This document shows, piece after piece, positions 1 to 64,000 of a stretch of DNA of 64,000 bases. Origin of the DNA: Haliotis rufescens. Lineage: Eukaryota. The stretch covers positions 86,676,001 through 86,740,000 of the forward strand of contig NW_025963779.1 in the NCBI RefSeq assembly GCF_023055435.1. Direction: 5' to 3'. The notes beneath the pieces were generated by a model that saw only the letters and a list, made by a program, of their open reading frames with translations, had not been told where the DNA came from and made no database searches. Every line of letters starts with the position of its first letter. The stretch's first letter is position 1. A program made the position numbers and the translations under genes.

Positions 1-1034
1 TAATCGGGGCGAACCGGGATTCGAACCCACAATCATAGGTTTCTGGCGTGTCCAGGGACGCAACTCTGCACAGCGAATCGCGGCGCCTTAGACGACTGGG
101 CCACCCGTGCCCCCAAATCGTGTTTGAAAACGTGTAGTTTGGGAAGATAAGCCATGTGGGGTCCGTCTCTACATATGAAGTTGACAGTGACAACCAGGAC
201 AAGGTGTTGAGTGAGTTAGTGGGTGGGCTGGTGAGTGGGTGAGTGAGTGAGTGAGTGAGTGAGTGAGTGGGTGGGCTGGTGAGTGAGTGGGTTCGGCTGG
301 TGAGTGAGTGAGTGGGTGGGCTGGTGAGTGAGTGAGTGGGCGGGCTGGTGAGTGAGAGAGTGGGCTGGTGAGTGAGTGAGTGAATGAGTGAGTGAGGTGT
401 AAGGACGTTTTCGACAATATTTCAGTGATATCACGGCGACTCAGCTTAATGTGGGAGGTACACCCGAAGTGATGCAGGTCGTAGATGTTCATTGCCTTGG
501 TCAAACCCACGAACATGAGTATCGTGTCGACAAACCTAGAAACCTAATCATGGCGAATCGGGGTGTGCAACCAGTGATCAAAGGTTTTACGAAGGCCTCT
601 GCACATCGAATTGGCCTATGATCACGGGTATGGTGCTGTAAATTATTATTTAAATGCGTTCAGAAGAAACTAAAGATAACTCATACCTTATTAATTACAC
701 TAATATATGAAGGTCGGTTATTATAATCTACTAAACAATACAGTGTAGTCCAACATGTATTTGGGTGACTGTGAACAGTACAAACCGCTACGAGCGTGGG
801 GAAATGCACGGAACGCCAGCATGGGTCTTGCTCTGTGCATAAAACATAAGATTGTGTAGTGAGCGTGTTCTTGCTGCACCTGTGCAAGGGTTTTCTCTTC
901 TTGTTGGTGGAGTGGTCGAGTGACAACTTCTCTTCCTTCTACACTGTTCTTGTGAAATATTAAAAACTCTTCTTGTTTTCGCTTTCCGTATACACAACAC
1001 TTCCTGACATGAGAGAGGACGAGTTATTGTCTTG

Positions 1035-1275
1035 TGAGTGAGCAATGTTTTACGCCCTTGAACGGTATTTCATTTACTTCAGGGCGTGCCAGCTTTATGT
1101 GGGAGAAAACCCCAGGTGATGACTGTTACTAATTGGGTGAAACCCACCAACTCGGGCATGGAGCTGGCACACCCAGAAACATGATCAGGGTCCATTTTGG
1201 GTTCCAACCCACGATCTTATGTTTCTGACAGAACTCTGCCTAGCGCCTCAAACGACTGGGCCGCTCGTAACACCT
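1035..1275 (-). mobile_element. Old family-3 SINE (orthologs about 19559-19799 and 37676-37917; other relics 55345-55582 and 55948-56065 on +)
   Basis: Diverged match to 36471-36753. Confidence 0.65.
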
Positions 1276-1379
1276 GTCTGACATGACGAGCGAGGGGAAC
1301 GGAGGACATTCGAAAAATACAGGTTGTGTGATAGTTTTGACATTGGAGATGAATTCCACTATATTTTCAAATGTGAATA

Positions 1380-1530
1380 GGGGCGGTCGGGTAGCCTAGT
1401 GGCTAAAGCGTTCGCTCGTCACGCCGAAGACCCGGGTTCAATTCCCGACATGAGTGCTATGTGTGAAGCCCATATCTGGTGTCTGATATTGCTAAAAGCG
1501 GCGTTAAACCATACTCACTCACTCACTCAC
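1380..1530 (+). mobile_element. tRNA(Asp-like)-headed SINE, family 1 (orthologs 19905-20055 and 38023-38167)
   Basis: A box tagcctagtgg, ctcgtcacgc anticodon-like arm, B box ggttc(a/g)attccc, (actc)n tail. TSD tcaaatgt(g/a)aata. Confidence 0.9.
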
Positions 1531-2102
1531 TCAAATGTAAATATTTCAATGAACAAAGGGACATGTACATCCCAAAACACTATTTAAAAAGGCCAAATAT
1601 GTTACAACTCCAGCAATTATTTGTCATAAGATATCTGTCCAAAACAAACTATGTAAATTTATTAACATTATAATGAAAATTGTAAAAAACTCCCAGTTAA
1701 CCTCTGTCCACCGCAATGTAAAATACTGTTTGTACCTTGTATGCCGATGCGCTCGGCCTGAGAGAAATAAAGTGCTGTTCTGTGGTATTCTGGAGCACTT
1801 TGTGTCCTCCATATTTCGTCAACTCCGGCTGAATGATATCACAAGTTGTACTTCTTACAGCGCGGATATCTTCCCTCACCTATACAAACCGAACACCTAT
1901 ATACCAGTAGTTGTGTGAAAATTGATGTGTATAATTTTAACACGAACATTTTGTACAACTATCAAGTGAGGGAATAGATTTTAATCTGTCATCGACTGTT
2001 TACGGGGTGCTGGAGCAAGCAAACCAGTGGTTGATAGTGTGAGAGTCAAACTGCACACTCAGCCTTCCATAAAAGTGCACATTCTTCCTTGATTTCCGCG
2101 TA

Positions 2103-2275
2103 CAGTAAACTACGGGCATAACGAAATCAAAGGGGCCAGAAATTTTAGTTCGTTATAAGCGTAGTTCGTTATAAGAATATACACAGCATATATATGACAA
2201 ATGATCGGGACCAAACTATAAGTTCGTTATCATTAGTTCTTTAAAGAGCGTGTTCGTTATAAACATAGTTTACAG
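2103..2275. mobile_element. pogo/Tigger-like MITE (ortholog 38740-38910; 5' half deleted in Y)
   Basis: TA|cagtaaactacgg..ataacgaa ... ttcgttataaacatagtttacag|TA. Confidence 0.75.
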
Positions 2276-2540
2276 TAACTGCATCTACCTCGTGGACACA
2301 AATGGACAACAACAGGCAGATTTAAGCCTTGCAACGTTTTCCTATCGTTTGTAATTTGTTGGTCAAATCCAATTTTCAAGGGACCATTTTCTTTTGTCCA
2401 GCAGATCACATAAATCAATAACAGTAGTTCAGATTCATGTGGCACCAAAGACGATCTGAGCTTTAGTTCACCCCAGTGGTGTCAAAGGTAGACTATAGAT
2501 ATAGATTATAGTTAAAAATCCCCGGTCCATATACATAGGA

Positions 2541-2869
2541 GTTTCACGCCGCACTTAGCAATATTTCAGCTATTTGACGGCGGTCTGTAAATAATCGAGT
2601 CTGGAGCAGACAATCCAGTGATTGGCATCATGATCATCGATCCACGCAATTTGGAAAGTTTTACGATGACATGCATCAACCAAGTCAGCGAGTCTGACCA
2701 CCCGATCCTGTTAGTCGCCTCTTACGACAAGCTCGTCACCACTTGGCTGAAATAATGCCAATGTGACGTTACATTTTAACCCACTCACTCACTCTCGCAA
2801 CAAGGAAAGTCGCTTTTTACGGCAGGCATGGGTTGCTGAAGACCCATTCTAACCCGTATCTTCACTGGT
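2541..2869 (-). mobile_element. SINE-like family 2 (non-tRNA head) with a nested opposite-strand SINE tail at 2733-2795 (orthologs 20907-21229 and 39155-39645)
   Basis: Head cc(a/c)gtgaagat(a/c)cgggttagaat, motif cttgtcgtaagaggcgactaa, tail atattgctaagtgcggcg. Confidence 0.8.
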
Positions 2870-3467
2870 ATGTTTCGAAGAGAAATATGAAGCCAGTTTT
2901 AATATAACTGAATCATCTTGTTCAAACCGCCAACGTTACAGCTACGTGTGGACTCGGTATGCATGTTATCAATGTGGACAACAAGCCCCGCATGGCGTGG
3001 GCTATTTATAACCACCCCGTTCTCGTGTCCTCACACTCAAACATTTTACAGACGATTCATTGAGTATTGAATTGAACACAAGTTTTTTGTTAAAAAGTAA
3101 ATGCATACATTAACAACGATGTTTGTTTCATTGGAATAATACTTCTGAAAACATAACACGACTAGTGTTTCTAAACGGCGAGTTGGTTATTTCACAAGTC
3201 AAACGCTGTTTGCACGTAGAGATCGATTTAGCGCCTGACTCATATCAAGAGCACATAACTCTACACAATATTCGCAAGTGTTGATTCAATTATTCGGTAG
3301 AGCTCCTGCTAGCTGTACAATGCCAGTGTTCCCTCCGTTAGATTTAGCAATGGTGTCTTATATTAAAATATATTATACACCAAGCCGTTAAGGTTAACCA
3401 TATCTAAACAAGAACTGAAATAGGAAGCTGAAGGCGCAACGTGTATAGTACGTCGGCGATGAAGACT

Positions 3468-3550
3468 ACGTTGTGCCTACGTTGTGTCGACGTTGTGCCT
3501 ACGTTGTGTCGACGTTGTGCCTACGTTGTGCCTATGTTGTGTCGACGTTG
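3468..3550. repeat. 11-bp minisatellite acgttgtg(cct/tcg), with variable copy number among X, Y and Z
   Basis: Also at about 21832, 22670 and 40246. Confidence 0.9.
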
Positions 3551-3831
3551 TACCCACCCGCTGACTGACAGTACTCGGAGGGCCACCCTGTCGAAGAGAC
3601 ACAAGGTAGACGACAGAACACACAGTGAGTATAACATGACAGTTGACTAACACCATGTGACAGTGGGCAATACTGTTCACTGCCGGAGACGATTCTCTGT
3701 TTAATCTGGGTGTATATTCTTTACACAGGCCACTGTCGTGTCCCACAGTTCACAGTTACTTTGTATGAAAACACTACAGTCTGTATCTCCATGTACGTTT
3801 ATAGAAGCTGTCACTTGAGTGTGTGAAATCA

Positions 3832-4204
3832 TTTGTAACCAGAATTTTATTGAGGACGAATATCATTTTGTGCTTATATGCAATGCTTATAGTGATTTAA
3901 GAGCTGAATACATTTCTCCTAAATATTTTACAACCCCTTCTAAAAATAAATTTAATGCTCTTATGTCATCCACTAACTTTAAAATTATACGAAATCTAGC
4001 AGTCTACGTTTACAAAGCTTTTCGACTTCGGTCATTACATACAGTCTAAATATTTATTTGTATATATGCATGCGTATGTGTATGAATGTGTATGGATATG
4101 GATATATATGTAAAATAGTGGTAATTCTTTTTTCTCCCTCTCTCTGTTAATAGTTCTGTGTAATAGGCCTACGGCCTAACACTTTTTGTGAATAAAACAA
4201 TTAC
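3832..4204 (+). mobile_element. 5'-truncated 3' end of a second, related LINE family
   Basis: Encodes ICNQNFIEDEYHFVLICNAY..LAVYVYKAF (the ORF2 C-terminal Cys/His motif) followed by an aataaaacaattac tail. Absent from copy Y (empty site 23072-23084). Confidence 0.85.
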
Positions 4205-4600
4205 AATACACTCGATTGTCACTGACAGTAGTTCACAGGGTATCGGATGCCATTTGAGTTTTAATGCATAGTAAACGTTACAGCTACACCATCTTCCCGA
4301 GTCAAGGAAGTTAACTGACTATAAAAGTCCAGTTTCCACCCTCCCCGAACTAGGCTGAAATTATGGAGTTATATTTTGGTCGATTGCAGGACTTGTAAAG
4401 CATGTGTACAGCCAACTCGGGGTCAACAGCTATTTTCCAAATCTTTTCAGGTTTTTAATCAAGGTACTCATGTCATTTGATGCACTTCGCGATGTAAGAA
4501 CCGTTTTATCACAATATAATTTTGATTATCGATCAGATTATTTCGACTGCGCGCCGTCATTTTGTTTGAAGCAAACGCAAGTGATATGAGATGTGGAATC

Positions 4601-4700
4601 TGATTGGTCAATAGGAGGGTTATAGAAGGAACGTAACTCGTAATAGCCACTGGTGGCGCAACGATCGAGAAATGCCAGTCTAGTTCGGAGAGGGTAGGCT
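4601..4700 (+). promoter_or_regulatory. Possible BTB-A promoter and short non-coding first exon
   Basis: Inverted CCAAT (gattgg at 4602), TATA-like ttatagaa at 4620, donor-like gg|gtaggc at 4694. The arrangement is largely retained in Y and Z. Confidence 0.3.
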
Positions 4701-4972
4701 TTTACAGTCAGTTGACACCTTGCTTCGGGAGGAAGCAGCTACACATGTACTGTGCATATAATCTAAATGTACAAAAAAAACAAAACAAACACTGTTATTT
4801 GGTGATTACTTCAAAGAACTTACGTTTTTTGTCAGGCATTGAATAATTCGTCGTGAATAGGGTCTTGGGGCAAGTCTGAAGTCATCGCTACGCTTTGTTT
4901 CACGACAAGAACACGGAGCTGTGCAAAAGAAATTTTCAAATGTTTCTAAACTTTCTCATTACAGAAGCGGCC

Positions 4973-5764
4973 ATGGAAAAGTCAAAGAACTTGTTTTCCG
5001 AGGCATGCCTGACCAGTGATGTGGCGCTTGTAGTCGAGGGTAAAAAACTGCACGTGAACAAAACAGTACTTTCGCTTGCATCTCCAGTCTTTGAAAAAAT
5101 GTTCTTTGGGGAATTCAAAGAGAAAACCTTATTAGAAGTTCCCCTACCCGGGAAGACATACGACGACATGGTAGAGCTGCTTCTGTGCATTTACCCATCG
5201 ACCACCAATCTGATCACAGCAGACAACATTGACGCACTACTTCCATTAGCGGAGGAATACCTTATGACGTCACTAAAACAACGCTGTCGCACGTTTGTCA
5301 CAACCTACCTGAAACTAAACGTGAAAACTTTATCCAAGTCTCAGCTGGTACATTTCATGCATCTAGCAGACAAATATGACTTTGATGATGTTCTTGAGGA
5401 TTGTCTGACCCAGGCTGTGTACATTGAATACAGTGATGTCAATGGGCTACAACACCAGGAGGGGTTCCAAGATCTCTGCGACAAGACAGCTGTCCAGTTC
5501 TTTAAGCGACGATTGGTGTTGGTGGAGGGACTTGTCAGACCGGTTTTGGAGAGCTCCACCACTGCTTCCGGGAACCTCCAAGAGGACTTCCAGACTATCA
5601 TCAGCGGCAAGTGTAACGAGTTCTCCCACCGCCATGCAAGGCACGAATGTCGAGAATGTAAGGCTGTGTGTTGCGGGCGATGTCGGAAGCTCGGCACTGA
5701 AGCGATGGAAGATTTAGCTCACGTTATCAAGAATATGCTGCCTGCTTTCAAAGAGTCTGAATAG
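4973..5764 (+). CDS. BTB/POZ-domain protein A1 (263 aa) with helical post-BTB region and C-terminal Cys/His cluster
   Basis: BTB motifs SDVALVVEGKKLHVNKTVLSLASPVFEKMF and LLPLAEEY..LKQRC. ATG in gccATGG context 8 nt after a splice acceptor (ctaaactttctcattacag, AG 4963-64). AATAAA near 5850. Confidence 0.88.
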   Translation: MEKSKNLFSEACLTSDVALVVEGKKLHVNKTVLSLASPVFEKMFFGEFKEKTLLEVPLPGKTYDDMVELLLCIYPSTTNLITADNIDALLPLAEEYLMTSLKQRCRTFVTTYLKLNVKTLSKSQLVHFMHLADKYDFDDVLEDCLTQAVYIEYSDVNGLQHQEGFQDLCDKTAVQFFKRRLVLVEGLVRPVLESSTTASGNLQEDFQTIISGKCNEFSHRHARHECRECKAVCCGRCRKLGTEAMEDLAHVIKNMLPAFKESE

Positions 5765-6430
5765 TAATCGTTTTACAAGTCAGACGTACATTTTGATCTT
5801 GGGATGCAGACATTCACAAAAACTGGAGAATGTCAGTTATGAATTGGAGAATAAAACATGTTTCGCCTCAGTCAATAGCACAAAAGCAAAATCAAGGCGA
5901 CCTGTAAATATACGAGACCTGGCCAACCATTGGCTTAACACCGATCAATAGTTTCCATGTACATACTCAAACAGTTGACACCGGATCCTCATTTAAGTCG
6001 TCTTTTACACCAATCCTGTTTATTTGGGACGTCCACAACGAGGACTTTGTTAACGACAAATTGTGGGACACGTGAATGTTGTTAATCCACGTGTATTGTC
6101 ATCGTGCATAATCATCAGTTTGACGGTAGTATGTTTTATATAGTCGTTTACGATGTTTTGACAACTTTATGTTTGATACACGCGTGAATCATATTATACA
6201 TGTATGTATCTGAAAAAGAAATAGGTGTTCTTGTGTTTGTAATATGCCAGGTCAAATGTTGAAATGCTAGCTGTCTTCTAAGCGTCAGCACCATTACCTT
6301 CTAGAACGTTCAGTCTTATATTGTAATGTGTACATGAAATAACAGGACGGCAGTAGTATATAGGCAGTACTTTGGATCTGCGTACACGACTTGTGCCACT
6401 ACGTAGGTGGCATCACATTGAATTATACTA

Positions 6431-6652
6431 CACTGCCGGGCAAAAGAAAATATACTTATGGTTGATGGTGGCTTAATTGAAAAAACAAGAACTGGTTATT
6501 CGATAGTGATGTATTTGATACGGGTATCACAGTTGTGTTTTGTGCCTTAAGTTTGCAGTGTTTCGGCGACTGTTTTCAGCCTAGTAACGTTTTGATAACG
6601 TTTGTAATATTTCGGCAAAATCCATTTTGCAAGTGTCTTTTGCCCGGCAGTT
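6431..6652. mobile_element. Tc1/mariner-type MITE (orthologs 25304-25525 and internally deleted 43212-43305; independent copy 56213-56435)
   Basis: TIR cactgccgggcaaaaga / tcttttgcccggcagtt, flanked by TA. Confidence 0.85.
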
Positions 6653-7469
6653 TACACTAAGCAATAACAACAGTTTAGTTTCACGTTGTATCAGAGACCA
6701 TGTGAGCTATACTTCAGCCCAGGGATGTCATGCAACTAAGTCCTCAGGTCCACATACATATGCCAGAGTTTAACAAATTCGAATAAATCTTGGTTTTTAG
6801 CAGTTCATATCTCTTGTAAATAGAATGTTTGACACATAAATATCAAACGTCAGCGTCAAAGAATAGTCAGCGTCGATTGTCTGAGGAAACAGATTCCTTT
6901 GGGCGTAAAAAGCAAAATCGGTGTGAAAATGATATGAATGGATCACTGTAAATCTGCGATTGCACCAGGTGTTCAGGATATGAACAGTTTTACTGTGACA
7001 GAATCATCTTGTTCAAACAGCCGACGCTACAGCTTCGCAAGGACTCTTTGTGTATGTAATGTATATGTAAAACAAACACCTCACGACATTGGCTATTTAT
7101 AGCGACCTCGTACTAGTGTTGCCATGCTTAAACCTGTATACAGACGAATCAATTGGTATTGAACGGGACACACGTGACACGATCGACGAACGTACTCTTT
7201 AAGTGCATACGTTCAAGAGCAGATAACTCTGAACATTATTCGCCACAGTTTTGATGCAAATTCCACTTCCTGCTGTAAAGTGCCTGGTGTCTGCGTTGTG
7301 GTCTGTGGCCTTGGTGACTGCCTACTCGCTACCCTGCTCAAGAGATACAAGGTTGACGATAGTGAGTATAACATGACAGTGGCCTGGCACCATGTGACTA
7401 GTGTACAATACTGTTCACTGCCGGAGACGCTTCCTCAGTTTTATCCGGAAGTATATTCTATTGTTTTGA

Positions 7470-7639
7470 GGGGCGGTCGGGTAACCTAGTGGTTAAAGCG
7501 TTCGCTCGTCACGCCGAAGACCCTGGTTCGATTCCCGACATGGGTACAATGTGTGAAGCCCATTTCTGGTGTCTCCTGCCGTGATATTGCTGGAATATTG
7601 CTAAAAGCGACGTAAAACCATACTCACTCACTCCTTCAC
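7470..7639 (+). mobile_element. SINE family 1 (orthologs 26244-26412 and 44123-44292)
   Basis: Full length with a 13-bp TSD tctattgttttga. Confidence 0.9.
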
Positions 7640-8747
7640 TCTATTGTTTCGACACCCTGGCGGTTTTTACGGATAAACGGATTCGGATTCTCGTATGCTG
7701 TGTATTCTCAGAAAAAAAACACCATCGGTGGTACATGAGTATACATTACAATACAGTTCCTGAGGCCTAGATAACATACAAGTAGGGATCCTAGACGATT
7801 GCGTAATGTTGCCGTCTGATGAAAAAAAAGAAAACTACTATTAGATCTACCATTAAAAAAGGGTTTGATTCTAAACAAAGTATCAAAATATACACACATT
7901 ACGGGAAAAATTAGTTTCACAGGTGTGAATTAACTGTTAATTGAATAAAACTATTATATCTGTCTGTGACAGCTGGCTTATTCACTCACCTAAAAAAACA
8001 ACGAAAACACATTTAAGTACCGAACTAATGCAGTTAATATTTTCATAAAATATGTTTTCACCTCTGTATACAATAAGAAATAGTATGAATAATGATAAAG
8101 TATTTAAGAATAATGAAAAAACACCAGACTCTGCCCAAACAAGTAAATGGTCCATCAGTGTCTGGAGCTCATGGGCGTCTGCTACACCAAAATATGATAT
8201 TTCCTTACAACTATTAATAAATGACTTGGTCTTCATGATATAGCGGCCCCAGAGAATAGTATTTAGAGTTACATCCCCTCACTTTCTTGACAACTTGTTT
8301 TACAGCAGAAAATAGTTATTGCCTGACGCCGAACATGCAGTCATGCGACAATTCCGAAGTAGATGTCTTGATCAATTTGAGAATGTGCTTTACGAATCTT
8401 GACCCCCCATAATATAAAGCTCAAAGTGTGCTAAGAATACAAATTATGAAAGGTAATACGTCAAATTGTGTGCATCTGTTCAAAAGCCGAAGACAATATT
8501 AGCGGGAAGACATGATTAATAAACAAAAGTCTGTTGTCGTGTGCAACTCAATGCCAACAAACCACTTTTTACCAATATTCAGTCACATTACCTGTCGAGA
8601 TGAGTGTATTTGGCCAAAGCTGAAACGTCAAAAATTCACGAAAAGGAAATTAACTGTCAAAAAACCAACTCTCGGTGGCGCGTATGTGACCGTATGAGAC
8701 CGTCGTCTCATGCTCCTAATATAGAATTTCTTATTACAGAAGCGGCC

Positions 8748-9377
8748 ATGGAAAATTCTGAGAACATGTTTTCCGAGGAATCCCTGACAAGTGATGTGGC
8801 GCTTGTAGTCGAGGACCAAAAGCTGCACGTGAACAAAACGGTACTTTCGCTTGCATCTCCAGTCTTTGAAAAAATGTTCTTTGGGGAGTTCAAAGAGAAA
8901 ACCTTATTAGAAGTTCCGCTACCCGGGAAGATATACGACGACATGGTAGAGCTGCTACTGTGCATCTACCCATCGACCGCCAATCCGGTCACAGTAGACA
9001 ACATTGACGCACTACTTCCACTAGCGGAGGAATATGCAATGATGTCTCTAAAACAACGCTGTCGCAGGTTTGTAAAGACCTACCTGAAACTACACGTGCG
9101 AACTTTATCCAAGTCTCAGCTGGTACATTTCATGCATCTAGCAGACCAATATGACTTTGATGATGTCCTTGAGGATTGTCTAGCTCGGGCTGTGCACATT
9201 GAATACAGTGGCACTAATGGGCTACAACACCAGGAGGAGTTCCAAGATCTCAGTGACAAGGCGGCTGTCCAGTTCTTTAAGCGGCGATTGGTGTTGATGG
9301 AGGGACCTGACAGACCGGTGGTGGCAAAAGCCGCCCCTACTGCGTTTATGAGATACCCAAAACCAGTAGTGAATTGA
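8748..9377 (+). CDS. BTB/POZ protein B1, C-terminally truncated (209 aa)
   Basis: Paralog of A with the same acceptor/ATG arrangement. The ORF is open but lacks the Cys/His tail present in B3. Confidence 0.75.
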   Translation: MENSENMFSEESLTSDVALVVEDQKLHVNKTVLSLASPVFEKMFFGEFKEKTLLEVPLPGKIYDDMVELLLCIYPSTANPVTVDNIDALLPLAEEYAMMSLKQRCRRFVKTYLKLHVRTLSKSQLVHFMHLADQYDFDDVLEDCLARAVHIEYSGTNGLQHQEEFQDLSDKAAVQFFKRRLVLMEGPDRPVVAKAAPTAFMRYPKPVVN

Positions 9378-9789
9378 TGAATGAAGTGTGTTTCGCTGCA
9401 GTCAGTAGCATAATAGCTATATCAAGGCGACCTGTAAATAATCGAGTCCTGGACATGCTCAAACAGTAGACACCGGATCTTAATTTAACTCGTCTCTAAC
9501 AACAATCCTGTGTTACTAGGCACATACACAAGGAGCCATTAAAGACAAATTGTATATACAACTATATAAGTGGTTCTTTGACAATAGATCTGAGTGAAAC
9601 TGTTGACATCGAATATGTTTCAGTTCTCTGTTGCTTATGTACATTAAAAGTTATTTCACAGAACGTCTAATCACAAGGATCACAATGTATGTTAGAACCA
9701 ATTTCCCTTCATCAAGTTTTTTTTTATCTAAGTTACAATCACTTTGCCTTCTCATGTTCAAGATTTTCACAAAGTAAAGGTAAAATTAT

Positions 9790-10262
9790 GTTTTGTTTGT
9801 TTGTTTATTTGTCGTATCTCTGCCTTACTTCAAAACGTCTTTACGTTGATAGATGGGACAAGAAAGGATTTCAGAGAAACTTAGCCTTATTGTTTTGTTT
9901 TGTTTGTTGTTTAACGCCGGACTCAGCAATAGTCCAGCTATATGACGGCAGTCTGTAAATAATCGAGTCAGGACCAGACAATCCAAGGATTGATATCATG
10001 AGTATCGATCCACGCAATTGGGATACGATGACATGCATCAACCAAGTCAGCGAGCCTGACCACCCGATCTCGTTAGTCGCCTCTTACGACAAGCATAATC
10101 GCCTGTTACGGAAAGCATGGGTTGCTGAAGACCTATTCTACCTCGGATCTTCACGGGGTGAGACAAGCATGGGCTGCTGAAGACCTATTCTACCTCGGAT
10201 CTTCACGGGGTGAGACTAGCTTGGGTTGCTGAAGACCTATTCTACCCCAGATCTTCACGTGT
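9790..10262 (-). mobile_element. SINE-like family 2 with three tandem 52-bp heads and a 3' extension (ortholog about 28555-29028)
   Basis: (aaac)n tail, about 70 bp of extension, then a second (aaac)n tail. Confidence 0.8.
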
Positions 10263-10289
10263 TCCTTCTATAATAAGCTGGCTTATGAC

Positions 10290-13200
10290 CAGGCCCCGAT
10301 TTCTCCATAAATTAATTCCATAAACCAGAGGATGCAATGTGTTGATAGCATTGACAGTAAATTAACTATGATTGACAATAAGCTGACATCTCTCGACATT
10401 ACAATGATAGAGACAACACTTCGCGTTGATAAGCTTGAAGCCTGTGTGAGAGAGACTGCATCAGAAAACAAAAAGCTGAAACAACAGGTACGGGAGCTTA
10501 CAGAACAGAGTACCGAGGATCGGGACAGGTTGTCGAGAGATGTAGAAGACGTGTTTTATGACATAGACTCCATATACCAGGAACAGCGAGACCTGAAAGA
10601 ATCTGTTATTGACCTGAAAACACGCTCTATGAGAGATAATCTACTCTTTCACGGGATCCCGGAAATGCCTGGAGAAGAACCTAAAGAGGTAATTAAATGT
10701 TTCTTAAAGAAAGAAATGAAGTGTGACACAGACATTCACCTCTTACGTGTACATAGGATTGGCCCTCACTTATCTAACAGACCACGTACTATAGTTGCAA
10801 AATTTGCAAATCCAGACGAACGGTGGGAAATCCTGACTAACACAAGACAGCTGAGAGAAACGCAATTCGGTGTTAGTGAACAATTTCCTCAAGAGATTGT
10901 GCAGAGACGAAGAGATCTACTCCCCATTTTCAAGGAAGCAAGGAGGCGTGGTTTGAAGTCTAACCTCACTGTAGACAGACTGTATATAGACGGGAGACGT
11001 GTGTACCCAGGAGACGACCCGTTTATAGATCTCACCCCACGAGGCCCTCCCCCCAGCAGGAGATCATACGCGAGTGGCGTCGGTCGGTCAGACAACAGAC
11101 AACCCAACAAGATGGCCAGGACTGGGGACACGGGAGAAAACAGGCCGCGGTAGGAGAATAACCGAGGTCAGCAAACCCGTGAGTCGCCTAACAGTGAAAA
11201 CGTAACTTCCCACGAGAAACTTAAGATACTGTCTCTTAATGTGTGTGGTATTAGGACAAAGCTGTTGAACCCCGATTTTGTGAACGATGTGTCCAGATAC
11301 GATATACTGTGTCTGACTGAAACTAAAACGTGTGATTTAGATGCTGTAAACATCCCAGGATTCTCAGTTCATATGAATAACAGAACTAACGCACAGAACA
11401 CACGTGTATCTGGCGGGATCATTGTAGCCATCAAAGAGACACTATTTGACAAGGTGAGCGTCATCGAAAAGATACATGATATTGTTTTATGGTGTAAGAT
11501 ACCAAGTGATTACCTGCATGTTAACGATGACCTTATCCTAGGAACTGTCTATATACCACCAGAGCAAAGTAGATTTCATTCACCGGAAATATTTACAACA
11601 CTAGAAAATGATATCATTCGTATGTCAAACTGCTCACAGTACATGTGTATTGTTGGTGATATGAATTGTCGTACTAAAAATCTTCCGGATTTTATCATTT
11701 TGGACGAATTTTTATGTGACAATGATATTATTGACGAGGAATTATTGTTTTCAAATGTACAACTTCTAGTTGACAACGGTGTAAAATTAGATAGAATATC
11801 AATGGATACTGAAACAAACTGTAACGGGTATAAACTCCTGGATTTATGTAAAAATAACCGGCTGTATATTGTGAATGGAAGATTAGGCAAAGACAAGGGT
11901 ATTGGTAAACTGACATGCAGAAATGCCAGTGTTGTCGATTATTGTATTGCATCAGCAGAAACATTCCCATTATTAATAGATTTTGAGGTGCAGGAGTTTG
12001 ACCCGATCTCGTCCGATGCACACTGTGGCTTATCGTAAACGTTAGATTGTACAGCACAACAACTATCTCCAGTTATAGATGATGACAAAGATGTACATTA
12101 CATAAAGTTGTAAAAAGATGGGTTCCTGATAAAAGTGAAACATTTTTATGTAATATCGATAAGGTTGCCATTACCCATCAGTGTACAGAATTAGATGCAT
12201 GTAAAGACCAATTAGAGCCAAATGACATTAACCAAATTGTAAATAAACTCTCTCAGACGCTGGTTACTGCGGCTGCAACTACTCTAGGTACTGTAAGAAA
12301 TTCGAGACACTCTGTACATAAGCACAAGCATAAACCCTGGTTTGATGAAAAATGTAAATCATACGTAGATTTTACCACAAGCGTAAACGTATATATGGAA
12401 GGACTAAAGACAGTAATAGCAAAGCTATGTACATTTCAGCTAGTAGAGCTTATAGTAAAACCCTAAAGAAGGCATTTAAGACATATCAAAACAAATGTGT
12501 CCAACAACTGAGGGAATGTAAGGATAGTAACCCTAAGAATTTTTGGGAAATTTTAAAATCATTTGAACCAAAGAAAACAGCAGAAATAATCAGTATTGAC
12601 AAATTTTTCGAATTTTTTAAAGACCTTAATCAAAGTTCTGATGATAATGACGATGTTTTTGCCAATAACACATATTATGATAATCATGATGATATCTTAG
12701 ATTGTAGGATTACAGAAGAAGAAATTATATGGGTTGGATGGTATTTACAATGAGTACATTAAAAGCTCTATTCATGTTATGATGCCGGTTTACGTGAGTT
12801 TTTTAACCTCGTTTTTGACACTGGAGTTTTACCTGAAGCTTGGTTTGTTGGCAAAATAAAAACAATCTACAAAAACAAAGGAAACCAAGCTGACCCAGAC
12901 AATTACAGAGGTATTTCTATCCTAAGCTGTTTAGGTAAATTGTTCACTACACTATTGAATAATCGTTTACAAGCTTACTCAGTTCAGACTAATCTGATAA
13001 GCGAAGCGCAAGCAGGATTTAGGAAAAAATACTCAACAATTGACAATATGTTTATTCTTAAAGCTCTCATTGATATCTATAGAAATCTTAATAAGAAGTT
13101 GTATTGTGTTTTCGTCGATTTTAGCAAAGCTTTCGATACAGTATGGTGGTGTGGTCTGTGGACAAAAATGATAAAGTCTAATATCAAAGGAAAATGTTTT

Positions 13201-14334
13201 AATGTCATATATAATATGTATCAAAATATCAAATCTTGTGTTTCTCGATTCTTCATGTTGTTAAAGAATATGTTTACCTTGGTATTTTATTTACAAACAC
13301 TGGTAGATTCTGTAAGGCACTAAAGAGACTGACAGATCAGGCATCTAGAGCAATGTACGCTGTATTTCGTAAAATTAGAATATTAGAAATTCCTATTGAC
13401 TGTCAACTGAAATTATTTGATTAACTTGTTCAGCCTGTATTGTTATATGGATCTGAGGTGTGGGGTTTTGAAAATGCTGTTTTCATTGAACGTGTACATC
13501 TTAAATTTTGTAAATATATTCTCAAGTTAAAACAGTCAACACCCGATTACATGGTATATGGTGAACTAGGGAGGTATCCTCTCAGCATTTTCATTAAGAT
13601 GAAAATGATTTCATATTGGTGCAAGCTAACATCATCACAAACTAGCCTTTCTAGTATAGTGTATAAACTTATGTTTCAAATGTCCATTGCAAATCCAGAT
13701 TACCATTTCCCACTATTAAAAGAAGTAAAATGCATTCTTCAAAATATAGGCTTTAATTACATTTGGCTGTCTCAAACCTTTATTAGTGCCGCATGGTTGA
13801 AACAAAATGTGAAACATGTTCTCATTGATAATTTTCTGCAAAGATGGCGAGAATCAAAGGAAAATTCATCTAAAGGTTACTATTATAACATGTTTAAAGA
13901 GTTACCATCTCTAGAACCTTATTTAATAGAACTACCAATCACCCTACGTATCTCTCTTGCTCGTTTTAGAACAGCAAATCATAGATTACCTATTGAAACA
14001 GGAAGATGGTATAATATTGTGAGAGAGGAAAGAAAATGTACATTGTGTAAAATTTATGTGATGAAATGCACTTTTTATTAGAATATCCAAAACTCTCAGA
14101 AATTAGAAACAAGTTTTTGCCTCAATACTACTGTATGTATCCTTCTGCCGTAAAATTCTCCCATTTGATGTCCATAACTTATAAGCCATTTCTATTAAAA
14201 CTGGCAAGTTAATTATATAAGATCATGTATGGAAATGTTCCACTGACATGTTTTCTTCATTGTATCTAATTCCTGTGTCCAATTACATCTCTGTATCACT
14301 GAAGTGATTTACGAGAATAAACATCATTCATTCA
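10290..14334 (+). mobile_element. Defective non-LTR retrotransposon (LINE with APE and RT; CR1/RTE-X-like, clade unverified), 5'-truncated at the duplication junction
   Basis: ORF1 10332-11153 has a coiled coil plus the L1-type RRM motif SMRDNLLFHGIPE. APE motifs KILSLNVCG, LCLTET, VGDMN, SDAH. RT motif FVDFSKAFD. C-terminal RFRTANHRLPIETGRW..CTLC. Tail aataaacatcattcattc. Carries stops, frameshifts and a deletion of about 370 bp at 13246 that removes YADD. Confidence 0.92.
10332..11153 (+). CDS. LINE ORF1 protein (likely N-terminally truncated)
   Basis: Heptad-rich N-terminus followed by RRM-like NLLFHGIPE, HRIG, RPRTIVAKF and EQFP motifs. Confidence 0.75.
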   Translation: MQCVDSIDSKLTMIDNKLTSLDITMIETTLRVDKLEACVRETASENKKLKQQVRELTEQSTEDRDRLSRDVEDVFYDIDSIYQEQRDLKESVIDLKTRSMRDNLLFHGIPEMPGEEPKEVIKCFLKKEMKCDTDIHLLRVHRIGPHLSNRPRTIVAKFANPDERWEILTNTRQLRETQFGVSEQFPQEIVQRRRDLLPIFKEARRRGLKSNLTVDRLYIDGRRVYPGDDPFIDLTPRGPPPSRRSYASGVGRSDNRQPNKMARTGDTGENRPR

Positions 14335-14605
14335 GCAACAGTCCTGGTGTTAGGATCTCAGTAACGGTGGCGCCAGGTACGACTGGAGGGCAAAACATTC
14401 GTACAATGAGATTTTTTGCATGTTTGTTTTGCCGATGTATAATTACTGTTTCTTGTGGTGCATACGTGCAGTTCGTTGTATGTTGATACAGTATACTGTC
14501 GTGATTGTCAAGACCCAGGCTCGTGGCCCGTCCTCGCTATACAGCCTTAGAACATGAAGCCGTGCCGTCCAACGGCTAATGGAGGCTAGATTAGATTCTG
14601 CCCCT

Positions 14606-15500
14606 GTATACAGCTCCTACAACCTGGAGCAGGTTGCCACTCCCCCTTTATACAGCTCCTACAACCTGGAGCAGGTTGCCACATCCCCTTTATACAGCTC
14701 CTATAACTTGGAGCAGGTTGCCACTCCCCCTTTATACAGCTCCTACAACCTGGAGCAGGTTGCCACTCCCCCTTTATACAGCTCCTATAACCTGGAGCAG
14801 GTTGCCACTCCCCCTTTATACAGCTCCTATAACTTGGAGCAGGTTGCCACTCCCCCTTTATACAGCTCAAAACATCTAGAGCCGGTTTCCACGTCACCTG
14901 TTATACAGCTCCTACTACCTGGAGCAGGTTGCCACACCCCCTTTATACAGCTCCTACAACCTGGAGCAGGTTGCCACTCCCCCTTTATACAGCTCCTACA
15001 ACCTGGAGCAAGTTGCCACTACCCCTTTATACAGCTCCTATAACTTGGAGCAGGTTGCCACTCCCCCTTTATACAGCTCCTACAACCTGGAGCAGGTTGC
15101 CACTCCCCCTTTATACAGCTCCTATAACTTGGAGCAGGTTGCCACTCCCCCTTTATACAGCTCAAAACACCTAGAGCCGGTTTCCACGTCACCTGTTATA
15201 CAGCTCCTACTACCTGGAGCAGGTTGCCACTCCCCCTTTATACAGCTCCTATAACTTGGAGCAGGTTGCCACTCCCCCTTTATACAGCTCAAAACACCTA
15301 GAGCCGGTTTCCACACACCTGTTATACAGCTCCTACTACCTGGAGCAGGTTGCCACTCCCCCTTTATACAGCTCAAAACACCTAGAGCCGGTTTCCACAC
15401 ACCTGTTATACAGCTCCTACTACCTGGAGCAGGTTGCCACTCCCCCTTTATACAGCTCAAAACACCTAGAGCCGATTTCCACACACCCTTTATACAGCTC
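14606..15500. repeat. 42-bp minisatellite (ortholog 33781-34385)
   Basis: tatacagctcctacaacctggagcaggttgccactccccctt, in four unit variants. Confidence 0.95.
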
Positions 15501-15717
15501 ATCCAACATAGATCAGGCTACCCAGGGTTGCCACACACCCTTACACGATTTTATGCGACCAAAACGTCTTCACCGCCCACAGAACCTAACAGTAATGATT
15601 TCCGTATTCCCCTTTTAGATTTGCCGTAGAATGGTTTTGGTTGTCCAGACTGTTGTCCCCTTTCAACCATCAGTGTAACCTGGACCAGAATATCCCACGA
15701 TTTCTGCTCTATACCGC

Positions 15718-16290
15718 TCATCGAACCTAGATCCTGGCTGCACCTCCTCCCCCTTCACCCCTCATAGAGCCTAGATCCAGGCTGCACCCCCTCTCCCTTC
15801 ACCCCGCATAGAGCCTAGATCTAGGCTGCACCCCCTCTCCCTTCACCCCTCATAGAGCCTAGATGCAGGCTGCACCCCCCCTCCCTTCACCCCTCATAGA
15901 GCCTAGATCTAGGCTCCACCCCCTCTCCCTTCACCCCTCATAGAGCCTAGATGCAGGCTGCACCCCCTCCCCCTTCACCCCTCATAGAGCCTAGATCCAG
16001 GCTGCAACCCCTCTCCCTTCACCCCTCATAGAGCCTAGATCTAGGCTGCACCCCCTCTCCCTTCACCCCTCATAGAGCCTAGATCAAGGCTGCACCCCCC
16101 CCCCCCCCCCTTCACCCCTGACAGCTTAGATCAAGGCTGCACCCCCTCCCCCTTCACCCCTCATAGAGCCTAGATCCAGGCTGCACCCCCTTTCACCCCT
16201 CATAGAGCCTAGATCCTGGTTGCACCCCATTCTCCTCCCCCTTCACCCCTCTTAGAGCCTAGATACATGCTGCACCCCCTCCCCCTTCCG
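15718..16290. repeat. 44-bp C-rich minisatellite (deleted in copy Z)
   Basis: tcatagagcctagatccaggctgcaccccctctcccttcacccc. Confidence 0.95.
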
Positions 16291-17267
16291 CCCTCAGATA
16301 CACATACAAACGTCAAAAGAAGTAGAGGTTCGAAGTAAAACGTGAGCTTGATGCTGTGCTGAGATCACGAGGGTCGAAACATGGCGAACACCTGACAGGA
16401 AGTACAATCTCAGCCCTGTACCACAATGCTCTGCTTCCTGCTAGTGATGACGTCACGTACATCAAGTCGCCTCACTGTAGCAGAGCTCCACGAATTGTAG
16501 ATTAGAAACGGCTTCTTTCAGTAGACTAATCGGATTTACGCTTAACTCAGCTTTGCAAAAGCAGGCTAGACGTAGATGATTAGTTCTTGTCTATTTATTT
16601 CACCTTTCGTTGTGTAAATACCATCTACGTCATTCTATGTATATGTACATAATACGCGCGTATGTGTGTGCGTGTGTGTGTCTGTGTGTGTGTGCATGTG
16701 CGTGTGTGCGTGTATGTGTGCGTGTGTGTACATCATGTTAATAGACATTTGTATAATTATCCGTCAATGTAAATATATATTTCCGGACAGATCAAAAAAC
16801 GTTTTAAATGGTAAATTGAAGGTCATGAAACTGCCATACCAACCCCCTTGACAATGATGGCTGCATAGCGAAACAAAAGGTTCTATTATCAAGATAAATA
16901 ATTTCATGTAACTGTGTATAGTAGTGTTGAAACGATTCATCGACTCACCAATTCACTCCGATATCAAAACCAACGCTACGATACACAACAAGTTACGGGT
17001 GGGTAATTGGACGAGAAATATTCAACATTTAACTGTTTTACACACTTCACATATTCTACAAGCTGACCGACACACTTATTTTCTATATATAGACCGGGGC
17101 GGTGGTGTAGCTTAGATCAAGGCTGCAACCCCTCCCCTTCACCCCCAATAGAGCCTAGATTAAGGCTGCACCTCCTCCCCCTTAACTTCCCCCCCATAGA
17201 GGGTAGATCAAGGCTGCACCCCCTCCCCTTCACCCCTCAAAGAGCTTCAATCTAGGCTGCACCCCCA

Positions 17268-17419
17268 GGCAGTGGGGTAGCCTGGTGGCTGAAGCGTAAG
17301 ATCGTCACGCCGAAGTCCTGGGGCTCGATTTGCCACATGGGTACAGTATGTGAATTCCATGCCAGGTGTGATATTGCTGGAATATTCCTAAAAGCGGCGT
17401 AAAACCATACGCACTCACT
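17268..17419 (+). mobile_element. SINE family 1, diverged (ortholog 35202-35356)
   Basis: Head and tail recognisable. Confidence 0.8.
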
Positions 17420-18589
17420 TCCATGCAGTTTGGGGCTGTATTAGGATTATCAGGGTTTCGCTGCTGTATCAAACTAGCACTCCGTGCGTACAGCTTTACT
17501 CTGGAGTTGTGTAAAAGGGTACGGATTGTGACGTCAGTGAATCGTTCCAGCTCTTCTATTAACTTAACGTAAACGCCTTCCTACTTTCATGTTTTTCTCC
17601 CCAAAATTAGAGGTAGTCATCGAGTCATTTTAAAAGGTTAGAAGACCTAAATTTGCATGAGTCCTAAATACTTCACAAATGAATTGTCCTTCTTCACACA
17701 TAATCAGCACAACATCTTGTTTAAACGTATCTCGCATTACAGCAATCAAACTAGTGTAATCAACGTATTTTCCTTGTGTCTTGTTATATAAAGCTTACAC
17801 TAAAATCGTTGATGACTACCTTTAAGCAGTGAAGCCGTGAAGCCGTGAAGCCGTGATATAACTGAAATACTGTTTAGTCGGCTCGTTCACTGTAATTGAT
17901 AGTTTGTCATTGTATACATGTATATAGTGATGTATCTGGTACATGTACGTACGCTTCATCCATTTGTACATAATGTTTTGTGTATATAACATCATGTCTT
18001 CATCGTTTTAATAATCGAATAAAACAATATCAATATAATCGTTCGTGTGTTTGTATATATCTATCTGAAATATCGGCATGTATGTATTGTGTCATATCAC
18101 TTATCCAAGGTTGTATTTATTAACCAAATGAAAAGTGGTTATAAATTTTTCACACATTGTTTATGGGCAGGCTATCATATTGATACAACAATAACATTAT
18201 TTCGTGGGTACAGAAATTGATTTGTTTGCATGTGATAGAGATACAATCATAAACACATCTAAGGTGTTGACATTTAAATTAAAATTAAAATGTGAAACAA
18301 AATCCTCACTCTCATTGCATGATCATGATATTATGCTATATGCGGGAAAGATAGATCCATATGACCATCACCATCACTTATTTTGCTATTTTGTTTAAAA
18401 TCCGGATTGATTTCAACGTTATGAAAATATGTGGGCATGTATAACATTTTGCTCAGCTGGGCCCACAGAGAGATTCTGGTCAGTAAGACTTTATATTTTC
18501 ATTAAATCGTGTTTGAAAACGTGTAGTTTGGGAAGATGTGGGGTCCGTCTCTACATATGATGATGACAGTGACAACCAGGACTAGCTGT

Positions 18590-19087
18590 TGAGGGAGTGA
18601 GTGAGTGGGCCCGGGTGAGTGGGTGGTTGAGTGAGTGGGTGGTTGAGTGAGTGGTTGAGTGAGTGGTTGAGTGAGTGGTTGAGTGAGTGGTTGAGTGAGT
18701 TAGTGGTTGAGTGAGGTGTAACGACCTTTTCGACAATATTTCAGTTATATCACGGCGACTCAGCTTAATGTGGGAGGCACACCCGAAGTGATGCAGGTCG
18801 TAGATGTTCATTGCCTTGGTCAAACCCACGAACATGAGTATCGTGTCGACAAACCTAGAAACCTAATCATGGCGAATCGGGGTGTGCAACCAATGATCAA
18901 AGGTTTCTCGAAGGCCTCCGCACAGCGAATTGGCCTATGAGCACGGGTATGGTGCTGACAAACCTAGAAACATAATCGGGGCGATCCGGGATTCGAACCC
19001 ACAACTATAAGTCTCTGACGTGCCCAAAGGACGCAACTCTGCACAGCGAACCGCGGCACCTTGGACGACTGGGCCACCCGTGTCCCC
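18590..19087 (-). mobile_element. Composite family-3 SINE with expanded (actc/accc)n tail (5' part deleted in orthologs 207-637 and 36846-37281)
   Basis: Two overlapping family-3 bodies plus a compound microsatellite tail. Confidence 0.75.
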
Positions 19088-21091
19088 TACATTGAGGGTC
19101 TAGTGTGATAGATTATGGTTCAACATCGAGTGACATGTTCCCCGATGATGATGAATGTCTCTGTAAATTATTATTTAAATGCGTTCAGAAGAAACTAAAG
19201 ATAACTCATACCTTATTAATTACACTAATATATGAAGGTCGGTTATTATAATCTACTAAACAATACAGTGTAGTCCAACATGTATTTGGGTGACTGTGAA
19301 CAGTACAAACCGCTACGAGCGTGGGGAAATGCACGGAACGCCAGCATGGGTCTTGCTCTGTGCATAAAACATAAGATTGTGTAGTGAGCGTGTTCTTGCT
19401 GCACCTGTGCAAGGGTTTTCTCTTCTTGTTGGTGTAGTGGTCGACTGACAACTTCTCTTCCTTGTACACTGTTCTTGTGAAATATTAAAAACTCTTCTTT
19501 ATTTCGCTTTCCGTATACACAACACTTCCTGACATGAGAGAGGACGAGTTATTGTTTTGTGAGTGAGCAATGTTTTACGCCCTTGAACGGTATTTCATTT
19601 ACTTCACGACGTGCCAGCTTTATGTGGGAGGAAAGCCCAGTTGATGACTGTTATTAATTGGGTGAAACCCACCAGCTCGGGCATGGAGCTGGCACACCCA
19701 GAAACATGATCAGGGTCCATTTGGGGTTCCAACCCACGATCTTATGTTTCTGACAGAACTCTGCCTAGCGCCTCAAACGACTGGGCCGCTCGTCACACCT
19801 GTCTGACATGACGAGGGAGGGGAACGGAGGACATTCGAAAAATGCAGGTTGTGTGATAGTTTTGACATTGAAGATGAATTCCACTATATTTTTAAATGTG
19901 AATAGGGGCGGTCGGGTAGCCTAGTGGCTAAAGCGTTCGCTCGTCACGCCGAAGACCCGGGTTCGATTCCCGACATGGGTGCTATGTGTGAAGCCCATTT
20001 CTGGTGTCTGATATTGCTAAAAGCGGCGTAAAACCATACTCACTCACTCACTCACTCAAATGTAAATATTTCAATGAACAAAGGGACATGTACATCGAAA
20101 ACACTTTTTAAAAAGACCAAACATGTTACAACTCCAGCAATTATTTGTCACAAGATATCTGTCCAAAACAAACTAAATTTATTAACATTATAATGAAAAT
20201 TGTAAAAAAAACTCCCAGTTAACCTCTGTCCACCGCAATGTAAAATACTGTTTGTACCTTATGTGCCGATGCGCTCGGCCTGAGAGAAATAAAGTGCTGT
20301 TCTATGGTATTCTGGAGCTCTTTGTGTCATCCATATTTCGTCAACTCCGGCTGATTGATATCACAAGTTGTACTTCTTACAGCGCGGATATCTTCCCTCA
20401 CCTATACAAACCGAACACATATATACCAGTAGTTGTGTGAAAATTGATGTGTATAATTTTAACACGAACATTTAACTATCAAATGAGGGAAAAGATTTCA
20501 ATCTGTTTACGGGGTGCTGGAGCAAGCAAACCAGTGGTTGATAGTGTGAGAGTCGTTATAAGAATATACACAGCATACATATAACAAATGGTCGGGACCA
20601 AACAATACGTTCGTCATCATAGGTTCCTTTAAGAGCGTGTTCGTTATGAACATAGTTTACAGCAACTGCATCTACCTAGTGGACACAAATGGACAACAAC
20701 AGGCAGACTTAAGCCTTGCAACGTTTTCCTATCGTTTGTAATTTGTTGGTCAAATCCAATTTTCAAGGGACCATTTTCTTTTGTCCAGCAGTTCACATAA
20801 ATCAATAACAGCAGTCAGTTTCACGTGGCATCAAAGACGATCTCAGCTTTAGTTCACCCCAGTGGTGTCAAAGGTATATTATAGTCCCCGGTCCATATAC
20901 ATAGGAGTTTCACGCCGCACTTAGCAATATTCCAGCTATTTGACGGCGGTCTGTAAATAATCGAGTCTGGGCCAGACAATCCAGTGATTGGCATCATGAT
21001 CATCGATCCACGCAATTTGGATACGATGACATGCATCAACCAAGTCAGCGAGTCTGACCACCCGATCCTGTTAGTCGCCTCTTACGACAAG

Positions 21092-22767
21092 CTCGTCACC
21101 ACTTGGCTAAAAATGATGCCGATGTGACGTTACATTTTAACCCACTCACTCACTCTCACAACAAGGAAAGTCGCTTTTTACGGTTGGCATGGGTTGCTGA
21201 AGACCCATTCTAACCCGTATCTTCACCGGTATGTTTTGAAGAGAAATATAAAGCCAGTTTTGATATAACAGAATCATCTTGTTCAAACCGCCAACGTTAC
21301 AGCTACGTGTGGACTCGGTATGTATGTTATCAATGTGGACAACAAACCCCGCCTGGCGTGGGCTATTTATAACCACCCCATTCTCGTGTCCTCACACTCA
21401 AACATTTTACAGACGATTCATTGAGTATTGAATGGAACACAAGTTTTTTGTTAAAAAGTAAATGCATACATTAACAACGATGTTTGTTTCATTGGAATAA
21501 TACTTTTGAAAACATAACACGACTAGTGTTTCTAAACGGCGAGTTGGTTATTTCACAAGTCAAACGTTGTTTGCACGTAGAGATCGATTTAGCGCCTGAC
21601 TCATATCAAGAGCACATAACTCTACACAATATTCGCAAGTGTTGATTCAATTATTCGGTAGAGCTCCTGCTAGCTGTACAAAGCCAGTGTTCCCTCCGTT
21701 GGATTTAGCAATGGTGTCTTATGTTAAAATATATAATACACCAAGCCGTTAAGGTTAACCATATCTAAACAAGAACTGATTGAAATAGGAAGCTGAAAGG
21801 GCAACGTGTATAGTCCGTCGGCGATGAAGACTACGTTGTGCCTACGTTGTGTCGACGTTGTGTCTACGTTGTGCCTACGTTGTGCCTACGTTGTGTCGAC
21901 GTTGTGCCTACGTTGTGTCGACGTTGTGCCTCGTCACCACTTGGCTAAAAATGATGCCGATGTGACGTTACATTTTAACCCACTCACTCACTCTCACAAC
22001 AAGGAAAGTCGCTTTTTACGGTTGGCATGGGTTGCTGAAGACCCATTCTAACCCGTATCTTCACCGGTATGTTTCGAAGAGAAATATAAAGCCAGTTTTG
22101 ATATAACAGAATCATCTTGTTCAAACCGCCAACGTTACAGCTACGTGTGGACTCGGTATGTATGTTATCAATGTGGACAACAAACCCCGCCTGGCGTGGG
22201 CTATTTATAACCACCCCATTCTCGTGTCCTCACACTCAAACATTTTACAGACGATTCATTGAGTATTGAATGGAACACAAGTTTTTTGTTAAAAAGTAAA
22301 TGCATACATTAACAACGATGTTTGTTTCATTGGAATAATACTTTTGAAAACATAACACGACTAGTGTTTCTAAACGGCGAGTTGGTTATTTCACAAGTCA
22401 AACGTTGTTTGCACGTAGAGATCGATTTAGCGCCTGACTCATATCAAGAGCACATAACTCTACACAATATTCGCAAGTGTTGATTCAATTATTCGGTAGA
22501 GCTCCTGCTAGCTGTACAAAGCCAGTGTTCCCTCCGTTGGATTTAGCAATGGTGTCTTATGTTAAAATATATAATACACCAAGCCGTTAAGGTTAACCAT
22601 ATCTAAACAAGAACTGATTGAAATAGGAAGCTGAAAGGGCAACGTGTATAGTCCGTCGGCGATGAAGACTACGTTGTGCCTACGTTGTGTCGACGTTGTG
22701 TCTACGTTGTGCCTACGTTGTGCCTACGTTGTGTCGACGTTGTGCCTACGTTGTGTCGACGTTGTGC
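21092..22767. repeat. 838-bp direct tandem duplication private to copy Y
   Basis: ORF pairs 21146/21984 and 21806/22644 are offset by 838. Junction at 21930. Confidence 0.95.
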
Positions 22768-23844
22768 CTACGTGCTACGCTGTGGTATCAGTGACTGTCC
22801 ACCCGCTGACTGACAGTACTCGGAGGGCCACCCTGCCGAAGAGACACAAGGTAGACGAACACACAGTGAGTCTTACATGACAGTTGACCAACACCATGTG
22901 ACAGTGGACAATACTGTTCACTGCCGGAGACGATTCTCGGTTTTATCCGGGTGTATATTCTTTACACAGGCCACTGTCGTGTCTCACAGTTCACAGTTAC
23001 TTTGTATGAAAACACGTAGGTCTGTATCTCCATGTACGTTTATGTCAGCTGTCACTTGAGTGTGTGAAATCACAGGGACATATAATACACTCGATTGTCA
23101 CTGACAGTAGCTCACAAGGTATCGCAGGCCATTTATGTTCTAATGCATAGTAAACGTTACAGCTACACCATCTTCCCAAGTCAAGGAAGTTAACTGACTA
23201 TAAAAGTCCAGTTTCCACCCTCGCCGAACTAGGCTGAAATTATGGATTATTTTGGTCTATTGCAGGATTTGTAAAGCAAGTGTACCCCCAAATCGGCGTC
23301 AACAGATATTTTCCATTTTTTTTCAAGTTTTTTAATCAAGGCACTCATGCCATTTGATGCACTTCGCGAAGTAAGACCCGTTTTATCACAATAAATTTTG
23401 ATTATCGGTCAGATCATCTCGACTGCACGCCGTCATTTTGCATGAAGCAAACGCAAGTGATATGAGAGGTGGAATATGATTGGTCAATAGGAGGGACATA
23501 GAAGGATCGAGACTTGTAATAGCCACTGGTGGCGCAACGATCGAGTCTAGAAATGCCAGTCTAGTTCGGCGCGGGTAGGCTTTTACAGTCAGTTGACACC
23601 TTGCTTCGGGAAGAAGCAGCTACACATGTACTGTGTATATAATGTAAAATGTACAAAAAACAAACAAACTGTTATTTGGTGATTATTTCAAAGAACTTAC
23701 GTTTTGTCAAGCATTGAATAATTCGTCGTGGATAGGGTCTTGGGGAAAGTCTGAAGTCATCGCTATGCTTTGTTTCACCACAAGAACATGGAGCTGTGCA
23801 AAAGAAATTTTCAAATGTTTCTAAACTTTCTCATTACAGCGGCC

Positions 23845-24636
23845 ATGGAAAAGTCAATGAACATGTTTTCCGAGGCATGCCTAACCAGTGATGTGGCGCT
23901 TGTAGTCGAGGGTAAAAAGCTGCACGTGAACAAAACAGTACTTTCGATTGCATCTCCAGTCTTTGAAAAAATGTTCTTTGGGGAATTCAAAGAGAAAACC
24001 TTATTAGAAGTTCCGCTACCCGAGAAGACATACGACGACATGGTAGAGCTGCTTCTGTGCATTTACCCATCGACCACCAATCCGATCACAGCAGACAACA
24101 TTGACGCACTACTTCCATTAGCGGAGGAATACCTTATGACGTCACTAAAACAACGCTGTCGCACGTTTGTCACAACCTACCTGAAACTAAACGTGAAAAC
24201 TCTATCTAAGTCTCAGCTGGTACATTTCATGCATCTAGCAGACAAATATGACTTTAATGATGTTCTTGAGGATTGTCTGACCCAGGCTGTGTACATTGAA
24301 TACAGTGATGTCAATGGGCTACAACACCAGGAGGGGTTCCAAGATCTCTGCGACAAGACAGCTGTCCAGTTCTTTAAGCGACGATTGGTGTTGGTGGAGG
24401 GACTTGTCAGACCGGTTTTGGAGAGCTCCACCACTGCTTCCGGGAACCTCCAAGAAGACTTCCAGACTATCATCAGCGGCAAGTGTAACGAGTTCTCCCA
24501 CCGCCATGCAAGGCACGAATGTCGAGAATGTAAGGCTGTGTGTTGCGGGCGATGTCGGAAGCTCGGCACTGAAGCGATGGAAGATTTAGCTCACGTTATC
24601 AAGAATATGCTGCCTGCTTTCAAAGAGTCTGAATAG
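23845..24636 (+). CDS. BTB/POZ protein A2 (263 aa)
   Basis: Differs from A1 at about 6 aa. ORF intact. Confidence 0.88.
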   Translation: MEKSMNMFSEACLTSDVALVVEGKKLHVNKTVLSIASPVFEKMFFGEFKEKTLLEVPLPEKTYDDMVELLLCIYPSTTNPITADNIDALLPLAEEYLMTSLKQRCRTFVTTYLKLNVKTLSKSQLVHFMHLADKYDFNDVLEDCLTQAVYIEYSDVNGLQHQEGFQDLCDKTAVQFFKRRLVLVEGLVRPVLESSTTASGNLQEDFQTIISGKCNEFSHRHARHECRECKAVCCGRCRKLGTEAMEDLAHVIKNMLPAFKESE

Positions 24637-27516
24637 TGATCGTTTTACAAGTCAGACGTACATTTTGATCTTAGGATACGGACATTCACCAAACAATTGA
24701 GAATGTCAGTAATGAATTGGAGAATAAATCATTTTTCATCTCAGTCAATAGCACAAAAGCAAAATCAAGGCGACCTGTAAATAAACGAGACCTGGCCAAC
24801 CATTGGCTTAACACCGATCCATAGTTTCCATGTACATACTCAAACAGTTGACACCGGATCCTCATTTAAGTCGTCTTTTACACCAATCCTGTTTATTTGG
24901 GACGTCCACAACGAGGACTTTGTTAAAGACAAATTGTGGGACACTTGAATGTTGTTAATCCACGTGTATTGTCATCGTGCATAATCATCAGTTTGACGGC
25001 AGTATGTTTTATAGAGTCGTTTACGATGTTTTGAGAACCCTATGTTTGATACACGCGTGAATCACATTATACATGTATTTAACTGAAAAAGAAATAGATG
25101 TTCTTGTGTTTGTAATATGCCAGGTCAAATGTTGAAATGCTACCTGTCTTCAAAGCTTCAGCACCATTACCTTCAGGAACGTTCAGTCTTATATTATAAT
25201 GTGTACATGAAATAACAGGTAAATAACAGTATATAGGCAGTACTTTGGATCTGCGTACACGACTTGTGCCACTACGTCGGTGGCATCACATTGAATTATA
25301 CTACACTGCCGGGCAAAAGAAAGTATACTTATGGTTGATGGTGGCTTAATTGAAAAAACAAGAACTGGTTATTCGATAGTGATGTATTTGATACGGGTAT
25401 CATAGTTGTGTTTTGGGCCTTAAGTTTGCAGTGTTTCGGCGACTGTTTTCAACCTAGTAACGTTTTGATAACGTTTGTAATATTTCGGCAAAATCCATTT
25501 TGCAAGTGTCTTTTGCCCGGCAGTTTACACTAAGCAATAACAACAGTTTAGTTTCACGTTGTATCAGAGACCATGTGAGCTATACTTCAGCCCAGGGATG
25601 TCATGCAATTAAGTCCTCAGGTCCACATACATATGCCAGAGTTTTACAAATTCGGATAAATCTTGATTTTTAGCAGTTCATATCTCTGATAAATAGAATG
25701 TTTGACATATAAATATCAAACGTCAGCGTCAAAGAATAGGCATCAGGTGTTCATGATATGAACAGTTTTACTGTGACAGAATCATCTTGTTCAAACAGCC
25801 GACGCTACAGCTTCGCAAGGACTCTTTTTGTATGTAATCTATATGTAACAACAAACACCTCACGACATTGGCTATTTATAGCGACCTCGTAATAGTGTTG
25901 TCATGCTTAAACCTGTGTACAGACGAATCAATTGGTATTGAATGGGACACATGTGACACTATCGACGAACGTACTCTTTAAATGCATACATTCAAGAGCA
26001 GATAAGTCTGAACATTAGTCGCCACAGTTTTGATGCAAATTCAATTTCCTGCTGTGCCTGGTGTCTGCGTTGTGGTCTGTGGCCTTGGTGACTGCCTACT
26101 CGCCACCCTGCTCAAGAGATACAAGGTTGACGATAGTGAGTATAACATGACAGTGGCCTGGCACCACGTGACTAGTGTACAATACTGTTCACTGCCGGAG
26201 ACGCTTCCTCGGTTTTATTCGGAAGTATATTCTATTGTTTTGAGGGGCGGTCGGGTAACCTAGTGGTTAAAGCGTTCCTCGTCCCGCCGAAGACCCGGGT
26301 TCGATTCCCGACATGGGTACAATGTGTGAAGCCCATTTCTGTTGTCTCCTGCCGTGATATTGCTGGAATATTGCTAAAAGCGACGTAAAACCATACTCAT
26401 TCACTCACACACTCTATTGTTTTGACACCCTGGCGGTTTCTATGTATAAACGGATTCGGATTCTCGTATGCTGTGTATTATCAGAAAAAACACCATCGGT
26501 GGTACATGAGTATACATTACAATACAGTTCCTAAGGCTTAGATAACATACAAGTAGGGATCCTAGACGATTGTGTAATGTTGCCGTCTGATGAATAAAAA
26601 GAAAACTACTATTAGATCTACCATTAAAAAAGGTTTGATTCTAAACAAAGTATCAAAATATACACACATTACGGGAAAAATTAGTTTCACAGGTGTGAAT
26701 TAACTGTTAATTGAATAAAACTATTATATCTGTCTGTGACAGCTGGCTTATTCACTCACCTAAAAAAACAACGAAAACACATTTAAGTACCGAACTAATG
26801 CAGTTAATATTTTCATAAAATATATTTTCACCTCAGTATACAATAAGAAATAGTTTGAATAATGATAAAGTATTTAAGAATAATGAAAAAACACCAGACT
26901 CTGCCCAAACAAGTAAATGGTCCACCAGTGTGTGGAGCTTATGGGCGTCTGCTACACCAAAATATGATATTTCCTTACAACTATTAATGAATGACTTGGT
27001 CTTCATGATATAGCTACCCCAGAGAATAGTGTTTAGAGTTATATCCCCTCACTTTCTTGACAACTTATTTTATAGCAGTAAATAGTTATTGCTTGACGCC
27101 GAACATGCAGTCATGCGACAATTCCGAAATAGATGTCTTGATCAATTTGAGAATGTGCTTTACGAATCTTGACCCTCATAATATAAAGCTCAAAGTGTGC
27201 TAAGAATACAAATTATGAAAGGTAATACGTCAAATTGTGTGCATCTGTTCAAAAGCCGAAGACAATATTAGCGGGAAGACATGATTAATAAACAAAAGTC
27301 TGTTGTCGTGTGCAACTCAATGCCAACAAACCACTTTTTACCAATATTCAGTCACATTACCTGTCGAGATGAGTGTATTTGGCCAAAGCTGAAACGTCAA
27401 AAAATCACGAAAAGGAAATTAACTGTCCAAAAACCAACTCTCAGTGGCGCGTATGTGATCGTATGACACCGTCGTCTCATGCTCCTAATATAGAATTTCT
27501 TATTACAGAAGCGGTC

Positions 27517-28146
27517 ATGGAAAATTCTGAGAACATGTTTTCCGAGGTATCCCTGACAAGTGATGTGGCGCTTGTAGTCGAGGACCAAAAGCTGCACGTG
27601 AACAAAACAGTACTTTCGATTGCATCTCCAGTCTTTGAAAAAATGTTTTTTGGGAAGTTCAAAAAGAAAACCTCATTAGAAGTTCCGCTACCCGGGAAGA
27701 CATACGACGACATTGTAGAGCTGCTACTGTGCATCTACCCATCGACCGTCAATCCGGTCACAGTAGACAACATTGACGCACTACTTCCACTGGCGGAGGA
27801 ATATGCAATGATGTCTCTAATACAACGCTGTCGCAGGTTTGTAAAGACCTACCTGAAACTACACGTGCGAACTTTATCCAAGTCTCAGCTGGTACATTTC
27901 ATGCATCTAGCAGACCGATATGACTTTGATGATGTCCTTGAGGATTGTCTGGCTCGGGCTGTGCACATTGAATACAGTGGCACTAATGGGCTACAACACA
28001 AGGAGGAGTTCCAAGATCTCAGTGACAAGGCGGCTGTCCAGTTCTTTAAGCGGCGATTGGTGTTGGTGGAGGGACTTGACAGACCGGTGGTGGCAAAAGC
28101 CCCTACTACGTTTATGAGATACCCAAAACCAGTAGTGAATTGGTGA
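27517..28146 (+). CDS. BTB/POZ protein B2, truncated (209 aa), possibly decaying
   Basis: Open ORF with the same deletion as B1. FFGEFKEK has changed to FFGKFKKK. Confidence 0.65.
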   Translation: MENSENMFSEVSLTSDVALVVEDQKLHVNKTVLSIASPVFEKMFFGKFKKKTSLEVPLPGKTYDDIVELLLCIYPSTVNPVTVDNIDALLPLAEEYAMMSLIQRCRRFVKTYLKLHVRTLSKSQLVHFMHLADRYDFDDVLEDCLARAVHIEYSGTNGLQHKEEFQDLSDKAAVQFFKRRLVLVEGLDRPVVAKAPTTFMRYPKPVVNW

Positions 28147-29055
28147 ATGAAGTGTGTTTCGCTGCAGTCAGTAGCATAATAGCTATATCAAGGCGACCTG
28201 TAAATAATCGAGTCCTGGACATGCTCAAACAGTAGACACCGGATCTTAATTTAACTCGTCTCTAACAACAATCCTGTGTTACTAGGCACATACATAAGGA
28301 GGCATTAAAGACAAATTGTATACAACTATATAAGAGGCTCTTTGACAATAGGTCTGAGTGAAACTGTTGACATCGAATATGTTTCAGTTCTCTGTTGCTT
28401 ATGTATATTAAAAGTCATTTCATAGAACGGTCTAATCACAAGGATCACAATGTATGTTAGAACCAATTTCCCTTCATCAAGTTTTTTTTTATCTAAGTTA
28501 CAATCACTTTGCCTTCTCATGTTCAAGATTTTCACAAAGTAAAGGGTAAAATTATGTTTTGTTTGTTTGTTTATTTGTCGTATCTCTGCCTTACTTCAAA
28601 ACGTCTTTACGTTGATAGATGGGACAAGAAAGGATTTCAGAGAAACTTAGCCTTATTTGTTTGTTTTGTTTGTTGTTTAACGCCAGACTCAGCAATAGTC
28701 CAGCTATATGACGGCGGTCTGTAAATAATCGAGTCAGGACCAGACAATCCAAGGATTGATATCATGAGTATCGATCCACGCAATTGGGATACGATGACAT
28801 GCATCAACCAAGTCAGCGAGCCTGACCACCCGATCTCGTTAGTCGCCTCTTACGACAAGCATAATCGCCTGTTACGGAAAGCATGGGTTGCTGAAGACCT
28901 ATTCTACCTCGGATCTTCACGGGGTGAGACAAGCATGGGCTGCTGAAGACCTATTCTACCTCGGATCTTCACGGGGTGAGACTAGCTTGGGTTGCTGAAG
29001 ACCTATTCTACCCAAGATCTTCACGTGTTCCTTCTATAATAAGCTGGCTTTTGAC

Positions 29056-32000
29056 CAGGCCCCGATTTCTCCATAAATTAATTCCATAAACCAGAGGATG
29101 CAATGTGTTGATAGCATTGACAGTAAATTAACTATGATTGACAATAAGCTGACATCTCTCGACATTACAATGATAGAGACAACACTTCGCGTTGATAAGC
29201 TTGAAGCCTGTGTGAGAGAGACTGCATCAGCAAACAAAAAGCTGAAACAACAGGTACGGGAGCTTACAGAACAGAGTACCGAGGATCGGGACAGGTTGTC
29301 GAGAGATGTAGAAGACGTGTTTTATGACATAGACTCCATATACCAGGAACAGCGAGACCTGAAAGAATCTGTTATTGACCTGAAAACACGCTCTATGAGA
29401 GATAATCTACTCTTTCACGGGATCCCGGAAATGCCTGGAGAAGAACCTAAAGAGGTAATTAAATGTTTCTTAAAGAAAGAAATGAAGTGTGACACAGACA
29501 TTCACCTCTTACGTGTACATAGGATTGGCCCTCACTTATCTAACAGACCACGTACTATAGTTGCAAAATTTGCAAATCCAGACGAACGGTGGGAAATCCT
29601 GACTAACACAAGACAGCTGAGAGAAACGCAATTCGGTGCTAGTGAACAATTTCCTCAAGAGATTGTGCAGAGACGAAGAGATCTACTCCCCATTTTCAAG
29701 GAAGGAAGGAGGCGTGGTTTGAAGTCTAACCTCACTGTAGACAGACTGTATATAGACGGGAGACGTGTGTACCCAGGAGACGACCCGTTTATAGATCTCA
29801 CCCCACGAGGCCCTCCCCCCAGCAGGAGATCATACGCGAGTGGCGTCGGTCGGTCAGACAACAGACAACCAAACAAGATGGCCAGGACTGAGGACACGGG
29901 AGAAAACAGGCCGCGGTAGGAGAATAACGGAGGTCAGCAAACCCGTGAGTCGCCTAACAGTGAAAACGTAACTTCCCACGAGAAACTTAAGATACTGTCT
30001 CTTAATGTGTGTGGTATTAGGACAAAGCTGTTGAACCCCGATTTTGTGAACGATGTGTCCAGATACGATATACTGTGTCTGACTGAAACTGAAACGTGTG
30101 ATTTAGATGCTGTGAACATCCCAGGATTCTCAGTTCATATGAATAACAGAACTAACGCACTGAACACACGTGTATCTGGCGGGATCATTGTAGCCATCAA
30201 AGAGACACTATTTGACAAGGTGAGCGTCATCGAAAAGATACATGATATTGTTTTATGGTGTAAGATACCAAGTGATTACCTGCATGTTAACGATGACCTT
30301 ATCCTAGGAACTGTCTATATACCACCAGAGCAAAGTAGATTTCATTCACCGGAAATATTTACAACACTAGAAAATGATATCATTCGTATGTCAAACTGCT
30401 CACAGTACATGTGTATTGTTGGTGATATGAATTGTCGTACTAAAAATCTTCCGGATTTTATCATTTTGGACGAATTTTTATGTGACAATGATATTATTGA
30501 CGAGGAATTATTGTTTTCAAATGTACAACTTCTAGTTGACAACGGTGTAAAATTAGATAGAATATCAATGGATACTGAAACAAACTGTAACGGGTATAAA
30601 CTCCTGGATTTATGTAAAAATAACCGGCTGTATATTGTGAATGGAAGATTAGGCAAAGACAAGGGTATTGGTAAACTGACATGCAGAAATGCCAGTGTTG
30701 TCGATTATTGTATTGCATCAGCAGAAACATTCCCATTATTAATAGATTTTGAGGTGCAGGAGTTTGACCCGATCTCGTCCGATGCACACTGTGGCTTATC
30801 GTTAACGTAAGATTGTACAGCACAACAACTATCTCCAGTTATAGATGATGACAAAGATGTACATGTACATAAAGTTGTAAAAAGATGGGTTCCTGATAAA
30901 AGTGAAACATTTTTATGTAATATCGATAAGGTTGCCATTACCCATCAGTGTACAGAATTAGATGCATGTAAAGACCAAATAGAGCCAAATGACATTAACC
31001 AAATTGTAAATAAACTCTCTCAGACGCTGGTTACTGCGGCTGCAACTACTCTAGGTACTGTAAGAAATTCTAGACACTCTGTACATAAGCACAAGCATAA
31101 ACCCTGGTTTGATGAAAAATGTAAATCATCACGTAGATTTTACCACAAGCGTAAACGTATATATGGAAGGACTAAAGACAGTAATAGCAAAGCTATGTAC
31201 ATTTCAGCTAGTAGAGCTTATAGTAAAACCCTAAAGAAGGCATTTAAGACATATCAAAACAAATGTGTCCAACAACTGAGGGAATGTAAGGATAGTAACC
31301 CTAAGAATTTTTGGGAAATTTTAAAATCATTTGAACCAAAGAAAACAGCGGAAATAATCAGTATTGACAAATTTTTCGAATTTTTTAAAGACCTTAATCA
31401 AAGTTCTGATGATAATGACGATGTTTTTGCCAATAACACATATTATGATAATCATGATGATATCTTAGATTGTAGGATTACAGAAGAAGAAATTATGTCA
31501 GCTGTCCGTGCATTGAAGAACAATAAGGCTTGTGGGTTGGATGGTATTTACAATGAGTACATTAAAAGCTCTATTCATGTTATGATGCCGGTTTACGTGA
31601 GTTTTTTAACCTCGTTTTTGACGCTGGAGTTTTACCTGAAGCTTGGCTTGTTGGCAAAATAAAACCAATCTACAAAAACAAAGGAAACCAAGCTGACCCA
31701 GACAATTACAGAGGTATTTCTATCCTAAGCTGTTTAGGTAAATTGTTCACTACACTATTGAATAATCGTTTACAAGCTTACTCAGTTCAGACTAATCTGA
31801 TAAGCGAAGCGCAAGCAGGATTAAGGAAAAAATACTCAACAATTGACAATATGTTTATTCTTAAAGCTCTCATTGATATCTATAGAAATCTTAATAAGAA
31901 GTTGTATTGTGTTTTCGTCGATTTTAGCAAAGCTTTCGATACAGTATGGTGGTGTGGTCTGTGGACAAAAATGATAAAGTCTAATATCAAAGGAAAATGT

Positions 32001-33508
32001 TTTAATGTCATATATAATATGTATCAAAATATCAAATCTTGTGTTTCACATAATAACAAGGTGTCAGGTTTCATCCCATGTAAAATTGGTGTAAGACAAG
32101 GTGAAAATTTGTCACCTTTCCTGTTTGCTTTGTACCTTAATGACCTTGAACAATTTTTATCTGAAAATGACTTTGAAGGACTGCATAATGTAAATATCCT
32201 TTTAATAGATTCACTTGAACTGTACGTAAAACTTTTTCTCATTCTGTATGCCGATGATACTGTTTTAATAGCCGAAAGCCCAGAAGATTTAAGAAAGTGT
32301 CTCACTATATTTGAAGAATATTGTACTATCTGGAAACTTAAAGTCAATGTTGACAAAACGAAAGTTGTTATTTTTGCCAAGCGCTCCACAAATAGAGTCA
32401 AATTTATGTTAAATGACTCGATTCTTCATGTTGTTAAAGAATATGTTTACCTTGGTATTTTATTTACAAACACTGGTAGATTCTGTAAGGCACTAAAGAG
32501 ACTGACAGATCAGGCATCTAGAGCAATGTACGCTGTATTTCGTAAAATTAGAATATTAGAAATTCCTATTGACTGTCAACTGAAATTATTTGATTAACTT
32601 GTTCAGCCAGTATTGTTATATGGATCTGAGGTGTGGGGTTTTGAAAATGCTGTTTTTAATTGAACGTGTACATCTTAAATTTTGTAAATATATTCTCAAG
32701 TTAAAACAGTCAACACCCGATTACATGGTATATGGTGAACTAGGGAGGTATCCTCTCAGCATTTTCATTAAGATAAGAATGATTTCATATTGGTGCAAGC
32801 TAACATCATCACAAACTAGCCTTTCTAGTATAGTATATAAACTTATGTTTCAAATGTCCATTGCAAATCCAGATTACCATTTCCCACTATTAAAAGAAGT
32901 AAAATGCATTCTTCAAAATATAGGCTTTAATTACATTTGGCTGTCTCAAACCTTTATTAGTGCCGCATGGTTGAAACAAAATGTGAAACATGTTCTCATT
33001 GATAATTTTCTACAAAGATGGCGAGAATCAAAGGAAAATTCATCTAAAGGTTACTATTATAACATGTTTAAAGAGTTACCGTCTCTAGAACCTTATTTAC
33101 TAGAACTACCAATCACCCTACGCATCTCTCTTGCTCGTTTTAGAACACCAAATCATAGATTACCTATTGAAACAGGAAGATGGTATAATATTGTGAGAGA
33201 GGAAAGAAAATGTACATTGTGTAAAATTTTTATATGTGATGAAATGCACTTTTTATTAGAATATCCAAAACTCTCAGAAATTAGAAACAAGTTTTTGCCT
33301 CAATACTACTGTATGTATCCTTCTGCCGTAAAATTCTCCCATTGGATGTCCATTACTTATAAGCCAATTCTATTAAAACTGGCAAGTTATATAAGATCAT
33401 GTATGGAAATGTTCCACTGACATGTTTTCTTCATTGTATCTAATTCCTGTGTCCAATTACATCTCTGTATCACTGCCTTGATTTACGAGAATAAACATCA
33501 TTCATTCA
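29056..33508 (+). mobile_element. Defective LINE, duplicate copy retaining the RT core
   Basis: ORF1 29098-29919, APE 30007-30810, RT with GVRQGENLSPFLF and LYADD (31743-32597). Stops at 30808 and 32595. Frameshifts near 31600 and 32657. Confidence 0.93.
29098..29919 (+). CDS. LINE ORF1 protein (copy Z)
   Basis: Differs from 10332-11153 at about 4 aa. Confidence 0.75.
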   Translation: MQCVDSIDSKLTMIDNKLTSLDITMIETTLRVDKLEACVRETASANKKLKQQVRELTEQSTEDRDRLSRDVEDVFYDIDSIYQEQRDLKESVIDLKTRSMRDNLLFHGIPEMPGEEPKEVIKCFLKKEMKCDTDIHLLRVHRIGPHLSNRPRTIVAKFANPDERWEILTNTRQLRETQFGASEQFPQEIVQRRRDLLPIFKEGRRRGLKSNLTVDRLYIDGRRVYPGDDPFIDLTPRGPPPSRRSYASGVGRSDNRQPNKMARTEDTGENRPR

Positions 33509-36470
33509 GCAACAGTCCTGGTGTTAGGATCTCAGTAACGGTGGCACCAGGCACGACTGGAGGGCAAAACATTCGTACAATGAGATTTTTTGCATGTTTG
33601 TTTTGCCAATGTATAATTACTGTTTCTTGTGGTGCATACGTGCAGTTTGTTGTATGTTGATACAGTATACTGTCGTGATTGTCTAGACCCAGGCTCGTGG
33701 CCCGCCCTCGCTATACAGCCTTAGAACATGAAGCCATGCTGTCCAACGGCTAATGGAGCCTAGATTAGATTGTGCCCCTGTATACAGCTCCTACTACCTG
33801 GAGCAGGTTGCCACTCCCCCTATATACAGCTCCTACTACCTGGAGCAGGTTGCCACACCCCCTTTATACAGCTCCTACAACCTGGAGCAGGTTGCCACTC
33901 CCCATTTATACAGCTCCTACAACCTGGAGCAAGTTGCCACTACCCCTTTATACAGCTCCTATAACTTGGAGCAGGTTGCGACTCCCCCTTTATACAGATC
34001 CTACTACCTGGAGCAGGTTGCCACTCCCCCTTTATACAGCTCCTATAACTTGGAGCAGGTTGCGACTCCCCCTTTATACAGCTCAAAACACCTAGAGCCG
34101 GTTTCCACACACCTGTTATACAGCTCCTACTACCTGGAGCAGGTTGCCACTCCCCCTTTATACAGCTCCTATAACTTGGAGCAGGTTGCGACTCCCCCTT
34201 TACACAGCTCAAAACACCTAGAGCCGGTTTCCACACACCTGTTATACAGCTCCTACTACCTGGAGCAGGTTGCCACTCCCCCTTTATACAGCTCCTATAA
34301 CTTGGAGCAGGTTGCGACTCCCCCTTTATACAGCTCAAAACACCTAGAGCCGGTTTCCACACACCTGTTATACAGCTCCTACTACCCCTCCCGCTTCCGC
34401 CCTCAGATACACATACAAACGTCAAAAGAAGTAGAGGTTCGAAGTAAAACGTGAGCTTGATGCTGTGCTGAGATCACGAGGGTCGAAACATGGCGAACAC
34501 CTGACAGGAAGTACAATCTCAGCCCTGTACCACAATGCTCTGCTTCCTGCTAGTGATGACGTCTCGTACATCAAGTCGCCTCACTGTAGCAGAGCTCCAC
34601 GAATTGTAGATTAGAAACGGCTTCTTTCAGTAGACTAATCGGATTTACGCTTAACTCAGCTTTGCAAAAGCAGGCTAGACGTAGATGATTTATTCTTGTC
34701 TATTTATTTCACCTTTCGTTGTGTAAATACCATCTACGTCATTCTATGTATATGTACATAATACGCGCGTATGTGTGTGCGTGTGTGTGTCTGTGTGTGT
34801 GTGCATGTGCATGTGCATGTGTGCGTGTATGTGTGCGTGTGTGTACATCATGTTAATAGACATTTGTATAATTATCCGTCAATGTAAATATATATTTCCG
34901 GACAGATCAAAAAACGTTTTAAATGGTAAATTGAAAGTCATGAAACTGCCATACCAACCCCCTTGACAATGATGGCTGCATAGCGAAACAAAAGGTTCTA
35001 TTATCAAGATAAATAATTTCATGTAACTGTGTTCAGTAGTGTTGAAACGATTCATCGACTCACCAATTCATCCCGATATCAAAACCAACGCTACGATACA
35101 CAACAAGTTACGGGTGGGTGTTTGAACGGGAAATATTCAATATTAAACACTTCAGATATTCTCCAAGCTGACCGACACCCTTTTTTTCTATTTTATAGAC
35201 CGGGGCGGTGGGGTAGCCCAGTGGCTGAAGCGTAAGATCGTCACGCCGAAGTCTTGGGGTTCGATTTGCCACATGGGTACAGTGTGTGAATTCCATGCCA
35301 GGTGTTCTCCGCTGTTATATTGCTGGAATATTGAAAAAAGCGGCGTAATACGCACTTACCATCATGCAGTTTGGGGCTGCATTGGGATTATCAGGGATTC
35401 GTTTCTGTATCAAACTAGCACTCCGTGCGTACAGGTTTACTCTGGAGTTGTGTAAAAGGGTACGAAGTGTGACGTTAGTGAATCGTTCCAGCTCTTCTAT
35501 TAACTTAACGTAAACGCCTTCCTACTTTCATGTTTTTCTCCCCAAAATTAGAGGTAGTCATCGAGTCATTTTAAAAGGTTAGAAGACCTAAATTTGCATG
35601 AGTCCTAAATACTTCACAAATGAATTGTCCTTCTTCACACATAATCAGCACGACATCTTGTTTAAACGTATCTCGCATTACAACAATCAAACTAGTAATC
35701 GTATTTTCCTTGTGTCTTGTTATATAAAGCTTACACTCAAATCGTTGATGACTACCTTTAAGCAGTGAAGCCGTGAAGCCGTGAAGCCGTGAAGCCGTGA
35801 AGCCGTGATATAACTGAAATACTGTTTAGTCGGCTGGTTCACTGTAATTAATAGTTTGTCATTGTATACATGTACATAGTGATGTATCTGGTACATGTAC
35901 GTACGCTTCATCCATTTGTACATAATGTTCCGTGTATATAACATCATGTCTTCATCGTTCTAATAATCGAATAAAACAATATCAATATAATCGTTCGTGT
36001 GTTTGTATATATCTATCTGAAGTATCGGCATGTAGGTATTGTGGCATATCACTTATCCAAGGTTGTATTTATTTACCAAATGAAAAGTGGTTATGAATTT
36101 TTCACACATTGTTTATGGGCAGGCTATCATATTGATACAACAATAACATTATTTCGTGGGTACAGAAATTGATTTGTTTGCATGTGATAGAGATACAATC
36201 ATAATCACATCTAAGGTGTTGACGTTGAAATTAAGATTAAAAATGTGAAACAAAATCCCCACACTCATTTCATAGTCATGATATTATGCTATAGGCAGGA
36301 AAGATAGATCCATGTAACCATCACCATCACTTATTTTGCTATTTTGTTTTAAAATCCGGATTGATTTCAACGTTATGAAAATGTGTGGGCATGTATAACA
36401 TTTTGCTCAGCTGGGCCCACAGAGAGATTCTGGTCAGTAAGACTTTATATTTTCATTAAATCGTGTTTGA

Positions 36471-36753
36471 GTGAGTGAGTGAGTGAGTTGGGTTTAACGC
36501 CGCTTTTAACAGTATTCCAGTCATATCGCGGCGTGTCAGCTTAATGTGGGAGGAAAGCCCGAAGTGATGCAGGTCTCAGACGTTTACCACTTCGGTGAAA
36601 CCCACGAGCACGGGTATGGTGCTGACAAACCTAGAAACATAATCGGGGCGAACCGGGATTCGAACCCACAATCATAGGTTTCTGGCGTGTCCAGGGACGC
36701 AACTCTGCACAGCGAATCGCGGCGCCTTAGACGACTGGGCCACCCGTGCCCCC
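36471..36753 (-). mobile_element. tRNA(Leu/Ser-like)-headed SINE, family 3 (partial ortholog at 1-113)
   Basis: Perfect 13-bp TSD aaatcgtgtttga (36458-70 and 36754-66). A box tggcccagtcgtctaaggcg, B box ggttcgaatccc, (actc)n tail. Empty site at about 18504. Confidence 0.92.
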
Positions 36754-39700
36754 AAATCGTGTTTGAAAACGTGTAGTTTGGGAAGATAAGCCATGTGGGG
36801 TCCGTCTCTACATATGAAGTTGACAGTGACAACCAGGACAAGGTGTTGAGTGAGTTAGTGGGTGGGCTGGTGAGTGGGTGAGTGAGTGAGTGAGTGAGTG
36901 AGTGAGTGAGTGGGTGGGCTGGTGAGTGAGTGGGTTCGGCTGGTGAGTGAGTGAGTGGGTGGGCTGGTGAGTGAGTGAGTGGGCGGGCTGGTGAGTGAGA
37001 GAGTGGGCTGGTGAGTGAGTGAGTGAATGAGTGAGTGAGGTGTAAGGACGTTTTCGACAATATTTCAGTTATATCACGGCGACTCAGCTTAATGTGGGAG
37101 GTACACCCGAAGTGATGCAGGTCGTAGATGTTCATTGCCTTGGTCAAACCCACGAACATGAGTATCGTGTCGACAAACCTAGAAACCTAATCATGGCGAA
37201 TCGGGGTGTGCAACCAGTGATCAAAGGTTTTACGAAGGCCTCTGCACATCGAATTGGCCTATGATCACGGGTATGGTGCTGTAAATTATTATTTAAATGC
37301 GTTCAGAAGAAACTAAAGATAACTCATACCTTATTAATTACACTAATATATGAAGGTCGGTTATTATAATCTACTAAACAATACAGTGTAGTCCAACATG
37401 TATTTGGGTGACTGTGAACAGTACAAACCGCTACGAGCGTGGGGAAATGCACGGAACGCCAGCATGGGTCTTGCTCTGTGCATAAAACATAAGATTGTGT
37501 AGTGAGCGTGTTCTTGCTGCACCTGTGCAAGGGTTTTCTCTTCTTGTTGGTGGAGTGGTCGAGTGACAACTTCTCTTCCTTCTACACTGTTCTTGTGAAA
37601 TATTAAAAACTCTTCTTGTTTTCGCTTTCCGTATACACAACACTTCCTGACATGAGAGAGGACGAGTTATTGTCTTGTGAGTGAGCAATGTTTTACGCCC
37701 TTGAACGGTATTTCATTTACTTCAGGGCGTGCCAGCTTTATGTGGGAGAAAACCCCAGGTGATGACTGTTACTAATTGGGTGAAACCCACCAACTCGGGC
37801 ATGGAGCTGGCACACCCAGAAACATGATCAGGGTCCATTTTGGGTTCCAACCCACGATCTTATGTTTCTGACAGAACTCTGCCTAGCGCCTCAAACGACT
37901 GGGCCGCTCGTAACACCTGTCTGACATGACGAGCGAGGGGAACGGAGGACATTCGAAAAATACAGGTTGTGTGATAGTTTTGACATTGGAGATGAATTCC
38001 ACTATATTTTCAAATGTGAATAGGGGCGGTCGGGTAGCCTAGTGGCTAAAGCGCCGTCGTCACGCCGAAGACCCGGGTTCAATTCCCGACATGAGTGCTA
38101 TGTGTGAAGCCCATATCTGGTGTCTGATATTGCTAAAAGCGGCGTTAAACCATACTCACTCACTCACTCAAATGTAAATATTTCAATGAACAAAGGGACA
38201 TGTACATCCCAAAACACTATTTAAAAAGGCCAAATATGTTACAACTCCAGCAATTATTTGTCATAAGATATCTGTCCAAAACAAACTATGTAAATTTATT
38301 AACATTATAATGAAAATTGTAAAAAACTCCCAGTTAACCTCTGTCCACCGCAATGTAAAATACTGTTTGTACCTTGTATGCCGATGCGCTCGGCCTGAGA
38401 GAAATAAAGTGCTGTTCTGTGGTATTCTGGAGCACTTTGTGTCCTCCATATTTCGTCAACTCCGGCTGAATGATATCACAAGTTGTACTTCTTACAGCGC
38501 GGATATCTTCCCTCACCTATACAAACCGAACACCTATATACCAGTAGTTGTGTGAAAATTGATGTGTATAATTTTAACACGAACATTTTGTACAACTATC
38601 AAGTGAGGGAATAGATTTTAATCTGTCATCGACTGTTTACGGGGTGCTGGAGCAAGCAAACCAGTGGTTGATAGTGTGAGAGTCAAACTGCACACTCAGC
38701 CTTCCATAAAAGTGCACATTCTTCCTTGATATCCACGTACAGTAAACTACGGTTATAACGAAATCAAAGGCCAGACATTTTAGTTCGTTACAAGCGTAGT
38801 TCGTTATAAGAATATACACAGCATACATATAACAAATGGTCGGGACCAAACAATACGTTCGTCATCATAGGTTCCTTTAAGAGCGTGTTCGTTATGAACA
38901 TAGTTTACAGTAACTGCATCTACCCGGTGGACACAAATGGACAACAACAGGCAGATTTAAGCCTTGCAACGTTTTCCTATCGTTTGTAATTTGTTGGTCA
39001 AATCCAGTTTTCAAGGGACCATTTTCTTTTGTCCAGCAGTTCACATAAATCAATAACAGTAGTTCAGATTCATGTGGCACCAAAGACGATCTCAGCTTTA
39101 GTTCACCCCAGTGGTGTCAAAGGTATATTATAGTCCCCGGTCCATATACATAGGAGTTTCACGCCGCACTTAGCAATATTCCAGCTATTTGACGGCGGTC
39201 TGTAAATAATCGACCTAATAATGGACCTAATTGCTACTATATCAGAGGAATGGCTCACTGCAGCGATTGTTTGTTTGTTCATTTCTTGAAAGGATTTCAG
39301 AGAAACTGTTGTTGTGTGTTTTGTTTGTTGTTTAACGCAATATTCCAGCCATATGAAGGCGGTCTGTAGAAATAATCGAATCTGGGCCAGACAATCCAGT
39401 GATTGGCATCATGATCATCGATCCACGCAGTTTGGATACGATGATATGTATCAACCAAGTCAGCGAGTCTGACCACCCGATCCTGTTAGTCGCCTCTTAC
39501 GACAAGCTCGTCACCACTTGGCTGAAAATGATGCCGATGTGACGTTACATTTTAACCCACTCACTCACTCTCACCACAAGGAAAGTCGCTTTTTACGGCA
39601 GGCATGGGTTGCTGAAGACCCATTCTAACCCGTATCTTCACCGGTATGTTTCGAAGAGAAATATAAGCCAGTTTTGATATAACAGAATCATCTTGTTCAA

Positions 39701-40618
39701 ACAACCAACGTTACAGCTACGTGTGGACTCGGTATGTATGTTATCAATGTGGACAACAAACCCCGCATGGCGTGGGCTATTTATAACCACCCGTTCTCGT
39801 GTCCGCACACTCAAACATTTTACAGACGATTTACTGAGTATTGAATGGAACAAAGTTTTTTGTTAAAAAAGTAAATGCATACATTAACAACGATGTTTGT
39901 TTCATTGGAATAATACTTTTGAAAACATAACACGACTGGTGTTTGAAAACGGCGAGTTGGTTATTTCAAAAGTCAAACGTTGTTTGCACGTAGAGATCGA
40001 TTTAGCGCCTGACTCATATCAAGAGCACATAACTCTACACAATATTCGCAAGTGTTGATTCAATTATTCGGTAGAGCTCCTGCTAGCTGTACAAAGCCAG
40101 TGTTCCCTCCGTTGGATTTAGCAATGTTGTCTTATATTAAAATATATAATACACCAAGCCGTTAAGGGTAACCATATCTAATCAAGGACTGATTGAAATA
40201 GGAAGCTGAAGGCGCAACGTGTATAGTACGTCGGCGATGAAGACTACGTTGTGCCTACGTTGTGTCGACGTTGTATCGACGTTGTGCCTACGTTGTGTCG
40301 ACGTTGTGCCCACGTGCTACGCTGTAGTCTCGGTGACTGCCCACCCGCTGACTGACAGTACTCGGAGGGCCACCCTGCCGAAGAGACTCAAGGTAGACGA
40401 TAGAACACACAGTGAGTATAACATGACAGTTGACCAACACCATGTGACAGTGGACAATACTGTTCACTGCCGGAGACGATTCTCGGTTTTATCCGGGTGT
40501 ATATTCTTTACACAGGCCACTATCGTGTCTCACAGTTCACAGTTACTTTGTATGAAGACACTACAGTCTGTATCTCCATGTACTTTTATAGTAGCTGTCA
40601 CTTCAGTGTGTGAAATCA

Positions 40619-40991
40619 TTTGTAACCAAAATTTTATTGAGGACGAATATCATTTTGTGCTTATATGCAATGCTTATAGTGATTTAAGAGCTGAAAACAT
40701 TCCTCCTAAATATTTTACAACCCCTTCTAAAAATAAATTTAATGCTCTTATGTCATCCACTAACTTTAAAATCATACGAAATCTAGCAGTCTACGTTTAC
40801 AAAGCTTTTCGACTTCGGTCATTACAAACAGTCTAAATATTTATTTGTATATATGCATGCGTATGTGTATAAATGTGTATGGATATGGATATATATGTAA
40901 AATACTGGTAATTCTTTTTTCTCCCTCTCTCTGTAAATAGTTCTGTGTAATAGGCCTACGGCCTAACACTTTTTGTGAATAAAACAATTAC
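40619..40991 (+). mobile_element. Same LINE 3' fragment in copy Z
   Basis: Orthologous to 3832-4204. Confidence 0.85.
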
Positions 40992-41752
40992 AATACACTC
41001 GATTGTCACTGACAGTAGTTCACAGGGTATCGGATGCCATTTATGTTTTAATGCATAGTAAACGTTACAGCTACACCATCTTCCCGAGTCAAGGAAGTTA
41101 ACTGACTATAAAAGTCCAGTTTCCACCCTCGCCGAACTAGGCTGAAATTATGGAGTTATATTTTAGTCGATTGCAGGATTTGTAAAGCATGTGTACAGCC
41201 AACTCGGGGTCAACAGCTATTTTCCAAATCTTTTCAAGTTTTTAATCATGGTACTCATGTCATTTGATGCACTTCGCGATGTAAGCCCCGTTTTATCACA
41301 ATATACATTTGATTATCGATCAGATTATTTCGACTGGCGCCGTCATTTTGTTTGAAGCAAACGCAAGTGATATAAGAGGTGGAATCTGATTGGTTAATAG
41401 GAGGGTTATAGAAGGAACGTAACTCGTAATAGCCACTGGTGGCGCAACGATCGAGAAATGCCACTCTAGTTCGGCGAGGGTAGGTTTTTACAGTCTGTTG
41501 ACACCTTGCTTCGGGAGGAAGCAGCTACACATGTAATGTGCATATAAATAAATGTAAATGTACAAAAAACAAACAAACTGTTATTTGGTGATTATTTCAA
41601 AGATTATTTTGTCAGTCATTGAATAATTCGTCGTGGATAGGGTCTTGGAGAAAGTCTGAAGTCATCGCTGCGCTTTGTTTCACGACAAGAACACGGAGCT
41701 GTGCAAAAGAAAGTTTCAAATGTTTCTAAACTTTCTCATTACAGAAGCGGCC

Positions 41753-42544
41753 ATGGAAAAGTCAAAGAACATGTTTTCCGAGGCATGCCTGACCAGTGAT
41801 GTGGCGCTTGTAGTCGAGGGTAAACAGCTGCACGTGAACAAAACAGTACTTTCGATTGCATCACCAGTCTTTGAAAAAATGTTCTTTGGGGAATTCAAAG
41901 AGAAAACCTTATTAGAAGTTCCCCTACCCGGGAAGACATACGACGACATGGTAGAGCTGCTTCTGTGCATTTACCCATCGACCACCAATCCGATCACAGC
42001 AGACAACATTGACGCACTACTTCCATTAGCGGAGGAATACCTTATGACGTCACTAAAACAACGCTGTCGCACGTTTGTCACAACCTCCCTGAAACTAAAC
42101 GTGAAAACTTTATCTAAGTCTCAGCTGGTACATTTCATGCATCTAGCAGACAAATATGACTTTGATGATGTTCTTGAGGATTGTCTGAGCCAGGCTGTGT
42201 ACATTGAATACAGTGATGTCAATGGGCTACAACACCAGGAGGGGTTCCAAGATCTCTGCGACAAGACAGCTGTCCAGTTCTTTAAGCGACGATTGGTGTT
42301 GGTGGAGGGACTTGTCAGACCGGTTTTGGAGAGCTCCACCACTGCTTCCGGGAACCTCCAAGAGGACTTCCAGACTATCATCAGCGGCAAGTGTAACGAG
42401 TTCTCCCACCGCCATGCAAGGCACGAATGTCGAGAATGTAAGGCTGTGTGTTGCGGGCGATGTCGGAAGCTCGGCACTGAAGCGATGGAAGATTTAGCTC
42501 ACGTTATCAAGAATATGCTGCCTGCTTTCAAAGAGTCTGAATAG
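41753..42544 (+). CDS. BTB/POZ protein A3 (263 aa)
   Basis: Near-identical to A1 and A2. ORF intact. Confidence 0.88.
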   Translation: MEKSKNMFSEACLTSDVALVVEGKQLHVNKTVLSIASPVFEKMFFGEFKEKTLLEVPLPGKTYDDMVELLLCIYPSTTNPITADNIDALLPLAEEYLMTSLKQRCRTFVTTSLKLNVKTLSKSQLVHFMHLADKYDFDDVLEDCLSQAVYIEYSDVNGLQHQEGFQDLCDKTAVQFFKRRLVLVEGLVRPVLESSTTASGNLQEDFQTIISGKCNEFSHRHARHECRECKAVCCGRCRKLGTEAMEDLAHVIKNMLPAFKESE

Positions 42545-45401
42545 TAATCGTTTTACAAGTGAGACGTACATTTTGATCTTAGGATACGGATATTCACCAA
42601 AAAATTTAGAATATCAGTAATGAATTGGAGAATAAATCATGTTTCGCCTCAGTCAATAGCACAAAAGCAAAATCAAGGCGACCTGTAAATAAACGAGACC
42701 TGGCCAACCATTGGCTTAACACCGATCCATAGTTCCCATGTACATACTCAAACAGTTGACACAGGATCCTCATTAAATCGGCTTTTACAACAATCCTGTT
42801 TATTTGTGACGTACACAACGAGGACTTTGTTAAAGACAAATTGTGGGACGTGTGAATGTTGTTAATACTCGTGTATTGTCATCGTGCATAATCATCAGTT
42901 TGACGGCAGTATGTTTTATATAGTCGTTTACGATGTTTTGAGAACTTTATGTTTGATACACGCGTGAATCATATTATACATGTATTTAACTGAAAAAAGA
43001 AATAGGTGCTCTTGTTTTTGTAACATGCCAGGTCAAATGTTAAAATGCTAGCTGTCTTCAAAGCTTCAGTACCATTACCTTCTAGAACGTTCAGTCTTAT
43101 ATTGTAATGTGTACATGAAATAACAGGACGGCAGTAGTATATAGGCAGTACTTTGGATTTGTGTACACGACTGGTGCCACTACGTCGGTGGCATCACATT
43201 GAATTATACTACACTGCCGGGCAAAAGAAAGTATACTTATGGTTGATGGTGGCTTAATTAAAAAAACAAGAAATCCATTTTGCGAGTGTCTTTTGCCCGG
43301 CAGTTTACACTAAGCAATAACAACAGTTTAGTTTCACGTTGTATCAGAGACCATGTGAGCTATACTTCAGCCCAGGGATGTCATGCAACTAAGTCCTCAG
43401 GTCCACATACATATGCCAGAGTTTAACAAATTCGAATAAATCTTGGTTTTTAGCAGTTTATATCTCTTGTAAATAGAATGTTTGACACTTAAATATCAAA
43501 CGTCAGCGTCAAAGAATAGTCAGCGTCGATTGTCTGAGGAAACAGATTCCTTTGGGCGTAAAAAGCAAAATCGGTGTGAAAATGATATGAATGGATCACT
43601 GTAAATCTGCGATTGCACCAGGTGTTCAGGATATGAACAGTTTTACTGTGACAGAATCATCTTGTTCAAACAGCCGACGCTACAGTTTCGCAAGGACTCT
43701 TTGTGTATGTAATGTATATGTAAAACAAACACCTCACGACATTGGTTATTTATAGCGACCTCGTACTAGTGTTGCCATGCTTAAACCTGTAAACAGACGA
43801 ATCAATTGGTATTGAACGGGACACACGTGACACGATCGACGAACGTACTCTTTAAGTGCATACGTTCAAGAGCAGATAACTCTGAACATTATTCGCCACA
43901 GTTTTGATGCAAATTCCGCTTCCTGCTGTAAAGTGCCTGGTGTCTGCGTTGTGGTCTGTGGCCTTGGTGACTGCCTACTCGCTACCCTGCTCAAGAGATA
44001 CAAGGTTGACGATAGTGAGTATAACATGACAGTGGCCTGGCACCATGTGACTAGTGTACAATACTGTTCACTGCCGGAGACGCTTCCTCAGTTTTATCCG
44101 GAAGTATATTCTATTGTTTTGAGGGGCGGTTGGGTAACCTAGTGGTTAAAGCGTTCGCTCGTCACGCCGAAGACCCGGGTTCGATTCCCGACATGGGTAC
44201 AATGTGTGAAACCCATTTCTGGTGTCCCCTGCCGTGATATTGCTGGAATAATGCTAAAAGCGGCGTAAAACCATACTCATTCACTCACTCACTCTATTGT
44301 TTTGACACCCTGGCGGTTTCTATGGATAAACGGATTCGGATTCTCGTATCTCGGAGTTTCTCAGAAAAAAACAACATCGGTGGTACATTAGTATACATTA
44401 CAATACAGTTCCTAAGGCCTAAATAACATACAAGTAGGGATCCTAGACGATTGCGTAATGTCGCCGTCTGATGAATAAAAAGAAAACTACTATTAGATCT
44501 ACCATTAAAAAAGGTTTGATTCTAAACAAAGTATCAAAATATACACACATTACGGGGAAAATTAGTTTCACAGGTGTGAATTAACTGTTAATCGAATAAA
44601 ACTATTATATCTGTCTGTGACAGCTGGCTTATTCACTCACCTAAAACAACAACGAAAACACATTTAAGTACCGAACTAATGCAGTTAATTATTTCATAAA
44701 ATATGTTTTCACCTCAGTATACAATAAGAAATAGTTTGAATAATGATAAAGTATTGTTTTAAGAATAATGAAAAAACACCAGACTCTGCCCAAACAAGTA
44801 AATGGTCCACCAGTGTGTGGAGCTCATGGGCGTCTGCTACACCAAAATATGATATTTCCTTACAACTATTAATGAATGACTTGGTCTTCATGATATAGCG
44901 GCCCCAGAGAATAGTATTTAGAGTTGTATCCCCCTCACTTTCTTGACAACTTATTTTACAGTAGTAAATAGTTATTGCTTGACGCCGAACATGCAGTCAT
45001 GCGACAATTCCGAAATAGATGTCTTGATCAATTTGAGAATGTGCTTTACAAATCTTGACCCTCATAACATAAAGCTCAAAGTGTGCTAAGAATACAAATT
45101 ATGAAAGGTAATACGTCAAATTGTGTGCATCTGTTCAAAAGCCGAAGACAATATTAGCGGGAAGCCTTGATTAATAAACAAAAGTCCGTTGTCGTGTGCA
45201 ACTCAATGCCAACAAACCACATTTTACCAATATTCAGTCACATTACCCGTCGAGATGAGTGTATTTGGCCAAAACTGAAACGTAAAAAAATCACGAAAGG
45301 AAATTAACTGTCCGAAAACTAACTCTCAGTGGCGCGTATGTGATCGTATGACACCGTCGTCTCATGCTCCTAATATACAATTTCTTATTACAGAAGCGGT
45401 C

Positions 45402-46199
45402 ATGGAAAATTCTGAGAACATGTTTTCCGAGGAATCCCTGACAAGTGATGTGGTGCTTGTAGTCGAGGGCCAAAAGCTGCACGTGAACAAAACGGTACTT
45501 TCGATTGCATCTCCAGTCTTTGAAAAAATGTTCTTTGGGGAATTCAAAGAGAAAACCTCATTAGAAGTTCCCCTACCCGGGAAGACATACGACGACATGG
45601 TAGAGCTGCTTCTGTGCATCTACCCATCGACCGCCAATCCGGTCACAGTAGACAACATTGACGCACTACTTCCACTAGCGGAGGAATATGCTATGACGTC
45701 TCTGAAACAACGCTGTCGCACGTTTTTCACAACCTACCTGAAAGTAAACGTGGAAAGTTTAGCAAAGTCTCAGCTGGTACATTTCATGCATCTAGCAGAC
45801 AAATATGACTTTGATGATGTCCTTGAGGGTTGTCTAGCTCGGGCTGTGCACATTGAATACAGTGGCACCAATGGGCTACAACACCAGGAGGAGTTCCATG
45901 ATCTCAGTGAAAAGGCGGCTGTCCAGTTCTTTAAGCGGCGATTGGTGTTGGTGGAGGGACTTTTCAGAACGGTGTTGGAAAAAACCACCAATCCTTCTGG
46001 AAAGCTTCACGATGACTTACAGGCTATCATCGGTGACAAATGTAAGCCGAAGTCATACGTGTTCCCTCATAGCAAGCATAAATGTGGAAAATGTGGAGCT
46101 GCGTGTTGCAGGGGATGTCGGGAGCTCGGCACTAGAGCTATAAACGATTTGGCTCATGTTATCCCGGAAATGCTGTCTGCTTTCGAAAAGTGTAAATAG
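45402..46199 (+). CDS. BTB/POZ protein B3, full length (265 aa) with Cys/His tail
   Basis: B-type N-terminus (MENSENMFSEES) and C-terminal CKPKSYVFPHSKHKCGKCGAACCRGC. Confidence 0.88.
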   Translation: MENSENMFSEESLTSDVVLVVEGQKLHVNKTVLSIASPVFEKMFFGEFKEKTSLEVPLPGKTYDDMVELLLCIYPSTANPVTVDNIDALLPLAEEYAMTSLKQRCRTFFTTYLKVNVESLAKSQLVHFMHLADKYDFDDVLEGCLARAVHIEYSGTNGLQHQEEFHDLSEKAAVQFFKRRLVLVEGLFRTVLEKTTNPSGKLHDDLQAIIGDKCKPKSYVFPHSKHKCGKCGAACCRGCRELGTRAINDLAHVIPEMLSAFEKCK

Positions 46200-46729
46200 C
46201 TGGCGTAAATCAGAGATTTTGATCAATTGTTATTTTGGATATAGACATTTACGTTAGTGACACGCCCAAAAAGAGAATATCAGTAGTGAATTGGTGAATA
46301 AAGTGTGTTTCGCTGCAGTTAGTAGCATAATAGCTATATCAAGGCGACCTGTAAAATAATCGAGTCCTGGACATGCTCAAACAGTAGACATCGGATCTTA
46401 ATTTAACTCGTCTCTAACAACAATCCTGTGTTACTAGGTACATACACATGGAGGACTTTATTAAAGACAAGACAACTATATAAGTGGTTCTTAGACAATA
46501 GCTCTGACTAAAACGGTTGACATCGAATATGTTTCAGTCCTCTGTTGCTTATGTATATTAATAGTCATTTCATAGAACGGTCTAATCACAAGGATAACAC
46601 TTTATGTTAGAAACATTTCCCCTTCAAATTTTTTTTATCTCAACCCATCGTAGCTTGATAAGACTGAGTAAGTTACAATCACTTTGCCTTCTCATGTTCA
46701 AGATTTTCACAAAGTAAAGGGTAAAATTA

Positions 46730-47455
46730 TGTTTTGTTTGTTTGTTTGTCGTTTCTCTGACTTACTTCAAAACGCCTTTACGTTGATAGATGGGACAAGA
46801 AAGGATTTCAGAGAAACTTAGCCTTATTTGTTTGTTTTGTTTGTTGTTTAACGCCACACTCAGCAATAGTCCAGCTATATGACGGCGGTCTGTAAATAAT
46901 CGAGTCAGGACCAGACAATCCAGTGATTGATATCATGATATCATCATCGGGATAATTTGGATACGATGACATGCATAATTCAGCGAACCTGACCACCCGA
47001 TCCCGGTAGTCGCCTCTTACGACAAGCATAGTCGCCTGTTACGGAAAGCATGGGTTGCTAAAGACCTGTTCTACCCCGGATCTTCACGGGGTGAGACAAG
47101 CATGGGTTGCTGAAGACCTATTCTACCCCGGATCTTCACGGGGTGAGACAAGCATGGGTTGCTAAAGACCTATTCTACTCCGGATCTCCACGGGGTGAGA
47201 CAAGCTTGGGTTGCTGAAGACCTATTCTACCCCGGATCTTCACGGGGTGAGACAAGCATGGGTTGCTGAAGACCTATTCTACCCCGGATCTTCACGGGGT
47301 GAGACAAGCATGGGTTGCTGAAGACCTATTCTACCCCGGATCTTCACGGGGTGAGACAAGCTTGGGTTGCTGAAGACCTATGCTACCCCGGATCTTCACA
47401 AGGGGAGACAAGCATGGGTTGCTGAAGACCTATTCTACCCCGGATCGTCACGGGT
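46730..47455 (-). mobile_element. SINE-like family 2 with eight tandem 52-bp heads
   Basis: Unit aagcatgggttgctgaagacctattctaccccggatcttcacggggtgagac repeated from 47046. Confidence 0.85.
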
Positions 47456-47954
47456 TCCTTCTATAATAAGCTGGCTTATGACTTACACCGGGTGTTCGCG
47501 AAAAGGGTAAGTATGCCCTTCCTACCAGCAGCACCCATCACTCGTCATGATGACGCCCTCAGATCAGTCTATGGGGATGAGGTTGGAGATATATTTAAAA
47601 GACTGATTCCTAACTGAGGACACACTACAAAGCCTCGTTACGTAAGAGACATGTATCTTTATCATCTATTATTAATGGTAAACCGTGTAAAAGTTGACAG
47701 CGTCGTTTTTCATGCAGCCGTCGCTTGAATTGCAACCCGAAGAGCAACATACTTTGTTGATGATATGTCCACAAATATCAATAAAATGTGTTCTGTTCGT
47801 GTTATAAATGACACTGAATCTCACTTATGACCGTTGTAAGGTCAAGCATGTCATGTTGTCCCAACATCTCCCACGTCACAAGCAGGGAGAAGGTCACGAT
47901 GTTTACCTATGGACCACCCTATCATATCAAACATGATCTGAATTAATGATGAAA

Positions 47955-48094
47955 ATCTTGTTATGTTGAAATTTCAAGATGTTATGTTGAAAATTCAAGA
48001 CAATCATCTTGAAATTTTAAGATACTAACTTAAAATTTCAACTTAGTATCTTGAAATTTCAAGAAAAAAACAAATGACCCTAAAAGGCTTCCGT
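47955..48094. repeat. Remnant of a non-autonomous DNA element with about 21-bp internal repeats
   Basis: Repeated atcttgaaatttcaaga units ending in gaccctaaaaggcttccgta. Confidence 0.5.
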
Positions 48095-48570
48095 AAAGAA
48101 CTGAATTATCATTGCATTTTATTATTCCTCAATGTGAATAAGAATAAAAAACACAAAATGCTCTCTTCGCTTATTATTGGTGTATACGTTTATATGATAC
48201 CTTCATCAATACAATAATCTTTTTATGTGTGTGGACATATGCACACGGGGACGAAACAATATTACACTTCAATTCCATATATTAAAATACAATTTTAGGG
48301 ATATTCACGTGCTGAAGATAAAATTGGAATTGTGACACTATTTTATCCGGGGAACTTTGTTAAACGCTCGACACAGATTGAGTTAACATTAAGCTCATTG
48401 TCGCTGGAGAAATATACGTCGAGAAAAGAGCAGGGTCGCGTTCTATGTTTACATTTCAGTTTACATATTTAAGTTTATTTATGTGTTTTTTTATATTCCG
48501 AATGCCTCACCAGACATGCTATGAATCAAGCTAGGGGTAACATAGTGAGGATGAGGCACGGCATGAAAAA

Positions 48571-48754
48571 TGACCTTGACGTACACCCCATCGTTGATAC
48601 ATGACGTCGTCAATCATTGATGTCACATGACTTTGTGAACTAGAATGGCGTTTGGTCACGTGCACGTGATGCCACGTACATATAAGGCGCAGACATCCAC
48701 TTCCTTCCTGTGTCCTAGTGCTACAGCCCCGACCAACATCTTTCGCAGGTTAGT
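48571..48754 (+). promoter_or_regulatory. Putative promoter and non-coding exon 1 of the SOUL-like gene
   Basis: TGACCTTGA 48571, TGACGTC 48602, GTCACATGAC 48622, tandem CACGTG at 48657 and 48663, CCACGT 48672, TATAAG 48681, donor cag|gttagt 48749. Confidence 0.45.
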
Positions 48755-49097
48755 AAATATTTGATATATTTCTTTCATAGGTTATTGCAAGTAGAAGGAT
48801 TCGTTGACAAGAACTTCTATTCTAAAATTGTACCGTTATTTGTAGTGCTTCATGTATTATTCAGGAACAACAAATTATGATTTTCTATAATTATATCTGT
48901 AATAACTATGATTTACATTCAATGGTTACATCCTCTTATGGCAACTCGGCCCATATGGTTTGTTTTCAATTTAAATTGATTAACCAAGTGGTATTTAACC
49001 TAAACATTACGTTAAAGATTGATAGAGTCCGAAGTTAATCTGCAGTGAAAGCCTAACACGTTATAATCATGCATACCTAAGCCTTTGTTAACTTGAG

Positions 49098-49220
49098 TTC
49101 GGTAGTCTTGTGGTTAAAGCGTCCTCTCGTCACGCCTGGGTTCGATTCCGCACATGGGTACAATGTGTTAACATCGTTCGAGGTGGCGCCGCCGTGATAG
49201 TGCTGGAACATTGCTAAAAT
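49098..49220 (+). mobile_element. SINE family 1, degenerate
   Basis: gtggttaaagcg..cgtcacgcc..ggttcgattcc..ttgctaaaa. Confidence 0.7.
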
Positions 49221-49324
49221 AGTTTACTATTCAGCAATGGGTACCACTCAAAATATCCACCATAATGTACTGTTGTGCACAGTACAACAACAGAAGCGAC
49301 AAAACACTAATCATACGGAAGTTC

Positions 49325-51143
49325 ACTGTACGATTCCGACTATATCACGAGTATACGTGTATACATCCTTATCAAACAGTAGTGATACCAAGTGTTCATG
49401 ATTAAAACTAGTGCGTGAAGACGACAGATTCGTTGTATTTCTATAACTGTACGATTCCGACTATATCACGAGTATACGTGTATACAACCTTATCAAATAG
49501 TGATGATACCAAGTGTTCATGATTAAAACTAGTGCGTGAAGACGACAGATTCGTTGTATTTCTATAACTGTACGATTCCGACTATATCACGAGTATACGT
49601 GTATACAACCTTATCAAATAGTGATACCAAGTGTTCATGATTAAAACTAGTGCGTGAAGACGACAGATTCGTTGTATTTCTATAACTGTACGATTCCGAC
49701 TATATCACGAGTATACGTGTATACAACCTTATCAAATAGTGATGATACCAAGTGTTCATGATTAAAACTAGTGCGTGAAGACGACAGATTCGTTGTATTT
49801 CTATAACTGTACGATTCCGACTATATCACGAGTATACGTGTATACAACCTTATCAAATAGTGATGATACCAAGTGTTCATGATTAAAACTAGTGCGTGAA
49901 GACGACAGATTCGTTGTATTTCTATAACTGTACGATTCCGACTATATCACGAGTATACGTGTATACAACCTTATCAAATAGTGATGATACCAAGTGTTCA
50001 TGATTAAAACTAGTGCGTGAAGACGACAGATTCGTTGTATTTCTATAACTGTACGATTCCGACTATATCACGAGTATACGTGTATACAACCTTATCAAAT
50101 AGTGATGATACCAAGTGTTCATGATTAAAACTAGTGCGTGAAGACGACAGATTCGTTGTATTTCTATAACTGTACGATTCCGACTATATCACGAGTTTAC
50201 GTGTATACAACCTTATCAAATAGTGATGATATCAAGTGTTCATGATTAAAACTAATGCGTGAAGACGACAGATTCGTTGATATTTCTATAACTGTACGAT
50301 TCCGACTATATCACGAGTATACGTGTATACAACCTTATCAAATAGTGATGATATCAAGTGTTCATGATTAAAACTAGTGCGTGAAGACGACAGATTCGTT
50401 GATATTTCTATAACTGTACGATTCCGACTATATCACGAGTATACGTGTATACAAGCTTATCAAATAGTGATGATATCAAGTGTTCATGATTAAAACTAAT
50501 GTGTGAAGATGACAGATTCGTTGATATTTCTATAACTGTACGATTCCAACTATATCACGAGTATACGTGTATACAAGCTTATCAAATAGTGATGATATCA
50601 AGTGTTCATGATTAAAACTAATGTGTGAAGACGACAGATTCGTTGATATTTCTATAACTGTACGATTCCGACTATATCACGAGTATACGTGTATACAACC
50701 TTATCAAATAGTGATGATACCAAGTGTTCATGATTAAAACTAATGTGTGAAGACGACAGATTCGTTGATATTTCTATAACTGTACGATTCCGACTATATC
50801 ACGAGTATACGTGTATAAATCCTTATCAAACAGTAATGATACCAAGTGTTCATGATTAAAACGAATGTGTGAAGACGACAGATTCGTTGATATTTCTATA
50901 ACTGTACGATTCCGACTATATCACGAGTATACGTGTATACAACCTTATCAGATAGTGATGATACCAAGTGTTCATGATTAAAACTAGTGCGTGAAGACGA
51001 CAGATTCGTTGTATTTCTATAACTGTACGATTCCGACTATATCACGAGTATACGTGTATACAACCTTATCAAATAGTGATGATATCAAGTGTTCATGATT
51101 AAAACTAATGTGTGAAGACGACAGATTCGTTGATATTTCTATA
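49325..51143. repeat. 121-bp tandem array, 15 units (118-122 bp)
   Basis: Unit starts at 49325, 49446, 49567, 49685 ... 51022. Confidence 0.97.
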
Positions 51144-52166
51144 CAACGTTTCGGTGTAAGAAATAATGCAGATGCTATTCATATGTCTTCCTGCTTTACT
51201 CACAGACATCACGTTGTGTGTAATGTGTTCATGTCGTCATATAGAAGCAGTGACATGACTGCACGATGGGTGGTGAGAGTACTATGTTTTATGTGATGAA
51301 CGTATGACATTCTAAAACACACCATTACTTACCCGAGAGAGCAGTTGAACGGCGAAAACACCCTGTAGTTATTGCTTAACCCAAAATGAAAGTGTTAAAC
51401 AAATGTTTTTGCAAAAGGGACTGGAGTTGTAGAGAGAATTTTGGTTTCAGATGCAGGTAACGTTGCTATTGCTATATAAATGGTCGTGTGGTGGTATGGT
51501 ATCAACCAAATTTCAGTGGCCACTACATGTAATTAACACATTGCAAGTGTACACTTTACACTGTAAAACGACAGACCGATATTCCAGAAAGATTTTGCCA
51601 AATTCAGATGTGTTCTGGCTCTATTTAGGATTGTTTTTTAAAATTTGTATATATTTGTATGTGTGTGTGAGAGAACTATATATGTGGGACTATATGTTGG
51701 ACTAAACCGACCAGTCGCCATGGTCAGATAACGTGTTGACACTGGTCAAACTCTGACTGACACGATACAGGCAGCTTGTACGTAACACGTAAGACGGCTT
51801 GAATCAGGATGTTCAGGACATGCCCCATCTATTGTAGATGACAGCCTCTTGTCTCACTCCGTGTAACGTGACGTAACATTATCCACGGTCTGACATCAGT
51901 ATTTAGTTACCATTTCTGCTAATGTAGCTCCACCAGACCCAAACCTGTTCCAGCATACGTCCCTTATTGAGACAGATCACTTCAGATTGATGAGTAGTCG
52001 TTTCTGATATATGTAACGCATGATGCCAAAGACGCTGAAAGGGGATATCCAGTACATCGATCAATAGTTATCAAGTTATATTCATGAATAAATGGGGTTG
52101 TGTTATATAAATATAAGCGACAAAATCCATTCCATAATTATAATAAATCATTGCGGAGAGTTAAAG

Positions 52167-52330
52167 TGAGTGAGTATGGTTTTACGCCGCTTTTATTAGC
52201 AATATTCCAGCAAAATCACGGCGGGGGACACCAGAAATAGGCTTCACACACTGTACCCATGTCGGGAATCGAACCCGGGTCTTCGGCGTGACGAGCTAAC
52301 ACTTTAACCACTCGGCTACCCGACCGCCCC
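52167..52330 (-). mobile_element. SINE family 1
   Basis: Full length with an imperfect TSD gcg(g/a)agagtta. Confidence 0.88.
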
Positions 52331-53763
52331 GCGAAGAGTTACAGGATCACTTTCAAATAGTGATCGTGCCAGGTGTTCGCGAAAAGTACGCTATCCCTTT
52401 CTTTCGTATCATGCATTACATGATTCATATTTAATAACTTCACGAACTGAAATATGTGGACTACATGGCCCGACTTGCACAAAGCGAGCTTAGTCAAACT
52501 AGGTCTCGCCAGAGCATGTTGTTAGGTTGGGATTAGAGTTAATGCAACGGTACATGGGCCAATCCAAGTTGCTATAGCTCCAGTAGATGGCGATGATATG
52601 TGCTTTCTATCATGGATTAGAGCAGGGACTTCAAAAAGAAGGCTCATTTATGAATAAATGCGACAAAACCCTTTCCATGATCACACATGATCTACAAAAG
52701 CAGACTCCACTGACCGACTATGTAGTCAGCATGTGTTTATGAATCACACTCTCAAATAGTGATGATACCAGATATTCGCTAAAAGGTGAACGTATGTATA
52801 GGGTTGTCCCTTGTCATTCGTTCGTGGTTCCCTTTCTGTTCAAGCTGATATGATGTGTTGATGTCGGGAGAACCTGAAATGATATGACAGCGAACACTGT
52901 TTTAGTAACTTTCGTAAAGTATCTAGAATGATCTGAGTGACAGTGTTCAACGCTGACGTGTATCCAGCATGTATTTGAGTTTATTTACCTTTCGGGTCCA
53001 GATAACGGGCTGACATTGCTTTGAATGCTCGATTCGGTAATTGAAATTCATGTTTAAAGTCATAACGTATCCCACCACGAATTTCGTGCGGTGCCACACA
53101 CTACCCACTGACATGACAAGAATGAATCGCAGGGATATAAATATGCATTTATGGTAATTATCTCATTTATGATATTATACACTGTGAAACATTTGTGTTT
53201 TCTACATGAAGATGACAGAACGACCCAATTACATTAATGCACTTTGTGTGTATGTTAGTCTGGATGTGAGCGAGTCATTGTCATGATAGATATCAAGAAG
53301 GTCAGTGTTATGATGGAGTATTCTAAAGCAACGGAAGAGATCGTGGGGTAGTTAAATGTGCCGTAGACAGGCTCGTCAGTGTAATATATGTCTCGTCAAC
53401 CCCCACCCCTACACCAAACCCGACCCCAACCCCACCAAACCCCCGCCACATATGATGGGGACATGACCGGATGCACGCGACATTCCTGTCATCCCCCAAA
53501 CAACTTAATGTGGCGATGTAGATGTTTGTTTAGAGTTTATTATCCCATGTCCCATGCGCATGACTTACGTAACTTATGCTGATGTAAATAAACATGACTC
53601 TTGTAACCCGAAACACATCCGTATAATTTGACGTTATATAGTTGCCCATAACGTTCATGGTGCTGTCAGGGACCACACATCACTTTGTTATATACTTCAG
53701 TGTGAAAGACTGAGTTTTCCTAAGTTGAGAAAAGTGATATTTTCATTGCAGATGGTCATTTAT

Positions 53764-53913
53764 ATAGAATACTAAACGAGCTCCCGTGTAATACCAGTTT
53801 TATAAAACGAGTGAATAGTTCAGGTATCTGACGAGCGAAAGCGAGTCAGATACCATAACTATTCACGAGTTTCATAAAATTGGTTTTACAAGGGAGCGAG
53901 TTTAGTATTTTAT
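53764..53913 (+). other. About 150-nt hairpin with three tandem GA/GA mismatches and a GCGAAAGC apex
   Basis: The two arms were base-paired by hand. Confidence 0.85.
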
Positions 53914-54085
53914 TTATTACTGGCCATTTATAACGTTTTTAGAATTATACTGTTGAGTGTGAATAGGCTGAAACCTACACGATCCACGGCATAATCCAAC
54001 TGAGTTTAACACAGTAATACTTCAAATACGTCAAAAGTTGAAACGTATGAATTTAATACCATCCAACGGTCCACCTTTAGAATTC

Positions 54086-54205
54086 AGGCGTCCGTTCCAC
54101 AAAATTATCGTAGCGTTAAGGTTATCGCAACTCATATACTTTAACTTAGACCAACTAAACGAATGTCGTCGCGCTACCGTACGATCGCCTTGTGGAACGG
54201 GGCCT
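54086..54205. mobile_element. Short MITE
   Basis: TIR aggcgtccgttccacaa / ttgtggaacggggcct. Confidence 0.7.
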
Positions 54206-54939
54206 TGCACCTCAAAGTTCACAATCACATCACAATACCCGATGACGTAATTTGTGGAATTTTGTTGCAAGATCCTTCGGCGAAACAATGCCATGTGACG
54301 TCAACCTAGCAACAAGGTTGCTGGGGTCATCCAGTGTGCATAAGCTCCTCTCAGTGATCTATTATCTCCACACGCAATGTCGTTGAATAAGCCAAGGGAT
54401 GTTGAGAGCTTTCAATATTTGTTCGTGAAACGTGTTCCGAGAGTACATAAGCACGCGTTTTGCTATTACACAATGTGTAATACAGCTGTATGTTTATTAA
54501 ACGGGTGATCTCTTCACGGGCAAGTAATAAATAAAGTTATTATCGCTTCATGGCATTTGTTATTCTCTTGACAAAGTTCCGTTATAAACTGTAAATTTCT
54601 CATTTAACTCGTCAATCGAGACCGTTCGTTTCGCAAATCGTCATTTTTGTTACTTGACCAGCATGTATTCTTTTGATTCCAACAGCGGTATCGAATTTTT
54701 CAAGAATATTTTTTAAGTTGATTTTGTATGTAATCAAATCTACATGTATTATACCGAATTTTCGCGACCCTAAATATTGATGTTACTTTTGTTAATATAT
54801 TTTGATGAATTTGCAAACACTACTACTTTTTTTTACCTGTGTGTTAGGTCGGGAGAATTTACGTTTCAAGGTTTTACATTTGTAATGAAAAAAATTATTT
54901 TTCAGAGAGACAACTACACAAAAAGTATATATAATAAAT

Positions 54940-55079
54940 AGGATATTCCATGTGTCTCGTGGAATATCATGTTTCTCTCATCTCGTGACGGGGGACAAGG
55001 AGATATACTCGTGTTAAAATCTCTGTCCCCCTGCCATTCGATGAGAGAAACATATTTCACTCGACACCTGAAATATCCT
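54940..55079 (-). other. Second hairpin of the same architecture on the opposite strand
   Basis: TC/TC mismatches on + correspond to GA/GA on -. Confidence 0.75.
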
Positions 55080-55157
55080 CTTTATATTCAGTGTTCTGGA
55101 CTGCTTACACCATGTGGCTTACCCTTTATGACACATGACTACAACCCGTGTCAATCC

Positions 55158-55305
55158 GTGCACGCCGCGTTAAGCAATATTCCAACAATATCACGGCGGG
55201 GAACACCAGAAATGGGCTTCACGCATTGTACCCATGTGTGAACTCGAACCAGGGTCTTCGATGTGACGAGCGAACGCTTTAACCACTCGCCTACCCCACC
55301 ACCCC
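55158..55305 (-). mobile_element. SINE family 1
   Basis: Reverse-complement match to the family consensus. Confidence 0.8.
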
Positions 55306-55653
55306 GATGTCATATGATTACAGTCGATATAAAATGATGACAATAGTTCATCTAACTAAATCGAAGGGGCAGGGTTGTCCCAGTCATGTGAGGCCGATTT
55401 ACGACTCTCAGGCAGAAACCATGTTTCTAGGTTTGTCAGGTTTGTCCCGTTCTCGTGGGTTTCACCAAAGTGTTAAAGGTTTAAGTTCTTCATCACTTTG
55501 TGTTTCCCTGTCACATCAAACTGACACGCCCTGATTGATAACTGAAATACTGTTCAAATCAGCGATCGACCAAACTCATTCATTAATTCGACATGATAAG
55601 GCTTAGCTTACAATCGCCCCCTTGTCTATTTCCAGGCGCCCTCCTTGATCTCA

Positions 55654-55788
55654 ATGATGTCGTCACAAGTAGTGTTGCAGCTTGGTCTGGTGGGTGTTCT
55701 ATTAGCAGCGTGTGCGCATGCGCAGAACATGACGGTCATGTGTTACTATTTTGACTGCCCATCGTACAGCAAAACCGCTCAACGCAGT
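55654..55788 (+). CDS. SOUL/HEBP2-like heme-binding protein, coding exon 1 (signal peptide)
   Basis: Acceptor tttccag| at 55635. MMSSQVVLQLGLVGVLLAACAHA-QNMTVMCYYFDCPSY. Donor gtgagt at 55789, phase 0. Confidence 0.85.
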
Positions 55789-56458
55789 GTGAGTATATAT
55801 CCCAGAAAACAACCTGCTGTTTCCATTGTCAGTGAAGAGTTTACTTCTACAGTCGATCAGACAAATTCTCAAGATTTAAATGATATTCTTCATTAAGCGT
55901 AACCAATGACTGTGGTCCGAATCCGAGATTCGTTCTGATTATATTTCCAGGTTTGTCGGCACCATAACCCTGGTTGGTTTAACAAAAGTTGTGAACATGT
56001 TAGATTGCGTCGTTTAGGACTTTCCTCCACAGCAAGATGACAAGCTGTGATATAACTGAAATACCTAAAGCCATCTCCTTCATTCATTATACTATGGTGT
56101 CCCACGTTTCTCATAAACAACCATTTACTTTTTCGACGTCATCGCCGAGTTTTCCAGGAACATGTATCTGTTGCATATATACAGTTGCATACCTCTTGAA
56201 TAAACTGAGATAAAGTGCCGGGCAAAAGAAATTTTACATCCACGTGTGGTGGTGGCTGAAACTGAAACGAACAAGAAATGGATGCTGATGTAACTGATGC
56301 GGGTATCAGCGTTACATTTTAGACCTTATGATTGCAGTGTTTCGGTGACTGTTCTCAGCCTTGTCATTTTGGAACAACGTTTGTAATCTGGTGAAATCAA
56401 ATTTTCAAGTGTATACTTTCTTTTGTCCGGTAGTTTAGAAGTCAGACTGTAGAACTTA

Positions 56459-56599
56459 GGTGAGTGAGTGAGTATGGTTTTACGCCGCTTTTAGCAATAT
56501 TCCAGCAAAATCACGGCGGGGGACACCAGAAATGGGCTTCACACATTGTACCTATGTCGGGAATCGAACCCGGGTCTTCGGCGTGACGAGCGAACGCCC
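56459..56599 (-). mobile_element. SINE family 1 with the A box deleted
   Basis: 12-bp TSD ctgtagaactta on both sides. Confidence 0.88.
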
Positions 56600-56671
56600 C
56601 TGTAGAACTTAAGACTGTATTATGAGTACATAAAACCTTTTTGTGGATAGTATTGGTTGATACGATGTTTC

Positions 56672-56824
56672 AGGGCTAGTCTCGTGGTTAAAGCGTTCGC
56701 TCGTCACGCCGAAGTTCGGGTTCGATTCCCCACATGGGTACAATGTGTGAAGCCCTTTTCTAGTGTCCCCCGCTGTGATATGGCAAGAATATTGCTAAAA
56801 GCGGCGTAAAACCACACTCACTCT
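56672..56824 (+). mobile_element. SINE family 1
   Basis: Head-to-head with the 56459 copy. Confidence 0.85.
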
Positions 56825-57036
56825 CTCTTGCTCCATCATCAGGGAAGAGATTGATCAAATACATTTTAAGGTAAAGTTCACTCGGCGGGACAAACAATAA
56901 AAAATGTTTCGAGTCTTCAAGTTCAGACACCTTGTAAATGAAAGACATAATTGCATTACGTATCGTACCAAATTATCACCTTACCTCTCATTAAACATAT
57001 ATCACAGCTCTAAAGTTTTACCTGGATGTATTACAG

Positions 57037-57166
57037 ATATATGAAGAGCGGGTGTACGCCAACGAGAGGTGGGTCGCCACTTCCGGTGACGTCAGAAACC
57101 TGGAAACGTCTCGCTTGCAGATGTTCAACAGACTGCTGTCCTATCTGAGCGGTGCTAATGTACAGA
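57037..57166 (+). CDS. SOUL/HEBP2-like, coding exon 2
   Basis: ttacag| IYEERVYANERWVAT..MFNRLLSYLSGAN, matching the SOUL motifs YExRxY..W and FxRLxxYIxGxN. Donor gtaggt, phase 1. Confidence 0.9.
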
Positions 57167-57540
57167 GTAGGTGACCTGGTGTTGCTAAAACACTGCGAAG
57201 TGTGTAAGCTGGTGTGGTTAAAATGTTCGAGAACTCGTGTTCGATTCGACACATAGGTAAAGTGCATGATATGGCTAGTATAGCTACAACCATACTCGCT
57301 CAAAATGTAGAATCTACGAAACTGGGGATCCGATGGTTACATGTTGGCCTGTCTCCACAGGTGTGTATTGTTTGCCGTGAGAACATATAATTAATTACTG
57401 CGTTAATAGTTCAGTAAAACTTTACACAGAGTCAATAAATAGAAGCAATGTGAATTCCGCGATGACGTATCTTTGCCTTACTTAAAAACGCCTTTATACG
57501 TTGATAGATGGGACAAGAAAGGATTTCAGAGTAACTTACC

Positions 57541-57798
57541 TGTTTGTTGTTTAACGCCGCACTCAGCAATATTCCAGCTATATGACTGCGGTCTGTAAAT
57601 AATCGAGTCTGGACCAGACAATCCAGGGATTGACATCATGAACATCGATCCATGCAATTGGTTACGATGACATGCATCAACCAAATCAGCGAGCCTGACC
57701 ACCCGATCCTGTTAGTCGCCTCTTACGACAAGCATAGTTGCCTTTTACGGCAAGCATGGGTTGCCGAAGACCTATTCTACCCCGGATCTTCATGGGTG
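57541..57798 (-). mobile_element. SINE-like family 2, single head, in a SOUL intron
   Basis: Full-length match to the other copies. Confidence 0.85.
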
Positions 57799-57989
57799 TA
57801 GTGAGAACGTGCAATAGATTACTGTGTCAGTAGCTGAATGAAATCTCTACACAGAGACAAGCGCGGATGGAGTCCGAAGCATACTTGAATACGCCTTTAT
57901 GGTGATAGATGGTTTCAAATGTTCCACTATCATGTACTGATGGCCACTCTAATTAATATTATGACAATGACCACATACTATGTTTTCAG

Positions 57990-58170
57990 GCAAAGCGTTG
58001 AACATTACTCTACCCTTCCTGACGAAAGTAGTTCGTGCCCCCGGATCTGACGTCACGACCGACATGACCATGTACATGTACATCCCTCTGGGCAGCCAAT
58101 CGGCCCCACCCACGCCTTCTGACCCCAAGGTCACGGTCGTGTCGAGTCCAGTCACGTATATCTTCAGCAC
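57990..58170 (+). CDS. SOUL/HEBP2-like, coding exon 3
   Basis: ttttcag| KALNITLPFLT..MYMYIP..QSAPPTPSDPKV. Donor gtgagt, phase 2. Confidence 0.9.
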
Positions 58171-58699
58171 GTGAGTTGCATACTTTCACTAACACAACTT
58201 AACATTCCATTAAATTCCATTAAGTTTCTCATGTTGTAATGATTACACAGTAGGTAGACTCGTGTACTATTGAGCGGTCTCAGAACCACGATTATCACTG
58301 ACTTGCGTTCAGGTATGGGACATTATTCAATATTTGTTTTGAGCAAGCTCAATTGTCTTTCCTGCACCGCCTTCAGTCGCATATGTTTGCGTAAAACAGT
58401 GAAGTTGCTTAACGAAATATTTTAATATTTTAATGCATACGTTTTGACTGAAAGTGATCAACAAAATATGGTTGAACGCCGAATCCAGTCACAGTACAAT
58501 AGTTCCTAGACGACACAAACCAGGGATTGGTAGCACAACAATCAATACCCGTGAAGATCCGGGTTAGAATAGGTCTTCATCTACTTTTGCCAGAAATCAA
58601 GTTTTCAAGAAATGAACAAACAATCGCTGCAGTGAGCCATTCCTCTGATATAGTAGCAATTAGGTCCATGATTAAGATGAGAGTCTTGTATTCCTTCAG

Positions 58700-58871
58700 A
58701 TCATTCGGCGGATACACTTCAAAGTCTGGAGTGAAAAAGACGCGGAAAGACTTGTTTACTGCCATCGGCGATGCTCGTCGATACGATGACAGTCACTTCT
58801 ATCTCGCCACGTACAGCAGCCCTCTACAGATGAAGAACAGGTACAACGAGCTGTGGATGGTCAGGAAATAA
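58700..58871 (+). CDS. SOUL/HEBP2-like, last coding exon
   Basis: ccttcag| SFGGY..FYLATYSSPLQMKNRYNELWMVRK*, matching the SOUL C-terminal Y.SP...NR.NE.W. The spliced CDS is 618 nt (205 aa) with all phases compatible. AATAAA at 58979. Confidence 0.92.
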
Positions 58872-59197
58872 ACACGCGGTGCTACAGAGCAACGGTTGTG
58901 TGACACAGGCACATTCACCGACGGTTGTTCCCAGTGCAGGACGTTATAAGGATGTGTTGTACAGACTGGATGTTTAACAATAAACCATATGATTGGAGGG
59001 ACACTTTCCATACCTGTTATGTGTTTTCTTGTTATGGTCTTAACGTATTCGTGTGATGATTTATTCTGGCTTGTGTGTGAATTACATACAGCTTATTTCT
59101 AACGATTTCTTTTGACATTCAATAAACATGTTTTATAACGAGTGTGTGTTCGCCTCTTCGATTCTTGTGACAACGATCGTATTGTGGCAATGGTGAA

Positions 59198-59960
59198 GAT
59201 GCCCAATCAACACAGCTGTAGATAAGGTAACAATAGATGCAGGCACAGGATGCCCAATCAACACAGCTGTAGATAAGGTAGCAATAGATGCAGGCACAGG
59301 ATGTCCAATCAACACAGCTGTAGATAAGGTACCAATAGATGCAGGCACAGGATGTCCAATCAACACAGCTGTAGATAAGGTAGCAATAGATGCAGGCACA
59401 GGATGCCCAATCAACACAGCTGTAGATAAGGTAACAATAGATGCAGGCACAGGATGTCCAATCAACACAGCTGTAGATAAGGTAGCAATAGATGCAGGCA
59501 CAGGATGCCCAATCAACACAGCTGTAGATAAGGTAACAATAGATGAAGGTATAGGATGCCCAATCAACACAGCTGTAGATAAGGTAACAATAGTTGAAGG
59601 CATAGGATGCCCAATCAACACAGCTGTAGATAAGGTAACAATAGATGAAGGCATAGGATGCCCAATCAACACAGCTGTAGATAGGTAACAATAGATGAAG
59701 GCATAGGATGCCCAATCAACACAGCTGTAGATAAGGTAGCAATAGATGCAGTCACAGGGTGCCCAATCAACACAGCTGTAGATAAGGTAACAATAGATGC
59801 AGGCATACGATACCCAATCAACACAGCTGTAGATAGGTAACAATAGATGCAGGCACAGGGTGCCAAATCAACACAGCTGTAGATAGGTAACAATAGATGC
59901 AGACACAGGATGCCCAATCAACACAGCTGTAGATAGGTAACAATAGATGCAGGCAAACGA
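59198..59960. repeat. 51-bp minisatellite, about 15 units
   Basis: gatgcccaatcaacacagctgtagataaggtaacaatagatgcaggcacag, with some 50-bp variants. Confidence 0.95.
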
Positions 59961-60684
59961 TTGTATTTTTATTGTATATCACCCACTCTCGATAAATAAT
60001 GGGATGAACAACGAAATCTTGCCAATGAATTACGGTTTGTCTTTATGTTTACATAAAACAGATACTGTTTAGTGTTTATATGAGTTTTCAACATTCTATA
60101 ATATAAAAAAATATTCGATAATGTCAACGAAAATGACCACGAATGCAGATAAATATCGTTTAGCCTCTGTAGAAAGGAAATGGTAAATACACTTTCAGAT
60201 TGTACAAATTGTTCATACCAAACATTTCAAAAATCCACTATTGAATAACAATTTGTTATCAAATAAGTCTTTCCATTCGTATCGATAACATCATCATATT
60301 GTAACATTTCTTAGGGTATATTTGGATTGGGATGAATTCATTGTAATAAGTTTCAGTCAGTACTTTATGACTTTCAGGTGTGAATATATAAATCGAGGAA
60401 ATCTACCACATTCTCCATAAACCATTGCGCTAGATGTGTTGGGTTTTACACCCAAATATTTATAGTGTGTAGTCACATTCAAACCTTCACCTTTAAAGGG
60501 CCATTTTTCATTTTAGGCAAGATTGCAACAAATTTTGAATACAATAATTTTATAACATGCGGACGGGATTAAACCCAAAAATGTACGAGAATCTGTACTT
60601 TAAATCTGTACTGAAAGTGTTATCCCAAATATAACATTTGTTACATTTGACCACTTTCTAAATGGCATTGTGTATTCACAATAC

Positions 60685-60925
60685 ATATTGTACATAGTCC
60701 TGGTGATGTCAATTTATTGCATAAAGTCCTGGTGAGACCGACATATTGCATAAAGTCCTGGTGAGACCGACATATTGCAATAAAGTCCTGGTGAGACCGA
60801 CATATTGCATTTGGTCTTGTTAAGACCGACATATTGCATATGATCGTGAGACGGGCATATTGCGCCTAATCGTGGTGAGAATGGCACATCGCAGACAGCC
60901 TTGGTGAGATCGACATATTGCATAC
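60685..60925. repeat. About 29-bp degenerate minisatellite
   Basis: atattgcataaagtcctggtgagaccgac. Relics continue at 61281-61330. Confidence 0.8.
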
Positions 60926-60974
60926 ATTCGTGAAAAGGCCCACATGCTACATAAAGGTTAGGTGAAATGGATGC

Positions 60975-61013
60975 ATGTGTGTGCGTGTGTGAATGCGTGC
61001 GTGCGTGGGTGTA

Positions 61014-61061
<48 letters not shown>

Positions 61062-61275
61062 TGTGAGCCGGTCTTTTAACATGGAAACCCCACTCAGACA
61101 CAGTATACTGACCGAGCAGACCAATCAATGAGTTATCCCCTTAATGCCGATTGCAAGCTAAAGTAACAACAAGTGCCTTCGTTTACTGTATTTTGGTATG
61201 ACGCGGCCGGAGATTGAGCCACCGAACTTGCCCTCTCCAGGCAGACGCTCTATCCACTAAAACACCGAGGCGGTC
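60975..61275 (-). mobile_element. tRNA-headed SINE, family 4, next to a (gcac)n tract
   Basis: gaccgcctcggtg..tagtggatagagcgtctgcc head followed by a ggccgcgtcataccaaa core. It interrupts the 29-bp repeat. Confidence 0.7.
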
Positions 61276-62161
61276 TAATTACATAAAGCCATGATGAGAC
61301 GAACATGACACATACAGCCTTGGTGAGGCCCTCATCCCCCATGAATCCCCGGACAGCGATTATTTTATTGAGTGAAGCGCCGGTATAATGGCCGTGGCTC
61401 CAACCGTTGCTGCACACCATGTGTTCAAATAATATAATTCCGAACTTGTAATATCTTTGAATGCGGTATTATCAGTTATTCAAGTGTTCTACTCGGTAAC
61501 ATCAATGCTGGGAAATTCCTAAGGACCAAAACATGCAATTGGATTTTTTGGCAACAACTGAAATATAGACGATGATTTATATGTTAAATCATACATTTAT
61601 ATATTTATACATAGTTTCTAGAATTCCCGAAAGACGCTGAACACCTTCCCATTTGACAGCCACCATACAGATGTTGCATGATCAATATATTATTTGAACA
61701 GAGTTATGTTGAAGCGTGAAAGTTTCATCATTAAACGATGTGATGACACCCACAGTTCTCTCTGTGAAATATTCGGAAACTATCCTTCAAACATGACAAT
61801 TAAAACAATGATTTATTTTAAGCAATAAATGACACAAAGAATGGATTGTCTACACGTTGCTGACATGCTGTTCAGGTAGTTCCTAATGGCAATAATATTT
61901 CCCTTAAATAGTGCATGAAAATGAAACCTGACAGATGACATTTGTCAGAGGTTTCCTGTGTCCACAATACTTATTTGTTGCTTATATTGCCCTTCAGAGA
62001 AAGATGAGCTGTAAGTAAACGTTGGAGCACTAGGGCCCGGTGTTTAATGGTGGTGATTGTTAGTCCGAATTCCAAAGCGCAAATATCACATTCATTAACG
62101 TATCACTTGTAAAATTGTCAAATGTTCCACAAGCAATTCTTTCATCGTAGAAAACTATATA

Positions 62162-63293
62162 CACTCTTCAAAAGAGAAACGCACAAGTAGGATGTAGTTC
62201 ATTGAACCTGACGACCCAAAAATCCGGTTTATAAATTAGATATATGTTATTGGAAAATGTTGGCCTGATAGTCAACAAACGGTGCGTCCAAGCGCAGCCA
62301 TTGTTTATTTGCAATGTCTTAAACGGCATTGTTTTCATACTTATTCAAAAATGTCATGGAGGAAAACAGTAAAGCAAAATGCACATGCAAGTTATTGCAT
62401 TCGTAACTCGTGGTAGTGGCTATAAAAAGTCAAGCATAAGCCAATAATTTGTCATTCAATTGTCAACATTTTTCAAGTTCGAAAATGCTGAGACTCAGCG
62501 CTGCCAATCGGGACATCGCCATTGGACGTATCCAAAGAGGGGAATCGCAGTCTTCTGTTGCATGCCTCTTCAACGTCTACCACAGCACCGTTTGCCGCCT
62601 TTAGGACCGATACACACGGTTCAATTCCACTCCACACCGTCCGAGAACCGACCGACCAAGAGTTACCACACAGGATCGCTACATTCGACTGTTCCACCTA
62701 CGTCATCGCAATGCCACAGTTACGGAAACTGCAGGACGCATCCCTGGTTTGAGGAGGATATCGGACCAGACTGTCAGGAACCATCTTCGCGAGGCTGGAA
62801 TCCGACCCTGAAGACCACCATTTATCATCCCTGTTTTGCAACATATCAATCGACAGCGACGCTTGGGTTGGTACCATACCTTACAGGAATTTGGGAAACT
62901 CGAGACGAGTGTGGTTTAGCGAGATGGAAGACAACGTGTTTATCGTCGTCGAAATGAGCGTTTTGCCCCCCATTGTGTACGTGAATTCGACAATGTCGGT
63001 GGCGGTAGTGTCATGGTGTGGGGGCCATATCCTACACTACGAGATCTGACTTGGTTGTGGTTCAGGGAAATTTGAAAGCAACTCGCTACATGAATCAAAT
63101 TCTTCAACCTCACCTTCTTCCAATCATTGACCGCCAGAGGGAGCTGTTTCAACAGGACAATGCTCCACCGCACACATCTCGTGTCACGGTAGACTACCTC
63201 CATAATGCCAACATCAACGATTTCCCCTGGACTTCGAGATCTCCAAATCTCAAACCAATCGAACACCTCTGGCATGAACTCGATCGACGTGTA
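62162..63293 (+). mobile_element. Degenerate Tc1-family DNA transposon
   Basis: TA|cactcttcaaaagagaaacgca left end, TATA at about 62421. Transposase remnants from 62485: MLRLSAANRDIAIGRIQ, GGGSVMVWG, FQQDNAPPH, SPNLKPIEHLW. Frameshifted. Confidence 0.9.
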
Positions 63294-64000
63294 CGAGGGG
63301 CGTTCAATAAGTTTTGCAGCTTGGGCATTTGTGTTTACACAAACAATGTCAACTTGTGGCAGGTGTGACACTCGTCATAACATCAGGTTGACACGTGTCA
63401 TAAAACGTTCTAGACACAACAATAAGTTAGATGTGATGGCTTCATTCACCTAAGGGTGGTCACAAGCATGGATTCTCTCAAACATGAACAACGCGTTGTA
63501 ATATAGTTCCTTACCATGGAGGTATGCAAAGCAAAAGAAATCCATGATCGCATGTGTAAAGTGATGGGTAGGGATGCTCCTGACTATTCCACAGTTTGCC
63601 GTTGGTCTCTACAGTTTAAAAGGGTAGGGAGTCCATAGACAATGACCCAAGGTCTTCAGATGCAACCCAACCGGAAACCATTGCTGCTGTAGAAAGAGGA
63701 ATTTTGTCTGATCGACGAGTGAAAGTTTCTGAACTTTCTAGGGAATTCCAGATATCAGTTGTAACTGTTGTAACCATTATTCACGAGCATCTTGGTATGT
63801 CCAAGGTATCTGCAAGATGGGTACCTAGAAACCTCAGAGCTCAAGATCGCCATCAGAGAACTGAAAGTTGTCGAGACCTCCTGGATCTCTATACTGCTGA
63901 TGAAGCCGGATTTCTTTCTCGTCTAGTGACAGGTGATGAAAGATGGATCCACCACTGGGACCAAGAAACTAATTTGGAATCCATGCAATGGAAGCACCCC
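63294..64000 (+). mobile_element. Degenerate mariner transposon inserted in the Tc1 element (runs off the window)
   Basis: TA|cgaggggcgttcaataagttttgca TIR. Transposase from 63468 with a stop and frameshifts. Motifs KVSARWVPRNL and LVTGDERWIHH. Confidence 0.9.

Follow-up and report, generated by a model that had tools for sequence, protein, structure and literature searches.

A tandem array of twelve likely Cul3-adaptor BTB genes in Haliotis rufescens, with a conserved tail in one class and probable positive selection on the intact tails of the other

What do the paired BTB genes of this abalone locus do, and why would one class keep its Cys/His tail nearly unchanged while the other alters or loses it? 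We examined a window of 64,000 nt from Haliotis rufescens, to which all positions below refer. The reading that we favor, and hold with moderate confidence, is that of a BTB array of twelve likely Cul3 adaptors in which the A tail is conserved, the intact B tails are likely positively selected, and the B copies without a tail are probably passengers free of selection.

The initial annotation described six BTB ORFs on the + strand in the order A, B, A, B, A, B. The order stands, but the array is larger: 12 intact BTB ORFs in six (A,B) units form a ~93-kb tandem array, half of which lies upstream of the window together with six of the ORFs (G000:C1:86629453-86667484). By repeat comparison, units U4–U6, the downstream half of this six-unit tandem segmental duplication, occupy 1..47454 (+ strand, like every feature below), and the array starts ~54 kb upstream of the window. 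The window ORFs sit in an ~18-kb segmental repeat whose copies are 92–98% identical. Across the array there are six A copies with a conserved tail, two intact B copies (B2 and B6), and four tail-less B copies (B1, B3, B4, and B5), which gives three intact tail types in the assembly (A, B2, and B6) rather than the two specificities first envisaged. A tandem, lineage-specific expansion with truncated members, as in birth-death adaptor families, is what we find (12 copies, four truncated), and the paralogue count supports the birth-death expansion proposed earlier. Other abalones yielded two distinct proteins (H. rubra) or one each (H. asinina and H. cracherodii) in a retrieval limited by annotation. 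In the flanks, Pfam matched 2 of 48 open frames, neither related, and a scan found no tRNA genes.

Could some of the copies have arisen in assembly, from two haplotypes joined end to end, which would make the expansion smaller? Two observations fit this possibility: a 17.3-kb block shared by units 3 and 5 has 98.9% identity, and the A3 and A5 proteins are identical. The remaining unit pairs, however, are 2–8% different with distinct indels, and the depths of contigs from DNA run X4 (238 for A, 156 for the deletion junction, 32 for B2-type, and 49 for B6-type) fit ~6:4:1:1, although by the tool's own warning such depth is no copy number. We consider this explanation very improbable.

The first A copy of the window, A4 (4973..5764; A1 in the initial annotation), encodes 263 residues comprising a BTB domain, a helical BACK-like part, and a Cys/His tail, as judged from the ORF, Pfam, and the model; contigs of putative RNA runs ("RNA?" below) cover its ORF and tail. 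B4 (8748..9377) and B5 (27517..28146), recognized by ORF and alignment, are the two window B copies without a tail, as had been noted, at 209 residues each; the phi-x-E motif is intact in B4, and B5 carries E47K and E50K, the motif changing from FKE to FKK at 27658-27666. A5 (23845..24636; ORF and alignment) and A6 (41753..42544; ORF) are 263-residue A copies. B6 (45402..46199; ORF, alignment, and contigs) has 265 residues, an intact divergent tail (45966-46196), and no LINE behind it.

The description of these genes as single-exon ORFs holds for the coding part but not for the gene, to which an upstream exon is spliced. The 3′ parts of these exons lie at 3582..3624 for A4 (mostly untranslated; GT donor at 3625), 7307..7361 for B4 (donor at 7362), and 43960..44014 for B6 (donor at 44015), placed by tblastn with the RefSeq-model N terminus and the donor motif and, for B6, by a contig of run X16. 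The GT donor is 1.3–1.4 kb upstream (exact motif in five of the six window genes) and the AG acceptor 8 nt before the ATG (5 nt in A5). The X16 contig joins donor and acceptor, its loose end before 45394 being the last letters of the B6 upstream exon, and the match of a contig in run X18 begins at the A4 acceptor (4965), preceded by 63 letters from elsewhere. We take the "RNA?" runs as RNA because of the splice-joined contigs and the zero depth over 1601-2000 and 11201-12000; otherwise, their status is a guess. Spliced transcript contigs include tails of both the A and the intact B type, which bears out expression of these classes. Transcript contigs were present in all four "RNA?" runs compared, from three studies, runs that were picked because they contain the gene, with tissues and treatments off record, and that were seen as contigs rather than raw reads. 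Among the contigs listed for X16 and X17, the two "RNA?" runs compared with B6, none crossed the tail-less junction, which is not evidence of silence.

The upstream copies appear in RefSeq as "BTB and MATH domain-containing protein 36/38-like" (P0001 is A2; P0045, A1; P0004, B2; P0050, B1). In Haliotis this label rests on similarity, and the array proteins have no MATH domain: none matched, even with E limits of 1 and 10, and the BTB begins at about residue 10, so we reject a MATH-BTB identity. In the mostly open-access article texts searched under this label, we came upon no account of the array or its tail.

Are these proteins Cul3 adaptors, as was suggested? The BTB itself is secure: Pfam BTB/POZ (PF00651) matched all three window proteins scanned at 81–87 bits against a cut-off of 20.5 (E 1e-24 to 7e-23). 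An AF2 model of A4 (mean pLDDT 86) has SPOP as its top structural match (Z 14.0; rmsd 3.9; 173 aligned), with vaccinia A55 BTB-BACK (Z 13.7) and KLHL3 (Z 13.5; rmsd 3.1; 165 aligned) close by; these matches span residues 4–190, and the best 30 Foldseek rows are all BTB-BACK or Cul3-adaptor entries. The predicted helices at 122–134, 138–148, and 170–195 (pLDDT >90) superpose on SPOP, KLHL3, and A55 to residue ~186–190. The helical 3-box/BACK region is thus present by predicted fold only, and Pfam found no BACK match in residues 109–189. A predicted phi-x-E Cul3-binding motif, F48-K49-E50 (5114..5122 in A4), aligns with M83-S84-E85 of KLHL3, between α3 and β4 where it is expected; 10 of the 12 copies keep it unchanged (B3 and B5 have FKK), and among homologues its F is kept in 87 of 91 and its E in 86 of 91. 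In KLHL3, E85A abolished measurable Cul3 binding (PMC3616122), and not all BTB domains bind Cul3 (PMC4431850). The source genome encodes a Cul3. The predicted fold and the motif together make it likely that the array proteins are Cul3 substrate adaptors of BTB-BACK type, their binding being predicted.

As in SPOP, KLHL3, KLHL11, and KBTBD2, helices that superpose on BACK/3-box (Z 12–14) come after the BTB, and phi-x-E is in register. Unlike SPOP- or KLHL3-type adaptors, the array proteins have neither MATH nor Kelch (Pfam finds BTB only), their sole candidate substrate end is a ~75-residue helical hairpin with a Cys/His loop, and their genes are tandem, with one coding exon and only ~14 residues before the first BTB strand. 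In whole-protein searches, ESM Atlas returned unnamed BTB clusters only.

The A-type tail (residues 189–263; 5537..5761 in A4), assigned by model and conservation, is predicted to be a helical hairpin tipped by a C-x6-H-x2-H-x-C-x2-C-x3-CC-x2-C loop. Its structure is predicted with little confidence: pLDDT is <50 for residues 213–228 of the A4 model, and the tail folded alone gave pLDDT 59.6 and pTM 0.32, with generic helical hairpins as best structural match (Z 5.7), a result that is uninformative as to a known or a new fold. A search of ESM Atlas with the tail alone gave no usable match. The loop has weak FYVE-like Pfam similarity in A, B6, and H. rubra (E 0.002–0.01) and none in B2 or the H. 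cracherodii protein. It resembles the central H-x-C-x2-C-x4-C-x2-C part of the FYVE zinc finger but lacks the flanking Cys pairs of that finger and its basic lipid-binding motif, a FYVE feature; we set a FYVE finger (PF01363) aside, at 16–18.5 bits against a cut-off of 27.8 and over profile positions 13–46 of 67. CxxC occurs after residue 170 in 31 of 85 non-array homologues of 215–312 residues, from which this unannotated Cys/His tail architecture may be widespread in invertebrates.

The tail was earlier called variable and fast-evolving, and this is where A and B part. A tails are near-identical in all six copies (three variable sites in 225 nt) and strongly conserved across abalones, in H. 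rubra and H. asinina, so the description fails for A; B tails do vary and bear signs of positive selection. A and intact B tails are 48–51% identical, as divergent as had been claimed, and the BTB domains, said to be almost identical, have 83–93% amino-acid identity in the six A–B pairs computed. With the protein of H. rubra or of H. asinina as the outgroup, the tail has 0 changes unique to A4 and 31–33 unique to B2 or B6 (p<1e-9), against 2 and 1–6, respectively, in the BTB. Further, A and B share 7–10 tail residues against the outgroups and none is unique to A, for which reason A and B fit as sisters.

The conservation of the BTB was observed, but part of the similarity is due to gene conversion. 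A2 and B2 are identical over nt 301–419 (permutation p 0.0004, best of six pairs tested); in all, one of the six pairs was strongly significant, two were marginal (p 0.03 and 0.04), and three were not significant. The neutral A–B branch is 0.28 in the BTB part versus 0.93 in the tail. The BTB is therefore partly homogenized by conversion.

The tests of positive selection concern B only and its two intact sequences; four were significant and the count test within the tail was not. B2–B6 tail nonsynonymous differences (25/175) exceed those of the intron (55/1216; p 5e-6) and the 3′ flank (41/586; p 0.005), and BTB nonsynonymous differences (8/230) do not differ from the intron; as neutral standards, introns and UTRs are imperfect. 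Codon-level analysis by domain, which had been proposed, gave a divided answer. A custom three-sequence codon model returned an omega of 3.1 for the B2 and B6 tips from the tail only (p 0.046) and of 3.6 when tail and BTB were given common branch lengths (p 0.0006), the stronger test being one whose shared-branch assumption is broken by conversion. The within-tail dN/dS count test of B2–B6 was not significant (p 0.25).

It could be argued that there is no positive selection here, that B tails descend from an older paralogue and have drifted as constraint relaxed, and that conversion of the BTB makes the tail look fast by comparison. Per 4-fold site, A–B differences in the tail (5–6/16) are indeed some three times those in the BTB part (7–10/71–80), the synonymous counts of the two regions differ (p 0.001–0.015), tail omega on the long A–B branch is ~1, and the BTB and tail trees disagree; the count test just cited points the same way. 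Against this, B2–B6 tail synonymous divergence is intron-like (3.5/50; 2/22 at 4-fold sites) and the nonsynonymous is three times higher, the loops of B2 and B6 keep 8/8 Cys/His versus 3–4 of 18 other loop positions (p<0.001), and the tail residues common to A and B, with none unique to A, fit sister lineages. We regard drift as unlikely, although the outgroup comparison is at protein level and the B tail may be of older origin. Were drift correct, the locus would be a segmental duplication of the usual sort and would illustrate well how conversion can mimic domain-specific selection.

All four tail-less B copies share one ~263-nt net deletion and one LINE insertion, and the LINE lies behind these four copies only. 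In B4 the junction is near 9336-9364, fusing codon ~196 to former 3′ UTR. By ORFs and Pfam, the window holds two copies of this non-LTR retrotransposon, at 10332..14081 (a 273-residue ORF1 and an endonuclease/RT frame in pieces) and 29098..33420 (RT domain, E 8.6e-28; frame in pieces). The deletion is old, since DNA runs X4 and X6, from organisms A and B respectively, both carry it but differ in their junction letters. A loss of AATAAA in these copies was set aside as a signal; a downstream ATTAAA is kept and fits the contig ends.

The initial annotation saw in these copies truncated heterodimer or decoy forms, within a pathogen-sensing cassette where they would be selected decoys or dominant-negative partners. 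Their four ORFs remain open, the deletion is old, three of them have RefSeq models, B1 and B4, whose phi-x-E is intact, could titrate Cul3, and nematode BTB, MATH, and F-box expansions are infection-responsive (PMC4063957 and 10.1101/2022.03.10.483751). We find no sign of selection, however: of 26 private changes in the tail-less lineages, 19 are nonsynonymous, as neutrality would predict (p 0.82). Because the private changes of the A copies have a neutral appearance as well (12/17 nonsynonymous), the case for unselected status from this count is weak. The decoy idea is further weakened by the loss of the motif Glu in two of the four (E47K and E50K in B3 and B5) and by the model. BTB homodimers are usually built through an N-terminal strand and helix; in the monomer model residues 1–16 are coil, with no helix before the first BTB strand, and structural alignments start late there, which makes heterodimers doubtful. 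We judge the decoy scheme quite unlikely and keep to passengers carried along in unit duplication.

What, then, might drive the intact B tails? The contrast of fast B and frozen A tails, beside the four copies that lost theirs, suggests a possible evolutionary arms race. The BTB and following helices would dock on the Cul3 N terminus, and the hairpin with its Cys/His loop, likely held by zinc, would be the substrate-binding end. A may serve a fixed substrate at raised gene dose, and B may sample new substrate surfaces against a changing target; purely by analogy, the likeliest such target is a pathogen protein. Copy number would change through unequal crossing-over of the ~15–19-kb unit, and conversion would keep the Cul3-binding half alike.

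Alternatively, the changing target could be one of the animal's own proteins, from the germline, the gametes, or a selfish element. Rapid evolution is known for abalone gamete proteins, and meiosis and spermiogenesis both involve Cul3-BTB adaptors. The maize protein MAB1, from an expanded MATH-BTB clade, acts at the meiosis–mitosis transition (PMC4091423), and the rate data are silent on the driver. On the other side, the transcript contigs come from all four "RNA?" runs in three studies, selected as described above. A self target seems to us rather improbable, about as much so as selected decoys. If B tails do track pathogen proteins, the locus offers a small, tractable setting in which to ask about ubiquitin-adaptor arms races in molluscs, so far proposed for nematodes and plants; frozen A and fast B, whose BTB domains are nearly the same, would be its built-in control, and it might yield a useful marker for a genus that is farmed and hit by disease.

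Nematode MATH-BTB and F-box genes, in work attributed to Thomas in 2006, are said to form birth-death families. As described in PMC4063957 and 10.1101/2022.03.10.483751, they resemble the array in tandem lineage-specific copies, copy loss, and truncation and in a conserved cullin-binding half beside a fast-changing other half; they differ in that the variable module there is MATH, FTH, or FBA, here a Cys/His tail, and that copies number hundreds, against 12 in abalone. Moreover, abalone class A has hardly changed within the genus, and it is the sister class B that diversifies. Expanded-clade MATH-BTB clusters of grasses likewise form tandem arrays interspersed with transposons and include truncated, BTB-only, and pseudogene members, but have plant MATH-BTB architecture and no Cys/His tail (PMC4091423). 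The array thus follows the known birth-death adaptor pattern, with a different tail module and a frozen-A/fast-B split.

A wider proposal is that molluscs own variable intracellular receptors: minimal Cul3 adaptors with an undescribed zinc-tipped hairpin, a frozen A class, a diversifying, haplotype-variable B class, a conversion-homogenized BTB, and tail-less copies as tuners, by which pathogen proteins would be degraded. We think it unlikely in this full form. A further tail type, absent from the assembly, is present in runs X16 and X6.

The six BTB ORFs of the initial annotation were all recovered at the positions claimed for them in the window (G000:C1:86676001-86740000, in a 1.33-Gb genome). 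With units numbered along the chromosome, its three pairs are A4/B4, A5/B5 and A6/B6, with ATGs at 4973, 8748, 23845, 27517, 41753 and 45402, respectively. These pairs belong to a larger array, whose ~18-kb unit recurs at 92–98% identity in a self-comparison of the window. A genome search returned 35 matches, 12 of them close copies (75–100% identity to A4) and the remainder no more than 51% identical. The six upstream members (loci L002, L004, L006, L007, L010 and L012; G000:C1:86629453-86667484) begin, relative to the window, at -46547 (A1), -42802 (B1), -27453 (A2), -23702 (B2), -12778 (A3) and -9106 (B3). The array starts ~54 kb upstream of the window, as judged from 13 flanking stretches, and the flanks examined (100 kb upstream, 30 kb downstream) contain no additional copies. 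All 12 copies have open frames. The description of the genes as single-exon holds for their coding part, but an upstream exon precedes each ATG, followed by a 1.3–1.4-kb intron that ends just before it. Among labelled proteins, Haliotis rufescens entries named "BTB and MATH domain-containing protein 36/38-like" come closest, some of them identical to upstream copies; the array genes already carry automatic annotation. A Pfam profile search found no MATH domain in the array proteins scanned.

An AlphaFold2 model built from 91 sequences (pLDDT 86) consists of a BTB core, helices at 122–134, 138–148 and 170–195, and a last helix at 235–259, with segment 213–228 poorly modelled. Its top structural matches (Foldseek, VIA-align) are the BTB-BACK proteins SPOP, KLHL3, KBTBD2, KLHL11 and vaccinia A55, with Z of 12–14 over residues 4–190. 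The phi-x-E motif, F48-K49-E50, aligns with M83-S84-E85 of KLHL3, and its F and E are conserved in 87 and 86 of the 91 aligned homologues. The KLHL3 E85A mutant loses measurable Cul3 binding (PMC3616122). The same genome encodes Cul3. BTB proteins have a usual dimer mode; it is uncertain here because the model has no helix ahead of the first BTB strand. Between two helices, the tail bears the pattern C-x6(8)-H-x2-H-x-C-x2-C-x3-C-C-x2-C, which suggests that this loop may bind zinc. FYVE identity was considered and rejected, as the likeness is sub-threshold and confined to the middle of FYVE. Among other homologues, P0128, P0168 and further distant proteins also have a BTB domain and helices followed by a similar CxxC-x4-CxxC tail, and a CxxC occurs beyond residue 170 in 31 of 85 non-array homologues of 215–312 aa.

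A and B proteins are 83–93% identical in the BTB domain, 78–87% in the helical part and 48–51% in the tail. The variable tail initially ascribed to the whole family does not describe the A copies, whose tail is frozen: it has 3 variable sites in 225 nt across six copies versus 25 in 564 for the remainder (p 0.03), and 60–62 of its 75 residues (23–24 of 26 in the loop) match those of H. rubra and H. asinina. With these species as outgroups, no tail change is unique to A4 versus 31–33 unique to B2 or B6; the corresponding BTB counts are 2 and 1–6. A protein of H. cracherodii has a further tail type, with 28–29 unique changes, which is missing from the assembly. Between B2 and B6, nonsynonymous change in the tail (25/175) exceeds change in the intron (55/1216, p 5e-6) and 3' flank (41/586, p 0.005), whereas that in the BTB part (8/230) is not above intron. 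In a three-sequence codon model, omega on the two B tips is 3.1 (p 0.046) and rises to 3.6 (p 0.0006) when branch lengths are shared; a plain within-tail count test of B2–B6 is not significant (p 0.25).

Drift plus conversion could have produced this pattern instead of selection on the B tails. The tail also exceeds the BTB part threefold in synonymous A–B divergence, which counts against a simple selection reading. One upstream pair, A2 and B2, shows no difference over nt 301–419 (permutation p 0.0004, best of six pairs), and four polymorphisms are common to the A and B groups. Gene conversion thus accounts for part of the conserved BTB domain. Retention of the Cys/His residues in both B tails (8/8, versus 3–4 of 18 other loop residues) argues against their decay, and we regard drift plus conversion as unlikely. 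That the B tails have a germline target is a less probable proposal still, overlapping in part with the other readings.

Among the B copies, only B2 and B6 retain a full tail; the other four, B1, B3, B4 and B5, end at 209 aa. These four share a single net deletion of ~263 nt that takes out the tail and stop codon, so that they read through 11–13 codons of the former 3' UTR. A copy of one LINE, its RT frame broken, lies behind each of the four and behind neither B2 nor B6, and the tail-less copies form one clade (97/96). Together, these features indicate a single tail loss, then amplification through unit duplication. DNA run X4 (organism A) contains the deletion junction, and so does X6 (organism B), with minor sequence differences; the deletion is therefore neither an assembly error nor recent. 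That the array is partly an assembly artefact seems very improbable. An immune cassette with the tail-less copies as selected decoys, a reading that partly overlaps others, is also rather improbable. Private changes on the tail-less lineages (7 synonymous, 19 nonsynonymous) match the neutral share (p 0.82), although this test does not separate them from the A copies, whose ratio is similar (5:12). B3 and B5 carry E47K and E50K.

We think it reasonably probable, though far from assured, that the array encodes minimal Cul3 adaptors with a conserved A, an exploring B and passenger tail-less copies. The BTB domain and helices would dock on Cul3, and the hairpin and Cys/His loop would hold substrate. 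A would retain an old substrate at raised gene dose, while B, released by duplication, may try new surfaces on a constant Cys/His frame. Units would turn over through unequal crossing-over and conversion, keeping the Cul3-binding half alike, with the tail-less copies as probable riders on unit duplication. The array itself, the deletion, the motif, the predicted fold, the rate differences and the transcripts rest on observation; Cul3 and zinc binding, the substrates and whatever drives selection are inferred. In its workings the array would resemble the BTB adaptor expansions of nematodes and grasses (PMC4063957, 10.1101/2022.03.10.483751, PMC4091423); in contrast to those, its proteins are not MATH-BTB. 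Searches of a mostly open-access literature collection turned up no account of the array or tail.

Four presumed RNA runs yield contigs over the A ORF and its tail, with zero depth in control stretches. One contig of run X18 starts exactly at the acceptor, and one of X16 links the B upstream exon to it. X16 also contains B2-like and B6-like tails, the latter with several B2 letters. A further X16 contig, aligned to window 45883-46355, is unlike A, B2 and B6 by difference counts and has a similar counterpart in X6; these counts hint at a fourth tail type absent from the assembly, perhaps like that of H. cracherodii. Contig depths of 238:156:32:49 in X4 fit 6:4:1:1, and those in X6 (168:60:34:31:31) suggest a different make-up, although such depths are not copy numbers.

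Elsewhere in the genome, related single-coding-exon BTB genes form small clusters (L014-L018, L023 and L024 on contigs C388 and C24, L020-L021 on C46, L025-L029 on C79), several differing in Cys/His tails (e.g. L014 versus L015), which suggests the conserved-BTB/variable-tail pattern there too. Downstream of the array, the nearest other gene observed encodes a SOUL heme-binding protein and is represented by an exon (window 58503-58868, plus strand; Pfam E 8.9e-9), followed by a DDE_3 transposase fragment (63009-63365, plus strand). Minisatellites occupy 49325-51143 (121 bp), 59198-59955 (51 bp), 47046-47454 (52 bp) and 14601-15507 (42 bp); the last sits inside the repeated units, differs in length among them (~3 kb in unit 2) and yields spurious ORFs. 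The region upstream of A5, like that of A3, contains an 844-bp tandem duplication (21092-21934 and 21930-22773, 99.8% identical).

Follow-up and report, generated by a model that had tools for sequence, protein, structure and literature searches.

A tandem array seeded by a truncated Naiad element in Haliotis rufescens, and the predicted dimeric, possibly self-cleaving RNA motif of its parent family

Satellites seeded by transposable elements arise through local amplification of a fragment of the element. In Penelope-like elements (PLEs), hammerhead ribozymes lie in the terminal repeat and form dimers via a palindrome, according to PMC4209133 and PMC6765202. One clade of PLEs, the Naiads, was reported to be without canonical hammerheads even with relaxed descriptors (PMC8557442), and the motif DKA is given there as diagnostic of the clade; published Naiad alignments also contain GIPMGTNCAP. 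Non-LTR retrozymes are recognized by two or more consecutive units that each hold a complete hammerhead (bioRxiv 10.64898/2026.07.22.740005), and the hammerhead core includes G12, A13, A14 and A15.1, the last paired with U16.1 (PMC3088659). Here we describe an array which an earlier note on this DNA had taken for an intronic satellite whose monomer is a degenerate type I hammerhead, a retrozyme or Penelope-like relic. The account we prefer, with a probability of roughly 0.55, is a local duplication that carries along one broken half of a fold that is probably dimeric and is predicted to be self-cleaving and to stand in for the hammerhead.

The array and its Naiad source

The window (the whole stretch of DNA analysed, 64,000 nucleotides) holds a tandem array of 15 units (15.0 copies) with a period of 121, units of 118-122 bp, 97% matches and a mean pairwise difference between units of 3.5%; the 121-bp period given by the earlier note was recovered at the place where it had put the array. 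The features discussed below are:

49325..51143, no strand: tandem array, each unit being 73 bp of Naiad 3' UTR plus 48 bp of unique DNA
49293..49397, minus strand: original Naiad insertion, 5'-truncated and internally deleted, about 105 nt long, reaching from unit 1 into the left flank
49350..49397, minus strand: the conserved Naiad RNA motif in mutated form and as its 3' half only, present in every unit without the 5' half
49325..49380, minus strand: hammerhead look-alike of the earlier note, not a hammerhead
51095..51143, no strand: unique host DNA beside the insertion's 5' end, copied into each unit (49398-49445 in unit 1)
51144..51155, minus strand: GAAACGTTG in the unique flank, with no first core upstream

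A two-unit query against the 1.33-Gb assembly gave 721 first-look candidates, and all 39 matches listed outside the array cover monomer positions 1-76 only, so that among the best candidates scored the whole 121-bp monomer is not dispersed. The DNA upstream of these listed matches encodes the end of a reverse transcriptase (RT), and most of 40 loci picked on RT protein have the monomer segment downstream of the RT match, at a distance of about 330-350 nt. At the parent loci the RT comes last in its ORF and is followed by the 3' UTR; it shows the motifs GIPMGTNCAP, RYIDD and DKA (the last seen in L037 and L025, 2 of the 20 long loci) and is 49-54% identical to DKA-bearing metagenome RTs. The longest open frame over an RT match measures 245 aa (150 copies scored), and Pfam did not recognize the RT pieces (best RVT_1 E 0.055). 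An N-terminal GIY-YIG endonuclease or CxC was not found in the 20 loci, all of which are truncated or end before that region; since the endonuclease end was not reached, the assignment to Naiad rests on the motifs and on the shared 3' RNA. By these sequence marks, the source of the monomer is the 3' UTR of a 5'-truncated Naiad PLE, and the Penelope-like origin on the minus strand, now inactive, proposed by the earlier note was borne out, as to origin, by these RT-linked relatives; the reason it gave, a decayed hammerhead, was not.

The insertion in the window, read on the minus strand, extends from 49397 to 49293 and terminates at the family's 3' end (TTTTGTCGCTT). Its 5' end (+39) is ordinary among 89 copies whose 5' ends are evenly spread. 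The array segment differs from the family majority by 18%, compared with a median of 8% and a maximum of 24% for 32 RT-picked copies, and this Naiad copy is well decayed: its half of the motif reads CACTTG instead of CACCTG, contains a GTATC helix strand, and has the P5 hairpin and the outer-helix strand broken. The 48-bp part of each unit, 40% of its length, is unique in the genome and continues into the right flank, where 51090-51420 matched nothing but this array in a genome search. With that share of unique local DNA, and with no unit containing a complete ribozyme, the monomer is not a retrozyme.

We therefore propose an order of events that we regard as highly probable. An old Naiad copy, 5'-truncated inside the motif, sits in unique DNA, as the alignments show, and a 121-bp stretch across the insertion's 5' junction would then have been amplified in place by slippage or unequal exchange, as suggested by the unit boundaries and by a single-unit form in run X1. 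The contig of that run joins 49340 to 51055 and corresponds to a single unit with a 17-nt deletion, and run X15 contains the tandem junction of the array. Since X1 is a related sample with a deletion, its single unit may represent a contracted allele rather than the ancestral state. As a speculation, the partial likeness of GAAACGTTG to the unit start could have aided the first slippage. By itself the array is an ordinary element-seeded satellite. Its intronic position was not confirmed: no splice joint over it is listed, and no host exon was seen on either side when sought as long ORFs only. Two small-RNA read sets gave 0 reads on the array but are too thin to be informative, since across 9 kb one set placed just 7 reads and the second placed none; contigs of runs whose RNA status is guessed cover the flanks thinly and show no transcript.

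Other repeats were seen in and beyond the window. Copies of a tRNA-like, high-copy short repeat flank the array at 49097-49219 and 52165-52330, with an Rfam tRNA match of 27.5 bits at 52254-52325 inside this repeat. Positions 1-47500 form a tandem segmental duplication of three copies of about 18.4 kb, each with two single-ORF BTB/POZ genes (two checked with Pfam), and two of the three copies hold a broken LINE (10311-14081 and 29077-33420). The same Naiad 3' UTR seeded three more arrays, giving four arrays of three periods in total: 52 bp x 73 (L350:716-4512), 31 bp x 22 (L359:551-1236) and 31 bp x at least 67 (L360:433-2501), the last two having an identical unit on separate contigs.

The conserved Naiad motif: occurrence and fold

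Directly upstream of the part copied into the array, the family carries CGGGTG, a palindrome, CAG, five bases, GCTYAC, a short palindrome, CACCYG and the complement of the five bases. The RNA would accordingly read P1, CGGGUG, a 10-nt palindrome, CAG, the 5-bp P3, GCUYAC, a 6-8-nt palindrome, CACCYG, the P3 partner, P5 and the P1 partner, a layout shown by the covariation described below. The motif measures 75-110 nt and lies about 110-170 nt before the 3' end of the element, on the sense strand. Its exact pattern has 1289 matches in the genome and the reversed pattern 0; it is found in at least two subfamilies of this genome, with compensatory changes, and at least 120 times in metagenome contigs. 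The same layout, with other helix sequences, stands near the 3' ends of 12 published Naiad consensi (File S5, PMC8557442), which were each found by one short word and read by eye in the accessible part of the 54. P3 forms, again by eye, 5/5 pairs in 10 of them and 4/5 in 2. The header that follows the sequence names eight of these consensi (four bivalves, four hemichordates); the other four, placed by their order only, are probably from two Clytia, a pearl oyster and a fish. CGGGUG, CAG, GCUYAC and CACCYG were fixed by our search pattern, and their invariance rests on these 12 consensi from the accessible part of the file. We found no description of the motif in the accessible text and legends of PMC8557442, nor in a literature search that left subscription journals and supplement figures outside.

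In 14 of the 42 tested loci a same-strand RT was detected 44-455 nt upstream of the motif (RT identities 30-69%); the 28 loci where none was found upstream include many short or truncated ones, and 11 with at least 1000 nt of upstream sequence. Well-formed motifs with no detectable Naiad RT upstream were seen in metagenome contigs L143, L183, L211, L221, L224 and L229, and similarly in L134, L165, L218, L233 and L234, several contigs being short; these may be non-autonomous elements or come from other host lineages. A covariance model of the motif (R1) matches 31 of the 40 RT-picked loci. It matches nothing in the window, since the array starts only within the second palindrome.

A scan of 596 Gb of prokaryotic sequence returned 17 pattern matches, of which 3 form all inner P3 pairs; under the model, one contig (L250) scores strongly and one other weakly. 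L250, which is 407 bp long and belongs to a bacterial assembly, holds a Naiad 3' end whose motif is intact; it is nearly identical to a published bivalve consensus and is probably a contamination. With this fragment excepted, the prokaryotic matches look like chance and a spread of the motif into prokaryotes was rejected; five viral pattern matches also look like chance, and a search of viral contigs for Naiad RT gave one weak hit only. Separately, the 5' ends of several bivalve and hemichordate Naiads in the accessible part of File S5 (PMC8557442) show a second conserved motif, TGCTGGTGGA ... TCCCCGAG, whose flanking arms seem to covary; it could serve as a pairing partner of the 3' motif, as a promoter or as an RNA element.

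The fold was examined in two sets. The first consists of 28 hand-picked sequences, for which the search pattern allowed only R and Y at the two outer pairs of P3; all five pairs of P3 and all five pairs of the 10-nt palindrome change on both sides, and 97.5% of the cells pair, versus 72.4% after shuffling (0/500) and 35-43% when the strands are slid. The second comprises 31 flank-defined clusters, including decayed copies and not fully independent, after six had been dropped beforehand (GC above 0.6 or viral). The three P3 pairs that the pattern leaves free all form in 26 clusters (0.10 with swapped partners), the two palindromes reach at least 6 nt in 23 and 18 (0.15 and 0.13 when shuffled), and P1 with an abutting P5, both outside the pattern, is found in 19/31 versus 36/300 with swapped partners. 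An earlier test of P1 that left out the P5 condition separated poorly, with a mean of 8.6 versus 6.7 pairs. On the sense strand, P3 contains 12 G-U as opposed to 4 A-C. That the motif is a real RNA structure is, in our opinion, practically certain. The helix between CGGGUG and CACCYG has no double change, five of its pairs being invariant and one varying on one side, and YACYC is an alternative partner for GGGUG. Most fold predictions stack this helix on P1, where it crosses P3; if CGGGUG indeed pairs with CACCYG, the motif would be a pseudoknot.

Dimerization, self-cleavage and the alternatives

The palindromes point to an RNA dimer. Two adjacent bases at the centre of the 10-nt palindrome pair in 27 of the 28 sequences, with 15 double changes; adjacent bases cannot pair within one strand, yet they covary, which indicates pairing between strands, and a 6-nt palindrome, which cannot fold on itself, likewise suggests pairing between two copies. 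For intact palindromes of 8-10 nt, computed self-duplexes reach -10 to -20 kcal/mol and hairpins 0 to -4. On this comparative evidence, the motif probably pairs with a second copy of itself, and the two copies would meet either within a tandem transcript or between molecules.

What such a dimer could do is suggested by three observations: the motif occupies the slot of the dimeric PLE hammerheads, sister Naiads carry a twister-like motif there, and the palindromes covary. Taken together, these led us to propose a dimer-dependent self-cleaving RNA, which would cut the RNA and so process tandem Naiad transcripts. For the intact motif we put self-cleavage at about even odds. Only tentatively would we go further and predict a new class of ribozyme, an obligate homodimer with two intermolecular palindromic helices that interchanges with hammerhead and twister in the 3' slot of PLEs; its hosts would be the Naiads of molluscs and hemichordates and probably of cnidarians and fish. 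Compared with Rfam 15, the intact motif gave no ribozyme hit (8 loci searched at E<=5, another search of 20 at E<=2; permuted forms would escape), and no catalytic residues can therefore be assigned. The 89 copies show no peak of 5' truncation points at the motif, so that no trace of a cut site is visible in the genome. For one PLE studied in vitro, hammerhead cleavage was unnecessary for insertion (PMC11167929).

The main rival to the dimer-dependent self-cleaving RNA, somewhat less probable than cleavage and a genuine possibility, is a non-catalytic dimerization or recognition element, bound by the Naiad RT-endonuclease for choice of template or start of reverse transcription. The motif's sense-strand position, some 110-170 nt short of the 3' end and behind diverse RTs, would suit such an element, as would the missing cut-site signal; the palindromes suit a dimer under either reading. 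PMC11167929 describes a PLE protein, predicted to be dimeric, that initiates reverse transcription at an internal stem-loop. Against protein binding, sister Naiads with similar RTs carry the twister-like motif instead, as read in the available consensi, and a protein site would presumably be swapped less easily than a ribozyme. Moreover, invariant unpaired bases in a pseudoknotted multistem junction of such a size are the criteria by which ribozyme candidates were chosen in PMC10085705; the same source reports that ten motifs picked in this way did not cleave. The strong covariation within an RNA of 75-110 nt makes the question of self-cleavage testable by one transcription assay. Should the motif cleave, it would be an obligate RNA dimer and either a new class of ribozyme or a known one in an unrecognized rearrangement; otherwise it becomes a candidate RNA element for recognition by a telomerase-related RT.

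It is improbable that the motif acts as DNA, as a cruciform or as hairpins of single-stranded cDNA used by the endonuclease at integration. Perfect palindromes are strand-symmetric, and PLE insertions form inverted and tandem structures according to PMC8557442, both of which would agree with action in DNA. However, the excess of G-U over A-C favours the sense strand, the exchange of G.U and G-C in the putative pseudoknot helix works on the sense strand only, and a cruciform has no need of paired centre bases.

The reading that survives least is that the monomer descends from a type I hammerhead, in a retrozyme or pseudo-LTR, with a decayed GAAAC: it is very improbable and already largely refuted, since Rfam, the descriptors and the family-wide state of A9, A15.1 and stem I are all against it. 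The letters on which the earlier note had built it are real. All those quoted for the minus strand of 49325-49380 are present, the ACUGU/ACAGU stem I is perfect in units 1 and 13 only, and the 56-nt piece folds better on the minus than on the plus strand. The CCGAAACGTTG said to stand at the equivalent position of the array edge is present there, but in unique flank and with a 3-nt offset, and there is no first core within 80 nt of it. No hammerhead is among the 16 Rfam hits (E<=10) in 47000-54000. A relaxed descriptor allowing one GAAA mismatch, one inserted base and one stem I mismatch had no hit in the array; elsewhere in the window (124 kb, both strands counted) it gave 7, and it picked out 23 of 3000 shuffled monomers; among relatives, the strict descriptor passed 0/66 and the relaxed one 1/66. 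As a side observation, a high-copy element contains a 52-bp tandem repeat with CTGAAGA (10113-10259, 28879-29025 and 47046-47454), which yields 3 of the 7 relaxed hits and no strict hit. The 5-bp stem I of the earlier note leaves no unpaired H17, and the alternative register, as read from the sequence, inserts one U ahead of U3 and one G ahead of G12 and sets U15.1 against U16.1. The usual unit is no more stable than its shuffles, with a z of -0.31 (56-mer) or +0.26 (121-mer); the 56-mer of unit 1 has -2.09.

The relatives, chosen irrespective of hammerhead letters, decide most clearly against a decayed hammerhead. The first core is UUGAUAA in 14/15 units and CUGAUAA in unit 14, with A9 derived: this position is G in 66/77 copies picked on a downstream anchor (12/89 did not reach the region) and in 26/32 RT-picked ones. 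The position of A15.1 is T in 30/32 and 64/66 relatives, and the partners of stem I are A and A in the family, so that stem I is unpaired. With G at A9 and an unpaired stem I in the family, the A9 and the stem I of the array are recent changes. GGAAUC occurs in all 15 units but one, which has a G-to-A change upstream, and by the family counts it is ancestral and not, as had been supposed, a corrupted GAAAC. The search for relatives with an intact core, as far as it went, also spoke against a hammerhead: GAAAC stands at that position in 90 places (50 of them in two 31-bp arrays), and of 8 places retrieved a single one, a deleted copy, shows a first core upstream. A few points do favour descent from a hammerhead. 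The U3-A8 pair is a real core variant of PLEs (PMC4209133), the annotation of some Naiads includes hammerhead cores or half cores, and the family keeps UUGAUA. Stem II can be closed by G10.1-C11.1 in the array, and in the family with one spacer base, where G10.1 (74/77) can close a 4-bp stem. This closure, however, competes with the covarying P1/P5, for the family's UUGAUAG is the loop and 3' arm of hairpin P5, and the 3' strand of P1 supplies the 5' arm of the proposed stem II. In a sister subfamily these letters are altered in a way that preserves hairpin P5 (ATCACTAT/ATAGTGAT versus ATCACTGA/TCAGTGAT), and only 2/26 other families have the first core after the motif.

Comparison with known systems

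The parent family is closest to the Naiad clade as described in PMC8557442, with a C-terminal RT followed by a short 3' UTR, DKA, GIPMGTNCAP, heavy 5' truncation and no canonical hammerhead, and the same 3' motif stands in the 12 published consensi. It differs in that the copies here are decayed, and the N-terminal GIY-YIG and CxC lie outside the sequence reached. The minimal type I hammerheads of PLEs (PMC4209133) share the terminal-repeat slot and a palindrome-driven dimer as the likely active form, but the CUGANGA/GAAA/UH core is in neither the array nor the intact motif, and the Naiad motif differs in its invariant bases, its two palindromes and its putative pseudoknot. With the non-LTR retrozymes (bioRxiv 10.64898/2026.07.22.740005) the array has in common a head-to-tail repeat from a PLE end; there, consecutive units carry a complete hammerhead, whereas here none does and 48 bp per unit are local unique DNA.

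In three mytilid Naiads (Naiad_Mgal, Naiad_Bpla and Naiad_Mphi; File S5, PMC8557442) the CGGGUG motif is absent and a palindrome stands at the same 3' place. Read by eye and not by model, the motif found there looks like a circularly permuted twister (Rfam RF03160, RF03154), and this would place a twister in the same slot. A 17-nt core of the twister-like motif lies inside Rfam twister hits (2/20 phage loci). A mussel-type locus, a partial copy, gave no twister when compared with Rfam. The twister-like motif has no sequence in common with the CGGGUG motif, and a 19-nt pattern of it had 0 matches in this genome; our searches found no paper joining the twister ribozyme and Naiad.

HDV-like ribozymes are nested double pseudoknots with the order P1-P2-P3-P1.1-P4-J4/2-P2. 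The G.U/G-C pair that opens GGGUG/CACCY, the G after it, and the GCUYA after the helix presumably echo the P1, P1.1 and J4/2 of this class, but the order of strands and helices in the Naiad motif is different, with no equivalent of P3/L3 and no Rfam match. Finally, the array matches the known pattern of element-seeded satellites and has nothing unusual in this respect; the novelty lies in the Naiad motif, and not in the array.
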